Shown here: in pieces, positions 1 to 64,000 of the stretch
Numbering within the stretch: position 1 is the first letter of the stretch
Layout of the letters: each line of letters opens with the position of its first letter
Origin: Ophelia neglecta
Taxonomy: Eukaryota
Direction of reading: 5' to 3'
Length of the DNA: 64,000 nt
NCBI GenBank assembly: GCA_965285935.1
Contig: OZ260662.1
Location: 82,088,001-82,152,000, forward strand
Notes under the pieces: model-generated
Database searches by the model: none
The model's input: the letters and a program-made list of their open reading frames with translations, nothing else
Told to the model about the DNA's origin: nothing
Translations under genes and position numbers: made by a program

Positions 1-1567
1 TGCAGGAATGAAATATTTTTTCCTGTCTTTATTACCGATAAAGCACTTGATATATTGACTATCCTGTGGCTGGATGCTTTTGACAGGAACTATTGTTTCT
101 TTTATACACTTGACCAAGGCATCACAATCAAGATAAGTGACACTTATCTCAAACATGAAGCAAATAAAGTGGACACATGAATTAAGCCAATGAAACACTT
201 TACCTGTTAATATGCGTGGCCTATGTCCTGTTCTCTATGTAGCGGCCTTCTTCCTATTTGTTACACTTTCGCAGAGTGCAGGCCATATATACATGTATTT
301 CACTCAAACAGCTGTATGAGCGCGCTAGTCTTATAAATTAGTATTGATTGAGTCAATATCATGCAGCCCGAAGCACCACGCTCTTTTGAATTAATCTTAT
401 ATTGTCGCAACCGACAACTATCATAGATGCATTCAATTGATAAACTGTATCATTCGCGAGAATATTCTCGCCTTCAATTGGAATGCACAAACATTTGGAA
501 AGCACGGTTAACGCAACCACAATTTTTGTCTTTATACTTATAAAATTCCAAGCATTATCAAGATTACTTATGGAAAGTTTCACCAATATCTGGATTTAAA
601 TTTCGATAGAAAAAAACCGTTGGGAAAAACACGCCCCACTTTGCCAATCATGCAGCGGCCATGATTCCAGGGTAAAAACCTTATAGGGCAAAGACAAAGG
701 AAAACTTCGAAAAAAATATTCCCGGAATTGCTTTTAGTCGCCTCGATCTATAATTAGATAACCCTGCTATTTTGAGCTGTATCATCACATGCGCAAAAAA
801 GTCCCCGACATTAGGGTAAAAACTAAGCGCCAAAGCTTATTCAAATAACCTCGAAATTGGTAGCTTATATTTATTTAGTAAAAACGGTCTTAAATCGAAA
901 GGGTATGCCAATATTTCCAAGTAAATTGATAATAACCACTTATCTTTTGCACTTTGACTCACTATAGCACACAAACTTTACATTATATATTTCCAAAGTT
1001 TTCTGTTTGGTGCATTCAGACTTGTCCGCATTTTGTTTTTCACATGTTCGCGCAACCTTATTAATGTAAGTTGGTAATTTCAGGGCCATAATTATCCGCG
1101 TCTACTATTTACTGCCTGTCTGACTTGACGAGATAAAGCCAACAGTTATACTTGTAAATAGTAATGCATTGGTTAAGTCTTAATGGAGCGTTTAGATACG
1201 GTATCTGTACCGGTATCTGGCAATTACTACTTTCAATTTACTGTAGGAGCCAAGTCGCGTGTTGTGGTTGGCATTAAAAGAGCTACCTAGTGTTTAATTG
1301 CGTTTTGAAGCATGACTTAACGTTACTTGCTTTTCAAATAACACGTTATGCCTCACAAGACATAGTTCCTTTTGATTCTCAAAGAACAGTCAAATGATCA
1401 ACGCTGGTTTAATTCAAAGCATGCATTTTGTTTGTTTTGAATAAAATTATTTAAAAATCGCCCTGGTTTGGCGGTGTATTTTATGCACTTTCTCCAGAAC
1501 CCCAAAACAACTATATTTTGAAAATATAATGACTAGTGATGGATAACTGCAGTTTCTTTGAGGCACA

Positions 1568-1808
1568 ACAACTAAATCTAACTGTATGGTTTTCCTAACT
1601 TGCACCTGTGTCGGTATTCAAATCTTTACTCAGTGTGCTAGGTAGCAGGACAAAATGGCAGCTTCCAACTCGAGCTTTACGTTGACGACAACTAAATCTA
1701 ACTGTATGGTTTTCCTAACTTGCACCTGTGTCGGTATTCAAATCTTTACTCAGTGTGCTAGGTAGCAGGACAAAATGGCAGCTTCCAACTCGAGCTTTAC
1801 GTTGACGA
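1568..1808. repeat. Exact 120-bp tandem duplication
   Basis: 1568-1687 is repeated at 1688-1807; lines 1621 and 1741 are identical. Confidence 0.95.
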
Positions 1809-2464
1809 AAATTTAATTCCTTCAGTTTTTTTAAGTGAGAGGGGGCTGGGGGGGGGGGGCAACGAATGTCGCTTATATATAAAAATCTAAGTGAGTGCAT
1901 AATCCGAGTCCAATAAGTTTTACCCATCGCTATTGTCCTTGTCAAACTGCTACTCCGGTTTTCGTTGAAGATATAGAAATAACTCTACGGTATTTTATTT
2001 TTGGTTGCCTTCGTCATCAAGTCATTATATAACACAATAATAATATAATTTATTAAACACGTTTATTTCACCTTATTTGCCGCAGACGCCTTGTTCCAAG
2101 CTAAGCGCTATTTTACATGTTGATGATTTTTCTTGGCATTTTCGAGTGGTATAAATAACGGAATGTGTTCCAACATTCTTCAAATAGTATTAAAAGCATA
2201 TTTAGCACGCTGATTATGACCGTGTTTTCAAGGATATAAATCCCTATTATTTTTGTTACATCTTTAGCTGTTAGTTGGATGTCAGTACAGTTTGATATGT
2301 TATCATTATAATAATCGAATTAAAATCAAATGAGGCGATATATATTTTTTGCACCAATGAACACATGCAGGCAGTTATTTCATTTTTGAGCGGGTCTATT
2401 AACACAATCGACTTTTTCAAAACATGACCGTCTATTATGGCGATAATTATAAGATATCCTTAAA

Positions 2465-5400
2465 TTAAGCACACTCCTTTATCATTAATACTGTCATTAG
2501 GATCATCAACATAACACCGGTCAGTGAGACCGAGGGCAGGGCACTCCCTCGTCCGATCGTACCCCTCACCAGTTGACATTCCTCAGAGGTCGGCTCGTAA
2601 ACACACTTTAAATGCATCATCTCACTGAAAATGTATAAGTTAAACCGTTGACCTTAAGTTATAAATTGATATGTAGTTTATTCGTGAAGTTTAGAAGTTT
2701 CCAGGCATTGTGTTGTTAATATAAGTACGGTGGTATCACCTGAAGTTTAATAGTAAAGCTTAAAAGGGTCGGTTGCTTTAAAGGTACCTCACTCGTCCGC
2801 TTTTGTGTTCAGTGACCAACGTTGGATCAGTGCATATACTTACAAATTTTAGGAAATTGTAGGAAATGCTGATAATTGTTTAATTTTTAATACCTGAATT
2901 CTTTCGACAATGAATAATGGTACTGCATGGACATATCTGTCCATTCCCGCGAACAATGAACCATAATTCAATAGTGCTTATATTGAAAATATTTCTGCAT
3001 TACTAAACTTTCAATAAAATTCTATGTGGCAGATATAACACTTGTTTGTCCAGGCAAGCGCATTGGTGTGTTAACCTTATTGAACATTGGGAACACGGCT
3101 TAATATGTATCACTTTTCTATTGAATGATCAACTATGACTTTTGCTTTTGATTTGTGTTAACAAGTGTTTGGTTTTCGATTAATGAATGTCTCTTATGCC
3201 TGCCTTGTTTTTGATCCGGAATTTTTCGTTTTCCGTGAGTCAAGTAATTCTTTCAATTTAGATTTTTCCCATATTCTGATTGAGATGGGTTGCTAATTCA
3301 CATGCTGGTGTCTCGGGACAGGCAAATTTAATCTCTGTGCTACGTTGAGCACTGACTGGCTTGTATTATGTTCTAACTCACATTATGGGGAACTGTTAAC
3401 TACTTCTCATTGCAAATAATATCACGTCTTTGTTTTCAATTTTTATTTACATTTTAAGTTTTTTTTACTGTCTGATTATGGGAGATTGATGTATTGCTGT
3501 GCGTGGGCCAGTGGCTGCAGATATAAAAGTGTTAAACCGTGACATTCAGGACGGCAAGATCATTATACCTTACGTACTCCATTTTAGTCATGAGATTTAG
3601 GTTAAGCTAGCAATTTATGCTCATTTTAAAGTTTGGTTTAATATAATTTGACAAATATTTGTTCTACGTATTCCACACAAATGGACCTGCAGCAATTTAT
3701 TTCAGCCATGTACTACGGCATTCCGCAAGTAATTAGAAAAACCCTTATACATGATTTTTATCATTTGCTAGTGTGGAAAGTGGTGCCATCAAAAGCACCA
3801 TTAAATAGTCGAGAGTTAGATTTTCATCACGTATATGGTTTTGTCATGGAGGCATAAGATCGATTGGATTATTATCCATATGACTATGATCTAGTTGTCC
3901 TAGATTTAAAAAAACGTCACCTGTACCCAACTTTGGACATCAACCGAGAAAAACAAATACCGTACAAACCAAGTAGTATTTTATTCTTCGTCAACGTTCC
4001 ACTTTTATTCGTGTACACTTACGGTGGATCATCAATGCAGGAGTATCTCAAATTTTGACTAAAAGCGATGCTCTCTAGTTCTTTCAATGATCCCTTACCA
4101 CACATCTCCCTGAAAACATTCAATCGTCGCTTTTATGGAGTGTTAAGCCAAACGTATCTTATATTAGGTGAATATATCTCAAACTTCTATGACAAACTAA
4201 ATATACATACGTAGTCGCCCTTCCAATATCGTTCACAAGCCAAACCTCCATTTTATTAACATTCGGTGGCTTCAAGTTGGGAAGTTCCCGATCGTAAAAG
4301 ATACTATTATTATGTGATAAATATTACTTCATTAATATGTCATTCTACAAACCAAATTAAAACTTCGTCATAAACACCAGACAACCTGTTATTTCTTAAA
4401 CGGAGGTAACGAAACCTGCATTTTTTTTCTGTGACCTCAGTTTTCTGCATGAACTATAAATTCAAAACTTTGTTACCCTTGTTTTCGTTAAGATTATTGT
4501 TGGCCATAATTTGATCATTATAGGTTTATTATACCCACATTAAGTTATATATTTATCAATTTAAAAGTACTATTCTGGAATGCTAACTCATAAGATGAGT
4601 TACTGAATGCCGGTTGGTTATTTCCCCTGGTGCCATTAAGAGCTACACGGACGAGTCCATATATCCTCTGCGAGAACTGTGAAAGAAAGATCCAGAAAAA
4701 AAACACTTGTCCCCATATTTAATGTTCGAACATTAAGGTATCTCAATAGTACTTATACCAGACAGACCAACAAAATACAATCTGTTAACTGCTATATATA
4801 ACATTGTGATCTGCTACACATGCCTCATGGTGGACCTTCTCATAGGGGACCTCGTAGTGTATTCTCTTAAAATAACTGGGCATATTGGCCAAAAAAAGAT
4901 CGAAATTAAGCAGCTTCAAATAACAGAACAACAGGGCAATGAATAATTACTAGACTGCATCAAATTTGCGAGTAGTATCAATAATGTAAATGAGGATAAT
5001 AAATCGAACAAAATAGTACCTAACCATACGAGATACGGATGCAAAATGAGGAATACGTAATTCACGTAAATAGCATGCTATAAAAGAACTGAATCAACAG
5101 TTTTATTGGTAAATTTTTATTTAATTTGAAATTCACTCGACAGATATAGGCATATTAAAATTCGTATTATGTTACAGATGCACGAATTTTTTACGGACTA
5201 GATAGAATGTGCACAATAATTGTAACGTTTTTGTTAACCGCCCCCTTTATGGGCACTACTTTTCCAAAATAGCTATTGGTATCGGATATGGTTTGTGCCA
5301 CCGAACGGTTTCTTGTCTGTGACAAGAAGTTCTGGATTAACCTAGAGATAATGTGCATCGCAACCTCAGTAACATAGTAGGATAACCAGCAAGGTATCAA

Positions 5401-8222
5401 ATAAAAATAAAGTTTCCTTCATTTTGAATATTAATTGATGGATCACACTTGCGATTAACTTCTTGTTTTAATCGTCTTCTAAAGGTGTTTCCGCACTCTT
5501 TATAGTACCAAATATATCCTGGCTCAAAGGCGTAATGAAAAAAGTATTTTGTAGCACATTACTAGCCCAATTGAATTTATCATCCCCCCCCCCCCCCAGA
5601 AACATCATATAGGTTGTAAACATCTAAGGGTAGGTATTATAGGTTGCAATCTGGTCAGTTTTAACCACTAAGAAACAATGTCTATTAATCTGGAGGAGCC
5701 GGAATGGACACCCGGCTGACACAGCAACTTCTTTAATGCAAAATAGTCAAATAAATCGGTCCAAAGTCTTCAGGAATAAGCAGCATTATATTAAGCCCAC
5801 ATACACCAATCCCCAGCTCCCAACCAGTAAATAAACACATTAAATTGTGGAACCATCCTCAAAGCTACTTTATTGATTCTACTCATCATGATATTTGTTA
5901 GGCCTATCAGATAGACCCAATATATCCGTACAGCGTATGTAAAAAGGCTTTCCATACGGCGTATAACGAAATTATTGGGACTTAAGGTGTCTTCTTTAAT
6001 ATTGGTTTAATGGTTTATCAGGTCTCTCTACTTACTTGGTTTGACACTTCCCTCCAAAAGTTGAAAGTGGCTTCACCGGGACAGGAAGCATAGGGTGGGC
6101 AGTGTGTATTATTGATGCCTGAGGGTTCAGTACTACCACAAAATACCATGTCCTGAGCTATATGTCCTGATAGGGGATGGAAGAAAAACTGTTTGTGCAT
6201 TGTTATTACTGGCATATTGAGAAGAGTTTTATTCTGGATAGAATTCTCCAGAATGACCCTCGATAGAAAAACTAAAGAAATCGATAAATCCCGATTGCCA
6301 TATCGATCAGGTTAATGAAACTAAGCCATGGATGATAGCAATGTTTACAAATGGGAAGAATAATCGAAGAACCACAAATTACTCTCCTGTATACAGACTG
6401 AACTTTTTTTGCTCAATCGATGAGACATAACATTTTTTTTTCATTTCAAAAGTAAGAACCTATCGTGCCTTGCCTTTCGAGTAATATCACAATTATGTCA
6501 CATTTTGAGAAAAAATAGTCCCCAATATACTCCCATAGGGCATGAATAATCTTTGCCCTACAATGAACGCTGACTCGTTAGTTAAGTTCTATATTTTACA
6601 TTAACTGTGACTTCTACCTACTCTACTGTCATGTGTAGGAAGCAATTCAGTAAGTCTAGCATTGAACACAAAGCACATAGGCATGTAAGGTACAATGCAC
6701 CAGTTTAAACATGTAAGTGATTTTTAATACCATTAATTTACGTAGAACTACAACGGTATGTATTTACCACCAAAATTTATAATACTTAAGCTGACATTTA
6801 TTGCAGCACCTTATATATGTTAAATGTTATTTTATTTAGTTACTACACCTGGTAAATAGTCTGCCAAAGCGGTAGCGCGCACCCCATGGTCCGAATAGCG
6901 ATAAACAATTGGATACATTTCCGACCACAGCAACCCCTGCAACAGAAATTGGACCCTATCTATGTTCATTCATGCTCTGAAAAACCTACTGACCAACGTG
7001 GTCCGTGGGCCAGACAGGCTCACCTTGCATACACCCCTCCCCCCCTCCCTAACCCTGGTACTCAGCCCACGCTTTCTCCCTCTCTCCCCCGGTAATCAGC
7101 GCATGCTGCTTCCAGCCCCCACCCCATAATTGGTAATCAGCGCATCATAATTATATTCATTTAATAATACATTTAAACCCAGTTGGGTGTTATTTTGTCC
7201 ACTCGCTCCAGAAAAATGAAAATTTTGAACTCATGCCATGAGACTGAAAAGCCGGGGAATACTCCAAAAGGACGTAAACAATTTTGTTTGTCCCTCCTTT
7301 GTCCCCTCCCCTCCCCCCCCCCCCCAAACTCCACCGTCGTCCGAAATGAAACTGTTGTTCAACACAGCTTCTTATCTAATTGTCCAGTTTTGTTTTAAGT
7401 AGCAACTTAAAATTAAGAAAATAAAGTAACAAACATAACAGTTTGAACAAAATGTACTAATTTAGATTTCATATGAAAGTATATTAGGGGAGGTAACTAT
7501 ATATGCCATGGTTTTCGGTGCCCTATTCAAACCTACCGAGTTGTTTGGAAAAGAATGGCCTGCCTCCGCTGCAAACTCCCTGAAATCTTCCTCCGAAACA
7601 TCACAAGGAACTTTATGCATAAAAGCTCCAGTGAACAATATCCACAAAGTGCTACAGTTTTTTTGTCTGTAACATAAATCCAGTCAGATTAAAGTAATTC
7701 TATATGAACTAAGCAGCACAAAGACAGACTGTAAATTATATCGTCGTAGCAAAACTTTTCAATTATATCAAATTATAACATTGAATGAATGAATAAATGA
7801 ATGAATAAATTAATCAAAGACCTATTAAATAATCATGACCATGCATACCGACAAATAAATAGTCAACCCATTAGACATCAGGATTTAAATAATCCGACTG
7901 TCTGCCGTAAATCAAGCACCATTGCATGTTTTATTTCTAGTATCTGTGATCAAACGCAATTTATAGCAAAGTTTGTTTATTCGGTTTTCGAATATCTGTT
8001 TATCATTGACATACATTCAGGCAAGGCAAGGCATGAATCAATACTTACTCACCCGTCAATAAACAAATCAGGCCGAATCAAAGTTTGAAATTCCCAACAA
8101 CGCCCGATAAATATATCCTTCAGTTGAGCGAAATTTGTGGGGTTTAGTTCCGCACCATCACAGCCGGCAGGCATTATGGTAAATGCGCTGACTGCAATCA
8201 GCAAAGCGAACAAAACAGACAT
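2465..8222 (-). CDS. CD38-like: ADP-ribosyl cyclase/NAD+ glycohydrolase (CD38/CD157/Aplysia ARC family), paralog 1; 8 coding exons, ~315 aa, predicted GPI-anchored
   Basis: Exons 8222-8053, 7666-7537, 6936-6849, 6166-6036, 4676-4588, 4303-4211, 4109-4023 and 2624-2465 join in frame (948 nt). Family motifs: signal peptide MSVLFALLIAVSAF, IFIGRC, NCSTLWILF..AF..K.PC...EEDF, LLWS, ALADYLPG (TLEDTL equivalent), VFCG, FWREVS, VALNGT, IFYDRELPNL (catalytic Glu), CGKGSLKELE, YSCIDDP, HLKCV...EEC, and a hydrophobic C-terminal tail. The exon-5 donor is shifted relative to paralog 2 (see findings). Confidence 0.92.
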
Positions 8223-9822
8223 TTTTGCAGGCTTTTTCTCAGTATTCTGAAAGGGTAATTCTAGAGAAACTTTACGAGATAGCACACAAGCCTTTAAGAG
8301 AGAAAGAGAGAGACACAAGAGAGTTGCGCCGGTACATATAAGTATGTATCAGAGGGTATCAAGGAGTCATTTACATAATAAATTAATACATTTACTTTCA
8401 AGAACGGCGTGCGTTTCAAAGTCACACACGGCAAACATCATATTTTTTAACATGTTCACTTGACTTATGCAAAGCTTTATGGGTCCGTTCAGAAGTGCTC
8501 TCGATACTACTTTACATCCTCTTGAAAATGCGGCTACATGTATGCAGTTAAGTAGCTATAATTTATGAATAGTCCAAAGCCGATAACAGCTAGGCATATA
8601 AGACTATCTATATTAAATTAAGCAGGTGTAATGATTCACCTTGCACGTTAAACCTTATGATTAGAGTGTCTGAGACATTACCCCTTCTTCTATTAGAAAA
8701 ATGGAGTCAATTTGGCCCTGGATTATTCGGACACTGGCATTACTTTCCACTTCAGCTGCGGCTATAACGCTATATACTCAGCTGTAATCCCGAGACACAT
8801 GGAAATGATCCCGAACGATGTTTTAATTATTGAATCCCGTGATAATGTAGAATTACCGGATCTAGCTATAGGCTGCAGTGTAGCATAAAGCTCCACCAAA
8901 CTTAAACCAAGTTTATCCAAACGTAAACTGGAAAATATTTATATAAATTTTTAGATTTTATGAGTTTAATTTTTTTTTCTTTATGACAAATCAAGTAATT
9001 CATTAAAATTTCACCGTGCCCCCGTCTTTGCCATGGGTTACGGCGTGATCGATCATATATAACCCTCTTCTTTTCCCGAAATTACATTAATTACTAAAAT
9101 AATTACTTAAAATTACTAAAGATATTACTAAATATTCTTCATGGCATTGTAAAGAAGTAAAGAATGACTTATATTTGAATTCAAATCACAGACGCACTCA
9201 CGCAAACAAGGGCTAGACAAGATGATCCCCTCTTTCGGCGAAACGTGGGATACGGATTACTAATAATTAGTATGTAATTATAGGAAAATACTTGGTGAAA
9301 TAAAAGTAATAAATGAATCTAATACTTATAATATATATATGTCATTTTAAAAAATTGGTGCAAAGAGATTACGCATGTCTTAACACACGAGACATTCGAA
9401 AATGCGTTGATGAAGCTGGCTTTTAAACAATGCCGAAGTCATCTTAGTTGGGCGTCACATCTGTACTATTTTTCAAACCTTCTTTCAAAGGTTTTAGTAA
9501 AATTTCAGTCAGATGCTTTAATTCCTATTTCTTGTAGGCCTATCTTATTAAGCATAAATGACAGGAATTGATAAGTTGCCAACAGTTATGAAAGAAAATT
9601 AAATAATAATTTAGGAGTAGTTTAGCGGTTTTGAAGTAGTTTTACTTTCACTTAGTCATTTTCAGCGTATTAAAACATAGCGTGAATTTACGATTACAGT
9701 TTTAATAAGCTACTTCTTGCGAAATATCTGCGGCACAGAGATGCGGATTGTTATAAAAGAACGGAAATTTCATGACGAATAAAGTGTTGTTATTTTTCTT
9801 CAATTGATTTTTTGTTTTATTT

Positions 9823-9979
9823 CAGTGGCTGATCCAGGATTTCAGGATATGTCTGGATTGCCCCCTTTACTAATCCTCTGGTGCCACCTTGCGCGGATCC
9901 AGAAATAGGCCCAGGTCCGGGCCCACTTTTTGGCAAGGGGGGGGACGCTCCCCCCCCCCCCCCCCCGAATCCGCCACTG
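9823..9979. mobile_element. Short MITE-like element with CAGTGGC terminal inverted repeats and a poly-C tract
   Basis: Left end CAGTGGCTGATCC; the right end reverse-complements to CAGTGGCGGATTC. GC-rich island in AT-rich flanks. No clean TSD. Confidence 0.6.
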
Positions 9980-10572
9980 TATTTTTTATATATTTTGACA
10001 TATCGTTTACATAATCGCTCGGTCATGCTATTTTTGAAAGGTTCTCACGAGGATTTCTTTATTTATAATACTTTCGGATAAAGTCAGATACATTTTAATT
10101 AGATTACGTATTCACTTAGGTCTTTATTGCCAGATAACTCAAGCCATTTACGAGATATTTAACAAAATGTTTGTTTTGAGCAACAAAAAAGGTTGGATAT
10201 ACTTGGATAAGCGCGAATAATGCATTTAAGTCACTCGCTCACAAAATAATGCACACGATTTTCAGTTAGGATAAAAATATTCAGAGCGAATAATACAATG
10301 CCTTAACAAAAGTTGGTGGCACATTCTCTTAGACCAGGCCGAACTCATCGCAGCTTTTTACCCCGGCAATCGAGCGCGACTTTCAGCACTTTATCAAGCA
10401 AGAGCGCGAAAATACCGATTGTGTGCCAAAGGCGGGCACAAAAACAAATCCTATTTTAACGCCTATTTGCGTTGTGGGGGTTGGTGGGGTAGAATGTCGA
10501 ATATTGATAAGAATGGAAATAAATGCATTACCCATTGCGGTGTATCAGGGGTCGTTTTTACCATCGCGAAAA

Positions 10573-10661
10573 AGATAAATGTAAACTATGTTATGTTTGA
10601 TACAGATAAATGTAAACTATGTAATGTTTGATAAAGATAATTGTTAACTATGTAATGTTTG
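10573..10661. repeat. 31-bp minisatellite, ~3 copies
   Basis: AGATAAATGTAAACTATGT(T/A)ATGTTTGATA(C/A) repeated. Confidence 0.8.
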
Positions 10662-11805
10662 CCCGTCGCCCTTGTTAAAATGCTAATGAAAATGTTGAAT
10701 TGAGTATTCAACGCAATTACTTTATTTTTACCCACATTTTCAGGGACTGTCATCACAGAAGAAAATAATAATGTAATTCACTTAACACTTTTATTTCACC
10801 TTATTAGCCACAGATGCTTTATTCCAAGCTAACCTCTATTGTACATTTTGACTACAGTGGCAGTGCTGAGTGGTATAATTCTCAGCATCTAAGTTAGCAC
10901 TTTTTCAGGCGCTTGGAGGCGCTGATGTCTGTCCGACGGCGGCGCTGATGGGTCGACCACTATGAGAAACTGTAGTTTAAATGGCTTATTAACAATTTGT
11001 GGAAATGTTAATTAATGTGGCTTACGTTGTCGTAAGTTTTTGGGACACTTAGAAGTGTGTATAAAAATTTAGAGCCGCTAAGCGATTGATAAATGGACAA
11101 CACATGAAAAGATGTTGAAATCAAAGAATGCTCCTTTTTCTAGTTCTTTGTACTAAACTACTTTCAAAGCGTGGAAGCGTTGACTAATACTTGTGACCCA
11201 CATGTATCAAGTTATATGCAATGCATTTAGTTATCTCTGTAAGGCCCAAAATATAGGCCCTGTCAGTTTTTTCCCCACCTTCCAGTTGAGATTTTGGTAG
11301 AATTTACAATTGTTTTTGGGAGACTTCCCGGGAACATAAATTTGCTTCGGTAAAGCCGAAATTTCGATTAGTTGATCGCCTACTAAATGGGTGCTGTGCT
11401 GAATAAAATCAATGTTTGTCTCTGAAATGTCGTGACCGGAGGGCTCGAACTCATATATTTCCACGGTTTTCTCTTAGTCTACCAGCCCAGATTTCGATCG
11501 ATCAAACAATGAAGCTGCGCACCCGGGCTGCGCAGTGATGACAAAACGAGTAGTCGATCAGAAGTTCGTTCCATCAAAAGTTCGAAAAGTATTATAGGCG
11601 CATACTAGGCCTTCTACTTCGAGGTTTCTTGGATACTGACAATTAACGTAATGTTTGTAACATGTTTACAATATGGTTATACATTTGTTGTGACCTCTTT
11701 TAGCTGTTAGTTTGAAGATAACAATTTGATTAGTTAGTATTAACAGATTAAAACTGAATCAAAATAAGCAATACATGTAGATACACCAATGAAAGAAATA
11801 ATGAT

Positions 11806-12170
11806 TAAGGGCGGTTCCATAAATTTTCCTCCTGGGGGGGATGGGGCAGACTTTTATTAGACCCCCCCTACCGCGGACAATAATTTTCCCAAGAACCACC
11901 ATACCCCAGTTTAAACTGAATAACCTCACCCCGGCCAAGGTTGTATACCGGCCACCACTATCACCAAAAGTGCCCACTGAAAAATGTCAAAATACCCACA
12001 TAGCATATATTGCAGAATATGCCCCCACCACCCCAGACACGCTATTAGAAATATGAACCCATTTCCAGGACAGGCTTTTCTATTATACCCCCCCCCCTCA
12101 TACCCCGCCGATAGGGAAGACGTTGCCCCCCCCCCCCCTCCTTGGAGGACAAATTCTGGAATAGCCCTAA
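11806..12170. mobile_element. MITE-like insertion in the 3' region of ARC paralog 2
   Basis: Imperfect TIRs (TAAGGGCGGTTCCATAAATT vs reverse complement TTAGGGCTATTCCAGAATT) and poly-G/C tracts. Absent from the homologous position downstream of paralog 1 (~2350-2390), whose flanks match 11784-11792 and 12182-12198. Confidence 0.65.
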
Positions 12171-12292
12171 AACACAAGCGCTTATTTCATTTTTGAGCAG
12201 GGTTTACAGCGACTTAGCCTCGGGTATATTAACACAACAGAACTTATCAAAACAGCACCATCCAATATGGCTATGATTTGAATGTGTTTAAA

Positions 12293-15200
12293 TTAAGCAC
12301 GCTCCTTTATCATTATTACTGCCATTAAATTCATCAACATAACACCGGTCAGTGAGACCGAAGGCAGGGCACTCCCTCGTCCGATCGTATCCCTCACCAG
12401 CTGACATTCCTCCGAGTCCGCATTGGACACACACTTTAAATGCATCATCTCACTGAAAATGCATGAATTTATCCGTTATAAGTTAAAATATTTCATTTTG
12501 AAGTATAGAACTTTACTGCTCATATAGCCCACATTAACCAGAGACAAATTTGGAGGTCTTCTGTCTACTTTACCCCAGAAACCAATTTCGAAGACAGATA
12601 TTGGCAATAAGCATCCAATTTGGACACTGTTTTGACATGTTCACAAATTTCTTCCCTACTGACTGTTATGATGGAAAGCTAAAGGTTAGATGTAAATGTC
12701 AAAAACTAATTTTCTGTTATATTTATGTATGGTTTGGGTTATATGACTTTACTTCAATTTGTATGAATGACAAATGTTTTTACCGACCTATTGTCTCTTG
12801 AAAAACTTGTAAAAAGTATGCAAATTGGCCCACATTGAAGTGTAGATCCCACGAAAGTTTTGAACGAATAAATGCAAACAATCCTAACTTTCTCTTATGG
12901 CTATTTCTTACCGCAATTGAATTGCATCGGAATGTGCACAGTTTCAAATCTTGGCCCATAAAGCCCAAATCTTGACCATCGGGCTATATACTTTAACAGT
13001 CGGCTAATATACATTATCATTGCTTAATAATTTAGTCCTCGATTAAATAAACTATATAATATAATAATAATTAATATATAATAGTAGTTCGAAATGAGTA
13101 GAAGCATGGAACCAGTTAGAACCCCTAGAATGGCCTAGATTGCCGTCGTTCTCTTAAATGCATAAATATTAAAATTTCAGCTTCATTGTATGTAAAAATA
13201 CCCGACAATTACGTAAGAATTAACATATAGGGAGATACAATCAGAAAAACATTTCAGGTAGCATTTCGCATTAATAAGCTACTAGCTTGCGATAATTCAT
13301 TTATAGTTTTGCCATTTCAAAAAGCACCGTCGAAAGGCTAAAGGTTTGTTCTTCTTATGTCATCATTTAAACTACTATGTAGGTGATCCATAGGACTATA
13401 AGCTAGTTGAAGTATACATGTATTTAAATTCATGTTATTGCAAAGGTCCCTCTATTTATATCCAGAACAAATCAAGCAAGGATTTGTCAACTTTAAAACA
13501 CTTTAACTGAGAAAAAAACACCATAAAATTGGATCGACTTTCGTGGTTAATCTAGTTTCATTTTATTCTTACACTTACTTTGGATTGACCTCGCAGGAGT
13601 AATCCAAGTCTTGTTCACGAGCCATGCCCTCTAATTCTTTCAATGATCCCTCACCACAAATCTCCCTGTAAATATTCAATCATCGCTTTTATGGAATTTT
13701 TAGCCGAACTTATCGTTTTATTTGAACCGCATGCCATTTCAGTGCAAAACATATAATGTGTCCACTTGTGTAATATATATATATATATTGTCTGAAGGCT
13801 GGTGAATGTTTATGAAGATTTACAAGTAATCATAGCCCGAATATATAGATGATTTAAATCCCAAACTGATGAACTGAAACACACGTGTGCCATGTACTGA
13901 TTACTGTACATTCACTTATAAACATTAGAAAATAAAGTTAATTATAGCCCATTCTATACTAAGAACTGTTATATAAATTGGCTTACTATAAGATAAATTT
14001 ATACTTACGGGTTCTCCTTTCCAACATCGTTCACAAGCCAAACCTCCATTTTATTAACATTCGGTGGTTTCAAGTTTGGAAGTTCCCGATCGTAAAAGAT
14101 ACTACAGTAAGTTAGAGTAGATAACTTTATTAATATTTTATGTTACAAATCAACTTCATATAATGTACAGACAAGAAGTTATATCTTACATTGAGGTAAC
14201 GAAACCTGCGATTTTTTTTTCACCTCGGTTCTCTGTATGGGCGCATTATATAAAGATTATTCATGTTCAGGTTGTTGGTAAAGAAGATTGTTGGCAATAT
14301 TGTATTTGTTATAAATGTACATAACCACAACGAGTTTTCGATCAATTTGAAAGTGCTGTTCTGGAAAAGTAAATTCATACGATTGGTGACTGAAGGCCGG
14401 AATGTCATTTCCCCTGGTGCCATTTAGAGCTACACGGACGAGTCCCCGAATCTTCTGTGAGAACTGTAAATATAAGATGTACATAATGCATGTTGTTTAT
14501 CGTAATGTCATTCAGTTTAGTAGGATTCTGGTTAGCAAGGCACCAAATAAAAACCTTTTCGTCCTCTTTGGATTGTAGTGCGTTGGGCGTTATGATATTA
14601 AATATTTGTGTGAGGATCTTGGTCCGCTGAACAATAATTATGACACCTTCAACGCCTCCATAAAAATTGGATAAATCTCTAAGCTTTGGAGATCTGCTAA
14701 TCTGTGCCTTGTGCAAAAAGTTATACGACCTTAACAGATCTTGCCAGACTGCGGCCAATGTCCTTTACTCCAGTTTTGTGCAGGGATTTGCAATACTTTG
14801 ACCGCAAGTGAGTAGCTATGGGGATTGGGAATAATCATGACCTCTATCAACTGTCAGAAATGCGAACATAGTGAAACAGGAAGATGTTAAAGACAGACTT
14901 TTACACAGGTGAGAAGATAGATAACTGGGAACACATAATAGTGAGTAATATTTGTATACCACAATTCTTGACAATTCTTGATTACCTTGATTTCTGAGAG
15001 TGTACATTACAGGGAATATAGCTGGATCAAGGAGGTAATTACATGAACACAATGAATTTAACAAGCAAGAGCACGCCCAGTTTTCCCCTTTTTCTCATCA
15101 AATGGGATGCTTTATAGGAAGCTAATAACTCACAGTTTTGATGTTCATCTCACTAATACCTAATCTTAGTTCACCGACGAATATATATATAATACTACTA

Positions 15201-17721
15201 CAAAAAGTCTCCAATCAATCGAAAACCACGCAGTAATTGTCATACACTATCATTGGTATGTCTCGTCTTGTTTTTAGGGACAGTTTTAATTTTTTAGACC
15301 AATGGCCGAGAAAAGGACACATGCCCAAAATAACAGTGCAAGGCAGTCACACCTACAAATAAACAGTTCGTATATCATTGAAGGGTATCCAGGCCGGCAG
15401 AGTGTTCAGGTTTTTCTTTTTTATAGCGAAAAGTATTTCCTTGATATCGATATCGTTGTCAAGCTAGGCACGAAGGGCACCATCCTTAGTGCTACTAAAT
15501 ATTCCTTTTAATTAGGGCATTTTGAGCAGATAGACATATATCGGTGCAGCGTATATCAATGTACTTTCATTAGGCGTAAAAGCACATTATTTGGACCTAC
15601 TCGTCTACTTAAATACTAGTTTCTTTGTTAATTAGGTCTTTATACTTCATTAGGTAAAGATGAACTTTACATTTATTAGTTTAATATGGTCTTTTCATTT
15701 TATGATTTATTAGGTCTTTATAATTTGATTGTCCATATACTGATAACTATAGGCAAAATCTATGTTCATATCTCACAATTAAAAACCTACTTTCTGTACT
15801 TGCCTGGTTAGATACTTCCCTCCAATAGTTGAAATTCGTTTCGCCAGGACAGGAAGCATACGCTGGGCATGTTGTATCACTGATGCCTGATGGTTCAGTA
15901 GTACTACCACAAAAAACCATGTTCCCAACAATATAGCCTGAAAGACAGATGAGAGAAAACCACTCTGTAATCACATCTTAACAACACCCGAAATACTGCC
16001 CTAACCACTCCTCCAATGTTTAATATCCTAATTTTGCGTTCAACCACCACGGTATTCACAAACTACAATATAGTATAAATTTGAATTCCCCATTTGTTTC
16101 AGATAGATTTATATCAATTTTGGTTATTTCTTGTTTATCTAGTAATTATACCTGGTAAATAGTCACCCAAGGCAGTAGCGCGCAACCCATTGTCCGAATA
16201 GCGATAAACAAATGGAAACAGTCCCGACCACAACAACCCCTGCAACAAAATATACCGAGATTAGCATTCGAATTCAATTTTAAATACACGGGGTTCCCTG
16301 CGCCACACGTGTGACGGTTACGGGGTACCAAAAGTTGCTCAAGCTTCAGTACCTTCGACGTACATGTATCAATAGCACTCTCATATTTAACGACCAGATG
16401 ACCATTAATTTTGATAGACATTGTTTTTAGCGTACGAAGTAAAAATTAAAATATTAATATAATAAGCACAACAGTTTGAATAAAAGTATGAATTATCTTT
16501 CTTTTAAAATTCATACAAAGTTATATTGTGCTAGAGTGCTAGACATATAATATGTCAATCAGTTTTCGGTGTTCTATTCATACCTACCGAGTCCTTTGGA
16601 AAAGAATGGCCTGCCTCCTTTGCGAATTCCCTGAAATCTTCCTCCGAACTATTACAAGGACCTTTATGCATGAAAGCATCAGTGAATAATATCCACAAAG
16701 CGCTACAGTTTTTTTGTCTGTAACATAAATCCAATCAGATTAAAGTATTTCTACAATAACTAAGCGTTTATGGCACGCAAGGCCAAAAAAAGTCAGACTG
16801 TATCTTATATATTATCATAGCGAAAGTATTAGATTATATTGAAAAAAGCACCATGGTTGAATTGTGTTTGTTCTATGCTCATTAATACATGCAGGTAGAA
16901 CGATAAAAGTATTACACTGGCAATGCCCGAACGCCAATAACCCACGAAGCCGCTCGTATTTATATTTATTTATACGCCATAATGTCGTAATTAAACTTTA
17001 CACCTTCCGCAACGAAAGTCTAATAGTAAGCATCTAACTGTAAGACATTTAAAGAGGCGTCGGTGAGTGGGGGGGGGGGGGGGGTGAATCCTTATGAATT
17101 AACTGTTTGTCTGGTTAACCAACGAATTTTAATTTGATGTTGAGGCATCCTGGCCTGCTATGGGATAAATCACTTACAGAAAAATCAACATTTTGGGAAA
17201 GTACTATATAAAATTGTTTATCAGGAATCGACCCTAAAGTGTTCTAAAAGTGTTATATTATGTTATATAGGCCTATCAAAAATTTAAAATTCGAAATAGA
17301 ATGGTCTTATGTACAATTGCACACGTGGTCAGACAGCTAAGTTCAGTAAATTAATAGTATTTGTGAACAACATGGGCAATAAGGCAGCATATAGAACGTT
17401 CGGGAATTAAATAATCGAGACAATACTGAATAAATAAATATTCAACTCAATAAACAATAAACAAGTTGGAAATCACTTGATTTAAATTAATAAAAAATAC
17501 TTGTAATGCATCTATTACTGGTGACAAAACAACGCAGTAATACTAACTCACCCGTCCATAAACAAATCAGGCCGAATCAAAGTTTGAAATTCCCAACAAC
17601 GCCCGATAAATACGTCTTCCAGTTGCGCGAAATCTGTGGCTTTTTGATCCTCACCATCACAGCCGACAGGCATAATGGTAAAAACGCTGACAGCCATTAG
17701 CAGAGCAATCAGAGAAATCAT
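12293..17721 (-). CDS. CD38-like: ADP-ribosyl cyclase family, paralog 2; 8 coding exons, ~314 aa, predicted GPI-anchored
   Basis: Exons 17721-17552, 16717-16588, 16239-16152, 15937-15804 (GC donor CAG|GCAAGT), 14463-14381, 14101-14009, 13665-13579 and 12452-12293 join in frame (945 nt). Same motifs as paralog 1, with ALGDYLPG, NYWREVS and IFYDRELPNL. Intron flanks and 3' region are also visibly homologous to paralog 1. Confidence 0.93.
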
Positions 17722-19621
17722 TTTACAGGCGTTCTTTCAATATTCTGAAAAGATATGTTATGCCAGATGTCAACTTGCCATTTGTAAGACTTAGACTGTA
17801 TATTTGGCCAAAAAATAAACAACTCAGGGAAAAAGGGCAGGTATGGAGCATTTGGAGATAACTTGATGGAAGTTTAAAGGTTATTGGACAGAAGTAACAT
17901 ATCTTGCTTAAAGCTATATGAAAGCAAGTTTTGCGGCTAAATGGGTCAGGCTCAACAAATAAAATTGGCTGCCTCGCGACCACGAAAGTCTAGAGCTGAT
18001 GTTTCGTACTAAGGCATTGTTTTCGCAAGTTATTATGTTGATTTGATTATTTTTTCGATTATTGCACCTGAACCGTAAGGTTTCAGACTATAAGGAAACC
18101 TTTTCCCGAGTTTGTTTTTTAAGGGATTAGTGCACCTATAAACCCAGATATACCATATCTGCTATGAAATGCAGCATGTACTAAAACAAGTTTAACATAT
18201 CTATGGGGGAACTACAAACACATGCTGCATGTTATGTTTAACAAAACCCGGTCCATAAAGAACCCCGAGTACTTGCGACATTGATTCTTTTTACATTTGC
18301 TCCTGGATGGCTGCCTTGATTACAGGTGCGGATAGCCAAGGTTACAGGGCCCGATGCCCCTATCTCCTGGCCGTATATGATCCGTAAACATTTTTTTCAC
18401 TGTGACGCGCTTTTGACGATTCAGATTTGATTCAGAATCAGAAACATTTATTAGACCAAGATAGAGCAAGTACAATTGCAATATAGAAAAATAGGAAGAC
18501 ACAAAATAAGATTTATTATGAAACAAACAAAAATGCATATTTACAACAAGTAACGGTGTGTCCTCGCGGTCAGGGAGACCCCTATTAAGTCCTAGTTATA
18601 TGGAAATTGGATATTTCAACGCTAACACTAGGGTCATTCTTCTATACTAGAAGTAGTCACTTTGTAACTATTGGTCATGTCCTAAACCAAGTAAACACCA
18701 TGATTCAATTTACCATGCTGTGAAATTAATTAAAAATGTATATATGTATATATCTATACCTTGTTTTGTTGTAACGCAACATTATTAGTAAGGAGAAATA
18801 ACATGAACTGTCCATGGCCAGTAGCATATGGTTCAAAGTAGAATCTTCAATTCACCCGCCATTATTGTATGTAGGTGTGTGGTTGCAAATAATGTCACAT
18901 TGCCGGACTTGTAAGGTATTATGACGACCAAAATGTTTCACGTGGTGTGTCGATCATATAGTAAATGTCTGTATCATGTGATCTTGATTGAGACAATAAA
19001 GAATTATTATTATTATTATGCTAGCATGGGGGTCACCGCAGGAAATATATACAAAGGATCATAGCAGATAAAAACACGGCGGTGAAGGAGCATTGGGCAC
19101 ACTTCCACATAAAGCATTTACAAAATACATACAGACATATTCACAAACATATCTCACACCGTTCCATGGACCACCTTGACAAGGGTATAGGTAAGAGTAT
19201 TCCATGAATTATGGTTAAGTCGGAGCTGCATTACTTAGCACAAGTAGCAAGAAAAAAAGAAAAGTAAATAAAAGAAAAAATCCTATAGAAATAATTGTCA
19301 ACATAAAATAGTTATAGGCTAGAGAAATGTTACCATACATGCAAAAAACCTGGCTTACCTACGGCTCTCTTTGTTGACCGGGATGTAATGGCCTTACTCT
19401 TTATTTACCCCGATGCTACAATTCTTTTTAAAAGTAAACCACCACATCCGCTTCGATAGAGCGATCAAGCATCTTCAGGTGTCACTGAAAGCTTGCAAAT
19501 TTGCATATACCTTCAGGTTTTACGTTCAGCCCGACTTCAAAGAGAGGGGTGAAGGAAAGTTCAGGTGACGGGCCAATGACCATTTGACCTAGACTATTAA
19601 TAACATTTGTTTGAAATTCGG

Positions 19622-20192
19622 TGTAGCGGGGGCTATCACTGCCATCTATAACAACACTCTTTGACAGTAATAGATCTTTATTTCGGCGTTCACAGTCTCA
19701 TTAATCACGTACAATCCGTAAGCCACTAAAAATACGTACGATGCTTAAACGACGATCGTTGACCACGTAAAACTGAAAACAAACAAACCTCCATTACAAC
19801 TAGGCCACAGACATAAATTATGTTAATTATGCTGGACGAACACGTGCGTAGGTTTGACATTCTAATTACTGATTTTTATACATCAATAAGACAATAAAAT
19901 TGACGAAACTTATTTGTTTACTATCTATGCATGTTTACCTTCATTCCAGGGTTCACATTTAACAATTTTCAGCGGAATCATTCCTTTAGGAGCATAAAAC
20001 AGGATAGGTAAGTAGCCTAAGACTTGGCTGATCGAAAACCGGAAACAACTGAATCTAGATCTACCGGAAGCAAACACCACAACTAGGAAATACAGAAGCA
20101 CACACAGAGACGCCTAGGGAACTAGGCGTGCATTACCATAATAACCACAGGACTAATGGGGCAGTAGTATACGACCACTAGACGCACTTACA
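19622..20192 (-). repeat. 3' LTR of BEL/Pao element (571 bp)
   Basis: Direct repeat of 26548-27118, preceded on the minus strand by the PPT. Confidence 0.97.
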
Positions 20193-20202
20193 TGGCTCCT
20201 CT
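20193..20202 (-). other. Polypurine tract of the retrotransposon
   Basis: Minus-strand AGAGGAGCCA directly abutting the TG of the 3' LTR. Confidence 0.8.
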
Positions 20203-20394
20203 AAATTTTACCAAATTTACTAACTAAATAACAAATGGTCTCACCACTATACTATCGACAATTTTACAAACATTAATAATAACTTGCACAATAATAATAA
20301 TTTCGAGAAAGGAGAGGTTCCAGCACATCACTTTCAACACCAGTCTTTACCACTGGTTCCCTACATACAAAACAATGATACTTTCATAATACAT

Positions 20395-23300
20395 TCATTT
20401 AACATCAGTGGGCGGCTCCTCGACGGGGTCGCCTCGGCGTATAAGTAGCACGAGCTTGTGGACTGGTCGCTCGTAGGTGGACTGTCGGACGGCCAATCGA
20501 ACCTTCCTAACGAGTCCATCATTACCAGGGAAAGTGTCTAGCACTCGTCCCAGTGGCCAGCTACATCTAGGCACCTGCTCGTCTATCATCAATACTATGT
20601 CATCCTTAGCTATATTTGGTTGCGATTTAGTCCATTTCTGGCGAGGCTGAAGTGTAGGAAGGAACTCCACCTTCCAACGTGACCAAAACTGATCAGCAAG
20701 ATATTGCACGCGTCTCCACCGGCGGCGGCAATATAGGTCCTCTCTCTGAAACACGCCAGGTGGAGGTAGTACCACCTTTGTCTTCAGGGTCAGGAGCTGA
20801 CTTGGGGAAATCGGTTCAGATGCATCAGGTGACCCCATATCTGGAAATGTCAGAGGTCGGCTGTTCACTATGGCCTCTGCTTCAACCATGAACGTCGCAA
20901 GGAGCTCATCATTTAATTGACTTCCATGTTCCATTAGTATAGCAGACAGTGCATTCCTCACTGAGCGAATTTGACGTTCCCAGACTCCTCCTTTATGGCT
21001 AGAATGGGGAAAGTTCATCGCAAAGGATACCCAATCACATTGTTCCTTTAACATTTCTTGTCTTATTTTATTGTGGTCCATCTCGTCCAATGCATGCTGC
21101 AACTCTCCTTTAGCGCCAACAAAATTTGTCCCTCTGTCCGATCGTAATTGACGGATAGGACCACGACGACCAACAAATCTTCGATAGGCATTGAGGAAGG
21201 AGTCTGTGCTCAATGAATGGGCGATTTCGATATGGACCGCGCGTGATACAAGACAAGTAAACAGTGTGCCATACCTCTTTAACTCCCGACGTCCTTCCTT
21301 CACTAAAAAGGGACCAAAAAGGTCCACGGCGCTATACGAGAAAGGGGGACTCGGATCGAGCCTGTCGTTTGGTAAATCCGCCATTTTCTGTCCCAGGTTG
21401 GCTCCTCGTAGTTTGCGGCACATGACACAATGCCATATATGTGAAGTCACGGCAGAGGTTCCAGCAATAATCCAGTACCCAGCGGCTCGGATGTTGTTTA
21501 GAGTCATTCCCCGTCCTGAGTGTCCACATTGTTTGTGGTAATGGAGAATAACTAGCATAGTTATATGACTGTGTCTGGGCAAGATCACTGGATTAGTAAC
21601 TTCCTTTGGCATGTTTGCTCTTTTAATGCGTCCACCAACCCGAACGAGATCATGTTGATCGAGAAATGGGTCCAATCGGTACAGACTGCCACTTTCTTTC
21701 ATGGAAGGCTTCCTTTTTCTTGTATTATCTATTTCCTCGTGAGATTTTATCTTTCTCATAATGTCTCTTTCCTTTGAGAATGCTTGGCCTTGTACCATCT
21801 TGATAATCACATCCTCTGCCTGTTTCATTTCTTCTACATTAACTGGGGCATATGTTTTCATCATTTCTATCCTCGACATTTCTGAATGGTCAATTTCCTT
21901 TGGCCTCTTTACTGATCGGTCTAGCAACTTCTTCTTAAATCTCATGCAGACTGCTATTGCTCTTCTCACACTGTGCCAACTGGAGAACCGTTCTAACCTA
22001 GTCAGGATATCAGCTAGGTTAGTGGACTTTGCCTTTGTAAAAAAGGTAGTCACCTTTCTTACTTCTGGGTCTTCGGGTACAAGCTCAGGTGTCGTGATTT
22101 CTGTAGGGGGTAACATATTAGCAGAAAGGAAATCGGGGCCCTTCCACCAAAGAGAGCTTGTTTTCAACTCTTCGGCTCCTATACCTCGAGAAGCTAGATC
22201 CGCTGGGTTCACTTTTGTGTCCACATAGCCCCACTGATCTGGAGTAGTCGAGTTTCTTATTGTCTGGACACGATTAGCCACATAAATGTGGAATCTTCGG
22301 GCTTCATTCGCAATGTACCCTAGGACGACCATACTATCTGTCCAATAGAAATGTGAAATATTCTCGTAGTCGAGTTCTCTTTCCAAGAAACGTCCTATTC
22401 TAACTGAAACCACAGCTGCGGCGAGTTCCAGTCTGGGCATCGTTACAGGTTTCGAAGGCGCAACTCGAGATTTGCTCATCACGAGGGAACATGAAACATT
22501 TCCCTCGCTGTCTGTCAGGCGTAAGTAGCTACATTGTCCGTAACCCTCCGTACTGGCGTCGGAGAAGTGGTGTAACTGTATATCTTCTGGGGTACCATTC
22601 TTCTCCTCTCTGTAGCACCTTCGAATCTTTAAATCTGATAACTGTTTCAACTCAGTCCTCCATTTATCCCATCTCATTCTCATTTCGTCTGGTATGGGGT
22701 CATCCCAATTAGCACCATCCCTACACAGTTCCTGTAGTATTTTCTTTCCCTTCAATAGAAATGGCGACACAAGGCCCATCGGGTCGTAGATGGAACTGAC
22801 AGAAGATAAAATTCCCCTTCTGGTAAATGGCTGGTCCTTTAGTACAACCACAAACTGGAATGTGTCGGATTCCACACACCATTGGATTCCCAATGTTCTT
22901 TCAACAGGTAACTTGTCTCGAAGCAGGTCCAGGCTTTGGACATCTTTGGCACGGCACTCGTTGGGTATGGCACTCAGGACATCTTTATTGTTGCAGACAT
23001 ATTTATGGAGGTTAAAGCCTCCCTCTTTACACATGTCTGTACTTGACTTTATCAACTGTAGTGCTTCGCTGGTTGTAGCTACCGACTTGAGTCCATCGTC
23101 CACATAAAAATCTCTTCTCAAAAAGTCGGCTGCCGCCTTTCCATAGGCTTTCTCATATGTATCTGCTGTTCTCTTAAGGGCGAAACTTGCGCATGCGGGC
23201 GATGAGGTTGCGCCAAAGGGGTGTACGGTCATTCGGTATGGTATTGGTTCCATATCGAAGTCGTCATTCTCCCACCAGAGAAGGCGTAGAAAGTCCCTGT

Positions 23301-26300
23301 CTTTAGGATTGACGCTCACCTGCAAGAACATACCTTCTATATCACAAGAAAGGGCAACTACTTCCTTGCGAAATCGACACAAGACACCCACCAGATTATT
23401 GTTCATGTCAGGACCTTGTAGTAAGTGATGATTAAGAGTCTCGGACTGATACTCGGCACTGCAGTCAAATACTACTCTCAGTTTTGACTTCTTAGCGTGG
23501 ATCACACCATGATGGGGTAGATACCATATTCTCCCATTATCTAAGGTGTCCTGGCTTGGAGGCACCTTCTCTGCATAGCCTTTAGCTATCATGTCATTCA
23601 TAAAGGCAGTATATTCTGTCTTATACCTTTTATCACTTTTCATTTTAGCCTTAAGTCTTTTGAGTCTTTTCTCAGCCATAGGTCTGTTGTTTGGAAGCTT
23701 GAGGTTATTCTGCTTAAAGGGTAGAGGAATCTGAAAATGTCCATCGTCCCTTTGTATAATCCCATCAGAAACTAACTTGAGGAATCTTCGATCTTCGATG
23801 GACACTTTTTCTTCTGATTCTCTTTCATTAAATTCTCTCTCAAACATTCCTGTGACCTGTACCGGGCTGATTTCTCTGGCCTGCGTTCTAAAGGAAAAGT
23901 GACAACTTCTTTCCTCTATAGTGACTGCTCTACAAAATGACTTTGCGTTCTGTTTGACAGAATTATCCATCATACCAATGACACCCCAACCAAGATCTGT
24001 CTTGATTGCATATGGATCATCTTGCTGTCCAGGTACAATGTCTCTGGGCTTTAACACTCTAGCACAGTTGGTCCCTATCAGTAAGCCTATCTCAACATCT
24101 TTCTCATAAGGGTGTAGATTTTCTGCCACCTTCACCAAATGCGGCCATTGGCTAACCGTTTCAGGCCTAGGGATCTGACTGTGGCTAGCAGGGATATCAT
24201 TTCTGGAGTAGGTAGGCGGTAAAGTGATATTTGTACCATTGTCTAAATCTCTGATCACCAGACCGCTCACTTTTTTACACCGAACGATTTCTTCACCTAG
24301 CATAGTAGACAATTTAAGTTCAATCTTGGGCCCTTCAGCACCTATCTTAGACAAAGTTGATTCTGCTATGAAACAGGAATTTGACTGTGGGTCCAGGAGG
24401 GCGTATACCAACACTTGTCCATCTGGTTTACTTTCATGACTTAGGTACACTGGCACAATCAGGGAATGAAAGCAGTCCTGTACTGGTTGATTGCCATCAT
24501 AGGCTTCAGTTCTGTGTGACACAACCTCATGCTTTCGCTCTTTCTTAGGGGCATTAACCTCATTGTCTCTTACTGGGCCTTTACCTACTAGGGCCCTCTC
24601 TTGTGGGACATAGGAATCATCATGCAATGGAGTCGGATGACAACCTTTACATTTCTCACACGACTGTTTGCTTCTACAGTCCCTTTTTAGATGTCCCCAC
24701 CGCAGGCAACCCATACATAATCCTTTAGATCTCACTAGTGCCATTCTTTCTCGCAGGTTGATTTTTAGAAAGTTCGGGCATACCTCTAATTTGTGGTGGG
24801 CTTTGCAGAGGGTACAAGACAACACCCTGGGGGTATTCTGGGCAGATTGGGTACTGGTAGCATTACAATTGGCAATTTCGATATTACTATCAGGGACCTC
24901 AGTGTGGCTTGCAAAGCTACGGGCGTTTGTTTGCCCGCCTCCCATCCTACGTGGTTGTTCTTTTACAAACTCTTGGTGTGATTTAATTGAGGCGGGGCCA
25001 CAGGCTATTCTTGCTTCCTTCTTTAGAAATTCGCAAAATTTAGCAAAATTTGGATAACAACAATTTTCATAACTATGCAAACAATCATCAACAATTCTGC
25101 CCCATCTGTCACATACATATTTTGGCAATTTGCTTAACAAATTCTGGTTTTCATGCACATCATTTAATACATTGAGATAATCAATAGAATTCATAGCACT
25201 AAGACAATTACATAAAAAATCTGAAAATTTTCTCAAACTCCTCCCATCATTTGGTTTGATCACAGGCCACTTCATTAACTGTGATCTATAGGCTTCAGAT
25301 ATAATGAAGGCGTTTCCGTATCTTTCATCTAAAATTCTACGGGCGTCCATGTAGGCTGAATCATCGTTTAATGTCACAAGACCTTGGATGGCCTCCCTGG
25401 CCTCCCCTGCCGTATATTTCTGGAGATAATACAGTCTTTTGGAAGGGGTCGAAACGTTGTCCTCGATTAAACTTTCAAACGACTTGATCCACAGTGGGTA
25501 TTTGAGAATGTCTCCCTTGAATACTTCTGGCTCTAGCTGTGGTAAGTTGTCCTGGCGATTTGCCAGCAAGTCCGCAAGCCGGGACAAGTCATTCGGAGAG
25601 CAGCTACGTTCTGTAAGAGGGTGGGTAGCTTGATTTACCTCTGTCATGAGAGGTCTAGATGTTGGCAATGTCTGTTGTGCTACAAAGGGGGTAGAGGTGA
25701 ACACAGGAGCAGTAATACCTGCAGAATAATTCATTGTGGGATTAAATGTTACTGTAGGAGATGATGTAGGGGCTTCAGGCGCTAAATTTTGTGGCTTACC
25801 GCTAGACATATTGGAGCCGCGTTCATATTTCTCGAATACTTGCGCCTTTGCTTCGCTAACTGCCATTTCGGTATGCAGATGAAATTCCTCTTCCAACCTG
25901 TTAAGTTCGTATTTTGAGAGCTGTGCCAAATCGTCTAATTGCTGCTGTTGCAGTCTTAACTCCTCAGTTTTGGCCCTCTGCTCCATCTCGATCTGCTTTC
26001 GATGTCTATCAATGTGATACTGCTCATTCAGAGCCGCCTTTCTGGCAGATAATTCTGCAATCTTCTGCTCCTCTTGTAATCGCAAGAGACTTACGTTAGA
26101 ACGAACGCTGGAGCGTGAAAGGTGTGACTTTATGTTGGACGCACTGTCCTTTGGGCTCAGAGTATCCAAGGACATGGGGTTTTTTGTCAGAAAGTCCTCT
26201 ACACTTGCCTTAAATGTTCTCAATATTGTAGACTGTCTTTCATATTGTTTTTCATGCTTAACTTTGTCATCACTGGGAAGATCTAGTAAAATGTCCTCTT

Positions 26301-26571
26301 CTGTTTGTAGGTATTGTCCATAATCTGTGATAAAAGCTCTGTAATGTTCATGAACTGCATGTGGTCTACAGGCCTTTATTTCCATGTCAACATCACTCAT
26401 GTCCTTACATAACTTGTCAAAAATGGTCTTCAATTGCCTTTCCTGGTCATCCTTCATAATATTCTGTACATATTGGGCCATTTTTGGTGTCACTTTAATT
26501 GTTCTTCCACTTCTGGTGATCAATGCTTTATCTGGGTGAAGTTTTACTGTAGCGGGGGCTATCACTGCCAT
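20395..26571 (-). CDS. BEL/Pao gag-pol polyprotein (2058 aa): gag, zinc knuckles, aspartic protease, RT, RNase H, integrase
   Basis: Gag core PEVFKGDILKYPLW...RLYYLQKYTAGEAREAI. Three Cys/His knuckles (CTLCKAHHKLEVC, CMGCLRWGHLKRDC, CEKCKGCHPTPLH). Protease ALLDPQS. RT WYLPHH..LRVVFDCS..FGATSSP..FYVDD. RNase H HHFSDAS..PRLELAAA. Integrase HHCC finger plus AVDLFGP/RSDRGTNF/GVWERQI, and Pao C-terminal RWRRVQYLADQFWSRW...RPVHKL. Confidence 0.97.
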   Translation of the reverse strand: MAVIAPATVKLHPDKALITRSGRTIKVTPKMAQYVQNIMKDDQERQLKTIFDKLCKDMSDVDMEIKACRPHAVHEHYRAFITDYGQYLQTEEDILLDLPSDDKVKHEKQYERQSTILRTFKASVEDFLTKNPMSLDTLSPKDSASNIKSHLSRSSVRSNVSLLRLQEEQKIAELSARKAALNEQYHIDRHRKQIEMEQRAKTEELRLQQQQLDDLAQLSKYELNRLEEEFHLHTEMAVSEAKAQVFEKYERGSNMSSGKPQNLAPEAPTSSPTVTFNPTMNYSAGITAPVFTSTPFVAQQTLPTSRPLMTEVNQATHPLTERSCSPNDLSRLADLLANRQDNLPQLEPEVFKGDILKYPLWIKSFESLIEDNVSTPSKRLYYLQKYTAGEAREAIQGLVTLNDDSAYMDARRILDERYGNAFIISEAYRSQLMKWPVIKPNDGRSLRKFSDFLCNCLSAMNSIDYLNVLNDVHENQNLLSKLPKYVCDRWGRIVDDCLHSYENCCYPNFAKFCEFLKKEARIACGPASIKSHQEFVKEQPRRMGGGQTNARSFASHTEVPDSNIEIANCNATSTQSAQNTPRVLSCTLCKAHHKLEVCPNFLKINLRERMALVRSKGLCMGCLRWGHLKRDCRSKQSCEKCKGCHPTPLHDDSYVPQERALVGKGPVRDNEVNAPKKERKHEVVSHRTEAYDGNQPVQDCFHSLIVPVYLSHESKPDGQVLVYALLDPQSNSCFIAESTLSKIGAEGPKIELKLSTMLGEEIVRCKKVSGLVIRDLDNGTNITLPPTYSRNDIPASHSQIPRPETVSQWPHLVKVAENLHPYEKDVEIGLLIGTNCARVLKPRDIVPGQQDDPYAIKTDLGWGVIGMMDNSVKQNAKSFCRAVTIEERSCHFSFRTQAREISPVQVTGMFEREFNERESEEKVSIEDRRFLKLVSDGIIQRDDGHFQIPLPFKQNNLKLPNNRPMAEKRLKRLKAKMKSDKRYKTEYTAFMNDMIAKGYAEKVPPSQDTLDNGRIWYLPHHGVIHAKKSKLRVVFDCSAEYQSETLNHHLLQGPDMNNNLVGVLCRFRKEVVALSCDIEGMFLQVSVNPKDRDFLRLLWWENDDFDMEPIPYRMTVHPFGATSSPACASFALKRTADTYEKAYGKAAADFLRRDFYVDDGLKSVATTSEALQLIKSSTDMCKEGGFNLHKYVCNNKDVLSAIPNECRAKDVQSLDLLRDKLPVERTLGIQWCVESDTFQFVVVLKDQPFTRRGILSSVSSIYDPMGLVSPFLLKGKKILQELCRDGANWDDPIPDEMRMRWDKWRTELKQLSDLKIRRCYREEKNGTPEDIQLHHFSDASTEGYGQCSYLRLTDSEGNVSCSLVMSKSRVAPSKPVTMPRLELAAAVVSVRIGRFLERELDYENISHFYWTDSMVVLGYIANEARRFHIYVANRVQTIRNSTTPDQWGYVDTKVNPADLASRGIGAEELKTSSLWWKGPDFLSANMLPPTEITTPELVPEDPEVRKVTTFFTKAKSTNLADILTRLERFSSWHSVRRAIAVCMRFKKKLLDRSVKRPKEIDHSEMSRIEMMKTYAPVNVEEMKQAEDVIIKMVQGQAFSKERDIMRKIKSHEEIDNTRKRKPSMKESGSLYRLDPFLDQHDLVRVGGRIKRANMPKEVTNPVILPRHSHITMLVILHYHKQCGHSGRGMTLNNIRAAGYWIIAGTSAVTSHIWHCVMCRKLRGANLGQKMADLPNDRLDPSPPFSYSAVDLFGPFLVKEGRRELKRYGTLFTCLVSRAVHIEIAHSLSTDSFLNAYRRFVGRRGPIRQLRSDRGTNFVGAKGELQHALDEMDHNKIRQEMLKEQCDWVSFAMNFPHSSHKGGVWERQIRSVRNALSAILMEHGSQLNDELLATFMVEAEAIVNSRPLTFPDMGSPDASEPISPSQLLTLKTKVVLPPPGVFQREDLYCRRRWRRVQYLADQFWSRWKVEFLPTLQPRQKWTKSQPNIAKDDIVLMIDEQVPRCSWPLGRVLDTFPGNDGLVRKVRLAVRQSTYERPVHKLVLLIRRGDPVEEPPTDVK
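26532..26547 (-). other. Non-canonical primer-binding-site position (GTAAAACTTCACCCAG; no TGG)
   Basis: The sequence immediately 3' of the 5' LTR lacks the TGG complementary to tRNA CCA. It is complementary to the predicted spliced LTR junction CTGGAATGAAG|TTTTAC. Confidence 0.65.
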
Positions 26572-27118
26572 CTATAACAACACTCTTTGACAGTAATAGA
26601 TCTTTATTTCGGCGTTCACAGTCTCATTAATCACGTACAATCCGTAAGCCACTAAAAATACGTACGATGCTTAAACGACGATCGTTGACCACGTAAAACT
26701 GAAAACAAACAAACCTCCATTACAACTAGGCCACAGACATAAATTATGTTAATTATGCTGGACGAACACGTGCGTAGGTTTGACATTCTAATTACTGATT
26801 TTTATACATCAATAAGACAATAAAATTGACGAAACTTATTTGTTTACTATCTATGCATGTTTACCTTCATTCCAGGGTTCACATTTAACAATTTTCAGCG
26901 GAATCATTCCTTTAGGAGCATAAAACAGGATAGGTAAGTAGCCTAAGACTTGGCTGATCGAAAACCGGAAACAACTGAATCTAGATCTACCGGAAGCAAA
27001 CACCACAACTAGGAAATACAGAAGCACACACAGAGACGCCTAGGGAACTAGGCGTGCATTACCATAATAACCACAGGACTAATGGGGCAGTAGTATACGA
27101 CCACTAGACGCACTTACA
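26548..27118 (-). repeat. 5' LTR of BEL/Pao element (571 bp)
   Basis: Direct repeat of 19622-20192. On the minus strand it starts TGTAAG and ends GCTACA. AATAAA at 26608-26603. Confidence 0.97.
26699..26864 (-). other. Putative 166-nt GT-AG intron within the LTR (copy in 3' LTR at 19773-19938)
   Basis: Donor AAG|GTAAAC at 26864, branch-like ATTAAC about 50 nt upstream of the acceptor, acceptor GTTTGTTTGTTTTCAG| ending at 26699, AT-rich interior. Confidence 0.55.
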
Positions 27119-28273
27119 TTCGGAAACGCCGTTGTTCGTGGCAGAGAAACTGTCGGTCTGTACTTGTCTGGCTGATTGCTTGCTTAAAATAAAATTTTAT
27201 CTGACTGAAACACATGACTGATATTTTGATAAGCTAGATAATTTCGCCAGCTCGGATCTGTTGATACAGGTTGAATCCCGGAATAGTTAAAACCAAAAAG
27301 AACTCGAGCTCATTGAATACTAATCGCCGGGAAAACTGTCTGGCTGCCGCGAGACAGGTGCACGACGCAACAATTAAGGTTTACAAGTAAATCCTCGCAA
27401 GGCGCATCGACAAGGGGACAACCATCTCGGTAGGGTGTTGCGACCGCCAGATAAGGTTTTGTCTCATTTGGGAAAAAGCCTGGAAACAAACCAAATAGAG
27501 TGAAGTCGGTAGGTGTGTTGCCATTTGTTAAAAACAACTAAATTTGTTATCCAAACACATTACATTCTGACTTAAAGAGGTTTCGGTGTCCTATTCGGCA
27601 CGTTTAACAAATGAATCTGCTTCCGTGTGAAATAATCCGGCCAAGCACCTGTTGAAGTGAATTTCTCTATATATGAGAATAATCCGTGACGTTTGGCAAT
27701 ATTAACTAACTGAGGTAGATACCCTCTGCGCGTGCCGCAGCCCCATATTACAGTCATTATTTGTAGACAAAACAGTCGCAAACTAAGATTATATAGTGGC
27801 GAACGTACAATTAGTTTTCAAATATGCCATGATGCCGTATACAATGTTGAAGGCAGTTAGGGTGTCCAATTGACAGGCATAAGCTACTGCACCTCTCGAG
27901 TTGCAAACACGATCGCCTCAGTCAGTCCGATGGAATACAGAAGATAATCACCACCTTTCTGATATGCATTTTGAATATCTATGGGGAATTGAATATTATT
28001 TGCATGTAGGTGAACGATCCATCGGTTCAGAACAATCTTTCGAACAACTTATATTAGATTACATGCAACTTGATCAGGAATAATAGTGTTACCGAATAGG
28101 TAAGAAATTCTCAGGAACCACCAGCAGGCTCACAACCACAAAATGAAGCAGAACGATAGGACTAATGTATAAAAATTATAATTGTCAATATGAAATAGTT
28201 ATGGAGACATTAAACCTAACTTTGCATTATAATCTATGTAAATGTATGATCACCATGTGTGCGAAAAATCTGC

Positions 28274-28690
28274 CTTACCTCCTGATCTCTTCGTCGACAC
28301 CGATTTGGAGTAGCGTGCCATCTAGGACTTTATATATATGTACCCCATTGCTATGCACAACGCTTTTTTCAAAGTAAATTGTCACATCCGCTTCCATAGA
28401 ACGATCAAGCATCTTCAGCGGACACTTAAAGCTTGTTTATCAGCATGAATAATTCATGATTATATTAACTGTAAGATTCTGTCACGAACTTACATAAGTC
28501 AGCCAGTATTATATTGTATCAATTATAAGTGTTAAATGTGGAATAGATACTTTGAGGTTAATTTTTTTCATTCAGCCCGACTTTCAGGAGAGCTCAGGTG
28601 ACGCCCAATGGCCATTTTATTTAAATCGTTAATAACATTCATTTGAAATTCGGAAACGTCGTCGTTCGTGGCACAGTTACTATAGGTCTG
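28274..28690 (-). repeat. Diverged duplicate of the block interrupted by the retrotransposon (19354-19621 + 27124-27160); candidate promoter and non-coding first exon
   Basis: Shared strings CACATCCGCTTC.ATAGA.CGATCAAGCATCTTCAG, TTCAGCCCGACTT and TTGAAATTCGGAAACG.CGT.GTTCGTGGCA. Minus-strand TATATAAA (28336-28329) and donor AG|GTAAG (28278; counterpart at 19358). Confidence 0.75.
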
Positions 28691-30002
28691 CCTGGTAACA
28701 AAAGAAGCTGTGACTAAGGTTTAAGGTCTGCAGTGAATGAACTAGGGTCGGTCGGGTCATCTGAAACAATGGTTTAAGGCCTATGGTGTGGCAACGCGAG
28801 AGTTGCTCTTCACACAGAGCATCAACCTATACTGTAGCCTATAGGTTCTAGCTTCAAAACAAATATGAATGACGAACACTTTCCCTTCTTCCCACTCCTG
28901 CTCCCAGGCCCACTACCACATTCCCTCCCACTCATCCCCCATCCCTCTCACTCCTGCCCCTCTCTCCCACTTCCGCCCCATCACTAACACTTTTGCCCAA
29001 CTTCCTTCATCTCACCTTGCTCAGATGCTGGAATATGTGGTAAGGCAAAGCAGCCAATTTAGTTGTAGACGTATTGAAAGTAGAATACCATTCGAAGATG
29101 GCACATGTATATCGGGTGAGATTATTTGATATGTGGCATTACCTTTATTAACCTAAATATAATTCAATAAAATAATACCATATTCCGTATCCAACATAAA
29201 GTTCTCCATAAATGTGTTAACATTTACATATGGGCCCACGTAAGGCATCTCCGTCGATAACCGGCATCTACTTAGCAAAGCAGTATTCAAACATAAGTAT
29301 TCCTCTTATTGAAATTGACAGCCAGCTGGGTCCTTAAGATATCTACAAGACTATGTGTATAATACATCAGCTTAACATGACAGATTGCCAAGGTTTCTGT
29401 TTTGGAGTTAACAATTATTTCCGTATCTGTACGTATGCTCGTGCGACATTAGGTAAATTAGTTAACATGATATCCTTGCTGATCACGTCTGTGTTATTTA
29501 CTGGCTGACAAAACATGACTATATTATGGGACGAAGGCTAATAAAGGCTTAACTGTGGTTGGAGACGAATTAACGTGAGCATCTGAGTGAATAATTTGAT
29601 TGATAAACACTTTGATAGAAACCGTCTTGACTGTCAGTAGTACATAAGAAACGTTCTCTGTTCAAACAAGGCGGATACATATAAACAATTGATAAGAAAC
29701 TCTTTTTTTATTGCAACTTAAGATATTTTCACAGCATAGATTATTTTCAATTGCACTAACACCTAAGTTATATTAATACCTTCGATTAACCTCGGTTTCT
29801 TGTCTTGCATTGTTGTTAACTTTCATTATGCCTGAACGAAACATCATATAATAACATAATAGCAATCAATTGAATTAAAAAAAATCCCCAATTTGAAAAA
29901 AGACGTTTGGCACTTGGGCATGTATATTATATAATTGTGACGAACAGTTTCCCTAGTCGATATGAAGTGCTAGGAACCACATCTGGAAAGACTGCTTTGT
30001 AG

Positions 30003-33000
30003 TTAATAGTTCAATAGGAATGTCATCAAGTTGATCAACAGGACACAAACTGACGAAATATTAGGTAGAGCACTGCCTTCATTCACCCCTGGCTGACATT
30101 CTGCGGCGGTAGGATTTGAAACACAGAGCAAATGAAGTGTCTCGCTGAAAAACAAAACAGATAAGTTTGAATAGGTAGATAAGCACACTTAAATTGTGAT
30201 GTATATGATGGTAGGTAAAATATGCATTGGAAAGGGTTATGAACATGCACACTATCATTGATTAGTCTCCGAAGTATTCACTTTGAAATTCTTTTAAATC
30301 GATTTTATTCTTAGCTAAGGTCACCGCTATACGGGACATGAGCTAACTCCGTCATTTGAAACAAACCGAGGATCTTTACAAATATATAAGGACGCTCAAC
30401 CCTAGGACAGGACTTTGTTTTAGTTGAATTTTGTACTAGGATAATTCTCCATTTCAAGCCCTCAAGATACAGATTATTACTGCCGTCTTGAGTTATTTCG
30501 TCTTGTATGTCTGCATTACATTTTCCCAGTACTAAAATAATGTTATAAAGGCTGGTGTCAAGTGAATAATATATCTTTCTTTAGAGACATGAATTTAATT
30601 AACATTTTAACAATATAATCATTGCGAGCCCACGCATTAACTTTGCTGTTTTATTTTTAATATTGTTTTTTTTGGCACTTGCTACGCAAAAACATTGCTT
30701 TATTTGACCAATTGCACTGGGGCATATAAGTTGTACCTTTCGCTTCCATTGCGTGGGATCCTCTACATCTTAAAAATTTTAATCTGATTTATGCCTATTG
30801 TGAAAATACGTTTTGGTTTATGCTATATGTTAAATGTCATGTTGCTATGTAACCATGTTCTCCAGGACAATGACCATTATTAATATAAATATGATCCAGG
30901 GTTTTTCCGTCAAAAAATACCAAGCTGCAGTTTGACAAAACCTCGTACATAATTCGAATTGAGGGTCAAATACCACAACTAATTCACCTTCTAATTTTTT
31001 ATTTGATGAATGAAACAAAGTTAATGGAACACACTCAAAAAGTATAACTTACGGTGGATCATCAATACACGAATAGGTAATTCCCTGGGATAACGCTATG
31101 GCTTCAAGAATCTTCAGAGATCCCTGGCCACAAATCTCCCTGTAAACAGTATACCTTGTCAATTTAAATGGTTCGTAGCCATTGAATACTTATTATGAAC
31201 ACGGTTAGGTATATATTACCTTTTATACAAGAATAAAATTCCACTGAGATTACCTTTTCTTAATGGATTTCCCTATCGCACAATTGCATGTGCAATAAGT
31301 AAATTAAATTGGCAAAAAATTAAAGTTGTATGGAGCAGTATCGACAAACCGTACATCGCAAAATTGCATCAAAAGCATTTTTATAAATTCAACAAAACTA
31401 TAAGTTACAAACACGTTATATTAGATATGTAACGTGCTCCATAGAGAATAAAGGCTTATTTTCATGGCTTCACGCCATCAATTTCCTTAGCACTCTATTA
31501 GATTTCCCTTTTCAGTCTTTCCGACCGATAGATAGTTGCTGACCCTGCATTGCTCTGTTGTGGGTTTGCCCTTATGCTATGTACTTAAAACGTGAATTTC
31601 AGAATAATTAGGATTTTATTTGTGAGTAAATAGGTCTTTCATTCTCATGAAAACAAGAGTGTCATATACTTAAATAACTTAGATATTACAAGTGCCAGAG
31701 AGTTTATTAATTTTGGCAAAGCCAGGCACAAATGATAGGGAGCCCGGGTCTTTGACCTGTATCAAGGTACCGAAAAATGAGAGAAAGAATAATAAAAAAC
31801 CAACAATCGTTATTGAACAACAATAACGGCAACTTAGCATATAATTAAACGATATAACAAGCACAATGGTCTTCATTCGAGTAACTTATGTTCTAACAAC
31901 GTTTAAACCTATACATTAACAAAATAGCTTTTTATTGCTTATATGTACGCACGTCTTTGGCTTTCCAACATCGTGAACCAGCCAGATCTCTAGATGTGTC
32001 ACTCTTGGAGCAACAAGGTTTACCAGCTCCTGGTCGGCAAATATACTGAAACAAGGTTTATAAGTTTTTTGTTAACAAATATACTGAAACAAGGTTTACA
32101 AGTTCCTTGTCAGAAAATATACTGCGCGACGATTTACATGGAAGCTGCTTCCTGCTTCTGGATTGGGCTATACTTGGGTCAGTCAGCCAGGTCAACTAAT
32201 CAATGACGCTGTTACAAACATATAGTTTGCTTCAGCAAGACACGTGCAAAATACATTTATAGCAAAGCAAAGTTAGCATGATCAACAAGTGTATTATTTA
32301 TACAAATGTTTTAATAAAAAGAAAAAAGAGATGAACGAGCCAAGGCTTACATGACTCACGGAATTATAGCAATGCACCGTGTGGCGCAAGGTTATGAAAT
32401 TTCACGAGACATTTAATTTATCACAAGGATAAATTCGCCAGTTGCACAGGGCGCTTTCGTTTCCCAATCACTGTACGGGGAAATTTTGTTCCCAAATAAT
32501 AAATCGATTTTGAATCACATTTCATAAAACTTCTTAGTGTCCAAGCTTGTCCAATCTAATGTTTTCTTAAAGACACCAATATCTAAGTTTGATTAAAGTT
32601 CAGTCTCTTACGTTTTGTTCTGGAAAGCAGGCTTATCTACAAGTGAACCGTTCAGTGCCGCTCTGACGAACCCTTGTATCTTGGCCGAGAACTAGCAGAA
32701 GGCAAAATAAATGGCTCTTAATACATGCTTAATACAAAACTCATAGCATGAGATCGTCTTTGACGTTTGTGCATGGTCGTGTCGGAGAAGAATATTATCG
32801 AGCAGGGCAAATGGCATCATTGAATTAAATATATATCTAAATGTTGACCAATCCACTTACTATCATATTAACTGTAAACAAATATTAATTAATGTAACGA
32901 CCTTGGATGGTTATGAATGTAGCTCTAATAGTGTGGGGGATATTAACAAATAAATTAAATTATATAATTATACTTGCTTGGAAAGACAGTTCCTTCCAAA

Positions 33001-35289
33001 AATTATAAGTGACTTCACCCGGACATGACATGTAGGGTGGACAGTAAATGTAATCAATCCCGGGGGGATGCTGACTACCACAGTATCTTATACCCTGGGC
33101 AATGTGACCTTCAATGAAGCCAATCTAATAGAGTTGGGTGTAACTATCAGGATGAGATACATGTTAAAAGATACGTTAACCAGTAAGAATTAACACACTA
33201 ACATTATTTTATGTGCATTTTTTTTCTGTGCATTGATTATATGATGCAAACTAGCTGGAATTTAATGGTTTGATATTTTGTTTAAACAAAAGATCTCAAG
33301 GTTATTAATAATGTTATACTACACTTTGAAAAACGGGAGTGGATACTCGACGGGCAAAGCAAAATTATTAATAAGGAGAAATCCAGTTGTCCATGAATAC
33401 CAGGAACCACCAGCCACAGACCCGTAAGAGGTGACAGGTGAACATTAATGTTGATGTACCTGCTAAATAGTCGGCTAAAGCCGTAGCTCGTGTTCCATGG
33501 TCCGAATATTTGTATGTGAAAGGATAAAGTTCTTCCCATAAAATAGCCTGAAATATAGAATTAATCGCCAGATATGAGGATCGAGACTGGGTGTATGATG
33601 TATCATCTTATGGACATCTATCATACATGCTTTGTTTTCCATGCATTCTTATGAATTTTGGTTATTTACCCCTACGGTGTTTAATAAATGGTTGATTATT
33701 TCGCGATGGCTAGACTCTACATTGAACGTGTACATGTACAATATCTATATGGTAAATAGTCAAAAACAACGGACAAGTTTCTAACCTATAGCGTATGGAA
33801 TGTATTTGAACAATGGAAATATACATAAAACGCAACACATCTATCCACTAGGGTTCATAACTTATATTAAGTTATATTAAGTTGATATAGAAAAAAACCT
33901 TATTATCATTTAATGCAAATATTATTCAGGCCGATATGATTTAATGCATTATATAAATACAGATCAAATTGATAAATTTACTTCTACACTTACTTTCACA
34001 AAACAAAAATATACCTGTCAGAGTCATAAAACAAAATACCAACTCAATACAAAAATTAATACATCACCTATCATGGCCATGAACAAACTTACCAGAGCAA
34101 AGTGATTTTAACATTTTTAATATTAATATTTTAAAACAATGTCACTATTAGTGCGAATATTTCAGAAATAAACCATTTGTTTAATTCCAAACAACTGTAT
34201 CTAATAAAGTTTGTGTTTTATAGTAAAATGTACTCACCGTATTAGGTGGAATGGGATGTGCTGCTTCTGTTACATACTCTCTGAAGTCTTCCTCCGTCAT
34301 ATTACATGGATCTTTATACATAAAGGAATTTGAGAACACTGTCCAAAGCTTGTTACAGTCTTTTCGTCTGAATCATAAGCAAATGTATGCATATATAAAT
34401 GAATTTCGTTCGATTCAAAACTTGATTAAGAAGTGACTTGCTCATCAAGGTATAATTTACACAAAATGTGCGATTCAATAAAATAGAAGAACAATGTCAT
34501 ACAACAAACACGATTTCAAAATGGCTACACGAGTGAAAACGGGAGAGATACATGTACAGATACATGTACCTGGCAGAAAATTTAAAAATATAGTCATTAA
34601 TTAGGAAATAACCATTAAGTAATTCATCGGGAACCGACAGCTACATAACCTCAAACATCAATACTAAGTTCACTCTATATACAAAAGAAATTGCAACGGA
34701 ATTGATAATTAAAACAATACTTGCAATGAAAAGTGCTGTAGTCAGCACTGTTTAATGATGCGAGTAAAATCAGAACAGTTAGCGGTAAATGTAGATCAGC
34801 GATGAAAAGTGCCTTTGGAACGGATAAGGGGTTATGCTCTCTCATAAAAGAATGTCACAATACATGGATCGATTAACCCGAAGAACATACGAATTAACAC
34901 GGATGGGTGTAAAGAGTCTTTGCAATCTCAAATGGTTTAGATCTATTAGCTATAAAATGGTTTAGATCTTATTTCGTTAAGGCATCCGCAATACGGTGTA
35001 TATTCAAAACCTGGTAGAGAGAACAACAAGCACTACCCTCCTCATATACCCTTATCTGCTAAGCAACAAGCGGGAATAAACGACACCAGGCAATATGAGC
35101 AGGGCAAATAAGCACTCACCCGTTAGTAAATAATTCTGGTCTGGTCAACGTTTGAAATTCCCAACACCGCCCGACAAAAATATCCTTCAGATTAGGGGTA
35201 GTCCCTCCATAGACGCCAGGCACCATGAGTGAGGCTACAGCCAGTAATACAACGGATACTAAAGTTAGCAAAGGGGCCGGAGTAGACAT
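30003..35289 (-). CDS. CD38-like: ADP-ribosyl cyclase family, paralog 3 (more divergent); 8 coding exons, ~306 aa, predicted GPI-anchored
   Basis: Exons 35289-35120, 34367-34238, 33547-33460, 33108-32978 (GC donor CAA|GCAAGT), 32691-32612, 32045-31953, 31139-31053 and 30144-30003 join in frame (921 nt). Motifs: GTTPNLKDIFVGRC, DCNKLW, KDPCNMTEEDF, ILWEE, ALADYLAG, FWKELS, AALNGS, IFADQELVNL, CGQGSL, YSCIDDP, hydrophobic tail. Confidence 0.93.
32012..32124 (-). repeat. 38-bp tandem triplication of the exon-6 acceptor and catalytic-Glu segment of ARC paralog 3
   Basis: Three units, each starting CAG|TATATTT, at 32121, 32083 and 32045. They translate as IFSDKELVNLVS, IFVNKKLINLVS and IFADQELVNLVA. 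Confidence 0.88.
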
Positions 35290-38200
35290 TTCAAAGATTC
35301 AGATCCACTGTTTTGTGTGCGGCTGTTTTAATACTTATGCACGCGCACCTGGTTCTATCTAGTAGCCTATATAAGCATCTTCAAACAGCTCCTTTGACAA
35401 CTTTTCTGTCATCAGCTCAGTGTTTATCAAGGCTAGCGTTCTTCCTTATATTCAGTTCCAGATTTTATGTTTTGATGGGGTTTCGGGACATTATTCTGCA
35501 CGCCAGCTATGTATAGAAAGCCAATTCAACTAGCACCTGATAAGCAGCGATGACCCAGAATAAACTTTTCCGCGTTTGTTTGTGCAAATCCGTATGGTAT
35601 GTTGGGAAACTTAAGGGGATGGGGGGGGGGGGGGCTGGTGGTGATAATGAGGAGGGGGGGGGGTGCTGCATATGTTAGAACTTGCCGATGAAGTTCGGAG
35701 GAGACATACGACGAAGTGGCGATGGCAGCATATTGCAGGTGCCCCCCAAAGATCTGAATAATTATATATGGATTTTGGTCATATTTCTTTTTCTTTATTC
35801 ACGTTACAAAAAGAAAATTGTGAGATTTTGGGGGAACAGGTATTAAGGTCTGGGTGAGTTTTTTTTGTTGCGAACAGCCGTTGGGATGAAATCCTTTGGC
35901 AAGTGTTGATTCTGTTTTGCTGATCAACCACTGATTTTTACACGAGCGTTAATGAAAGTAAATACAAACTAACAGGCGGCATCAACGTGTTAAGAAAGGC
36001 CGAACGACAACGAAGGCTGAGTTCGACTAAAGGTTGATTGTGTCATCCAATACACATCATAGATTGTATCCACTTAGAAGATTTGACTAACTTTGCGATC
36101 GGTAGTAATTTGTCTATACAGGCATTCCAGATTCACAAGCTATTTAGGTCACGACCTATTTATCTACTGTCAGCCAGCAGAAATACGACGAGGAAAAACA
36201 TCCAATAGGCAACGGCGGCATCTGCGAGATGGCTCATCTTATTCCATCGTAATGTATATATGATAAGCGTTTATGCATATGGTTTATGTAAGCATCGATT
36301 TGAGATTTTTGTAAATCTAGATGTCAGCGATTAACCACAGGTGCTGTGACTTTCCGAGCCCACATAGCACAATGCTGCATCCGTTTCCGATGTCTAGCTA
36401 TTCTAGCTCCATTCGGCTAGCGCGGTAAAGAACGCATGTTAAATCGTCGCTAGCGCGGGGTAGAAAGTAGGGGTCGAACGTATTTGCTTATAGAAATGAA
36501 TTCCTCATACTAAAATTAGTCATATTAGAGGTATTACATCAGGTTCTATTGTTAAAATTCCTACTTCACTTTCAAAAGTTGACCTTGAAATGTCTATAAA
36601 AGTCGATCTTTAAACGGTTCAGGTTACCATCGGCGCACTTGATGTGACTAGGTGAACCTCACTTAATATACACATCACCTGACATTGATTACAATATTTG
36701 CATATTCTGGGGCAGAATGCAGCACATCATATCATCATATCATCATATCATAAGCCTATGAGATCCATTTGGATGTAAATTAGTATTTTTACAGCTGCGG
36801 TAAAAATCACATTAAGCGGTGGGTCGGCGCCGTTCTACCGTCATCTCCATTCACCACTGATTTATTCTCTCGGTGCTGGAGGTAGGCCTATATCCACAGT
36901 TCTATAACATTTTCTAACCAACTTTCTTAGTGAGATTCTAAATCATTAAGACAATAAAATTTGAAAAACACAAGCTTGCTTAACAAAGTTGTTTGTCCTG
37001 TTACTTCATCGAATTGAACTTTCTTTTGCACAGTTCGCAAAAAAATTGACAACAGATTAAGGAATTTGGTAGACGGCTAAACTGCGAAAAATTATGAGTT
37101 TTTTTTATTGGTTTTGCCATATATAATTAACCAGTAGGCCTAGGGACCTAATGATTCTACATTTACATTTGGCAGTTTGTCATTATACCTCACTTACTGA
37201 TTGAGTGGTAGTTATCAGATCCCGAAGCCTCTGTTTTTTTTAGACATTAACGACTGTCTTCGGGAAACAGGCACGTAAGTTGTCATGAAACCACAGAATG
37301 AATATCTATATAGGTTGGTAAGTCCAAGGTTCACCGCTTTATGATAAGCAAATATTTGCATTTAGGAATAATGCGACTATGAAGTATATTTAAAAGAAAT
37401 GGTTGGGCGAAAAAGGTGTCTTCTGTATGGCGACAAAAGCATCCCAGTGTTTTGCAAATTTCAGGATTAATTCTTCATCACATGAATTAATGTGTCAAAC
37501 GTTCCATAACTTACCTAGATCGGTTCTATCCGGACGGAGGGTAGGCCTATAACCATGAAGAGATTACAAAAGCTGGACCTTGTCCTGAGTTTGACCAAGA
37601 TTTCTTTGTATTCATCTCCGCTGTTGTAATGTGTGAAATTAAACACATTTACATAAACTGTTAATTATTAGGACTGAAATTTGCTGGGAAATTATAATCT
37701 ATGGACAAACTTTCTTTAAGGTCACAAATTCAAGTTAAGCAATCATTCAATGCCGTTAACTACTCAAATGTTTCCATTAAATATGTTCTCTTTTTTCGAT
37801 ATATTGGCCGGAGACTGCTATTCGTAAAAGCGTGAACAGGCAATCTGGGAGATTTAGCGAGGATATAGCTCAACATGCGTTTCGGCCTACTTTATTGCAC
37901 TGTACGCCTCTGTACACCCGCTCCCATACTGTGGGATAGATTATTCCTCACTTAGGTATATTGAAGACGGTCAACTATTGACTTGATATCGGTTCACTGT
38001 AGATATGTAGAGCCGGTAATATACATACATTGCATCAATACACACAGACTGAACCAATGTAATGCAAGGTCAAAGTGCGAGCTGATAAAACAACACATTA
38101 TATGATTGACGTTTACATTGTTTTGAATACCTACATTAAAAAGTCATCAGAGGTAATGCACTATGGTAATTATCGTCTTAGTTTTCACAAAGCAACCAAA

Positions 38201-38432
38201 AAGACCCAAACAAATTATGACAAAATCAATCCACACAATCCCGAAGTAACTTCTGCATCAAAACTAATAATCTATGGAAATCCAATATTGGTTTTGTTCA
38301 TGTCACATGGCCGAGATTGGATTAGGATCAAGGGCCGTTATATTAGCAGGTGTACACAGACCCGAGAGAAGGGGCAATAAAATAGCCGGAAGTCAGATAT
38401 ACAGCCTACATATATCTTAGTGGGCTTTAACA

Positions 38433-41400
38433 ATGCTCCAGACAGATAGACTTGCGGTCTTAGTCATCCTTCTTACGACAGGTAATGCTTAACCATCTTC
38501 AAAGGAAAAGTGCCTCATATTATCTGTATTTATTTGATATGCTAGTATAAGTAGTAGCCCAATCGAGGCCATGCTATTTTGTAAGGTAAACCTGTCGGTA
38601 TAACCACCTTCATGTACATGTTTATATGTTCAAATGTTATCACACCATGTCTTGAAAAATACCCTCTTTCCAACTAGCCTGAATGTATGCTTGCATGTTT
38701 TAGACAACGTTACCTATTTTACCGGGCTGTTAATATGTATAGCACTTGGTATAATAATGTGAACTGTTTTTACGTGTGTTATTTCATATTAAATTTTTAT
38801 CTTATACTTGACCGACTGTGTATGATTGTTACCTTCTAGTCAATCACTTCCCTTCGAATCCTCATCTCTGATTTAACAATCCATAGATCAATTATTATAT
38901 TTGCGCCCATTCTACACTACATAAATGTTAATTCTTAAAGCAATCAATACCTGTAATACGGTGCCATGTGTTTGAATTTCCTGTCAGGATTAAGAATTTC
39001 AAAGTAGTTTGTTTTCAAACATAAGTGAGGGAATTGATTATTAAGCTGCAACAATAAACATAGTATGCGGCCCTCGTGTTACGAAATTATGGCCTTAAAA
39101 CACTTGGACGTTCAATAGTTACTAGACAGAAAAGAAAGAAACTTTACATAACATGGGATATACTGCTCAATCTATTTTGGTAGGCCGTCAAATGTGTATT
39201 TGCACACCATTTATTAAGGAACGTTCAGGGGTGGGGGGGGGGGGGGGTCTTCAAATAAAATTTTAAGGGGGGGGGGTCAATATTTTCCATACTACTTGGA
39301 GGGTTAAACGAACATTTTCTAAATGTTTCTGTCAAAAGTTTTCCCGAATGTTTTACATTGGACCAATTTCCTTCGCATAATATTATCGAATTGAAACTAA
39401 TTACTTAGTAACGGAATCGTCCTACAATGGATTTCGCAAATTTGGATTTGGGCGGATGTGGCAAATTTGGATTTGCAACTTTTATAGACTCGAAGTCTAT
39501 GGGTCCTATAAATGCACTTATTGCAAACTCAGCCGTCCTTGAGACAGCTGCAGGTCACTACCATATTGGCACCAATAACGTTTGAAAAACACGAATCCAG
39601 AAAGACGTGAACATACTTTTTTTTGTCAGTTTAGAGGGGCAGTTGATGTTTTGATGTTCGGCCATTGAGTTAGTCGATCTCACTACCCTCCACTAATGGA
39701 TGATATCTCTTTCGATTTCTTACAATAATCGTGTAGGCTCAATACATATAACAATTTTGAAAGCTTAGTTTAGCTTAAAGTAAGCATCGAAATGCCATAA
39801 AGAAATCCTATTAACCGAATAGGCCAATAAATAATAGGCCAAACACCGAAGTTAGTTTAAGTTACGACTGAATATTAGACTATGTCAATTTGAATGCGTG
39901 AGTTCCGTTTCTTTTCAGGGTCAGCTTGTTTGGGGTGGCGCCGGTCAAGTAGCCACGCCGATCATGCCACTGGCCTGGAGGTAATTTTCACGCCATCTGG
40001 TGAGTCTAGTGTAAAAGTGGATGGGGATATCTGGCTGAAAAGTGCAGACACCTTCTTCACTGTTAATGGAACACGATACTCCACAGGAGACAGGTAGGTC
40101 TGTAGGTCAGAAGGTAGAGATGGATAAAGAAATACTTTTGTAGCGTAATAAGTAGTTTGTCACTTCTTGAATCTGCTCAAAGCTTGAATATACGTACTTC
40201 TCAGCTGTGTCATTAAATTGCGTTTATAATCAAGTCTGTCGGTTTTATCACTTGAAAAAATCGTTTGCTGCAAAGAAAAATACACTTTAATGCTCTCAAT
40301 AATCAAGAATACTTAATAATACCTTTTAATATATTACAAACAAATATGAATTAAATACAACCCATTTATTTCCAGCTCTCTCAAACCTGTGGAGTTTACG
40401 GAGGGTAACGGCACGGACAAACATGGCGCCTGGCAAAGTTACTACTTAAAATACTTGGCAGCTGGCACCACTGTCGTCACAAGTATAAGAAATTATCCCG
40501 ACAAGCCTTTCGTCATTTTTTCTCAGGTGATATAGATTTGTGTTTGCATCATTGGCAAAAAAGCGAAATTGTGTAAATTTAGGGTAGAGCCTATATAATT
40601 GATAAAGGAAGTCCTTTGGGCCTCTTGAAAGTCACAAATTTTTTAAAAACAAATAAATATTCATATGTTTCTCCTTAACCCGATCGCAGTACTTTCCTGA
40701 TGGCGTAGAGGGGACAGATGTGGGTAACCCTAACCACATTTCCACAGCATTCCCTCGGTTTTTTGTTGGAGGACAGACGATGGAGCTTGGGTACCTGCAG
40801 TATGGTGGAATGATGGTAGGAGATACGACTAAATGGATGGACAAGTGGGTAGTTTTCTGTGGTCTAGCGCAAATAAAATTAAATGTTCAGTAGAATAATT
40901 CGAATCTGAATGTGGTACGGTAGTCTTATAGTAGGCCTAAACTGTATTGTGGAAATGCATATCACTTTGAAGCATGTATTCAAAATGTTAAGCGTGTACT
41001 ATGTGGTTAATACTGTAGAATCTTTCCTTAGGAGTTAAACGTTTGTACTACTTTCTAAACAAATTCATACCAATCCCAAACTCTATTTCTCCAATACCTA
41101 AAATAAAAGTGATGAAGAATTGATTCTGTTCTAGAGACCATCAATTCAATTTTAATTTCAATATTCATCATATTAACTCTCTCTGATTGAAACAGATGGA
41201 ACTCTCAGACGATGAATTTGCGGGACGGGATTCCCGGGGGACCGCTCGTGCTGTTCGACCACCAGGATAACGTGATACTCATCTCGTCTTACAACGAGTT
41301 TATGTCGTCTGTTAGTCAACACGACGGTCTTTTTGGCGGTAAATTTGGCTGGGGTGTGATGGGCAGCGCCAGGGCAATCCCTGTCGGTTATACCCTGGAA

Positions 41401-44400
41401 ATCATTCTCTACTATTCTGACCAGGGAGTGAATGAGGTATTACATTTATCTGTAAAAAGGGAAAATAAAAATAATATAGAAATCAGCCTTAACATAGGTG
41501 CATAGCTAATTGGATGAACGATCAATTTAGTTGTTTTTAGATGCCCCGTGTCAACATAATGAATACAGTAATGACGACCGTGTTTGTATTCAATGTAAAC
41601 GTTATTTAAGCTCTTCCGCTACGCTCGTCCACTGACGTGTTGTCAATACCAAAATAAATCAAACTTGTTAATACATGCTCTACAGTCATTAAGGAATCCA
41701 AGACACAAATATAGGCCTGGCTGTAATATTATCTACTGAAGTCATGTCAGGCTTGTATTTTTACCTCTTCATTTTACACGACGAATTACGTCGTTTAAGC
41801 CGCGATTGGACTGAGACTTTGATAGTAAATGTTCCAACGTGGTCTAACACAACCGTTGTTATACTCGCAGGCATTCGAAGGCTGGGGAGATGTGATGAGG
41901 CACGAGTATGGCCGACACGACAGTTTTGTGCAGGCAGATCTTATCAACAACTACCTCGGTTACTGGATGGACAACGGTAAGTAGCGGTAGAATTGGGGAC
42001 TTTCATAGATCTAAACCAAGACTATTGAATACCCTGCGTTTGTTCAGTCGTCCGGCCTGCTTATTTATTTAAACTATTTGTCAGCAGATAACTATCTGAA
42101 AGTGGCCGAATCGTTTTGACTGTTAAGTACTGTTATCATATTTTGTTAACCAAATAAAGGATAGTTAACTCGTCTCTGTGTGGCAGCGGTTACGCTCTGT
42201 GCGACAATTCGCCTTCTCTGTAACGATATTATAGCGGATGAGTATTTCGTTCTGCCACTCAGGAAGCGGACGAGTGTTGAGGCTATTTCGTTCTGCCACT
42301 CAGGAAAAGTTAACACATGTTGTTCCATGCCGAAGAACTTACATATAAGCATATATTTGCGGACAATATGAAGGGTAGTACCTCTCTTCTAAGATGCCTT
42401 TTGTAATTATTTACAAAATTGCACTTTTCTTTTTTATTTAAAGACAAAACTTTTTTTTTGCATGGTGCAGGTTCATACTACTATTACAATACCGTGAAAG
42501 GAATGAACTACGAAGAAACTATACTCGCCGTGCAAAAGTATGCGCAGTCGCTGGGCATACCATACAGGTAAGGTGTACATGTATGTGTGAAGGTGCAGTA
42601 GAATGTTGGTTTTCTAGTCTTGTTTACTGATTCACTGAATTGAATATTGAATGTCGTAGTTCTGAAAGCTTAATAATCCCATTCTAGTATAGCTACAATT
42701 TTCTAGTTATATTATTGTTAGCGATTTTTTGAAATATTACTAATTAAGAAAGGTAAATGCATCATACATAATACTGACAACTACATCACACCCTGCTATA
42801 TGCATTGAAAATGACTAATATAGGCCTAATATAGATTGTTTATTGCTAGTCAACGCATCAATAAGTGAGCATATAAATCATGTAGCCTATATATCAGAGA
42901 TACTAAGTTATCTTTCCAGACCCGTGTTATCAAAGGTAAAGATATTTCTGAATTGAGAATGTAAACATAGGCTTAGCAGTGTTAAGAGGTAGACTTATAT
43001 GTTGTCTCGGACAGGTACATTCAGTATGATTCGTGGTGGTATTTTGAGGGACCATTGCTGGGTATAACTCGTTGGGAAGGCCGACCTGATGTCTTCCCTC
43101 ACGGCATGCAGTACGTCACATTAACTAAGCCATCCCCATTCTTAGTTGACTATTTGAACGTTTCAATTGCTTCCGTGATTAGATCAATAAATACAAATAA
43201 ACAACTGTAACACGAGTTTTGTTGATGCCTTAGATATGTGTACAACAAAACGGGATGGCCGGTCATTGCTCACAATAGATGGTGGTAAGTTGACTTTGAA
43301 CTGTAACTATATTGCCGTATCAGCTAATTCAATGAATTAAAACGTCGATTTCTGACCTATCTCATAATAAATACTATCGAATTCCACTTTACTTTGCATT
43401 CTGGGAACCAACAAACATAAATTATCAACTAAATTCACTTTGATAGGTCATCTTTAACTCCCTATGCGAAAAAGAACGGCGGGCGTTTTGATTTTGTAGT
43501 GGAAGCTTTGAAGGCTGCTCCATTAAATGCCGTAAGTAAAAGGGATTTGATATTTTACTTCAGTGGATCTTCCTGTATATATCTTTCATAAACAGGTTCG
43601 ACATTTCTTTCAGGACTTCTGGGAATATTTGTTTACCACTTCAAAGACTTGGGGTCTCATTACATATGAGCAGGTGGGTGTTTATTAAATATCCATCGTG
43701 CATGACAAAATAATACTGGGTCAGCCTTGTGTTGCTAACAAGTTTTTGGCAGATCTCGAGACAACTGATAACGTAAAAGGTATATTTAATTCAAAATGGT
43801 TCATTTCTTTTGGTAAAATACATGCCAGTGAGAGCTGCCCTCGTTTTGATATAGGACTGGTTGAATGTCGAGTTGATAGGAATGAACGCGTTCAAGGAGG
43901 ACATCACCCTGGGTAGGAGGTGGCTCATGGAGATGGGAAGAGCTGCCGAGAAGACCGGAATAACATTACAGTATTGTATGTCTAATCCGCGGCATGCATT
44001 GCAAGCCCTGGAAATACCCGTGGTGACCCAAGTAAGAATGAACAGTCGGAAAGGTTCAGGATTTGCGTTATTTGTCGTGGCTTTATTTAGAAATGAAAGC
44101 AAATAGAATTGGCCGTACATTTTTGCCTGAATCCATTAATGCATATAGATTTATGGAATTATAATGATTAATAATAATGGTTATCACAGGCGCGGGTCAC
44201 AGACGACTATTCTCCGGGCAAAGACAACTGGAAAATGGGCCTTACCTCCATTTTCGCACATGCTCTCAGAATCGCTCCTTATAAAGACACGTTTTGGACC
44301 ACAAGAAATCAGCCTGGAAACCCTTATGGTTAGAAATTGTTTGATGCCTCAATTCAAATTTAATCTTATATTATACACCATTATTTGTTTACTCTGTTGT

Positions 44401-46267
44401 CTCCATTTTGATTTGACTTGAAGGTCAAGAAGAGTACTTCCCGGCGCTGAATGCATTGGCGTCCGTGCTCAGCACAGGTCCGGTCGGACCCGGAGACGCC
44501 ATAGGGAAAACCAACAAAACTCTGCTCATGAGGTGAAATATGCTTGACTATTATTATACAGAATCATTGGTAATATAATGTGATAATTTATTCATAAGTA
44601 TTTGTAATCAATAATGTTTAATGTTATCTTTTTTATTACGCTATTCGCCTTTTCGAATTAAAACAATACTGTGACGTATCAAAGTAATGTTAATTTCTGT
44701 TATTTATTGATATTTCAATAAACCCGTTGTTTATATTGAATAGTTGCTATAATTAAGTCTTGATAGTATCTTTTCGTCGGCTAGTAGTCAAAATGCCGAG
44801 TAAAGTACAGTGAAACCTATCTAATCAGGTCAGTCAAGGGACTGGAAAAACTGAACACATTATGTAGGTGGCCTTAATAGGCAGGGCTGTTAACACAGGC
44901 GTAAATGGGGATTGGGCTATAATATTATTTAGTGACCTTAGTGGGCAGGTGACGTTATTACACATGTGACAACAAACACAGGTTTCACCGTACATGCCCA
45001 TATTTTCGCTAATAACTTCAAATTTAAACGTTTTATTAAAATATTAACTCACTCTAGATGCTGCAATGCAGATGGTCTCATCCTGAAGCCCTTTCGGCCT
45101 GCCACTGCCATCGACTCTCAGATATATCAGTCTGCCTTCCGTGACGGATCAGGGCCGCAAGGAGAGGCGAGTTATATGGTTTTTTAAACGCCAAAATAAT
45201 TCAAATCTGCTACAAGTTTCTTCATTCAACACTTTTTGGACGAGCTCTGCTCATTGAATCCTATATCATTTTAATTTATAATTTATTGGTCACCATATCC
45301 TTTGATATCAGGTCGTCCCACGTTTCTAAAGTCGCCACAAACTACATAATCATGCATTGCATCAACACCATTGACCAAGCTGTTTCTATACCCAGGTGTG
45401 GACGACATATTCCGAGGTGTCTGGTTACATATTTGGAATTATTTTGGCAGCAGACATGACTCCACTGACAGTGTATAACATCGACCCATACAAAGCCAAC
45501 TTCCGACAAAATGTAAAATAATCATGTTTAATAGAATTTAACGTTTTGTCATTATTATTATTAAACGAAAGATGCTATCTAACCGCTTGCTATGGATGCT
45601 CAATATCTGTTCACATTGAGGTCCATTTCACAATTGGATATTTACATGAACTAATAGCCGTTAATTGCCCTTTCCTTGGCTCCTTTTGATAGTTTCTTCC
45701 CAGCAAAGTATATCGTGACGATCTGTCAGCCCCTCAACCAGCGGTACCTTTCAGCGAGGACACCCCTCTGGTGCTTTCCGGCTGTTCAGCCGCTGACTTT
45801 TGCCTCTACCATACAACACCCATCCTTCAATATCGGTATTTACCTATTGTAGAATGACTGTTCAAACGCGTTCACATCCAATACAACATAGTTAAGAATA
45901 CTTGTTTTACTCTGTTTATTTTGTCGAAAGGCCTTATGCTATTCAAATTTTAAATGAATTTCACCAAGCCCTCCGACTGAATTTTATTTCAAGGTTATTT
46001 TATAATAATCTTGAGCTTCTCCAATTCAGGGGCAAGGAGCTTTTGTTGTATGGAGAAAGATGGAAATGGGTTCCCATGTCCGCGAAAAGAGTAAGAAATA
46101 TATCTGTCAGCGACCATGATGTGCAGGTAACCCTGCATGGGGCGCCAGGCGAGCAGGTTAACTTCACGTTTAGCCTAGATGGCCAGCCATTGACCGTCAC
46201 CTGCACATTCCCACCATCAGGTGTCTCCACAATCAACCTGCAAAACAATACCTGTCTTCCGTACTAA
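38433..46267 (+). CDS. Secreted uncharacterized glycoside hydrolase-like protein (clan GH-D, GH36/Sip1-raffinose-synthase-like TIM barrel), 18 exons, ~765 aa
   Basis: Exons 38433-38481, 39919-40093, 40376-40526, 40690-40844, 41196-41436, 41871-41976, 42471-42567, 43015-43110, 43234-43284, 43447-43531, 43614-43673, 43855-44031, 44190-44328, 44424-44532, 45058-45166 (GC donor), 45396-45512, 45693-45835 and 46030-46267 join in frame (2298 nt). Signal peptide MLQTDRLAVLVILLTTGSACLG. Motifs LGYWMDNG, YIQYDSWWY, FPHGM, AHNRWW, TYEQDWL, QYCMS, ARVTDDY, STGPVGPGD, CCNADGLILKP. AATAAA at 46390. The gene structure is solid; the family assignment rests on motif resemblance only. Confidence 0.88.
42244..42306. 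repeat. Short direct repeat (22 bp, period 41) in intron 6 of the GH-like gene
   Basis: ATTTCGTTCTGCCACTCAGGAA occurs twice. Confidence 0.75.
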
Positions 46268-48374
46268 GCAAGACAGAGCTCAGAAGGAAGCTGTAATATA
46301 AAAAGATGCAAAAAAAGGTGTTGCTCTTTTCAAAACCTTTGTACTTTTATGACATTGTAAATGGAAATATGTGTAGTGAGGTTTATATAAATAAAAGTGA
46401 GTTATTTATGTTATCAACTTAAATATTTTTGTTTGAAATTGAGCTGCTTTCGTGTCATCGTCAATGCTAGACGAGTTGGAAAAAGGAAGTCGTGTCGCTG
46501 ACCATGTCTTGATGTAGCCACATGTTAAAAACACAAACAGTGGTGGAAATCCACGGCTATCTGCCCCCCCCCCCCCCCCGCCCCGCCCTCATTCTCAAAC
46601 ATACTAAACTCTTTGATGATCAAAAAGGCAAACCTAGTATATAGTAGTGCAAACAATTGCAATCTCCTCATTTCATCAAACCAGGCGCTCAATATTTCTG
46701 CTTTCCGATATGAATTCAATTACCTCAACTTAGTCAAACTTTGAACATAAAACTGGGCCTTTACGATAAAATTCGAAGAACAAGTATTTTTCCCCAAGTA
46801 ATCTCAATCTTCTTCGGGTCTACCTCTTTTCCATGCCTTCTGCGTTGCTGTAAAAAACTCCCTATAACCTGCCTGTCATGACTTAAAATAGCTTCGGGAA
46901 GTTCCAGGCCCATTCTCACAACCACGGGTTTTCCAGTGTACTCCCAATAACACTAGTCTTCTAAAAATATGGCTTTGGATCCCAGCCGACTCGCCTCACG
47001 CTTGTGTTTATTGAGTTTTTCTCAGTAAGTACCTGGTGCCTTAAACCATGCATGATTACCTTGTCGACACAAGCCTGTCCATCGGTGTCTTCTAGCTAGA
47101 TCTATAGCCAATTAGATTTTCAATCTGAATGTGTGCTGAAGCTTACAGTTGTCGATGTTTTCTTAGAAAGGCTATAATAGCTTAGCTGATGTATTCAGTG
47201 TAACCATTGTCGGCATTGTAAACTGTGCGTATATTCTTCCGCAATAAACGCAGATACACGTATTATTTATGTGATTGGAACGTCGTTTTCACTTAATGAA
47301 CCATCGCTAGATTGAGTCACTGCATTATATATCAAGCAGTTCTGAAATGCTGGAAATCCCACTTGATTGCGTATAGTTATTAATAAGCGATCTGACCATA
47401 CTTCAATCAAGGTTGTTATGGTTATAGCTGTGCTTATTTGCCAGCCTACTGCAGACAAAAACAAATCGCGTCAGTGCAAGTAAAAATTATTTGCATTCGT
47501 CAGCACTACCCAAACAGCATTTGATACTGCAGATTGTGGTACACCCATTCGGTTTCCGGTTTCAGTACTGATAGCATAATCTAACTGTTTCGTTTCCACT
47601 GTCATGACATCTCGATCAATAATCTTTCGCTGTCGTATGCGCAGTATGTATTACGACATCTAATAAGACGTGGTTATAACTTGGCATCGCAGATATAAAG
47701 CCGGTGAGTGTTTAAATTCTGCATCATATAAATCCACCACGAATGAGAAACAACACACTCAATTCGACCAGACTTTTTCTTGTCGCAGGACACGTTTTCT
47801 ACAGTTCGTAACTTAACATATATTCGACTGGGCCTTAAAATCAGCGCAATAGGAAAGTAAGTAAAAAGTGTGAAAACAAAGTAAAAAATAATATTTATTG
47901 TTAGACATTCTCGTTGCCTTGTTGCCTCGTTGCCGTCTATAGAAGTATTGGAGTACATTGTACAAGAATTTGAATGATGCATGTCCATGAATGTTACAAT
48001 TAAAGGGTGAGCAATTGTTCTCTAAATAGATGATTTTACAAATTAAAGTGAAACTATCTATACATGTACTACTTAGAACCAGTCATGGAGGGCGAGTTGT
48101 TTGAAACGCATGTTAATCATTATAAATATAATTATGTGCAGTTGCAGTCGTATGTGTTTAAGCAATAATAACGTTACTTCAACCGACATTGTTTCAACAA
48201 GGCGAATTTGAATGATACATGTTTGAATATATCAAATATTTTGTTTGTTTCAGATGTACACTATGCTTGTGTTTATTTGGCCTCCACGTGATAGCCTGCA
48301 TGTAGGTCATGGCTCGTTTCTAACACCCGACAATAACTATGTAAGTAAGTTGGAGAGAAGAGTCGACCAATGTC

Positions 48375-48737
48375 ATGGCACCCCAGTCGTTCCGGACAGA
48401 CATGCTAGCGGAAGGATTCATCCCGTACGTCTATGAAGTGCCAGTCAATGATAGGCCCAAGCCGGCCAACGGCTGGTGGAGCAGCCAGCAGTCAAACGAG
48501 GCGCTTTCCAGAAAAGTCCATTGTTGTGACCTCATTCTTATGGCTTTGTCCTCTTGTGATGACTTTTGGCAACGAATAGCAGACTCAAGGGATTTCCTTA
48601 AATGCGAACATTCGCCCAATGATGAACTACAGTGTTTACGTGGCTATCAGTTCGACCTGGAACTACTCATTGAACAACTCCATGATTACAAAGTAACCCG
48701 CGGGGTGAAATATGTGGCCAACATGTTTTCTGTGTAA
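48375..48737 (+). CDS. Orphan 120-aa ORF, possible small gene
   Basis: GC-elevated ORF with a true ATG. Upstream donor CCG|GTGAGT (47703) and acceptor TTTGTTTCAG| (48253) could define a 5'-UTR intron. AATAAA at about 48969. No recognisable domain. Confidence 0.3.
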   Translation: MAPQSFRTDMLAEGFIPYVYEVPVNDRPKPANGWWSSQQSNEALSRKVHCCDLILMALSSCDDFWQRIADSRDFLKCEHSPNDELQCLRGYQFDLELLIEQLHDYKVTRGVKYVANMFSV

Positions 48738-51700
48738 CCACTGGTTTGAAGTTATTGAATTCAACTATGTGTTTTTCCACCTTTTTCCTGCCCCCAAAAA
48801 ATTCACTTTATATTATGTATATCCAAGACCGTTGGCCGTTTAGATTAACATTTTTATTACACCAGATACCTTGAATACCTGTTATTGCTGTGCTTCTACA
48901 CAAGCATACACTGCCACCGGATCACTGCCTTCTCCTTATTGACAGTCGATCACGAACATTGCACAGCAAATAAACCAATTATGACTCAACTTATAGATAT
49001 TTTTATAATGAAACTCAAGTGGGTATTTTTCACTCAGCTATTTTAGCAGCGAGCTTATGCCTGTCGCGGGATTGGCAAATTGTAATCCTGCCCACGCGCC
49101 AATTTGACAATTTTGTATGCTTCCGGTGTACACATTGATCAGCTTCTTCAGCCTGCGGAAGTCCCTTCAGCAAATCGCAAAAAAGAGTGAACAAAAACTG
49201 TTAGATACTCGTAGATAAGGTGGCTTGCATATCGGATCAGTATAAATTAGAAGCTTTGAATCACACGAATTAATATTCCCATTGAAATAAAATAGTGGTT
49301 TTAGAGTGTATTAAATATTCCTTCTATCACCTTATTGTCAGCGAACAGAGTTATTCGGACTAACTACGTTAACACGAATATTTCTCAGCCGTTGAATTTG
49401 ACGTGTGTGTGTATGCAGTGTGGTTTTTTCGAATGCAATCTGCATGCGTTGTCGATGCTCTAAAAATTAAAATGACCCTATTATCTCTTTGAAGTTTGTT
49501 TGCAATAAAGTTAGCGTACTCTAGCTGATTCATTGGAACGGATGCTCTTCCCCCATTCCTCTATCCATTGGCGTCATTGAATTGTGTAAAGTTTAAGGTG
49601 AGAACAGCAGTAAAGTGTGATGTACCGGATACTTCTGGAATATCTAAGCGACATATTTATTATTTATTGGTGCTTGTTATAAATAAAGAATGTTTTATTG
49701 TTTCATTAGCTGTTTGTTATATATTCAGCTGGTATTATTAACTTCCGACATTGAAAGTTACAAAGTCTCAATGCTCTGGAGCTTGACTGAATACATACTT
49801 TATATGTTAGTCTCCTTACTTTGTTGTTAAATTCGTTTACCTCGGCCACGTGCCACAGAACAACATAGAGTAACATCATATAAATTAAGGAGACGGGATT
49901 TGCGCAACAGGTGGGCGAGGCAAGGATAAACCGGATTGGTGACTTCCTGTCTTCCTTATTTGGACGTGGGTGGAGTTGCAAGTCCGGTTCCAGGGCATGG
50001 TTGCCTTGACTCATCGACTTTGCAACATAGCATATTAACATAGTAAAGTGGACCAGACATTTTTTTGTGATTGAACACATGCAACGGCAGTACGGTTGTA
50101 AATTAATTAGCATGAAGCAGACGCCCATGGACCCTAGCAACTGGATGAGCGGAATTAAACCTTTAAAGGCAGTCTTTTATCTGGTTTCTGTTAAAGGCAT
50201 CTCGTCTCTAGTTTGCTAAAAAATATGTGCTGCATTCTAAACGTAATATATGGCATTAGATGATAAATCGTGAGCTAATCAGTGACTGCCATGCCCGATG
50301 TTGGTATTAAAATAATTTAAAGTCGTATTTCGAACGATGTCATTTGAATGCCGTCATACTGCAACACAATCCGAGTCTTGTATCTGGCCAAATACGAACC
50401 TGCCTTATACACCCAAACGTGCTAAAACTGGAACACTAGTAAACGCTACTTAAAATTTGGTAAATCTTTTTTTGTCCTTTTGAAATTCGGACATGCCTGA
50501 CTGGATTCACCTGCTACAATCGATGGATTGCACAGTACTGCAAATAGTCTATTTAAGAGTGCCGTCTGCTAGGATTAAGATTGTTTACCAGTCAAATAAT
50601 ATATATGGTAATGAACTGGAAAAACACTAAATGAGCCAGGACCATGCTAAACAACAGGTTAGATACATATACGACTGTCCAAAGGCAGTAAGTAAAAAAA
50701 ACAACATATTTCAATAAAACTAAAGACTATGAAAATTTATATCTAGGAAAAATTAGGCCCTACTCCACTTATCCATTGACATGACATACATGTGGGTTCA
50801 TAATTATATTTTTCATGAACGTTATCGATCTACCAAAGAGACGGACTTGATGTTTGAGTCCTTTCACGTGATATCTTTCCACTGTGCTTGATGGTGTACT
50901 CGTACATTTCCATGTTTGCCACAAGGGCAGTTTGGAGGGGTTGTCCAATGGACTGAGGGCGAATAGTTATACAACAAACAATTTAAACATACTGTCCAGG
51001 GTGTTATTGGTTTAGGCTGTTCAAAAACAATTGTTATCGTCATATTGTGACTCCGATAAGTAGGAGTTGTTTGTCTATATGTTACCGTTTATAGCCTCCC
51101 CCCTCAACCACCCACCAAACCCATTTGCTATCCAGGGTCAAAAGACAAAATATATAACTGTGGAGGTAACACTTAACCTTGGATATATTAATAGAAATCG
51201 AGGCAGGATATATTTCTCCTCATATAAATATGATACTAGGTTTGGCAATGCTAAAACAAGGGCATTCGATTGGCCTCGCCAAACCCGATTTGGCCATTTG
51301 TGTAAGCCGTCCACTTATGTTTTGGATTAGAACTTTTCAGCAAAATGAAACATTTGAAGAAGACTCAGTCATATTAGATCATATCATACTTTGCATGCCT
51401 GATATAGTCTATCTAAAGTTTTGTATGACTGTTAGAAAAATACAACAATAATATTTATTTTAAAACAAGCTGGATTCATTAGTGAGTGTGGGTGCCCAAG
51501 TTTCGGCTCGTTGCATAATAATAATGTGCTTGTTGGACGTCCTGAATTAAATTCTAGGTAGAAATCATATTTGGAGGTTGGTCCTCTGCTCCATTCGAGA
51601 TACTGGGTGTACATGACCTACATACATGCATGTATGTACACTGAGTTCCCACAGAAATATCATATTGAATACTTATCATCCATGCGACATGTCTATTGCA

Positions 51701-52117
51701 GTGAAGTAATAGTACGCATTATTCGAAATGCACCGAGTCTGAAGTTTGATTTCAGTCATGTCAATTTGAAGTAGGTAATCGCGTATGTTCAAGTAGCTGA
51801 ACCATAGTGTGCTGCACATCTTTAAAATCAGGGATAGATATATCCTCCTACAATCTTTCTGACTATTTGGGACTCTACAGTCTAACAGCATTTTGCACTT
51901 AATTTTACCAAAGTTAAATTGTGTTTTATAACAATTGTATGCTGGTGAAAAGATCATTGTATTCACTTGAGAAAACTTGAAATTTGTACTTCTGTCGGTT
52001 CATTTTAATGTCACTGTGGAGATACAATATACGTATCTCTTGCTCGATATAAATAAAAGCTCCTTGTCGCAGATATTACTTTTTCGTAAGTAAACGTAGT
52101 TTTCCCGAATCATTACC

Positions 52118-55100
52118 ATGGCTGATTCGCAGGCTAAACTGACCAACAAGCAGAAAGAAAAACTATCAGAGGTAAGCCTTCACATGTAATAGGGTTCGCG
52201 CCCTGCAGATCTGGCATTCAATATATGAGCGAAACTTTCAAGTGCATGATTGAACTTCGCACAATCATGGCTAAAACCAGAATTTGGCTTCATTACTATT
52301 GATTATCTAGAAATAATATGTACTTATGTGGTATTTTTGTGTTAAAAAAGTTGTCCACTGGCGGACGTTTTTATAATGGATATCTCTTTAATCGATATTT
52401 TGTTTCAATACATCTCGCAGAAAATACAAAATGTACCTTGCAGGAATAGCTAGACATAAATGATCTATGGTTAGAATTTACTATTGACATCGTCTTGCCA
52501 CGAATGTGTGGGAATTCTAACATCTGGAAGTATTAATATTACTTTTTACCAACATCAAGTATTAAATTGGGCTTCCTTAATATTGAATATTGACTTTTTT
52601 TGATATTATGTAACTGTGAATAAAATTTAAAATTAATAGTCTTGACGATATAGTTCGTTTGTATTGCAACCTACTCATGGCTTATTTCGCCTCGAACTAT
52701 AAATATGTAAAAGCTAGTGATTTATGATTTATATCATGGTCCCATTATTCGCTGATCTACATGGCTTTAGATCTCGGGTAAGTTATCACAAACAGGACTT
52801 CCTAGCCTGCAGAACCAGCTGGCAGGAAGCAGCACTGAATGGAATATTCGGGTAATTTTATTGTTAAAATAGGTTTAAAGTAGTAAATATTGTATTTTCC
52901 TATTCTCACTATACCAGCTTAATAGTGGAGCGTAGTACCGGGCTTTTCGTTTGTAGTGTTACAAGCAGCACCGCTTCTATGTTTGGGAAATCGGCAACTC
53001 ATGTATGGCAGTCAGACCCCCCCCCCCCCCCCCGCCGCCCGTATAAAAGCATTATTCCTTTTGTCGTGTTATGTCATAAGGATCTATAGACATCTTTATT
53101 ATTGTAATTTTTCTTGTTCGTGATAGTCTTGCGATTGGGCACATTGTTTGCAGGTTGTTACTCTAAGAAATAAATCACCCTTTGATGCCAGTAATGTGTA
53201 CGTTTCTTTAAAAGTGATTTTATTGCCATGATAAATTTAAAGAACATCACATTTACATGAAAAATCGTTACATATAGCGCAACTAAATCATGGCAAAGAG
53301 GAATGACACAACGAGGTGTATATCTCCTGCCATCAGGCACACTTTTAATTTCAGTAGAAACAACAGAGTATAAGAAAAAAGTGCAAAATAGTGTGACAAA
53401 AGAGAACATAGTGTACGTTTACAAATGCATAATCAAACGTACATAAATGAACATATATACTAGGAATTAACTAAAATAATGTCGGCCTAAAGTGGAAAAG
53501 ATGGTGCTCAAAAAATACTCTCAGCATTTTTCAAGGACAAAGAACATTTAAGGACTGAATATTGGTTAAGGTCACAATATTTGACTCCTCTGAATCTAAC
53601 TGACCATTGGAAATTGTTAGTTCTTGCCAATGGAATATGAATTTGTTTAGCTTGTCTGGTATTATATGGATCTACATTAAACTTTAAAAGTAAATATTTT
53701 GTGGAACATATCAGGTAGAATTCTAAGCTATTCATAAATGTTATACATGAAAATAGCAATTGCATATATATATTTTGTACATTTAAAATTCGCAGTAGGC
53801 CTACCAGAAATAAAGCATTGCTTAACGTGGAGCGAATTGCGTGAGAATTGTCAATGTCCATACCCCATTACGAGGGCTGTTGGAATTTTGGAGTGAAACA
53901 TAACATTGTAACTTGTTACCGTTTTATGCCTGGCATCTATATTTCGGATGAAGAATACATATGTCATTTTTAATCATTAGCAAGCCTTTTAAACTATCTG
54001 TGTTGATATTATGAATTGATCATCAATAAAATTCTTCCCATGTGATATGTCTGAGTTATTCCATGCATATTATTTGTGTTTTTTTGTTTTTCTTCTTTTT
54101 ATATAAGCATGCTATCTTGTTTCTAATTTTGAGTAATCCCTATAACTAACGATACTCTCTGAATGCACCAATTGGTAGACCCAAGTATAGGTTTCTATGA
54201 GTAAGCTCGGAATAGAACAAGACGCTAAACACTGTAATATAGCAACTGGGCTCACACTTTTTCCTAAATGTTTAACATGCTTTATATAACTGAATATACT
54301 TAGGAAAATACTGGAATTTATGTTACAGTTCAAAGCGAAAGTGGGTGGTATTGTCAAATCAGAACACAGAGACGATGATGCCTACTTGTTAAGATGGCTG
54401 AGAGGTAGGTTTATTTGTTAATGACAGAACTGAATCCAATGATGCTGAAATAAGCCATTAATCACCATGATTCAGAGAAAAATGTCGAACCTCTTGAATA
54501 ATTTTCCGTATATTGTCCTGTGGAATTACCTACATTGACACTTTAAGAAATACTTTTATTTCTAGCTCGAAATTTCGACGTGACCAAAGCTCAGGATATG
54601 CTACAAAAGGTGCATTTATTATTGCGTAATATTGACAGAAAGATTCTTTGATATAGATATTTTTAAAAACTTTGACCGTAATTATATACCTTTTTTCCAT
54701 TCACCGTTAAACAATGTTGAGCAATATTTCTCACACAACGATGTCCAGATATGATTTTATATTTCAATTTGAATGCAACTTTTGTAAACATTAATGCCTG
54801 GTACAGCATATAGTATGGAGAAAAGAATGGGATGTCGATCATATATATGAGTGGGATCCACCTGCAGTTCTTACCAAGTTCTGGCCTGGAGGTGTATTTG
54901 GGTAGGATACTCTTTAATACATCGCACAAAATAGAGATTATATATACGGTTTATACCAAACAATCTCCGTGATATGCCTTCAATATCAGAAAAAGAGGAG
55001 ACGGTTTTGGAGAGAGAAATAGCTCATTTAATTAAGGTTAAATTAAACGATTTAAAAGAAACAGAAAACACGTAAATTGATAGTTTGTATTGAGTAGGTT

Positions 55101-58100
55101 AGTATGTCAATATTTAGTTTTAATAATATTGAGAGTACTTGAAAATATTTAATGGTTTTTATTGCCGGCGAATTGAGAAATAATAAAAAAAACGTGTACA
55201 GATAAAGAATGATATTTTTCTTCTTCTAGTCAAGATAAAGAAGGCTATCCAATCTTCATTGAGCCAATGGGGGCTCTTGACCTGAAAGGTAGTTAATGGA
55301 TTATTGTCGAGAGTTGCATATATACAACACTTCATTAAATGATGTTTAAATGATAACTAATAGCTAACTAACAGGGACCGGATGTACTCATTGATTACTG
55401 ATATTTATTGAACGCTCATATCCTTTTGGCAATGTCACGTTCGAAAGTAAGGAAATAAACTAAACATCCGATACAAATAAGACGAAGGTGGTGACTAAAT
55501 ATATACTGCCTGACCGTTAACATTGACAGCTAAGAATGGATTCAATATACATGTACCTACTTTCATATTGCAAGATGAATACATATAAAGATGAACTTGA
55601 ATATTAGCACAACGAAGGCCCAATCATCAACGATCATGCATACAAAATTATAATTAACACAAGTTAAGATTAGATTTTATTTTTCTGCATTTCTTAACAT
55701 TTATTGTAATTGAGCAATTGAAATACCATTTATAATTAAATGCAGAATGCACAGTGTGGTTTGCAATTGCATAATAACAAAGAAATTAGTTCTCTTAGAC
55801 ACTGGACTATATATTGGAAGTCTGGCGAAATTGTCTTTGTGAATGCCATAGATTCTCTATAAATTCGATTGGTTGCCATGGTACATTATACAGCATTCTT
55901 CCCATAGTGTTCTTACGGCTATAGTTTGGAATAATGTCAGAGTATCATTTAAACAGGATTGATGCTTTCTGCAAAGACAAAAGATCTTTTACGATACACC
56001 ATAAGAATAATGGAAGACATGATGCAAGGAATAGAACTAAAAAAGAAGGAGGTAAGTGAAGTTATCAGAGCTAATACATTGTTAAAACATTTTCAGGTAG
56101 CAGTTATACGTTTAAATTATTATCTCAAGACAATATTGGGCAGCTGTTTCCCCTGGTCAGTGTGCAGGCGGTTTAATTAGTTGGGAAGTAAACATAGCCA
56201 TTTCTTCAAGTAGTATCAATTTTATTTCTGTTATTATTAATTTTATGACAAGTTTATTTACTATAATGAGGCTTGGGATTGACGTCTGTGTTTCTAAAGC
56301 TAACGCATCCTGATGATTCGGACTGATTTAACAGACATTCTCGATCAATGATTTTGTTTTATCTGCCGGGTTTCAACTCCGTTTTTACTTCCGGCAATGT
56401 TATGGATCTTATCGAAGGTCTCACAGTCCACCATTATTGTCACTACAACTCCAGATCAGACGTAGAATCTCCTAGGCACAGATCTCAATACCGCCTTCTG
56501 CCAAACTCGGAATCTGTAATCAGCTTCCAGCTAGATACACTGTGTAATACCGTTTCGGCAATACTATTGAACGACGCATATATTTATGTTCGAAATTGTG
56601 AACGATGTTAGAACAGTTAGTAGTAACCAAGGTTGCCGACCTTGAGCTACATCATGATACTACACATACGTATTTAAACTGATGTGGACTTGATTTTCGA
56701 AGACAATTTCTGAAATATATTCGGCAAGCGCATATTAAGACCCTCGGGTAATATCACTAGTTTCGTGCGAAAATAATCTTTATATTCTTCCATGCAAGCC
56801 AATATTTATCTTCAATTGCATGTGTGATCAGCTTGGTAGTCATATAGACAAGATAGTCGTCATAGAAGACTGGGAGGGTTTCGGCATGAGAGAACTTTTT
56901 ACCCCTGGTAAATATATCTCAAACTGTCCGAGTGAAGCGTTACGATCAAATGATATATTTTAATGATTTAATCTTCAGTTTGTGAACTTCTATTTGCTCC
57001 ATCGATTCATTGTCATTTGTTTTGCTATAGGATTAAAGGAAGTGATGACGAAGTCTTTTGACATGATGGAAAGCAACTATCCAGAAATCATGAAGACTAT
57101 TTTGGTCGTTAATGGTAAAGTGTAAGATTCCTCTTTCCTTTCGTTTGCGTGAGCTTCCATTTTGCCAGTTTATGTTATCAAAGTGTGTTTTTCCGCCATT
57201 TGATGACGGCTGTGGTATATTTTTTACTCCAGCTCCTGGGATCATGCCTGCTTTGTGGACAATGGTCAAACCTTTCCTTAGTGAAGATACAAAAAAGAAA
57301 GTCAACGTTCTTGGAAGTAAACAATTATATTAATTTGTTTGACCTTCTCGAATTTCGCTACAAAAAGGTTTAAATAAAACGTGTATTAAATAGGATACGT
57401 TGCTCAACCAAATACCGAAACAGCATACAGTGCCAGTAGTATAAGGTTCGTTATATATCGTAAAATATAGCTGGACTGCCACGCATACATGTATATTGGT
57501 TCACTACATGTTAATTCACATGTTATAAAATCATTTCATAAGCCGGCCGAGGTATTATTGCATTATGTTTTCCAAATGCCACCGATCTATACTGATTACT
57601 TTATTATATAGATCAACCAAAATATCTAAAAGCTGACACATCTAAAACTTGTGAGACTTACTATTCTCGATCGGTTACATGTCCTTAACATACCAAAGCC
57701 AACTTATATATCAAACTATGGATGCTCACATAACTTTATTTGTGTTCATATGTTTTCAAGAAAACTACCAAGAATCGCTACTCAAGGTGATTGACAAGGA
57801 TCAGCTTCCCAAACATTATGGAGGAACGGCAACCGATCCGGATGGAAACGAATATTGCGTTTCAAAGGTTCCATTTACTATCAAAGAGGCGTTAACAGAA
57901 ATTTTGAGAAAGATAATTATGCTTCTCTTCTGCCTTTAGCGTAAAAGACATAGCGAAAGTTGACACACTACAGTATGTGGCGATTACTGATAAAAATGTT
58001 TATTTTGTCTCTTATCATCACGTCTTTTAAATTTAATAGACATATTAAACGTTTTATTCAGCTAAACCAAGGCGGCAAAATACCAGAAGAATATTACCTT

Positions 58101-58907
58101 ACCGGTGCAAAACTGGTAGATGATCCTAGTAAGGTGACAACAGTAAATGTGAAAAGTGGAGGAAAATTGGATTTAGAATTTAAAGCAAATAAAGGGGATA
58201 CATTGAGGTAATCAAACCCCAGTTTACGATTTTTTTCTCTTTATGTGTGTGTTACGTTTAAAGGTGTGTTTTCTTTGACGATTGAAAAAGGCCAAGAAGA
58301 AACTTCTTACCTCAAGGAAAAAATTATACTATAGGGAGCAAATTAGTTTCAATATAATTAAGTTATCATCCTAAAAAAATCAGTTTTATTTCTTTAATAT
58401 CGTGTTTGTCTTCGTTGAATAGATGGGTGTTTTGGACGGACAAAAGTGACATCGCATTTGGGGTGTTTGTAAAAAAGGACAGTGGGGAGCTAAAAGAAAT
58501 AGAACCTTGTGTCCGATTAGCCTGCCACAAGCTCCCAGAAGATGGCATTATCGAGTGTCCCGAAAATACAACTTGTACATATGTTTTTCCTCAATGATTT
58601 TGTTGGTTGATACTTGATAAGTCCTCATATCATGAGCCTCTGTCTGGCGATTCTTGATGATTTCTGACCGATTTAACGGATTTGTCTTAATTATTGATTA
58701 TGCTTTTTCTGCCCGGTGTCCCTTCTCGTTTTTGTTTAACCCATGGTTGTTTTCATATTATTGACACATGTTGGCATTTCCTATGCAGATGTACTGCGGT
58801 TTGACAACTCCCATAGCCGAATGACGGCTAAGACTCTTCATTACAGTATCGATGTGGTGGAGCTGGACATAGCCCCAGGCTTCGAAGATTTAACCATACA
58901 TTTATAA
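52118..58907 (+). CDS. SEC14L2-like: SEC14-like lipid-binding protein (CRAL_TRIO_N + CRAL-TRIO + GOLD; SEC14L2/retinal-binding-protein type), 13 exons, ~396 aa
   Basis: Exons 52118-52171, 54329-54404, 54566-54609, 54807-54901, 55230-55288, 55957-56051, 56832-56907, 57031-57114, 57233-57316, 57761-57867, 58062-58207, 58423-58574 and 58789-58907 join in frame (1191 nt). Motifs [91 protein letters not shown]. Confidence 0.95.
53510..53800 (-). mobile_element. Degenerate 3' fragment of a CR1/L2-type LINE ORF2 in SEC14-like intron 1
   Basis: The translation [10 protein letters not shown]...[30 protein letters not shown] resembles the HxYxTR...LxxPxxRT...SxxxxGxxxWN tail of CR1/L2-clade RT ORFs. 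Confidence 0.6.
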
Positions 58908-61215
58908 TTGCCATGGAAGTAAATTCGTTAGTATTCTACCTTAGCTGAGTAAATTGTATTCTTACTGAATGGATACCATTTTCATCTGCCTTTCGCATAT
59001 AGATAAGATAACTGTTTCATAATAAATTTAGGGTTTGTTCAATAAAAAAATATTTAAAAAGACCACTATTCAATCACTATGAAAGTACTTGTTAGTGTGC
59101 ACATGTCCATTTTCCCCAAAGCTGTGTTTGTAATAGATGTTTTGTTGTTTTTCGGTTGTTGCAAAATTAAGTAGCTAAAAGCTTATTTGAAATACACTAT
59201 TCTTTCACACAATTTACTTTTTGTGCTATAATTGTTATAAGCTATAAGCTAATTAGTGTAGTTTTAGCTCAAAATCTTGTAATTCTCAACTGAATAATAG
59301 ATGTAATGGTAATTGTTTATTAAATAATACTTTATTTTTAGTAATGATAAAGGACTAAGTAGATTTACTACCAGGGTAGTTTGGTTTGAAGAATTACATA
59401 TCATTGGACAATTGAAACCATATTTACTCTGTGCAACGAAACTTTATTTTAAAGGAAAGGGACCCTTTATCTTGTTCAGAACACACTTGGGCGCTGTAAG
59501 TTGTTCTATATTATATTGTTATATATTATTTGAATTTATCAATTTTAAGGGGTCGCGTCCACCAGGAAATGCAACTGCAGACCGCAAGTTCCCAACTTCA
59601 TGATTTTAGACAAGATGTGAACCAACAAAAATGACAGCACCCGCAACTTCATTCTGCTTTTATATTTGTTAAGAACAGTTGAAGACTCTCATTAACATAT
59701 TGTCTGAAATATTTGGTACTAAAACGAAAGTAAATGGGATAGACAATTCTCTATTCTCCGGCTCTGTGCAACTTTTTTTTTAAATTAACTACCCTGGGAT
59801 AAAATTCCTTAACTAGCTATAAGAACAATACAAACTTTGGTCTATTTTATTTTGTGTATATTTAATTTACAATAGATTAATTGGAACAAGTTTATGGCTT
59901 TATGTTTTATGACTAAGCTAATCACACCAAAAAATTCCCTTTATCATTTGCTTTCATATTTTCATTCTAAACTAAATTAAGAGGGTGAACTTCATTGACA
60001 TGACAGTTGCCCTCTATTCATGGTTGAAGCTTTATGATGAATTGAACATTTGCAATTTATTTCTTGTAGAGGTACCTAACGAGAATTGCTGAAACTGTCG
60101 CTTATACACGTACGTGACAATTGAATAAGAATACTAATTTTATGTGAATAACGTCATAAATTCCTGAAATGTCCTTTGTGTTCATTGAGTGCATGGGCTA
60201 TACGTGTAAAATACGAATTGGCGCGATGCACTGCTTAATTGCTCTATATTTGCTTAACACATTTTTTCAGTAAAGCAAATAAACGTTCGCGTTTTGTATG
60301 CAAAAAATATCTGACGTCTTTCGACAGTAAGTACTCGCCATCAAAAAATACTAAAAATGATCTGTTATGTCCGGTTAAAGTATAAAGCAAAATCTTAACA
60401 GCTTTAACTCAACTTTTTCAGTAAATCCGGAACTGAAACGTTCGTAAAAATCCAAAATTTTCTTGACAAACTCTCCTCACCGACTGCTCCTGTCTCAAGA
60501 AGATGCTGAGTAGCAGAACTCTGTTATCATTCGACCCCAAATGTAAAGATTGTAGTTTCTGTTAAACAAATCACTTTATTGATAAAGAACTCAAAGAATT
60601 TAAAATCTAATTTTTCTGCTATTTTTCCTCAAAAGAGATTACAGTAATTGGTTTATTGAAGAATCGTAGAACGCGTTCGGAATTTGGCGCATCCGAAATT
60701 TTGAAGGTTCGGGATTTTGGGTTGTAAACACAGGATATTTAACTTATAATAAGCGGCTAAACCGAACTGAAATGCTTGGCAATGTTTAGACATATTATCA
60801 TATTTTCAATTGATGTTTAAATAGTCAAGGGACCAAGGAAAGTCGAGGATAAGGTTTTAAAGCCCATGTTTGCGGCCTAAAATGTAAATGATATTATGAC
60901 TACAAGCTTAACTTGGAAACTTACTAATATAATGTATGAAATGGTTGACATGAAAACAAAGTAAAACAAATAAAATTAAAAACAATTAAAGTTGAGAAAA
61001 ACAAATCAAATAATCAGGCACATTACATGAGTTTTTCGTTAAACATTAATTTTGTAAGCTTCTCTTTCATCCAAGTTTGTATAGATACATGGACAACGAG
61101 AGGACATTCCGTCTACCCCCCCCCCCCCCCCCCCCCGAGAACGTTGGCCTTCTAAACCTATCGTTATACAATAGGCCTGACCCAGATTCAACTCGAAATA
61201 CCGTCAGTATTCCAT

Positions 61216-61610
61216 TTATCTTATAGCTTTATAATGGAGAAGGAACTGTGGATTTTGTGGCGAAGCCGATCTGACCCTAACCCGTACCTCCACCACATTT
61301 GTCATAGACACATAGACATTGACTTCTCGTCCTCGAGATCCGCACACTGTAGTACTGCGCACAGCGGAAGTCTCGCGTATGACAGCATACAGTCTACAGA
61401 CCTGGGAGTTGTCCAGCAACGACTGCCAGGGGTTGAAGGAAAAATCAATGAGAGTGATGTTAATGCGCTCTCCAGGTGGCGCCTGAATCATCCAAGGGTG
61501 CTCTATGGAGCCACATCCGGTGTTTTCTGTGATACGGCTCGACAGATATCCCTCCGCTTCGGTCACAAGCACGCGCCCTCTGTAGTCACAACGTGATTGA
61601 GGAATAATCA
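61216..61610 (-). CDS. CUB-like domain exon of a SUEL/Gal_lectin + CUB gene
   Basis: Acceptor TTGCAG| at 61611, phase 1. Translation C...EGYLSSRITENTGCGSIEHPWMIQAPPGERINITLIDF...C..YAVIRE...TVCG...VYVS..NVVEV...FLLHYKA is CUB-like. Confidence 0.85.
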
Positions 61611-61866
61611 CTGCAATATTACAATATATGTATATAACTGATGATACAGGAACATGGAGGTCCCGACTAAATTATGTATTCTTTAAAATTATAAAATTGT
61701 ATAAACCATTGTATATGCTGGTTTTTGGGAAATGGGGTAGGAGGTGGGACTCGGTACATTGAAATTTTTATAAGTACTGTAACAATCGGCATAACTTTTT
61801 TTGTAGTTTTTGCTTTTTTTAACAACATATGCACTCACATATCTACAAATAATGTATACAGTATAC

Positions 61867-62157
61867 CTTTTACACATTTGTAGGCGACCCTCAGGTAAGA
61901 CCTACGGGGTTCAGGACACGGTCTAGCCCATGGAAACGTAGTTTCGTTGACGAATACTTCACACGTTTGACGTCCACCACATAGATTATCCATTTGCGGC
62001 ATGACGTCATTTGCACAACCATGATGGCCGAAATCTTGTCTCACACATCGACCCATCGCCATTTGCCCATACTGGGCTGACGTGATGAATACGACCTCGT
62101 CTTCGGCACATTCAGGCCTGAAGGTCTCCGAGTTACAAAACTCTGTTTCTTCAAACA
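61867..62157 (-). CDS. SUEL-type/Gal_lectin domain exon (copy A), phase 1-1
   Basis: Bounded by TTCCAG| and AAAG|GTATAC; 291 nt. Eight-Cys pattern C..ETF...C..DEVVFITSAQYG..GRC..GC..C.GRQTC..PCP..SYL.V.YKC. Confidence 0.88.
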
Positions 62158-63104
62158 CTGGAAATAAATAAATGGTTAATTTTGCATATTAAGAAGCTTA
62201 TTGTTGTTTTCGGCGTTAAATGGATTTAAATTAGAGAGAAAATTAAACCATCTTAGTGCAATTATGTCACATTGCCAGCCGTAATGAGCTAACAAGTATA
62301 GCCCTATGTCAAAGATAGTATCCAAATTTAAAAAATGTGTAATAAACCATGAATACTTGTTCAAAGACTCAATGTGTCATGAAAGCCCCGCTTAGATTCT
62401 ACACTATGCCGCCCTAGCATTTATTACGGATGTAAGAATGAATTAATAGTCTGAATGGTCAACCCTCTCCTAAACGTGTCCAGGCCAATATTTATCATAT
62501 TGCCTTCCTTTTTTTCACTTTACACATTATGCTTGGTCCTTTTATTGTTCTTTATTATTACATTGCTTTAGGAAGTTAGAAGGGGGCTACCCACTTTATT
62601 GAGTTATTCTGGCACATTCCATCGCAGTCATACCTTTAACTGTCATTATTCTCGACTGGTGGGGTAATTAGCAATAAGAATAACATTTTAATAGTATGGA
62701 ATTCGGCTTTTTAATTTAGACAACTAAGGCATTATCTTGATAAATATCATGTCCAATATATGATTGCGCATTTTCTAACATGCACATTTGAAGTTCTTGA
62801 TATAGGTTCCGAACCAATGACGAGTATTTTATTTACTGGAGAAATATGACATTCTCATTGTTTGCGCTTAGCTGATAAGTATGCTGTGGCTGAGATCGAA
62901 ATACAAAGGGTTTTATCAATTATATCAATTATATCAGACAAACGTAATAAAACAAATATTGGCTTGCGTTCCAGAAGCAATATGGACTCGGTACATTGAA
63001 ATTTTTTATAAGTACTGTAACAATCGGCATAACTTTTTTTGTAGTTTTTGCTTTTTTTAACAACATATGCACTCACATATCTACAAATAATGTATACAGT
63101 ATAC

Positions 63105-63395
63105 CTTTTACACATTTGTAGGCGACCCTCAGGTAAGACCTACGGGGTTCAGGACACGGTCTAGCCCATGGAAACGTAGTTTCGTTGACGAATACTTCAC
63201 ACGTTTGACGTCCACCACATAGATTATCCATTTGCGGCATGACGTCATTTGCACAACCAAGATGGCCGAAATCTTGTCTCACACATCGACCCATCGCCAT
63301 TTGCCCATACTGGGCTGACGTGATGAATACGACCTCGTCTTCGGCACATTCAGGCCTGAAGGTCTCCGAGTTACAAAACTCTGTTTCTTCAAACA
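63105..63395 (-). CDS. SUEL-type/Gal_lectin domain exon (copy B), phase 1-1
   Basis: Duplicate of 61867-62157 with the same splice sites and one His/Leu difference (62022 vs 63260). The gene's 5' exons lie beyond the window. Confidence 0.85.
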
Positions 63396-64000
63396 CTGGA
63401 AATAAATAAATGGTTAATTTTGCATATTAAGAAGCTTATTGTTGTTTTCGGCGTTAAATGGATTTAAATTAGAGAGAAAATTAAACCATCTTAGTGCAAT
63501 TATGTCACATTGCCAGCCGTAATGAGCTAACAAGTATAGCCCTATGTCAAAGATAGTATCCAAATTTAAAAAATGTGTAATAAACCATGAATACTTGTTC
63601 AAAGACTCAATGTGTCATGAAAGCCCCGCTTAGATTCTACACTATGCCGCCCTAGCATTTATTACGGATGTAAGAATGAATTAATAGTCTGAATGGTCAA
63701 CCCTCTCCTAAACGTGTCCAGGCCAATATTTATCATATTGCCTTCCTTTTTTTCACTTTACACATTATGCTTGGTCCTTTTATTGTTCTTTATTATTACA
63801 TTGCTTTAGGAAGTTAGAAGGGGGCTACCCACTTTATTGAGTTATTCTGGCACATTCCATCGCAGTCATACCTTTAACTGTCATTATTCTCGACTGGTGG
63901 GGTAATTAGCAATAAGAATAACATTTTAATAGTATGGAATTCGGCTTTTTAATTTAGACAACTAAGGCATTATCTTGATAAATATCATGTCCAATATATG

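What the first reader, a model, noticed from the sequence alone, without database searches (positions are those of the whole stretch)
2465..35289. Three ADP-ribosyl cyclases with a naturally re-engineered active site (TLEDTL changed to ALADYL/ALGDYL)
Seen: all three paralogs keep the equivalents of CD38 W125, W189, S193, catalytic E226 and the ten core cysteines. The signature Glu (CD38 E146/Aplysia E98) is Ala (6864-6862), Gly (16167-16165) and Ala (33475-33473). The D155 position is Gln/Gly/Gln, the T221 position is Ile in all three, and the CD38 C119-C201 pair is absent. Established: in CD38, E146 substitutions (including Ala and Gly) shift activity from hydrolysis towards cyclisation. A hydrophobic residue at 221 (Aplysia F174) favours cADPR formation. 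E146 and D155 impose the acid-pH requirement for NAADP base exchange. Inference: these GPI-type ectoenzymes may be dedicated cyclases or neutral-pH NAADP/base-exchange enzymes, or may use a different pyridine nucleotide. Retention of the change in the divergent paralog 3 argues against simple decay.
Basis: partly seen in the sequence, partly recalled or inferred. Interest (0 to 1): 0.75.

Follow-up and report, generated by a model that had tools for sequence, protein, structure and literature searches.

The report
Five tandem glutamate-less ADP-ribosyl cyclase genes
The window holds three of five neighbouring, apparently intact invertebrate genes for membrane-anchored NAD-cleaving enzymes of the CD38 family that lack a well-known active-site glutamate, but the same loss is common in this family, human BST-1 included, so it is a modest variant and no re-engineered novelty.

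Summary
Three 8-exon genes on the minus strand (315, 314 and 306 aa) belong to Pfam PF02267. They keep the catalytic Glu, both active-site Trp, the Ser and ten core Cys.

The picture is wider and less unusual than the title says.
- The cluster has five such genes. Two more lie 20-38 kb upstream, both with ALADYL. A sixth, canonical gene (TLENTL) sits on another chromosome.
- Human BST-1 has Ser at this position.
- In a sample biased towards relatives of this cluster, 16 of 40 database family members lack the Glu. They come from annelids, brachiopods, a nemertean, bivalves and a cnidarian.
- Ile at the T221 position also occurs in bovine CD38, a NAD glycohydrolase, so it predicts little.

dN/dS of 0.14-0.50 and the strongest conservation in the two active-site exons point to working proteins. 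What they produce cannot be read from sequence. CD38 E146A suggests a cyclase bias. BST-1 suggests nicotinamide-riboside hydrolysis and base exchange at neutral pH. No RNA data exist. Gene 1 has lost its ancestral intron-5 donor. I never joined the spliced models, so nothing was folded. I file this as a new member of a known kind, of moderate interest.

The parts
2465..8222 (-). Gene p1, 8 exons, 315 aa: 8222-8053, 7666-7537, 6936-6849, 6166-6036, 4676-4588, 4303-4211, 4109-4023, 2624-2465
   Evidence: Frames, phases and splice dinucleotides. Exons tile full-length homologs without gap or overlap. Pfam PF02267 hits are colinear exon by exon.
12293..17721 (-). Gene p2, 8 exons, 314 aa: 17721-17552, 16717-16588, 16239-16152, 15937-15804 (GC donor), 14463-14381, 14101-14009, 13665-13579, 12452-12293
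   Evidence: 76.9% amino-acid identity to p1, dN/dS 0.49.
30003..35289 (-). Gene p3, 8 exons, 306 aa: 35289-35120, 34367-34238, 33547-33460, 33108-32978 (GC donor), 32691-32612, 32045-31953, 31139-31053, 30144-30003
   Evidence: 50-58% identity to the other four genes. Computable dN/dS is 0.14-0.21; dS is saturated against p2 and u2.
6862..6864 (-). p1 Ala at the signature-Glu position (ALADYL)
   Evidence: bridged to Aplysia E98.
16165..16167 (-). p2 Gly at the signature-Glu position (ALGDYL)
33473..33475 (-). p3 Ala at the signature-Glu position (ALADYL)
6153..6155 (-). p1 Gln in the CD38 D155 column (p2 Gly 15926-15924; p3 Gln 33097-33095)
   Evidence: Exon-4 profile aligned to human CD38 YLADD; column table. 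Codon places were worked out by hand.
6901..6903 (-). p1 Tyr in the column of the His that hydrogen-bonds the signature Glu in bovine CD38 (His126). It is Tyr in all five cluster genes.
   Evidence: column H133; PMC3329556 passage. Among database relatives the column is His in 16 of 24 Glu-bearing rows against 2 of 16 Glu-less rows.
4285..4287 (-). p1 catalytic Glu in the ELPNL motif (p2 14085-14083; p3 32029-32027). Ile of the T221 column is at 4302-4300, 14100-14098 and 32044-32042.
   Evidence: Exon-6 profile aligned to BST-1 FADYE and bovine CD38 IFGRVE; invariant.
6054..6056 (-). p1 second active-site Trp (W189 column), with Ser of the S193 column at 6044-6042. The first Trp (W125 column) is at 6927-6925.
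4586..4593 (-). p1 intron-5 donor. The ancestral G of TC|GTATGA is T at 4593. The only in-frame GT is at 4587-4586, which adds two residues just before the Ile of the T221 column.
   Evidence: DNA contigs of both haplotypes carry the T (records 3 and 11). No RNA was available to show which donor is used.

Best explanation
The window carries three members of a five-gene tandem cluster, specific to this lineage, of ADP-ribosyl cyclase/CD38-family (PF02267) genes.

Each gene encodes a secreted protein of about 310 residues. It has a signal peptide, five disulfides and a short C-terminal hydrophobic tail of the kind that is swapped for a GPI anchor, so the enzyme would sit on the outer cell surface.

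Shown: the machinery that breaks the nicotinamide-ribose bond is intact. This is the Glu of the ELPNL motif, the two stacking Trp and the Ser.

Also shown: the sub-pocket that holds the leaving nicotinamide in CD38, and later the adenine and the attacking water, has been rebuilt without charge.
- The signature Glu is Ala or Gly.
- The second carboxylate (D155) is Gln or Gly.
- The His that hydrogen-bonds the Glu is Tyr.
- The Thr after the Asp is Tyr.

Inferred: the proteins are still enzymes but have a shifted substrate or product spectrum, with less water attack relative to other acceptors and no repulsion of nicotinate. They would then behave either like CD38 E146A (more cyclisation) or like BST-1, the vertebrate GPI-anchored member that has Ser here (nicotinamide-riboside hydrolysis and neutral-pH base exchange). 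Sequence alone cannot choose between these two.
For: Family and anatomy:
- PF02267 matches over the 25-bit cut-off exon by exon (41.2, 31.1 and 29 bits; 28.0 and 27.5 bits).
- Eight exons with closed frames that tile full-length homologs.

Cluster size:
- The exon-3 profile finds 5 strong matches in the whole genome, all on C2 (7 matches at E<=1, the other 2 at E 0.47 and 0.93).
- The exon-6 profile finds 6: these five plus C7.

Active site.

Selection:
- dN/dS is 0.14-0.50 in the 7 of 10 gene pairs where dS is computable.
- Exons 3 and 6, which carry the active-site residues, have the most invariant columns (13 of 29 and 14 of 30, against 105 of 328 overall).
- 14 of 16 Glu-less database relatives keep the catalytic Glu; the other 2 have gaps there.

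Anchor: an N-terminal hydrophobic stretch, and a terminal hydrophobic stretch of 14 residues preceded by small residues, in all five.

Roles of the lost residues: in bovine CD38, Glu138 and Asp147 bind the nicotinamide amide and then adenine N6, and Glu138 holds the nucleophilic water (PMC3329556 passages). The same contacts are reported for human E146 and D155 (PMC11600175 passages).

Precedents: E146A raises cADPR synthesis (PMC7734206 passage). BST-1 has Ser at the site and has nucleoside-specific activities (PMC8604996 passages).
Against: - There is no expression or splicing evidence. No RNA run holds the locus, and the reads laid were DNA contigs of one sample with no splice joints.
- p1 depends on a weak cryptic donor (GTTAGC), and the p1-p2 pair has the highest dN/dS (0.49).
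- Exon 3 is the only core exon without any Pfam match at E<=1, so the pocket has moved far from the family consensus and could have lost nucleotide binding.
- p2 has Gly at both former carboxylate positions, leaving no side chain to hold a pyridine amide.
- The GPI anchor rests on hydropathy alone.
- No structure was predicted, so an acidic side chain reaching into the site from elsewhere in the fold is not excluded.
Confidence: 0.6

Rival explanations
1. They are near-pure ADP-ribosyl cyclases, or neutral-pH NAADP synthases, acting on NAD and NADP. Loss of the Glu removes the water-activating group, and Ile at 221 shields the intermediate.
For: E146A and T221F raise cADPR synthesis in CD38 (PMC7734206 passage). 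In bovine CD38, Glu138 positions the nucleophilic water (PMC3329556 passage). Both carboxylates are absent.
Against: - Aplysia cyclase and the C7 paralog keep the Glu; Aplysia is recalled to be an almost pure cyclase, so the Glu does not decide the product.
- Bovine CD38 has the same Ile and is a glycohydrolase.
- BST-1, with Ser here, showed no apparent cyclase activity and made no NAADP in the 2021 study.
- The pH claim was not found in the held papers.
Confidence: 0.2
2. They are BST-1-like enzymes of pyridine nucleosides. They would hydrolyse nicotinamide riboside or related small pyridinium ribosides at the cell surface and exchange the base at neutral pH, serving NAD-precursor salvage rather than calcium signalling.
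For: They share the architecture of BST-1: signal peptide plus GPI-type tail and loss of the signature Glu. BST-1's activities are reported in PMC8604996 (passages). The exon-6 profile scores best against BST-1 among solved structures (31.7 bits, against 25.4 for bovine CD38 and 15.1 for human CD38).
Against: - They are not orthologs of BST-1. Ser is not Ala or Gly, and BST-1 keeps an Asp in the D155 column (VADF in the alignment) where these genes have Gln or Gly.
- Which BST-1 residues cause its nucleoside preference is not stated in the passages I saw.
- A best score on one 30-residue exon is weak evidence.
Confidence: 0.2
3. They are catalytically dead or nearly dead surface proteins, kept for binding or receptor roles as CD157 and CD38 also have. 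One or more, p1 first, may be on the way to becoming a pseudogene.
For: Both nicotinamide-holding carboxylates are gone. Exon 3 has no Pfam match. p1 has lost its intron-5 donor. The p1-p2 dN/dS is 0.49. No RNA evidence exists.
Against: The catalytic Glu, both Trp and the Ser are invariant in all five genes across saturated dS, and the active-site exons are the most conserved. A mere binding protein would have little reason to keep exactly these residues. All frames are open.
Confidence: 0.15

Closest known systems
Human BST-1 / CD157 (PDB 1isf)
   Same: A PF02267 fold with the catalytic Glu in F-x-x-x-E-[IL]-P-N-L and the signature Glu naturally replaced, as PLSDVL with Ser98. Reported as GPI-anchored (PMC1949048 passage); the cluster genes have a matching terminal hydrophobic tail.
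   Different: It has Ser, not Ala or Gly, and it keeps an Asp in the D155 column (VADF) where these genes have Gln or Gly. It is a vertebrate paralog of CD38, not an ortholog. The best identities of p1-p3 to any database protein are 42-46%, to annelid and unnamed invertebrate sequences.
Human CD38 E146A and E146G mutants
   Same: The same residue change at the same position, with the catalytic Glu and both Trp kept. E146A raises cADPR synthesis (PMC7734206 passage).
   Different: These are laboratory single mutants on a type II membrane protein with D155, H133 and T148 intact and a sixth disulfide. Here four pocket residues differ together and the C119-C201 pair is absent.
Aplysia ADP-ribosyl cyclase (PDB 1lbe) and the genome's own C7 paralog
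   Same: Ten Cys, the same fold, and the same 8-exon plan for the cluster genes (the abstract of PMC6368836 in the listing says Aplysia kurodai cyclase and CD38 genes have eight exons).
   Different: Aplysia has TLEDTL with E98 and Phe174. C7 has TLENTL with Phe, fused exons 3 and 4, and no hydrophobic tail. The cluster genes have ALADYL or ALGDYL, Ile, and a tail.
Sea urchin SpARC4 (P0088, NP_001243005.1)
   Same: An invertebrate family member with a non-canonical active site. It is recalled to be GPI-anchored, and a single natural residue is recalled to set its product preference (abstract of Ramakrishnan et al. 2010, not seen here).
   Different: Its odd residue, Tyr142, sits in the W125 column, and it keeps the signature Glu as NIELTM.
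Uncharacterised Glu-less relatives in databases (Owenia ALGDIL, Paralvinella TIADTL, Lingula ASADIL and TITDSL, Lineus HLALTL, Helobdella TIRDQL and TIRDLL, Mactra SVSDTL, Mizuhopecten AIDDTL)
   Same: The signature Glu is lost while the catalytic Glu and both Trp are kept (names). Hydrophobic C-terminal tails are seen in the four full-length rows.
   Different: None has ALADYL, and none combines Tyr in both the H133 and T148 columns except the unnamed P0082 (TVRDYL, with Arg at the Glu site). Identity to p1-p3 is at most 46%. None is known to have been assayed.

Membership tests
ADP-ribosyl cyclase / CD38 family (Pfam PF02267 Rib_hydrolayse) | Match to the Pfam model over its gathering score (25 bits) | tested here: met
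   Single exons already pass: p3 exon 2 41.2 bits, p1 exon 4 31.1, p2 exon 2 29; p1 exon 2 28.0 and exon 4 27.5. The hits of exons 1, 2, 4, 6 and 7 are colinear along the model (positions 3-24, 26-66, 99-140, 166-193, 197-223).
ADP-ribosyl cyclase / CD38 family | Catalytic Glu (CD38 E226, Aplysia E179, BST-1 E178) | tested here: met
   It is invariant in all six genes of this genome and aligns to BST-1 FADYE and bovine CD38 IFGRVE.
ADP-ribosyl cyclase / CD38 family | Two active-site Trp (CD38 W125, W189) | tested here: met
   Column table; exon-4 alignment to CD38.
ADP-ribosyl cyclase / CD38 family | Ten Cys forming the five core disulfides | tested here: met
   Counts per exon are 1+2+3+2+2, apart from extras in the signal-peptide region or the tail. 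The positions align with homologs. Disulfide pairing itself was not tested.
ADP-ribosyl cyclase / CD38 family | TLEDTL signature with its Glu (CD38 E146) | tested here: not met
   Ala, Gly, Ala, Ala, Ala in the five genes. This is a signature, not a requirement. BST-1, an accepted member with solved structures, has Ser, and 16 of 40 sampled members lack the Glu. I therefore still file the genes in the family.
ADP-ribosyl cyclase / CD38 family | Eight-exon gene plan | tested here: met
   for p1-p3 and for u1 and u2. The comparison statement comes from the abstract of PMC6368836 as listed.
ADP-ribosyl cyclase / CD38 family | NAD(P) glycohydrolase, cyclase or base-exchange activity | not testable with these tools
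   This needs recombinant protein and HPLC or LC-MS assays.
GPI-anchored subtype (CD157, SmNACE, SpARC2 type) | Cleavable signal peptide plus C-terminal GPI attachment signal | tested here: inconclusive
   Hydrophobic N-termini (12-residue means 2.5-3.0) and terminal 14-residue hydrophobic stretches (means 2.1-2.5) preceded by G/S/A-rich spacers in all five genes. No GPI or signal-peptide predictor was at hand.

The most novel reading that the evidence does not exclude
The five genes belong to an old subfamily of ARC ectoenzymes, mostly from lophotrochozoan animals, that lost the Glu. Its members have swapped the charged Glu-His-Asp pocket for an uncharged, Tyr-lined one and no longer work on NAD. 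They would instead act on pyridine nucleosides, or exchange the base at neutral pH, at the cell surface. This would make BST-1's recently found chemistry a convergent and widespread invertebrate activity, here expanded to five copies.
Probability: 0.2. Interest if true: 0.6.

Novelty: new member of a known kind. Interest (0 to 1): 0.35.

Why it matters
If the proteins are active, the cluster offers natural enzymes carrying the CD38 E146A/G change together with the loss of D155. These could be compared directly with a canonical paralog from the same genome to learn what sets the cyclase, hydrolase and base-exchange balance and the substrate choice in this family.

The wider tally shows that the 'signature' Glu is dispensable in many invertebrate members, none of which is known to have been assayed. 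That is a useful correction for annotation and for reasoning from CD38 mutagenesis.

It does not open a long-standing question by itself.

Tried and rejected
- The exon-3 profile alone found no ARC among solved structures (the only hit was a chance one at E 0.74). I bridged the position through the C7 paralog instead.
- The search for homologous proteins, given an alignment of full-length relatives with p1 and p3 exons as separate rows, returned only 3 proteins and no close ortholog.
- The representative search gave no protein more than 46% identical to p1-p3 over the matched exons. The species' own proteins therefore seem absent from the libraries, and I could not borrow a full-length model for folding.
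- No structure was predicted. The tools return no coordinates, and the spliced models were not joined, so the test for another acidic residue filling the site stays open.
- No RNA run was found. Read laying gave only DNA contigs of one sample. It supported the p1 donor base in both haplotypes but says nothing on splicing. 53 difference rows were not shown, so I cannot say that the motif codons are free of variants.
- I had recalled that SpARC4's Tyr142 lies in the TLEDTL motif. That was wrong: it is in the W125 column.
- The SpARC4 paper could not be reached.
- The acid-pH role of E146 and D155 was not found.
- No paper holds ALADYL in an ARC (the one ALGDYL hit is a lotus seed proteome).
Supplementary files were not opened.
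- The tree is poorly resolved (5 of 37 inner branches starred) and does not include the window's genes, because that would need joined exons. Their place near the Glu-less group rests only on summed exon-wise tblastn scores.
- The tally used 43 of 106 hits. The 62 hits shorter than 225 aa or of 401-528 aa, and the 884-aa repeat protein P0001, were dropped. 3 of the 43 had a gap in the column. The sample is enriched for relatives of this cluster, so 16 of 40 is not a family-wide frequency.
- The His/Glu association (Fisher p = 0.001) is not corrected for shared ancestry.

Full report
WHAT IS THERE. The window is G000:C2:82088001-82152000 of a 762-Mb animal genome with about 37% G+C. On the minus strand lie three genes of eight exons each. 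All have GT-AG introns, except a GC donor at intron 4 of genes 2 and 3, and all have closed reading frames of 315, 314 and 306 codons. The exon ends were set by hand from the printed frames. The exon peptides tile full-length database homologs end to end, without gap or overlap. Their Pfam PF02267 matches are colinear along the model, and three single exons exceed the 25-bit family cut-off on their own. For that reason no fold and no tree includes these genes.

The exon-3 profile alone does not reach any solved structure. I therefore used a sixth, canonical family gene on contig C7. Its single 70-residue exon aligns without gaps to Aplysia cyclase residues 75-143 (76.5 bits), with its TLENTL Glu on E98. 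In a MAFFT alignment of 43 database proteins with the exons added as fragments, the cluster's exon 3 falls in the same columns, Trp on Trp and Ala/Gly on Glu.

The remaining positions check out as follows.
- The exon-4 profile aligns to human CD38 YLADD...WCG...FWKTVS. This puts Gln, Gly and Gln in the D155 column and keeps the second Trp and the Ser.
- The exon-6 profile aligns to BST-1 FADYEIPNL and bovine CD38 IFGRVEAPNL. This keeps the catalytic Glu and puts Ile five residues before it, in the T221 column.
- Cys counts per exon give the ten core Cys. There is none in exons 3 and 5 or at the end of exon 2, so the sixth CD38 disulfide is absent.
- CD38 residue numbers are recalled. Aplysia and BST-1 numbers follow the PDB chains shown.

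IT IS A CLUSTER OF FIVE, PLUS ONE CANONICAL GENE. tblastn with the exon peptides found two more complete genes 20-38 kb upstream of the window: u1 in L002 and u2 in L003. Both have ALADYL and the same exon plan and splice phases. Whole-genome searches agree:
- The exon-3 profile gives five strong matches, all on C2, plus two chance-level ones.
- The exon-6 profile gives these five plus C7.
- Pfam gives eight exon matches, six on C2 and two on C7.

The C7 gene looks like the Aplysia enzyme. It has TLENTL, Phe in the F174/T221 column, fused exons 3 and 4, and an ending without a hydrophobic tail. All five cluster genes have a hydrophobic N-terminus and a hydrophobic stretch at the very C-terminus after a spacer rich in small residues. 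That is the GPI-type layout, but it was judged by hydropathy only.

THEY ARE UNDER SELECTION. Nei-Gojobori counts summed exon by exon give dN/dS of 0.14-0.50 for the seven pairs with computable dS. dS against p3 is near or beyond saturation, and the youngest pair, p1-p2, has 0.49. Exons 3 and 6, which carry the pocket and the catalytic Glu, have the most invariant columns: 13 of 29 and 14 of 30, against 105 of 328 overall.

One caveat concerns p1. In p2, u1 and u2 exon 5 ends TC|GTATGA. In p1 that G is T (window 4593). The only in-frame GT lies six bases downstream (GTTAGC) and would add two residues next to the Ile. DNA contigs of both haplotypes carry the T.

No RNA run holds the locus, and the laid records were genomic contigs of one sample. 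Expression and splicing are therefore unproven for all the genes.

THE GLU LOSS IS NOT RARE. A profile of exon 2 was searched against 1.84 billion representatives and gave 106 proteins at E<=0.001. Of these, 43 are 225-400 aa long and 40 have a residue in the signature column. 24 of the 40 have Glu and 16 have something else: Ala 4, Arg 3, Asp 3, and one each of Leu, Thr, Gly, Gln, Val and Ser.

Named examples come from annelids (Paralvinella TIADTL, Owenia ALGDIL, Helobdella TIRDQL and TIRDLL), a brachiopod (Lingula TITDSL), a nemertean (Lineus HLALTL), bivalves (Mizuhopecten AIDDTL, Mactra SVSDTL) and a cnidarian (Nematostella TLDDTL). A 198-aa Lingula protein with ASADIL falls outside the tally. 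14 of the 16 keep the catalytic Glu, and the other two have gaps there.

The sample is enriched for relatives of this cluster, so the fraction is not a family-wide frequency. A quick tree of the 40 needs at least seven changes of the Glu/non-Glu label, though well-supported branches force only two. It shows a weakly supported group (SH-aLRT 87) of 12 rows, 11 of them without Glu. The window's genes score best against members of that group and Owenia, at 42-46% identity. This is well below their 50-77% identity to each other, so the five copies arose within this lineage from an ancestor that already lacked the Glu.

Most important, human BST-1/CD157, a solved and accepted family member, reads PLSDVL with Ser98 in this column. 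ALADYL itself was found nowhere else: not in the 106 proteins and not in the held papers.

WHAT THE POCKET CHANGE MEANS. In bovine CD38 the signature Glu (Glu138) hydrogen-bonds the first Trp and His126. Together with Asp147 it holds the nicotinamide amide in the Michaelis complex. After nicotinamide leaves, it holds adenine N6 and the water placed to attack C1' (PMC3329556 passages). The same contacts of E146 and D155 are seen in a human CD38 complex (PMC11600175 passages).

In all five cluster genes four of these pocket positions differ together.
- Glu is Ala or Gly.
- The D155 column is Gln or Gly.
- The His column is Tyr.
- The Thr after the Asp is Tyr.

Among database relatives, His accompanies Glu in 16 of 24 rows but is found in only 2 of 16 Glu-less rows. 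That count is uncorrected for ancestry, but it fits a Glu-His pair being lost together.

The inference is an uncharged pocket that activates water less and does not repel nicotinate. Two precedents pull in different directions.
- CD38 E146A and T221F raise cADPR synthesis (review passage, PMC7734206).
- BST-1 was reported to have no apparent cyclase activity and no NADP-to-NAADP exchange. Instead it showed a hydrolase activity specific to nicotinamide riboside and an NR/NAR base exchange, assayed at pH 7.4 (PMC8604996 passages).

Ile in the T221 column cannot decide between them. Bovine CD38, a glycohydrolase, has it (Ile213), and so do 6 of 24 Glu-bearing and 8 of 16 Glu-less relatives.

VERDICT. 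I file the genes as new members of a known kind, of moderate interest, mainly as a ready-made natural mutant series next to a canonical paralog.

Noticed in passing
window 19485-27183: A BEL/Pao-type LTR retrotransposon lies between genes p2 and p3. It has one open frame of 2058 aa on the minus strand (20395-26571) with Pao peptidase A17 (167.5 bits), DUF5641 and DUF1759. It is flanked by 100% identical direct repeats (at least 19622-19921 and 26548-26847, spacing 6926), so the insertion looks recent. It also explains the G+C rise at 20-27 kb.
   Followed up: partly
window 4586-4593 (minus strand): Gene p1 has lost the intron-5 donor that p2, u1 and u2 share (the G is T at 4593). Only a weak GT six bases downstream keeps the frame. 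DNA contigs of both haplotypes agree with the T.
   Followed up: partly
window 15803-15802 and 32977-32976; L002 and L003 intron 4: The intron-4 donor is GC (GCAAGT or GCATGT) in four of the five cluster genes and GT only in p1. This is a conserved GC-AG intron.
   Followed up: no
L001 (G000:C7:82527001-82537000), minus strand about 3480-7550: This is the canonical family gene of the genome. It has TLENTL, Phe in the Aplysia F174 column, and exons 3 and 4 fused into one. Its last exon ends without a hydrophobic tail, so the product is probably soluble like the Aplysia enzyme.
   Followed up: partly
P0088 (S. purpuratus ADP-ribosyl cyclase isoform 4): Its Tyr142 falls in the column of the first active-site Trp (CD38 W125), and it keeps the signature Glu (NIELTM). 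My recollection that Tyr142 lies in the TLEDTL motif was wrong.
   Followed up: yes
window 2400-8300: The public DNA contigs of the one sample that holds this stretch show a second haplotype with many single-base differences and small indels. A few lie in coding exons of p1 (2534, 4212, 4220).
   Followed up: no
window 8162-8160, 17661-17659; L002 exon 1: p1, p2 and u1 carry an extra Cys in a G/D-C-D-G motif right after the hydrophobic signal stretch. p3 and u2 do not. If it lies in the mature protein it would be an unpaired eleventh Cys.
   Followed up: no

What the first reader, a model, noticed from the sequence alone, without database searches (positions are those of the whole stretch)
26532..26875. 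BEL/Pao element may self-prime reverse transcription using a splice junction made inside its own LTR
Seen: the position just 3' of the 5' LTR reads GTAAAACTTCACCCAG, with no TGG, so it is not a normal tRNA 3'-end PBS. Inside the LTR is a good GT-AG intron candidate (AAG|GTAAAC at 26864 ... GTTTGTTTTCAG| at 26699). Unspliced RNA has only 8 nt complementary to the PBS (AGTTTTAC). The spliced junction reads CTGG-AA-TGAAG|TTTTAC, which pairs with the PBS for 11 contiguous bp ending exactly at the LTR boundary, plus 4 more bp (CTGG/CCAG) after a small internal loop. Established: Tf1-type elements self-prime by annealing the 5' leader to the PBS and cleaving it to give a 3'-OH. Inference: here the primer would be assembled by splicing, which would tie replication competence to splicing of the 5' LTR copy. 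The intron would survive by being copied from an unspliced 3' LTR. The required 3' end (TTTTAC|) is followed by GT, so spliceosomal first-step cleavage is a speculative alternative to RNase H. An alternative model is TCAGTT acting as an Initiator at 26700 with 8-bp self-priming. I do not know of a description of splice-dependent priming but could not search the literature.
Basis: partly seen in the sequence, partly recalled or inferred. Interest (0 to 1): 0.88.

Follow-up and report, generated by a model that had tools for sequence, protein, structure and literature searches.

The report
Retrotransposon primer site matches spliced LTR junction
A young BEL/Pao retrotransposon has no tRNA primer site; the bases just after its 5' LTR instead pair with the exon-exon junction left when a real intron inside the LTR is removed. 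The same design, with compensating base changes, recurs in many related families including a barnacle and a fish, which suggests that these elements prime their own reverse transcription with a spliced RNA.

Summary
The element lies on the minus strand, with identical 571-bp LTRs (27118-26548 and 20192-19622), a TTCGG target duplication and one 2058-aa BEL/Pao ORF. The bases after the 5' LTR are GTAAAACTTCACCCAG, with no TGG.

For this one element the match is only marginal (shuffle p about 0.04). The comparative evidence is strong:
- The LTR intron is real. One copy of this family lacks exactly 26847-26699 in both LTRs, using a second donor 17 nt downstream.
- In 11 families of this genome and 6 foreign elements (barnacle, pipefish and limpet among them), the 6-8 nt after the acceptor covary with the first 6-8 nt after the LTR.
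- In 12 of 17, the best junction partner for the next bases is immediately followed by GT.

No tRNA match was found, and the searched literature describes no such mechanism. No RNA data exist here, so the transcription start, the splicing of the leader and the priming act remain inferred. I put about 0.65 on splice-made self-priming. Novelty: a new variant of Tf1-type self-priming.

The parts
26548..27118 (-). 5' LTR (571 bp, TGTAAG...GCTACA)
   Evidence: 100% identical to 19622-20192
19622..20192 (-). 3' LTR
27119..27123 (.). target-site duplication TTCGG (the other copy is at 19617-19621)
   Evidence: An empty-site allele carrying a single TTCGG is present in runs X1-X3 (loose ends at 27118).
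26865..26875 (-). end of putative exon 1, CTGGAATGAAG. It is complementary to primer-site bases 7-11 and 13-16.
   Evidence: The block TGGAATGAAGGTAA is one of only three islands shared with the sister family's LTR.
   Evidence: Conserved in family 2, where a DNA copy lacks exactly the donor-1-to-acceptor intron.
26842..26847 (-). donor 2, GTAAAC, 17 nt downstream of donor 1
   Evidence: The copy G000:C1:40884275-40894855 lacks exactly 26847-26699 in both LTRs and has its own TSD, TTAGT.
26699..26864 (-). LTR intron (166 nt from donor 1, 149 nt from donor 2)
   Evidence: GT-AG ends, a T-rich tract, and precise losses in DNA copies.
26699..26715 (-). acceptor GGTTTGTTTGTTTTCAG
   Evidence: Used in the intron-less copy. 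The island TTTCAGTTTTACGT is conserved in family 2.
26693..26698 (-). first 6 nt of exon 2, TTTTAC. They are complementary to primer-site bases 1-6. The inferred cleavage point lies after 26693.
   Evidence: These bases covary with the primer site across families.
26603..26608 (-). AATAAA polyadenylation signal in R
   Evidence: Sequence. A signal in the same relative position is seen in other families.
26532..26547 (-). primer binding site GTAAAACTTCACCCAG, abutting the LTR
   Evidence: The exact 16-mer occurs in the genome only at the 7 element 5' ends. 15 of the 16 nt are shared with family 2, where the site lies outside the ORF.
20395..26571 (-). single gag-pol ORF (2058 aa). Its ATG lies in U5, so the primer site is inside the reading frame.
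   Evidence: Peptidase_A17, DUF1759, DUF5641
20193..20205 (-). polypurine tract region TTTAGAGGAGCCA
   Evidence: The same motif precedes the LTR in L106, L108 and L110.

Best explanation
This BEL/Pao element, like a large clade of its relatives, does not use a tRNA primer. Its LTR carries a short first exon, a 120-360-nt GT-AG intron and an acceptor. Removing the intron joins the last 4-9 nt of exon 1 to the first 6-8 nt of exon 2.

The joined sequence is complementary to the bases that start exactly at the 3' edge of the 5' LTR. It forms a 10-16-bp helix across the junction, and usually a 4-6-bp distal helix beyond a small internal loop.

Inferred mechanism, by analogy with Tf1:
1. The spliced leader folds back, or a spliced RNA anneals in trans, onto this site.
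2. It is cut after exon-2 nt 6 (after 26693), probably by the element's RNase H.
3. The new 3'-OH primes minus-strand DNA.
4. The intron persists because U3, exon 1 and the intron are copied from an unspliced 3' LTR after the first strand transfer.

Shown: the anatomy, the reality of the intron, the covariation, and the recent activity of elements built this way.
Inferred: the transcription start upstream of exon 1, which RNA copy supplies the junction, the cleavage, and the priming itself.
For: 1. The site abuts the LTR and has no TGG.

2. Exon 2 covaries with primer-site bases 1-8 through 9 states: TTTTAC/GTAAAA, TTTCAC/GTGAAA, TCTTAC/GTAAGA, TTTTTAC/GTAAAAA, TTCTTAC/GTAAGAA, CTTTTAC/GTAAAAG, CTTTTTAC/GTAAAAAG, ACTGTAC/GTACAGT and ACTGAAC/GTTCAGT.

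3. I scanned every LTR position upstream of the acceptor as a possible exon-1 end. The longest contiguous junction match is followed by GT in 12 of 17 lineages, where GT follows about 9% of positions. The binomial P is about 1e-9, which overstates independence. By duplex energy the best position is a GT in 7 of the 9 families scanned.

4. Lineages where the unspliced RNA cannot explain the match (contiguous nt, unspliced versus spliced):
- barnacle: 7 versus 16
- family 9: 8 versus 14
- L107: 9 versus 14
- family 5: 7 versus 10-12
- pipefish: 7 versus 11

5. Families 1 and 2 have only 42% identical gag. Their LTRs share just three islands: the donor block, the acceptor block, and the LTR end plus primer site. 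Primer-site base 16 changes G->C together with the base 5' of TGGAATGAAG changing C->G.

6. Splicing is shown in DNA. The family-1 copy on C1 lacks 26847-26699 in both LTRs. The family-2 copy at C7:24199239-24206283 lacks exactly the donor-1-type intron in its 5' LTR.

7. Minimum-energy folds of the modelled spliced leaders pair the junction with the site in 7 of 7 families.

8. Elements with this design are young. The window copy has identical LTRs, an open ORF, and an empty-site allele in the reads.

9. No tRNA matches. The ICTV profile describes Belpaoviridae as tRNA-primed (PMC8742986). None of my searches found BEL/Pao self-priming or splice-made primers.
Against: - No RNA evidence of any kind. 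No RNA run is available and X1-X3 are DNA-like contigs. Neither the transcription start nor leader splicing is shown.
- The only intron-less copy of this family used donor 2, whose junction (GATA+TTTTAC) pairs for just 6 nt.
- Five of 17 lineages (families 4, 7, 8, 11 and the limpet L112) give no unambiguous GT donor by contiguity.
- For the window element alone the match is only marginally better than shuffles.
- The acceptor CAG followed by TT also resembles an initiator, so an unspliced 7-9-nt self-primer is possible in most families.
- It is unexplained how one RNA would be spliced in its 5' LTR copy but not in its 3' copy.
- The family-2 copy with a spliced 5' LTR and an unspliced 3' LTR does not follow from standard reverse transcription.
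Confidence: 0.65

Rival explanations
1. Plain Tf1-type self-priming without splicing. Transcription starts at the A of the acceptor CAG (26700), and the first 7-9 nt (AGUUUUAC) pair with the site and prime. The upstream block complementary to primer-site bases 7-16 lies in U3, so it is present only at the 3' end of the RNA. There it makes a 5'-3' long-range contact, as with Ty1 CYC5/CYC3 or the bipartite Ty3 site. Splicing of the 3' LTR would be a side reaction.
For: - The 8-nt unspliced match sits at TCAGTT, an initiator-like motif, about 90 nt upstream of AATAAA.
- Exon 2 and the site covary, which this model also predicts.
- AT-rich, TATA-like stretches lie inside the intron.
Against: - It does not explain why the distal complementary block ends exactly at a GT in 12 of 17 lineages, or why it reads contiguously with exon 2.
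- In the barnacle, the pipefish and family 5 the unspliced match is only 7 nt.
- The base before CAG varies (T, G or A) and a T-rich tract precedes it, as at acceptors.
Confidence: 0.17
2. The spliced junction does pair with the post-LTR site, but for another purpose. For example, it might mask or expose the site, mark spliced versus unspliced RNA for translation or packaging, or promote dimerisation. The true primer would then be an unidentified host RNA.
For: Covariation proves pairing, not priming. No step of priming has been observed (all calls).
Against: - The complementarity starts at the first base after the LTR in most lineages. In retroelements that point is set by the primer's 3' end.
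- No host tRNA candidate was found.
- The site changes between families together with their own LTRs, which a host primer would not allow.
Confidence: 0.1
3. A host tRNA fragment or other host RNA primes, and the junction complementarity is coincidence.
For: The tRNA set of this 762-Mb genome could not be listed in full: only 63 of 44,574 candidates were scored.
Against: - The exact 16-mer occurs only in the element copies.
- Matches with up to 2 mismatches are fewer than for the reversed control pattern.
- None of the 23 loci checked, with 1-2 mismatches, holds a tRNA.
- The covariation statistics exclude coincidence.
Confidence: 0.03

Closest known systems
Tf1/Tf2 and the Tf1/sushi group of Ty3/gypsy elements (self-primed reverse transcription; Levin and co-workers, recalled from memory; mentioned in PMC7175516 and PMC3601003)
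   Same: The primer site abuts the 5' LTR and is complementary to the element's own leader, not to a tRNA. The pairing closes a large R-U5 domain. A cut inside an RNA duplex is needed to make the 3'-OH.
   Different: In Tf1 the primer is the unspliced first 11 nt of the mRNA. Here the complementary sequence is split between two exons and becomes contiguous only after an LTR intron is removed. The elements are BEL/Pao, not Ty3/gypsy. An additional distal helix lies beyond an internal loop.
Canonical BEL/Pao (Belpaoviridae, Semotivirus) as described by ICTV (PMC8742986)
   Same: Pao peptidase_A17, DUF1759 and DUF5641 polyprotein, TG...CA LTRs, a 5-bp target duplication and a polypurine tract.
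   Different: ICTV describes an 18-nt site complementary to the 3' end of tRNA-Arg or tRNA-Gly and replication primed by a host tRNA. No such site is present here.
Ty1 CYC5/CYC3 and the bipartite 5'-3' primer site of Ty3 (recalled from memory)
   Same: Sequences in U3 are complementary to the region at or next to the primer site.
   Different: Those contacts assist a tRNA primer and involve no splice junction. Here the upstream block ends at a donor GT and reads on into the bases after an acceptor.
Retroelements with introns or splice donors in R or the leader (foamy virus and HTLV donors in R, the Ogre intron, intron-retaining Penelope-like elements; recalled from memory)
   Same: Spliceosomal signals inside terminal repeats or leaders of retroelements.
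   Different: None of these is reported to create the primer of reverse transcription by splicing.

Membership tests
BEL/Pao LTR retrotransposons (Belpaoviridae) | Polyprotein with Pao-type aspartic peptidase (Peptidase_A17), gag DUF1759 and the DUF5641 C-terminal integrase region | tested here: met
   E = 3e-49, 3e-10 and 3e-30
BEL/Pao LTR retrotransposons (Belpaoviridae) | LTRs with TG...CA ends and a short target duplication | tested here: met
   571-bp LTRs TGTAAG...GCTACA, TSD TTCGG
BEL/Pao LTR retrotransposons (Belpaoviridae) | Primer site complementary to the 3' end of a host tRNA (ICTV description) | tested here: not met
   No TGG at or near the LTR edge. No tRNA at near matches.
Tf1-type self-priming | The site abutting the 5' LTR is complementary to the element's own LTR/leader RNA | tested here: met
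   with covariation
Tf1-type self-priming | The complementary sequence is the extreme 5' end of the transcript | not testable with these tools
   No RNA runs are available. Promoter motifs are inconclusive.
Tf1-type self-priming | RNase H-dependent cleavage of the RNA duplex creates the primer 3'-OH | not testable with these tools
   Only the predicted duplex that continues past the cut site could be seen.
Tf1-type self-priming | Membership of the Ty3/gypsy Tf1/sushi lineage | tested here: not met
   The polyprotein is BEL/Pao.
Spliceosomal (GT-AG) intron | GT...AG ends, donor context and a pyrimidine-rich tract before YAG | tested here: met
Spliceosomal (GT-AG) intron | Precise removal in vivo | tested here: met
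   Seen as DNA retro-copies: family 1 on C1 (donor 2, both LTRs) and family 2 on C7 (donor 1, 5' LTR).
Spliceosomal (GT-AG) intron | Spliced reads in RNA | not testable with these tools

The most novel reading that the evidence does not exclude
A whole clade of BEL/Pao retrotransposons, spread from crustaceans to teleost fish, has given up tRNA priming. It builds the primer of reverse transcription by splicing a mini-exon in the LTR onto the start of R. Replication would then depend on the host spliceosome, and the primer site would be rewritten from the element's own exon-exon junction at each cycle.
Probability: 0.6. Interest if true: 0.9.

Novelty: new variant of a known kind. Interest (0 to 1): 0.86.

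Why it matters
Only two ways of priming LTR-element reverse transcription are established: host tRNAs and the unspliced self-primer of the Tf1 group.

A primer sequence that exists only after an intron is removed would be a third solution. It would tie replication to splicing. It would explain why standard tRNA-based annotation finds no primer site in many BEL/Pao elements. It would also raise a control problem, since the same intron must stay unspliced in the 3' LTR copy that is inherited.

The idea is directly testable. The junction, the cleavage point and the covarying positions are defined to the base in several species, two of which have public genomes. The design seems widespread and linked to recently active copies, so it also matters for annotating animal genomes.

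Tried and rejected
- **Host tRNA primer.** A pattern search of the whole genome with up to 2 mismatches, ARAGORN on 23 near-match loci and on the window, and an Rfam tRNA scan found nothing. The tRNA scan scored only 63 candidates, mostly tandem arrays, so it is not a full catalogue.
- **RNA evidence.** No RNA run is on record. X1-X3 are DNA-like contigs that show no joint across the intron.
- **Rfam scan of 26300-27250.** Nothing relevant.
- **Locating the transcription start from TATA- or initiator-like motifs upstream of exon 1.** Spacing is suggestive in families 3, 6 and 9 (about 26 nt from a TATA-like box to a TCA) but inconsistent in others, so I did not use it.
- **Family-2 spliced LTR as the middle LTR of a tandem dimer.** Rejected. 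The shared upstream sequence is simply part of a longer LTR (L039 929-1500), and no second pol lies upstream.
- **Free exon 1 (a splicing intermediate) as primer.** Rejected. Extension from its 3'-OH would put GTAAAA inside U5, but the 3' LTR ends at ...GCTACA.
- **Spliceosomal cleavage at TTTTAC|GT.** The GT is missing in families 7, 10 and 11 and in the limpet L112, and is otherwise explained by pairing with the LTR terminus.
- **Conservation of AGTGGAAGAACA downstream of the site.** This is coding sequence (the SGRT motif of gag), not a second primer site.
- **The 62-66-nt indel in family-3 LTRs.** Not an intron.
- **L109 and L101.** No interpretable LTR or primer site.
- **L112 (limpet).** The 8-nt exon-2 match is present, but the donor is ambiguous.
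- **Searches with the joined exon-exon sequence.** Left out. Intron-less copies were sought only with unspliced LTR references.
Full report
**Anatomy**

The finding lies in a full-length LTR retrotransposon on the minus strand.
- The LTRs are 571 bp and identical: the 5' LTR is 27118->26548 and the 3' LTR is 20192->19622. They run TGTAAG...GCTACA and are flanked by a 5-bp duplication, TTCGG.
- A single ORF of 2058 aa (26571->20395) carries Peptidase_A17, DUF1759 and DUF5641, so the element is BEL/Pao.
- Contigs of the only public runs that hold the sequence include an empty-site allele, where the left flank joins the right flank through a single TTCGG (loose ends at 27118). The insertion is therefore polymorphic and recent.
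- Seven copies with this 5' end and about 20 LTRs of the family are in the 762-Mb assembly.

**The observation**

- After the LTR come GTAAAACTTCACCCAG (26547->26532), with no TGG.
- AAG|GTAAAC lies at 26865|26864.
- A T-rich tract ends in CAG at 26699, followed by TTTTAC (26698->26693).
- The unspliced LTR has one 8-mer complementary to the site (26700).
- The modelled junction gives 11 contiguous pairs that end at the LTR edge, plus CTGG/CCAG.

Taken alone this is weak. With the distal part of the site shuffled, an equally stable junction is found in about 4% of trials.

**The intron is real**

A copy of the same family at G000:C1:40884275-40894855 has its own duplication, TTAGT. It lacks exactly 26847-26699 in both LTRs. 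The deleted piece starts GTAAAC and ends TTTTCAG, and the alignment cannot be shifted.

A sister family (family 2) has gag only 42% identical. Its 3' LTR keeps that interval. Both donors are thus documented as DNA copies of spliced RNA.

**Comparative test**

Families 1 and 2 have LTRs that no longer align, apart from three islands:
- TGGAATGAAGGTAA, the donor-1 block.
- TTTCAGTTTTACGT, the acceptor block.
- GCTACAGTAAAACTTCACCCA, the LTR end plus primer site.

In family 2 the site lies outside the gag frame, so its conservation is not due to coding. Base 16 of the site is G in family 1 and C in family 2. The base that would pair with it, just 5' of TGGAATGAAG, is C and G respectively.

I then collected 5' ends of other BEL/Pao families:
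- From this genome, with gag 27-47% identical.
- From public contigs.

In all of them a YAG acceptor lies 47-151 nt upstream of the LTR end. The 6-8 nt after it are the exact complement of the first bases of the primer site. That site starts directly after the LTR, except in two families where it starts 3 or 6 nt later. Nine different states of this pairing occur.

The next bases of the site are complementary to the end of an upstream LTR segment. To avoid choosing donors by eye, I scanned every LTR position as a possible exon-1 end.
- The position giving the longest contiguous junction match is followed by GT in 12 of 17 lineages. GT follows about 9% of positions. The binomial P is about 1e-9, which overstates independence because some families are related.
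- By duplex energy the best position is a GT in 7 of the 9 families scanned.
- The donors read GTAAAC, GTAATC, GTATGT, GTTAGT, GTAAAA, GTACGT and the like.
- Introns are 118-359 nt long.

The clearest cases, as contiguous complementary nt spliced versus unspliced:

| Lineage | Spliced | Unspliced |
|---|---|---|
| Amphibalanus amphitrite (barnacle) | 16 | 7 |
| Family 9 | 14 | 8 |
| L107 | 14 | 9 |
| L108 | 13 | 9 |
| Pipefish | 11 | 7 |
| Family 5 | 10-12 | 7 |

Most families add a 4-6-bp distal helix beyond a small internal loop, and that helix covaries as well. Families 4, 7, 8, 11 and the limpet element have no unambiguous donor by contiguity. In family 8 the best junction by duplex energy does end at a GT donor.

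Minimum-energy folds of modelled spliced leaders were built locally from the stored sequences. They pair the junction with the site as the closing helix of the R-U5 domain in 7 of 7 families. In families 1 and 2 the helix runs on past the LTR edge (GU of exon 2 with AC of the terminus), so the cut would fall inside a duplex.

**What it most likely is**

The complementarity begins at the point where minus-strand DNA must start. It covaries with each family's own LTR and has no tRNA counterpart. It is a self-priming site.

The complementary sequence is contiguous only in the spliced form and its upstream half ends at a donor. The mechanism follows by analogy with Tf1:
1. The junction pairs with the site.
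2. An RNase H-type cut after exon-2 nt 6 makes the 3'-OH.
3. Strong-stop DNA is made and transfers to the 3' R.
4. Exon 1 and the intron are copied from an unspliced 3' LTR.

The proximal helix is perfect and the internal loop persists. This fits a site that is partly re-copied from the primer in each cycle, which is inference.

**What is not shown**
- The transcription start. Motif analysis was inconclusive.
- Whether the junction comes from the 5' leader in cis or from a second, spliced RNA in trans.
- How the 3' copy escapes splicing.
- The nuclease.
- How the family-2 copy came to have a spliced 5' LTR but an unspliced 3' LTR. Standard reverse transcription makes both LTRs alike, so this needs recombination, an intermolecular second transfer or conversion by a cDNA.

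**Rivals**

A plain Tf1-like primer could start at the A of the acceptor CAG, with the upstream block acting as a Ty1/Ty3-like 5'-3' contact. This explains the exon-2 covariation. It does not explain the GT adjacency, the contiguity, or the lineages with 7-nt unspliced matches. I give it about 0.17. A non-priming role for the pairing gets about 0.10, and a host primer about 0.03.

**Known or new**

The ICTV profile states that Belpaoviridae have an 18-nt site for tRNA-Arg or tRNA-Gly and are primed by a host tRNA (PMC8742986). The main survey of BEL/Pao does not discuss primer sites at all (PMC3118150). Full-text searches found nothing on self-priming in BEL/Pao, on splicing linked to self-priming, or on introns in LTRs. 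Self-priming itself is known for the Tf1/sushi group. I therefore class this as a new variant of a known kind, with the splice-assembled primer as the new element.

- No RNA data were available.
- The families are not phylogenetically independent, so the P values are indicative only.

Noticed in passing
window 26571-26532 (minus strand): The ORF's first ATG (26571) lies in U5, and the primer site is read in frame (MAVIAPATVKLHPDKALITRSGR...). The motif after it (ALITRSGR..I..T..MA..V) is conserved as protein in other families, whose ATG lies downstream of the site. In this family gag therefore probably starts inside the LTR, as in Ty1.
   Followed up: partly
window 27118/19622 junctions; runs X1-X3: Contigs join the left flank (before 19622) directly to the right flank (after 27118). 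This is an empty-site allele, so the insertion is polymorphic in the sequenced material.
   Followed up: partly
G000:C7:24199239-24206283 (L104, L105): A family-2 copy has discordant LTRs: the 5' LTR lacks the intron precisely and the 3' LTR retains it. Ordinary reverse transcription does not predict this, and the cause is unresolved.
   Followed up: partly
G000:C1:40884801-40888152, and 13 or more other loci: The intron-less family-1 copy carries a 3.35-kb insertion about 130 nt after its LTR. The end of that insertion is a 229-nt sequence found at 99-100% identity at many loci, including just upstream of the family-9 LTR in L103. This looks like another very young mobile element.
   Followed up: no
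G000:C2:102.98-103.02 Mb, 119.65-119.69 Mb and 21.32 Mb: Large tandem arrays of identical tRNA genes spaced about 0.9-1.5 kb apart. The first look gave 44,574 tRNA-like candidates in the genome, which suggests tRNA-derived repeats.
   Followed up: no
window 19425-19506 and 28365-28446: An 82-nt direct repeat (80% identity) lies on either side of the element, outside the LTRs. Its origin is unknown.
   Followed up: no
G000:C12:59171441-59171968 and 59285104-59285635 (L013, L014): Two diverged family-1-like LTRs (82% identity) lie in opposite orientation, 113 kb apart. Both have an altered donor-1 block and the same non-complementary downstream sequence. They may be a segmental duplication or a derivative family.
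   Followed up: no
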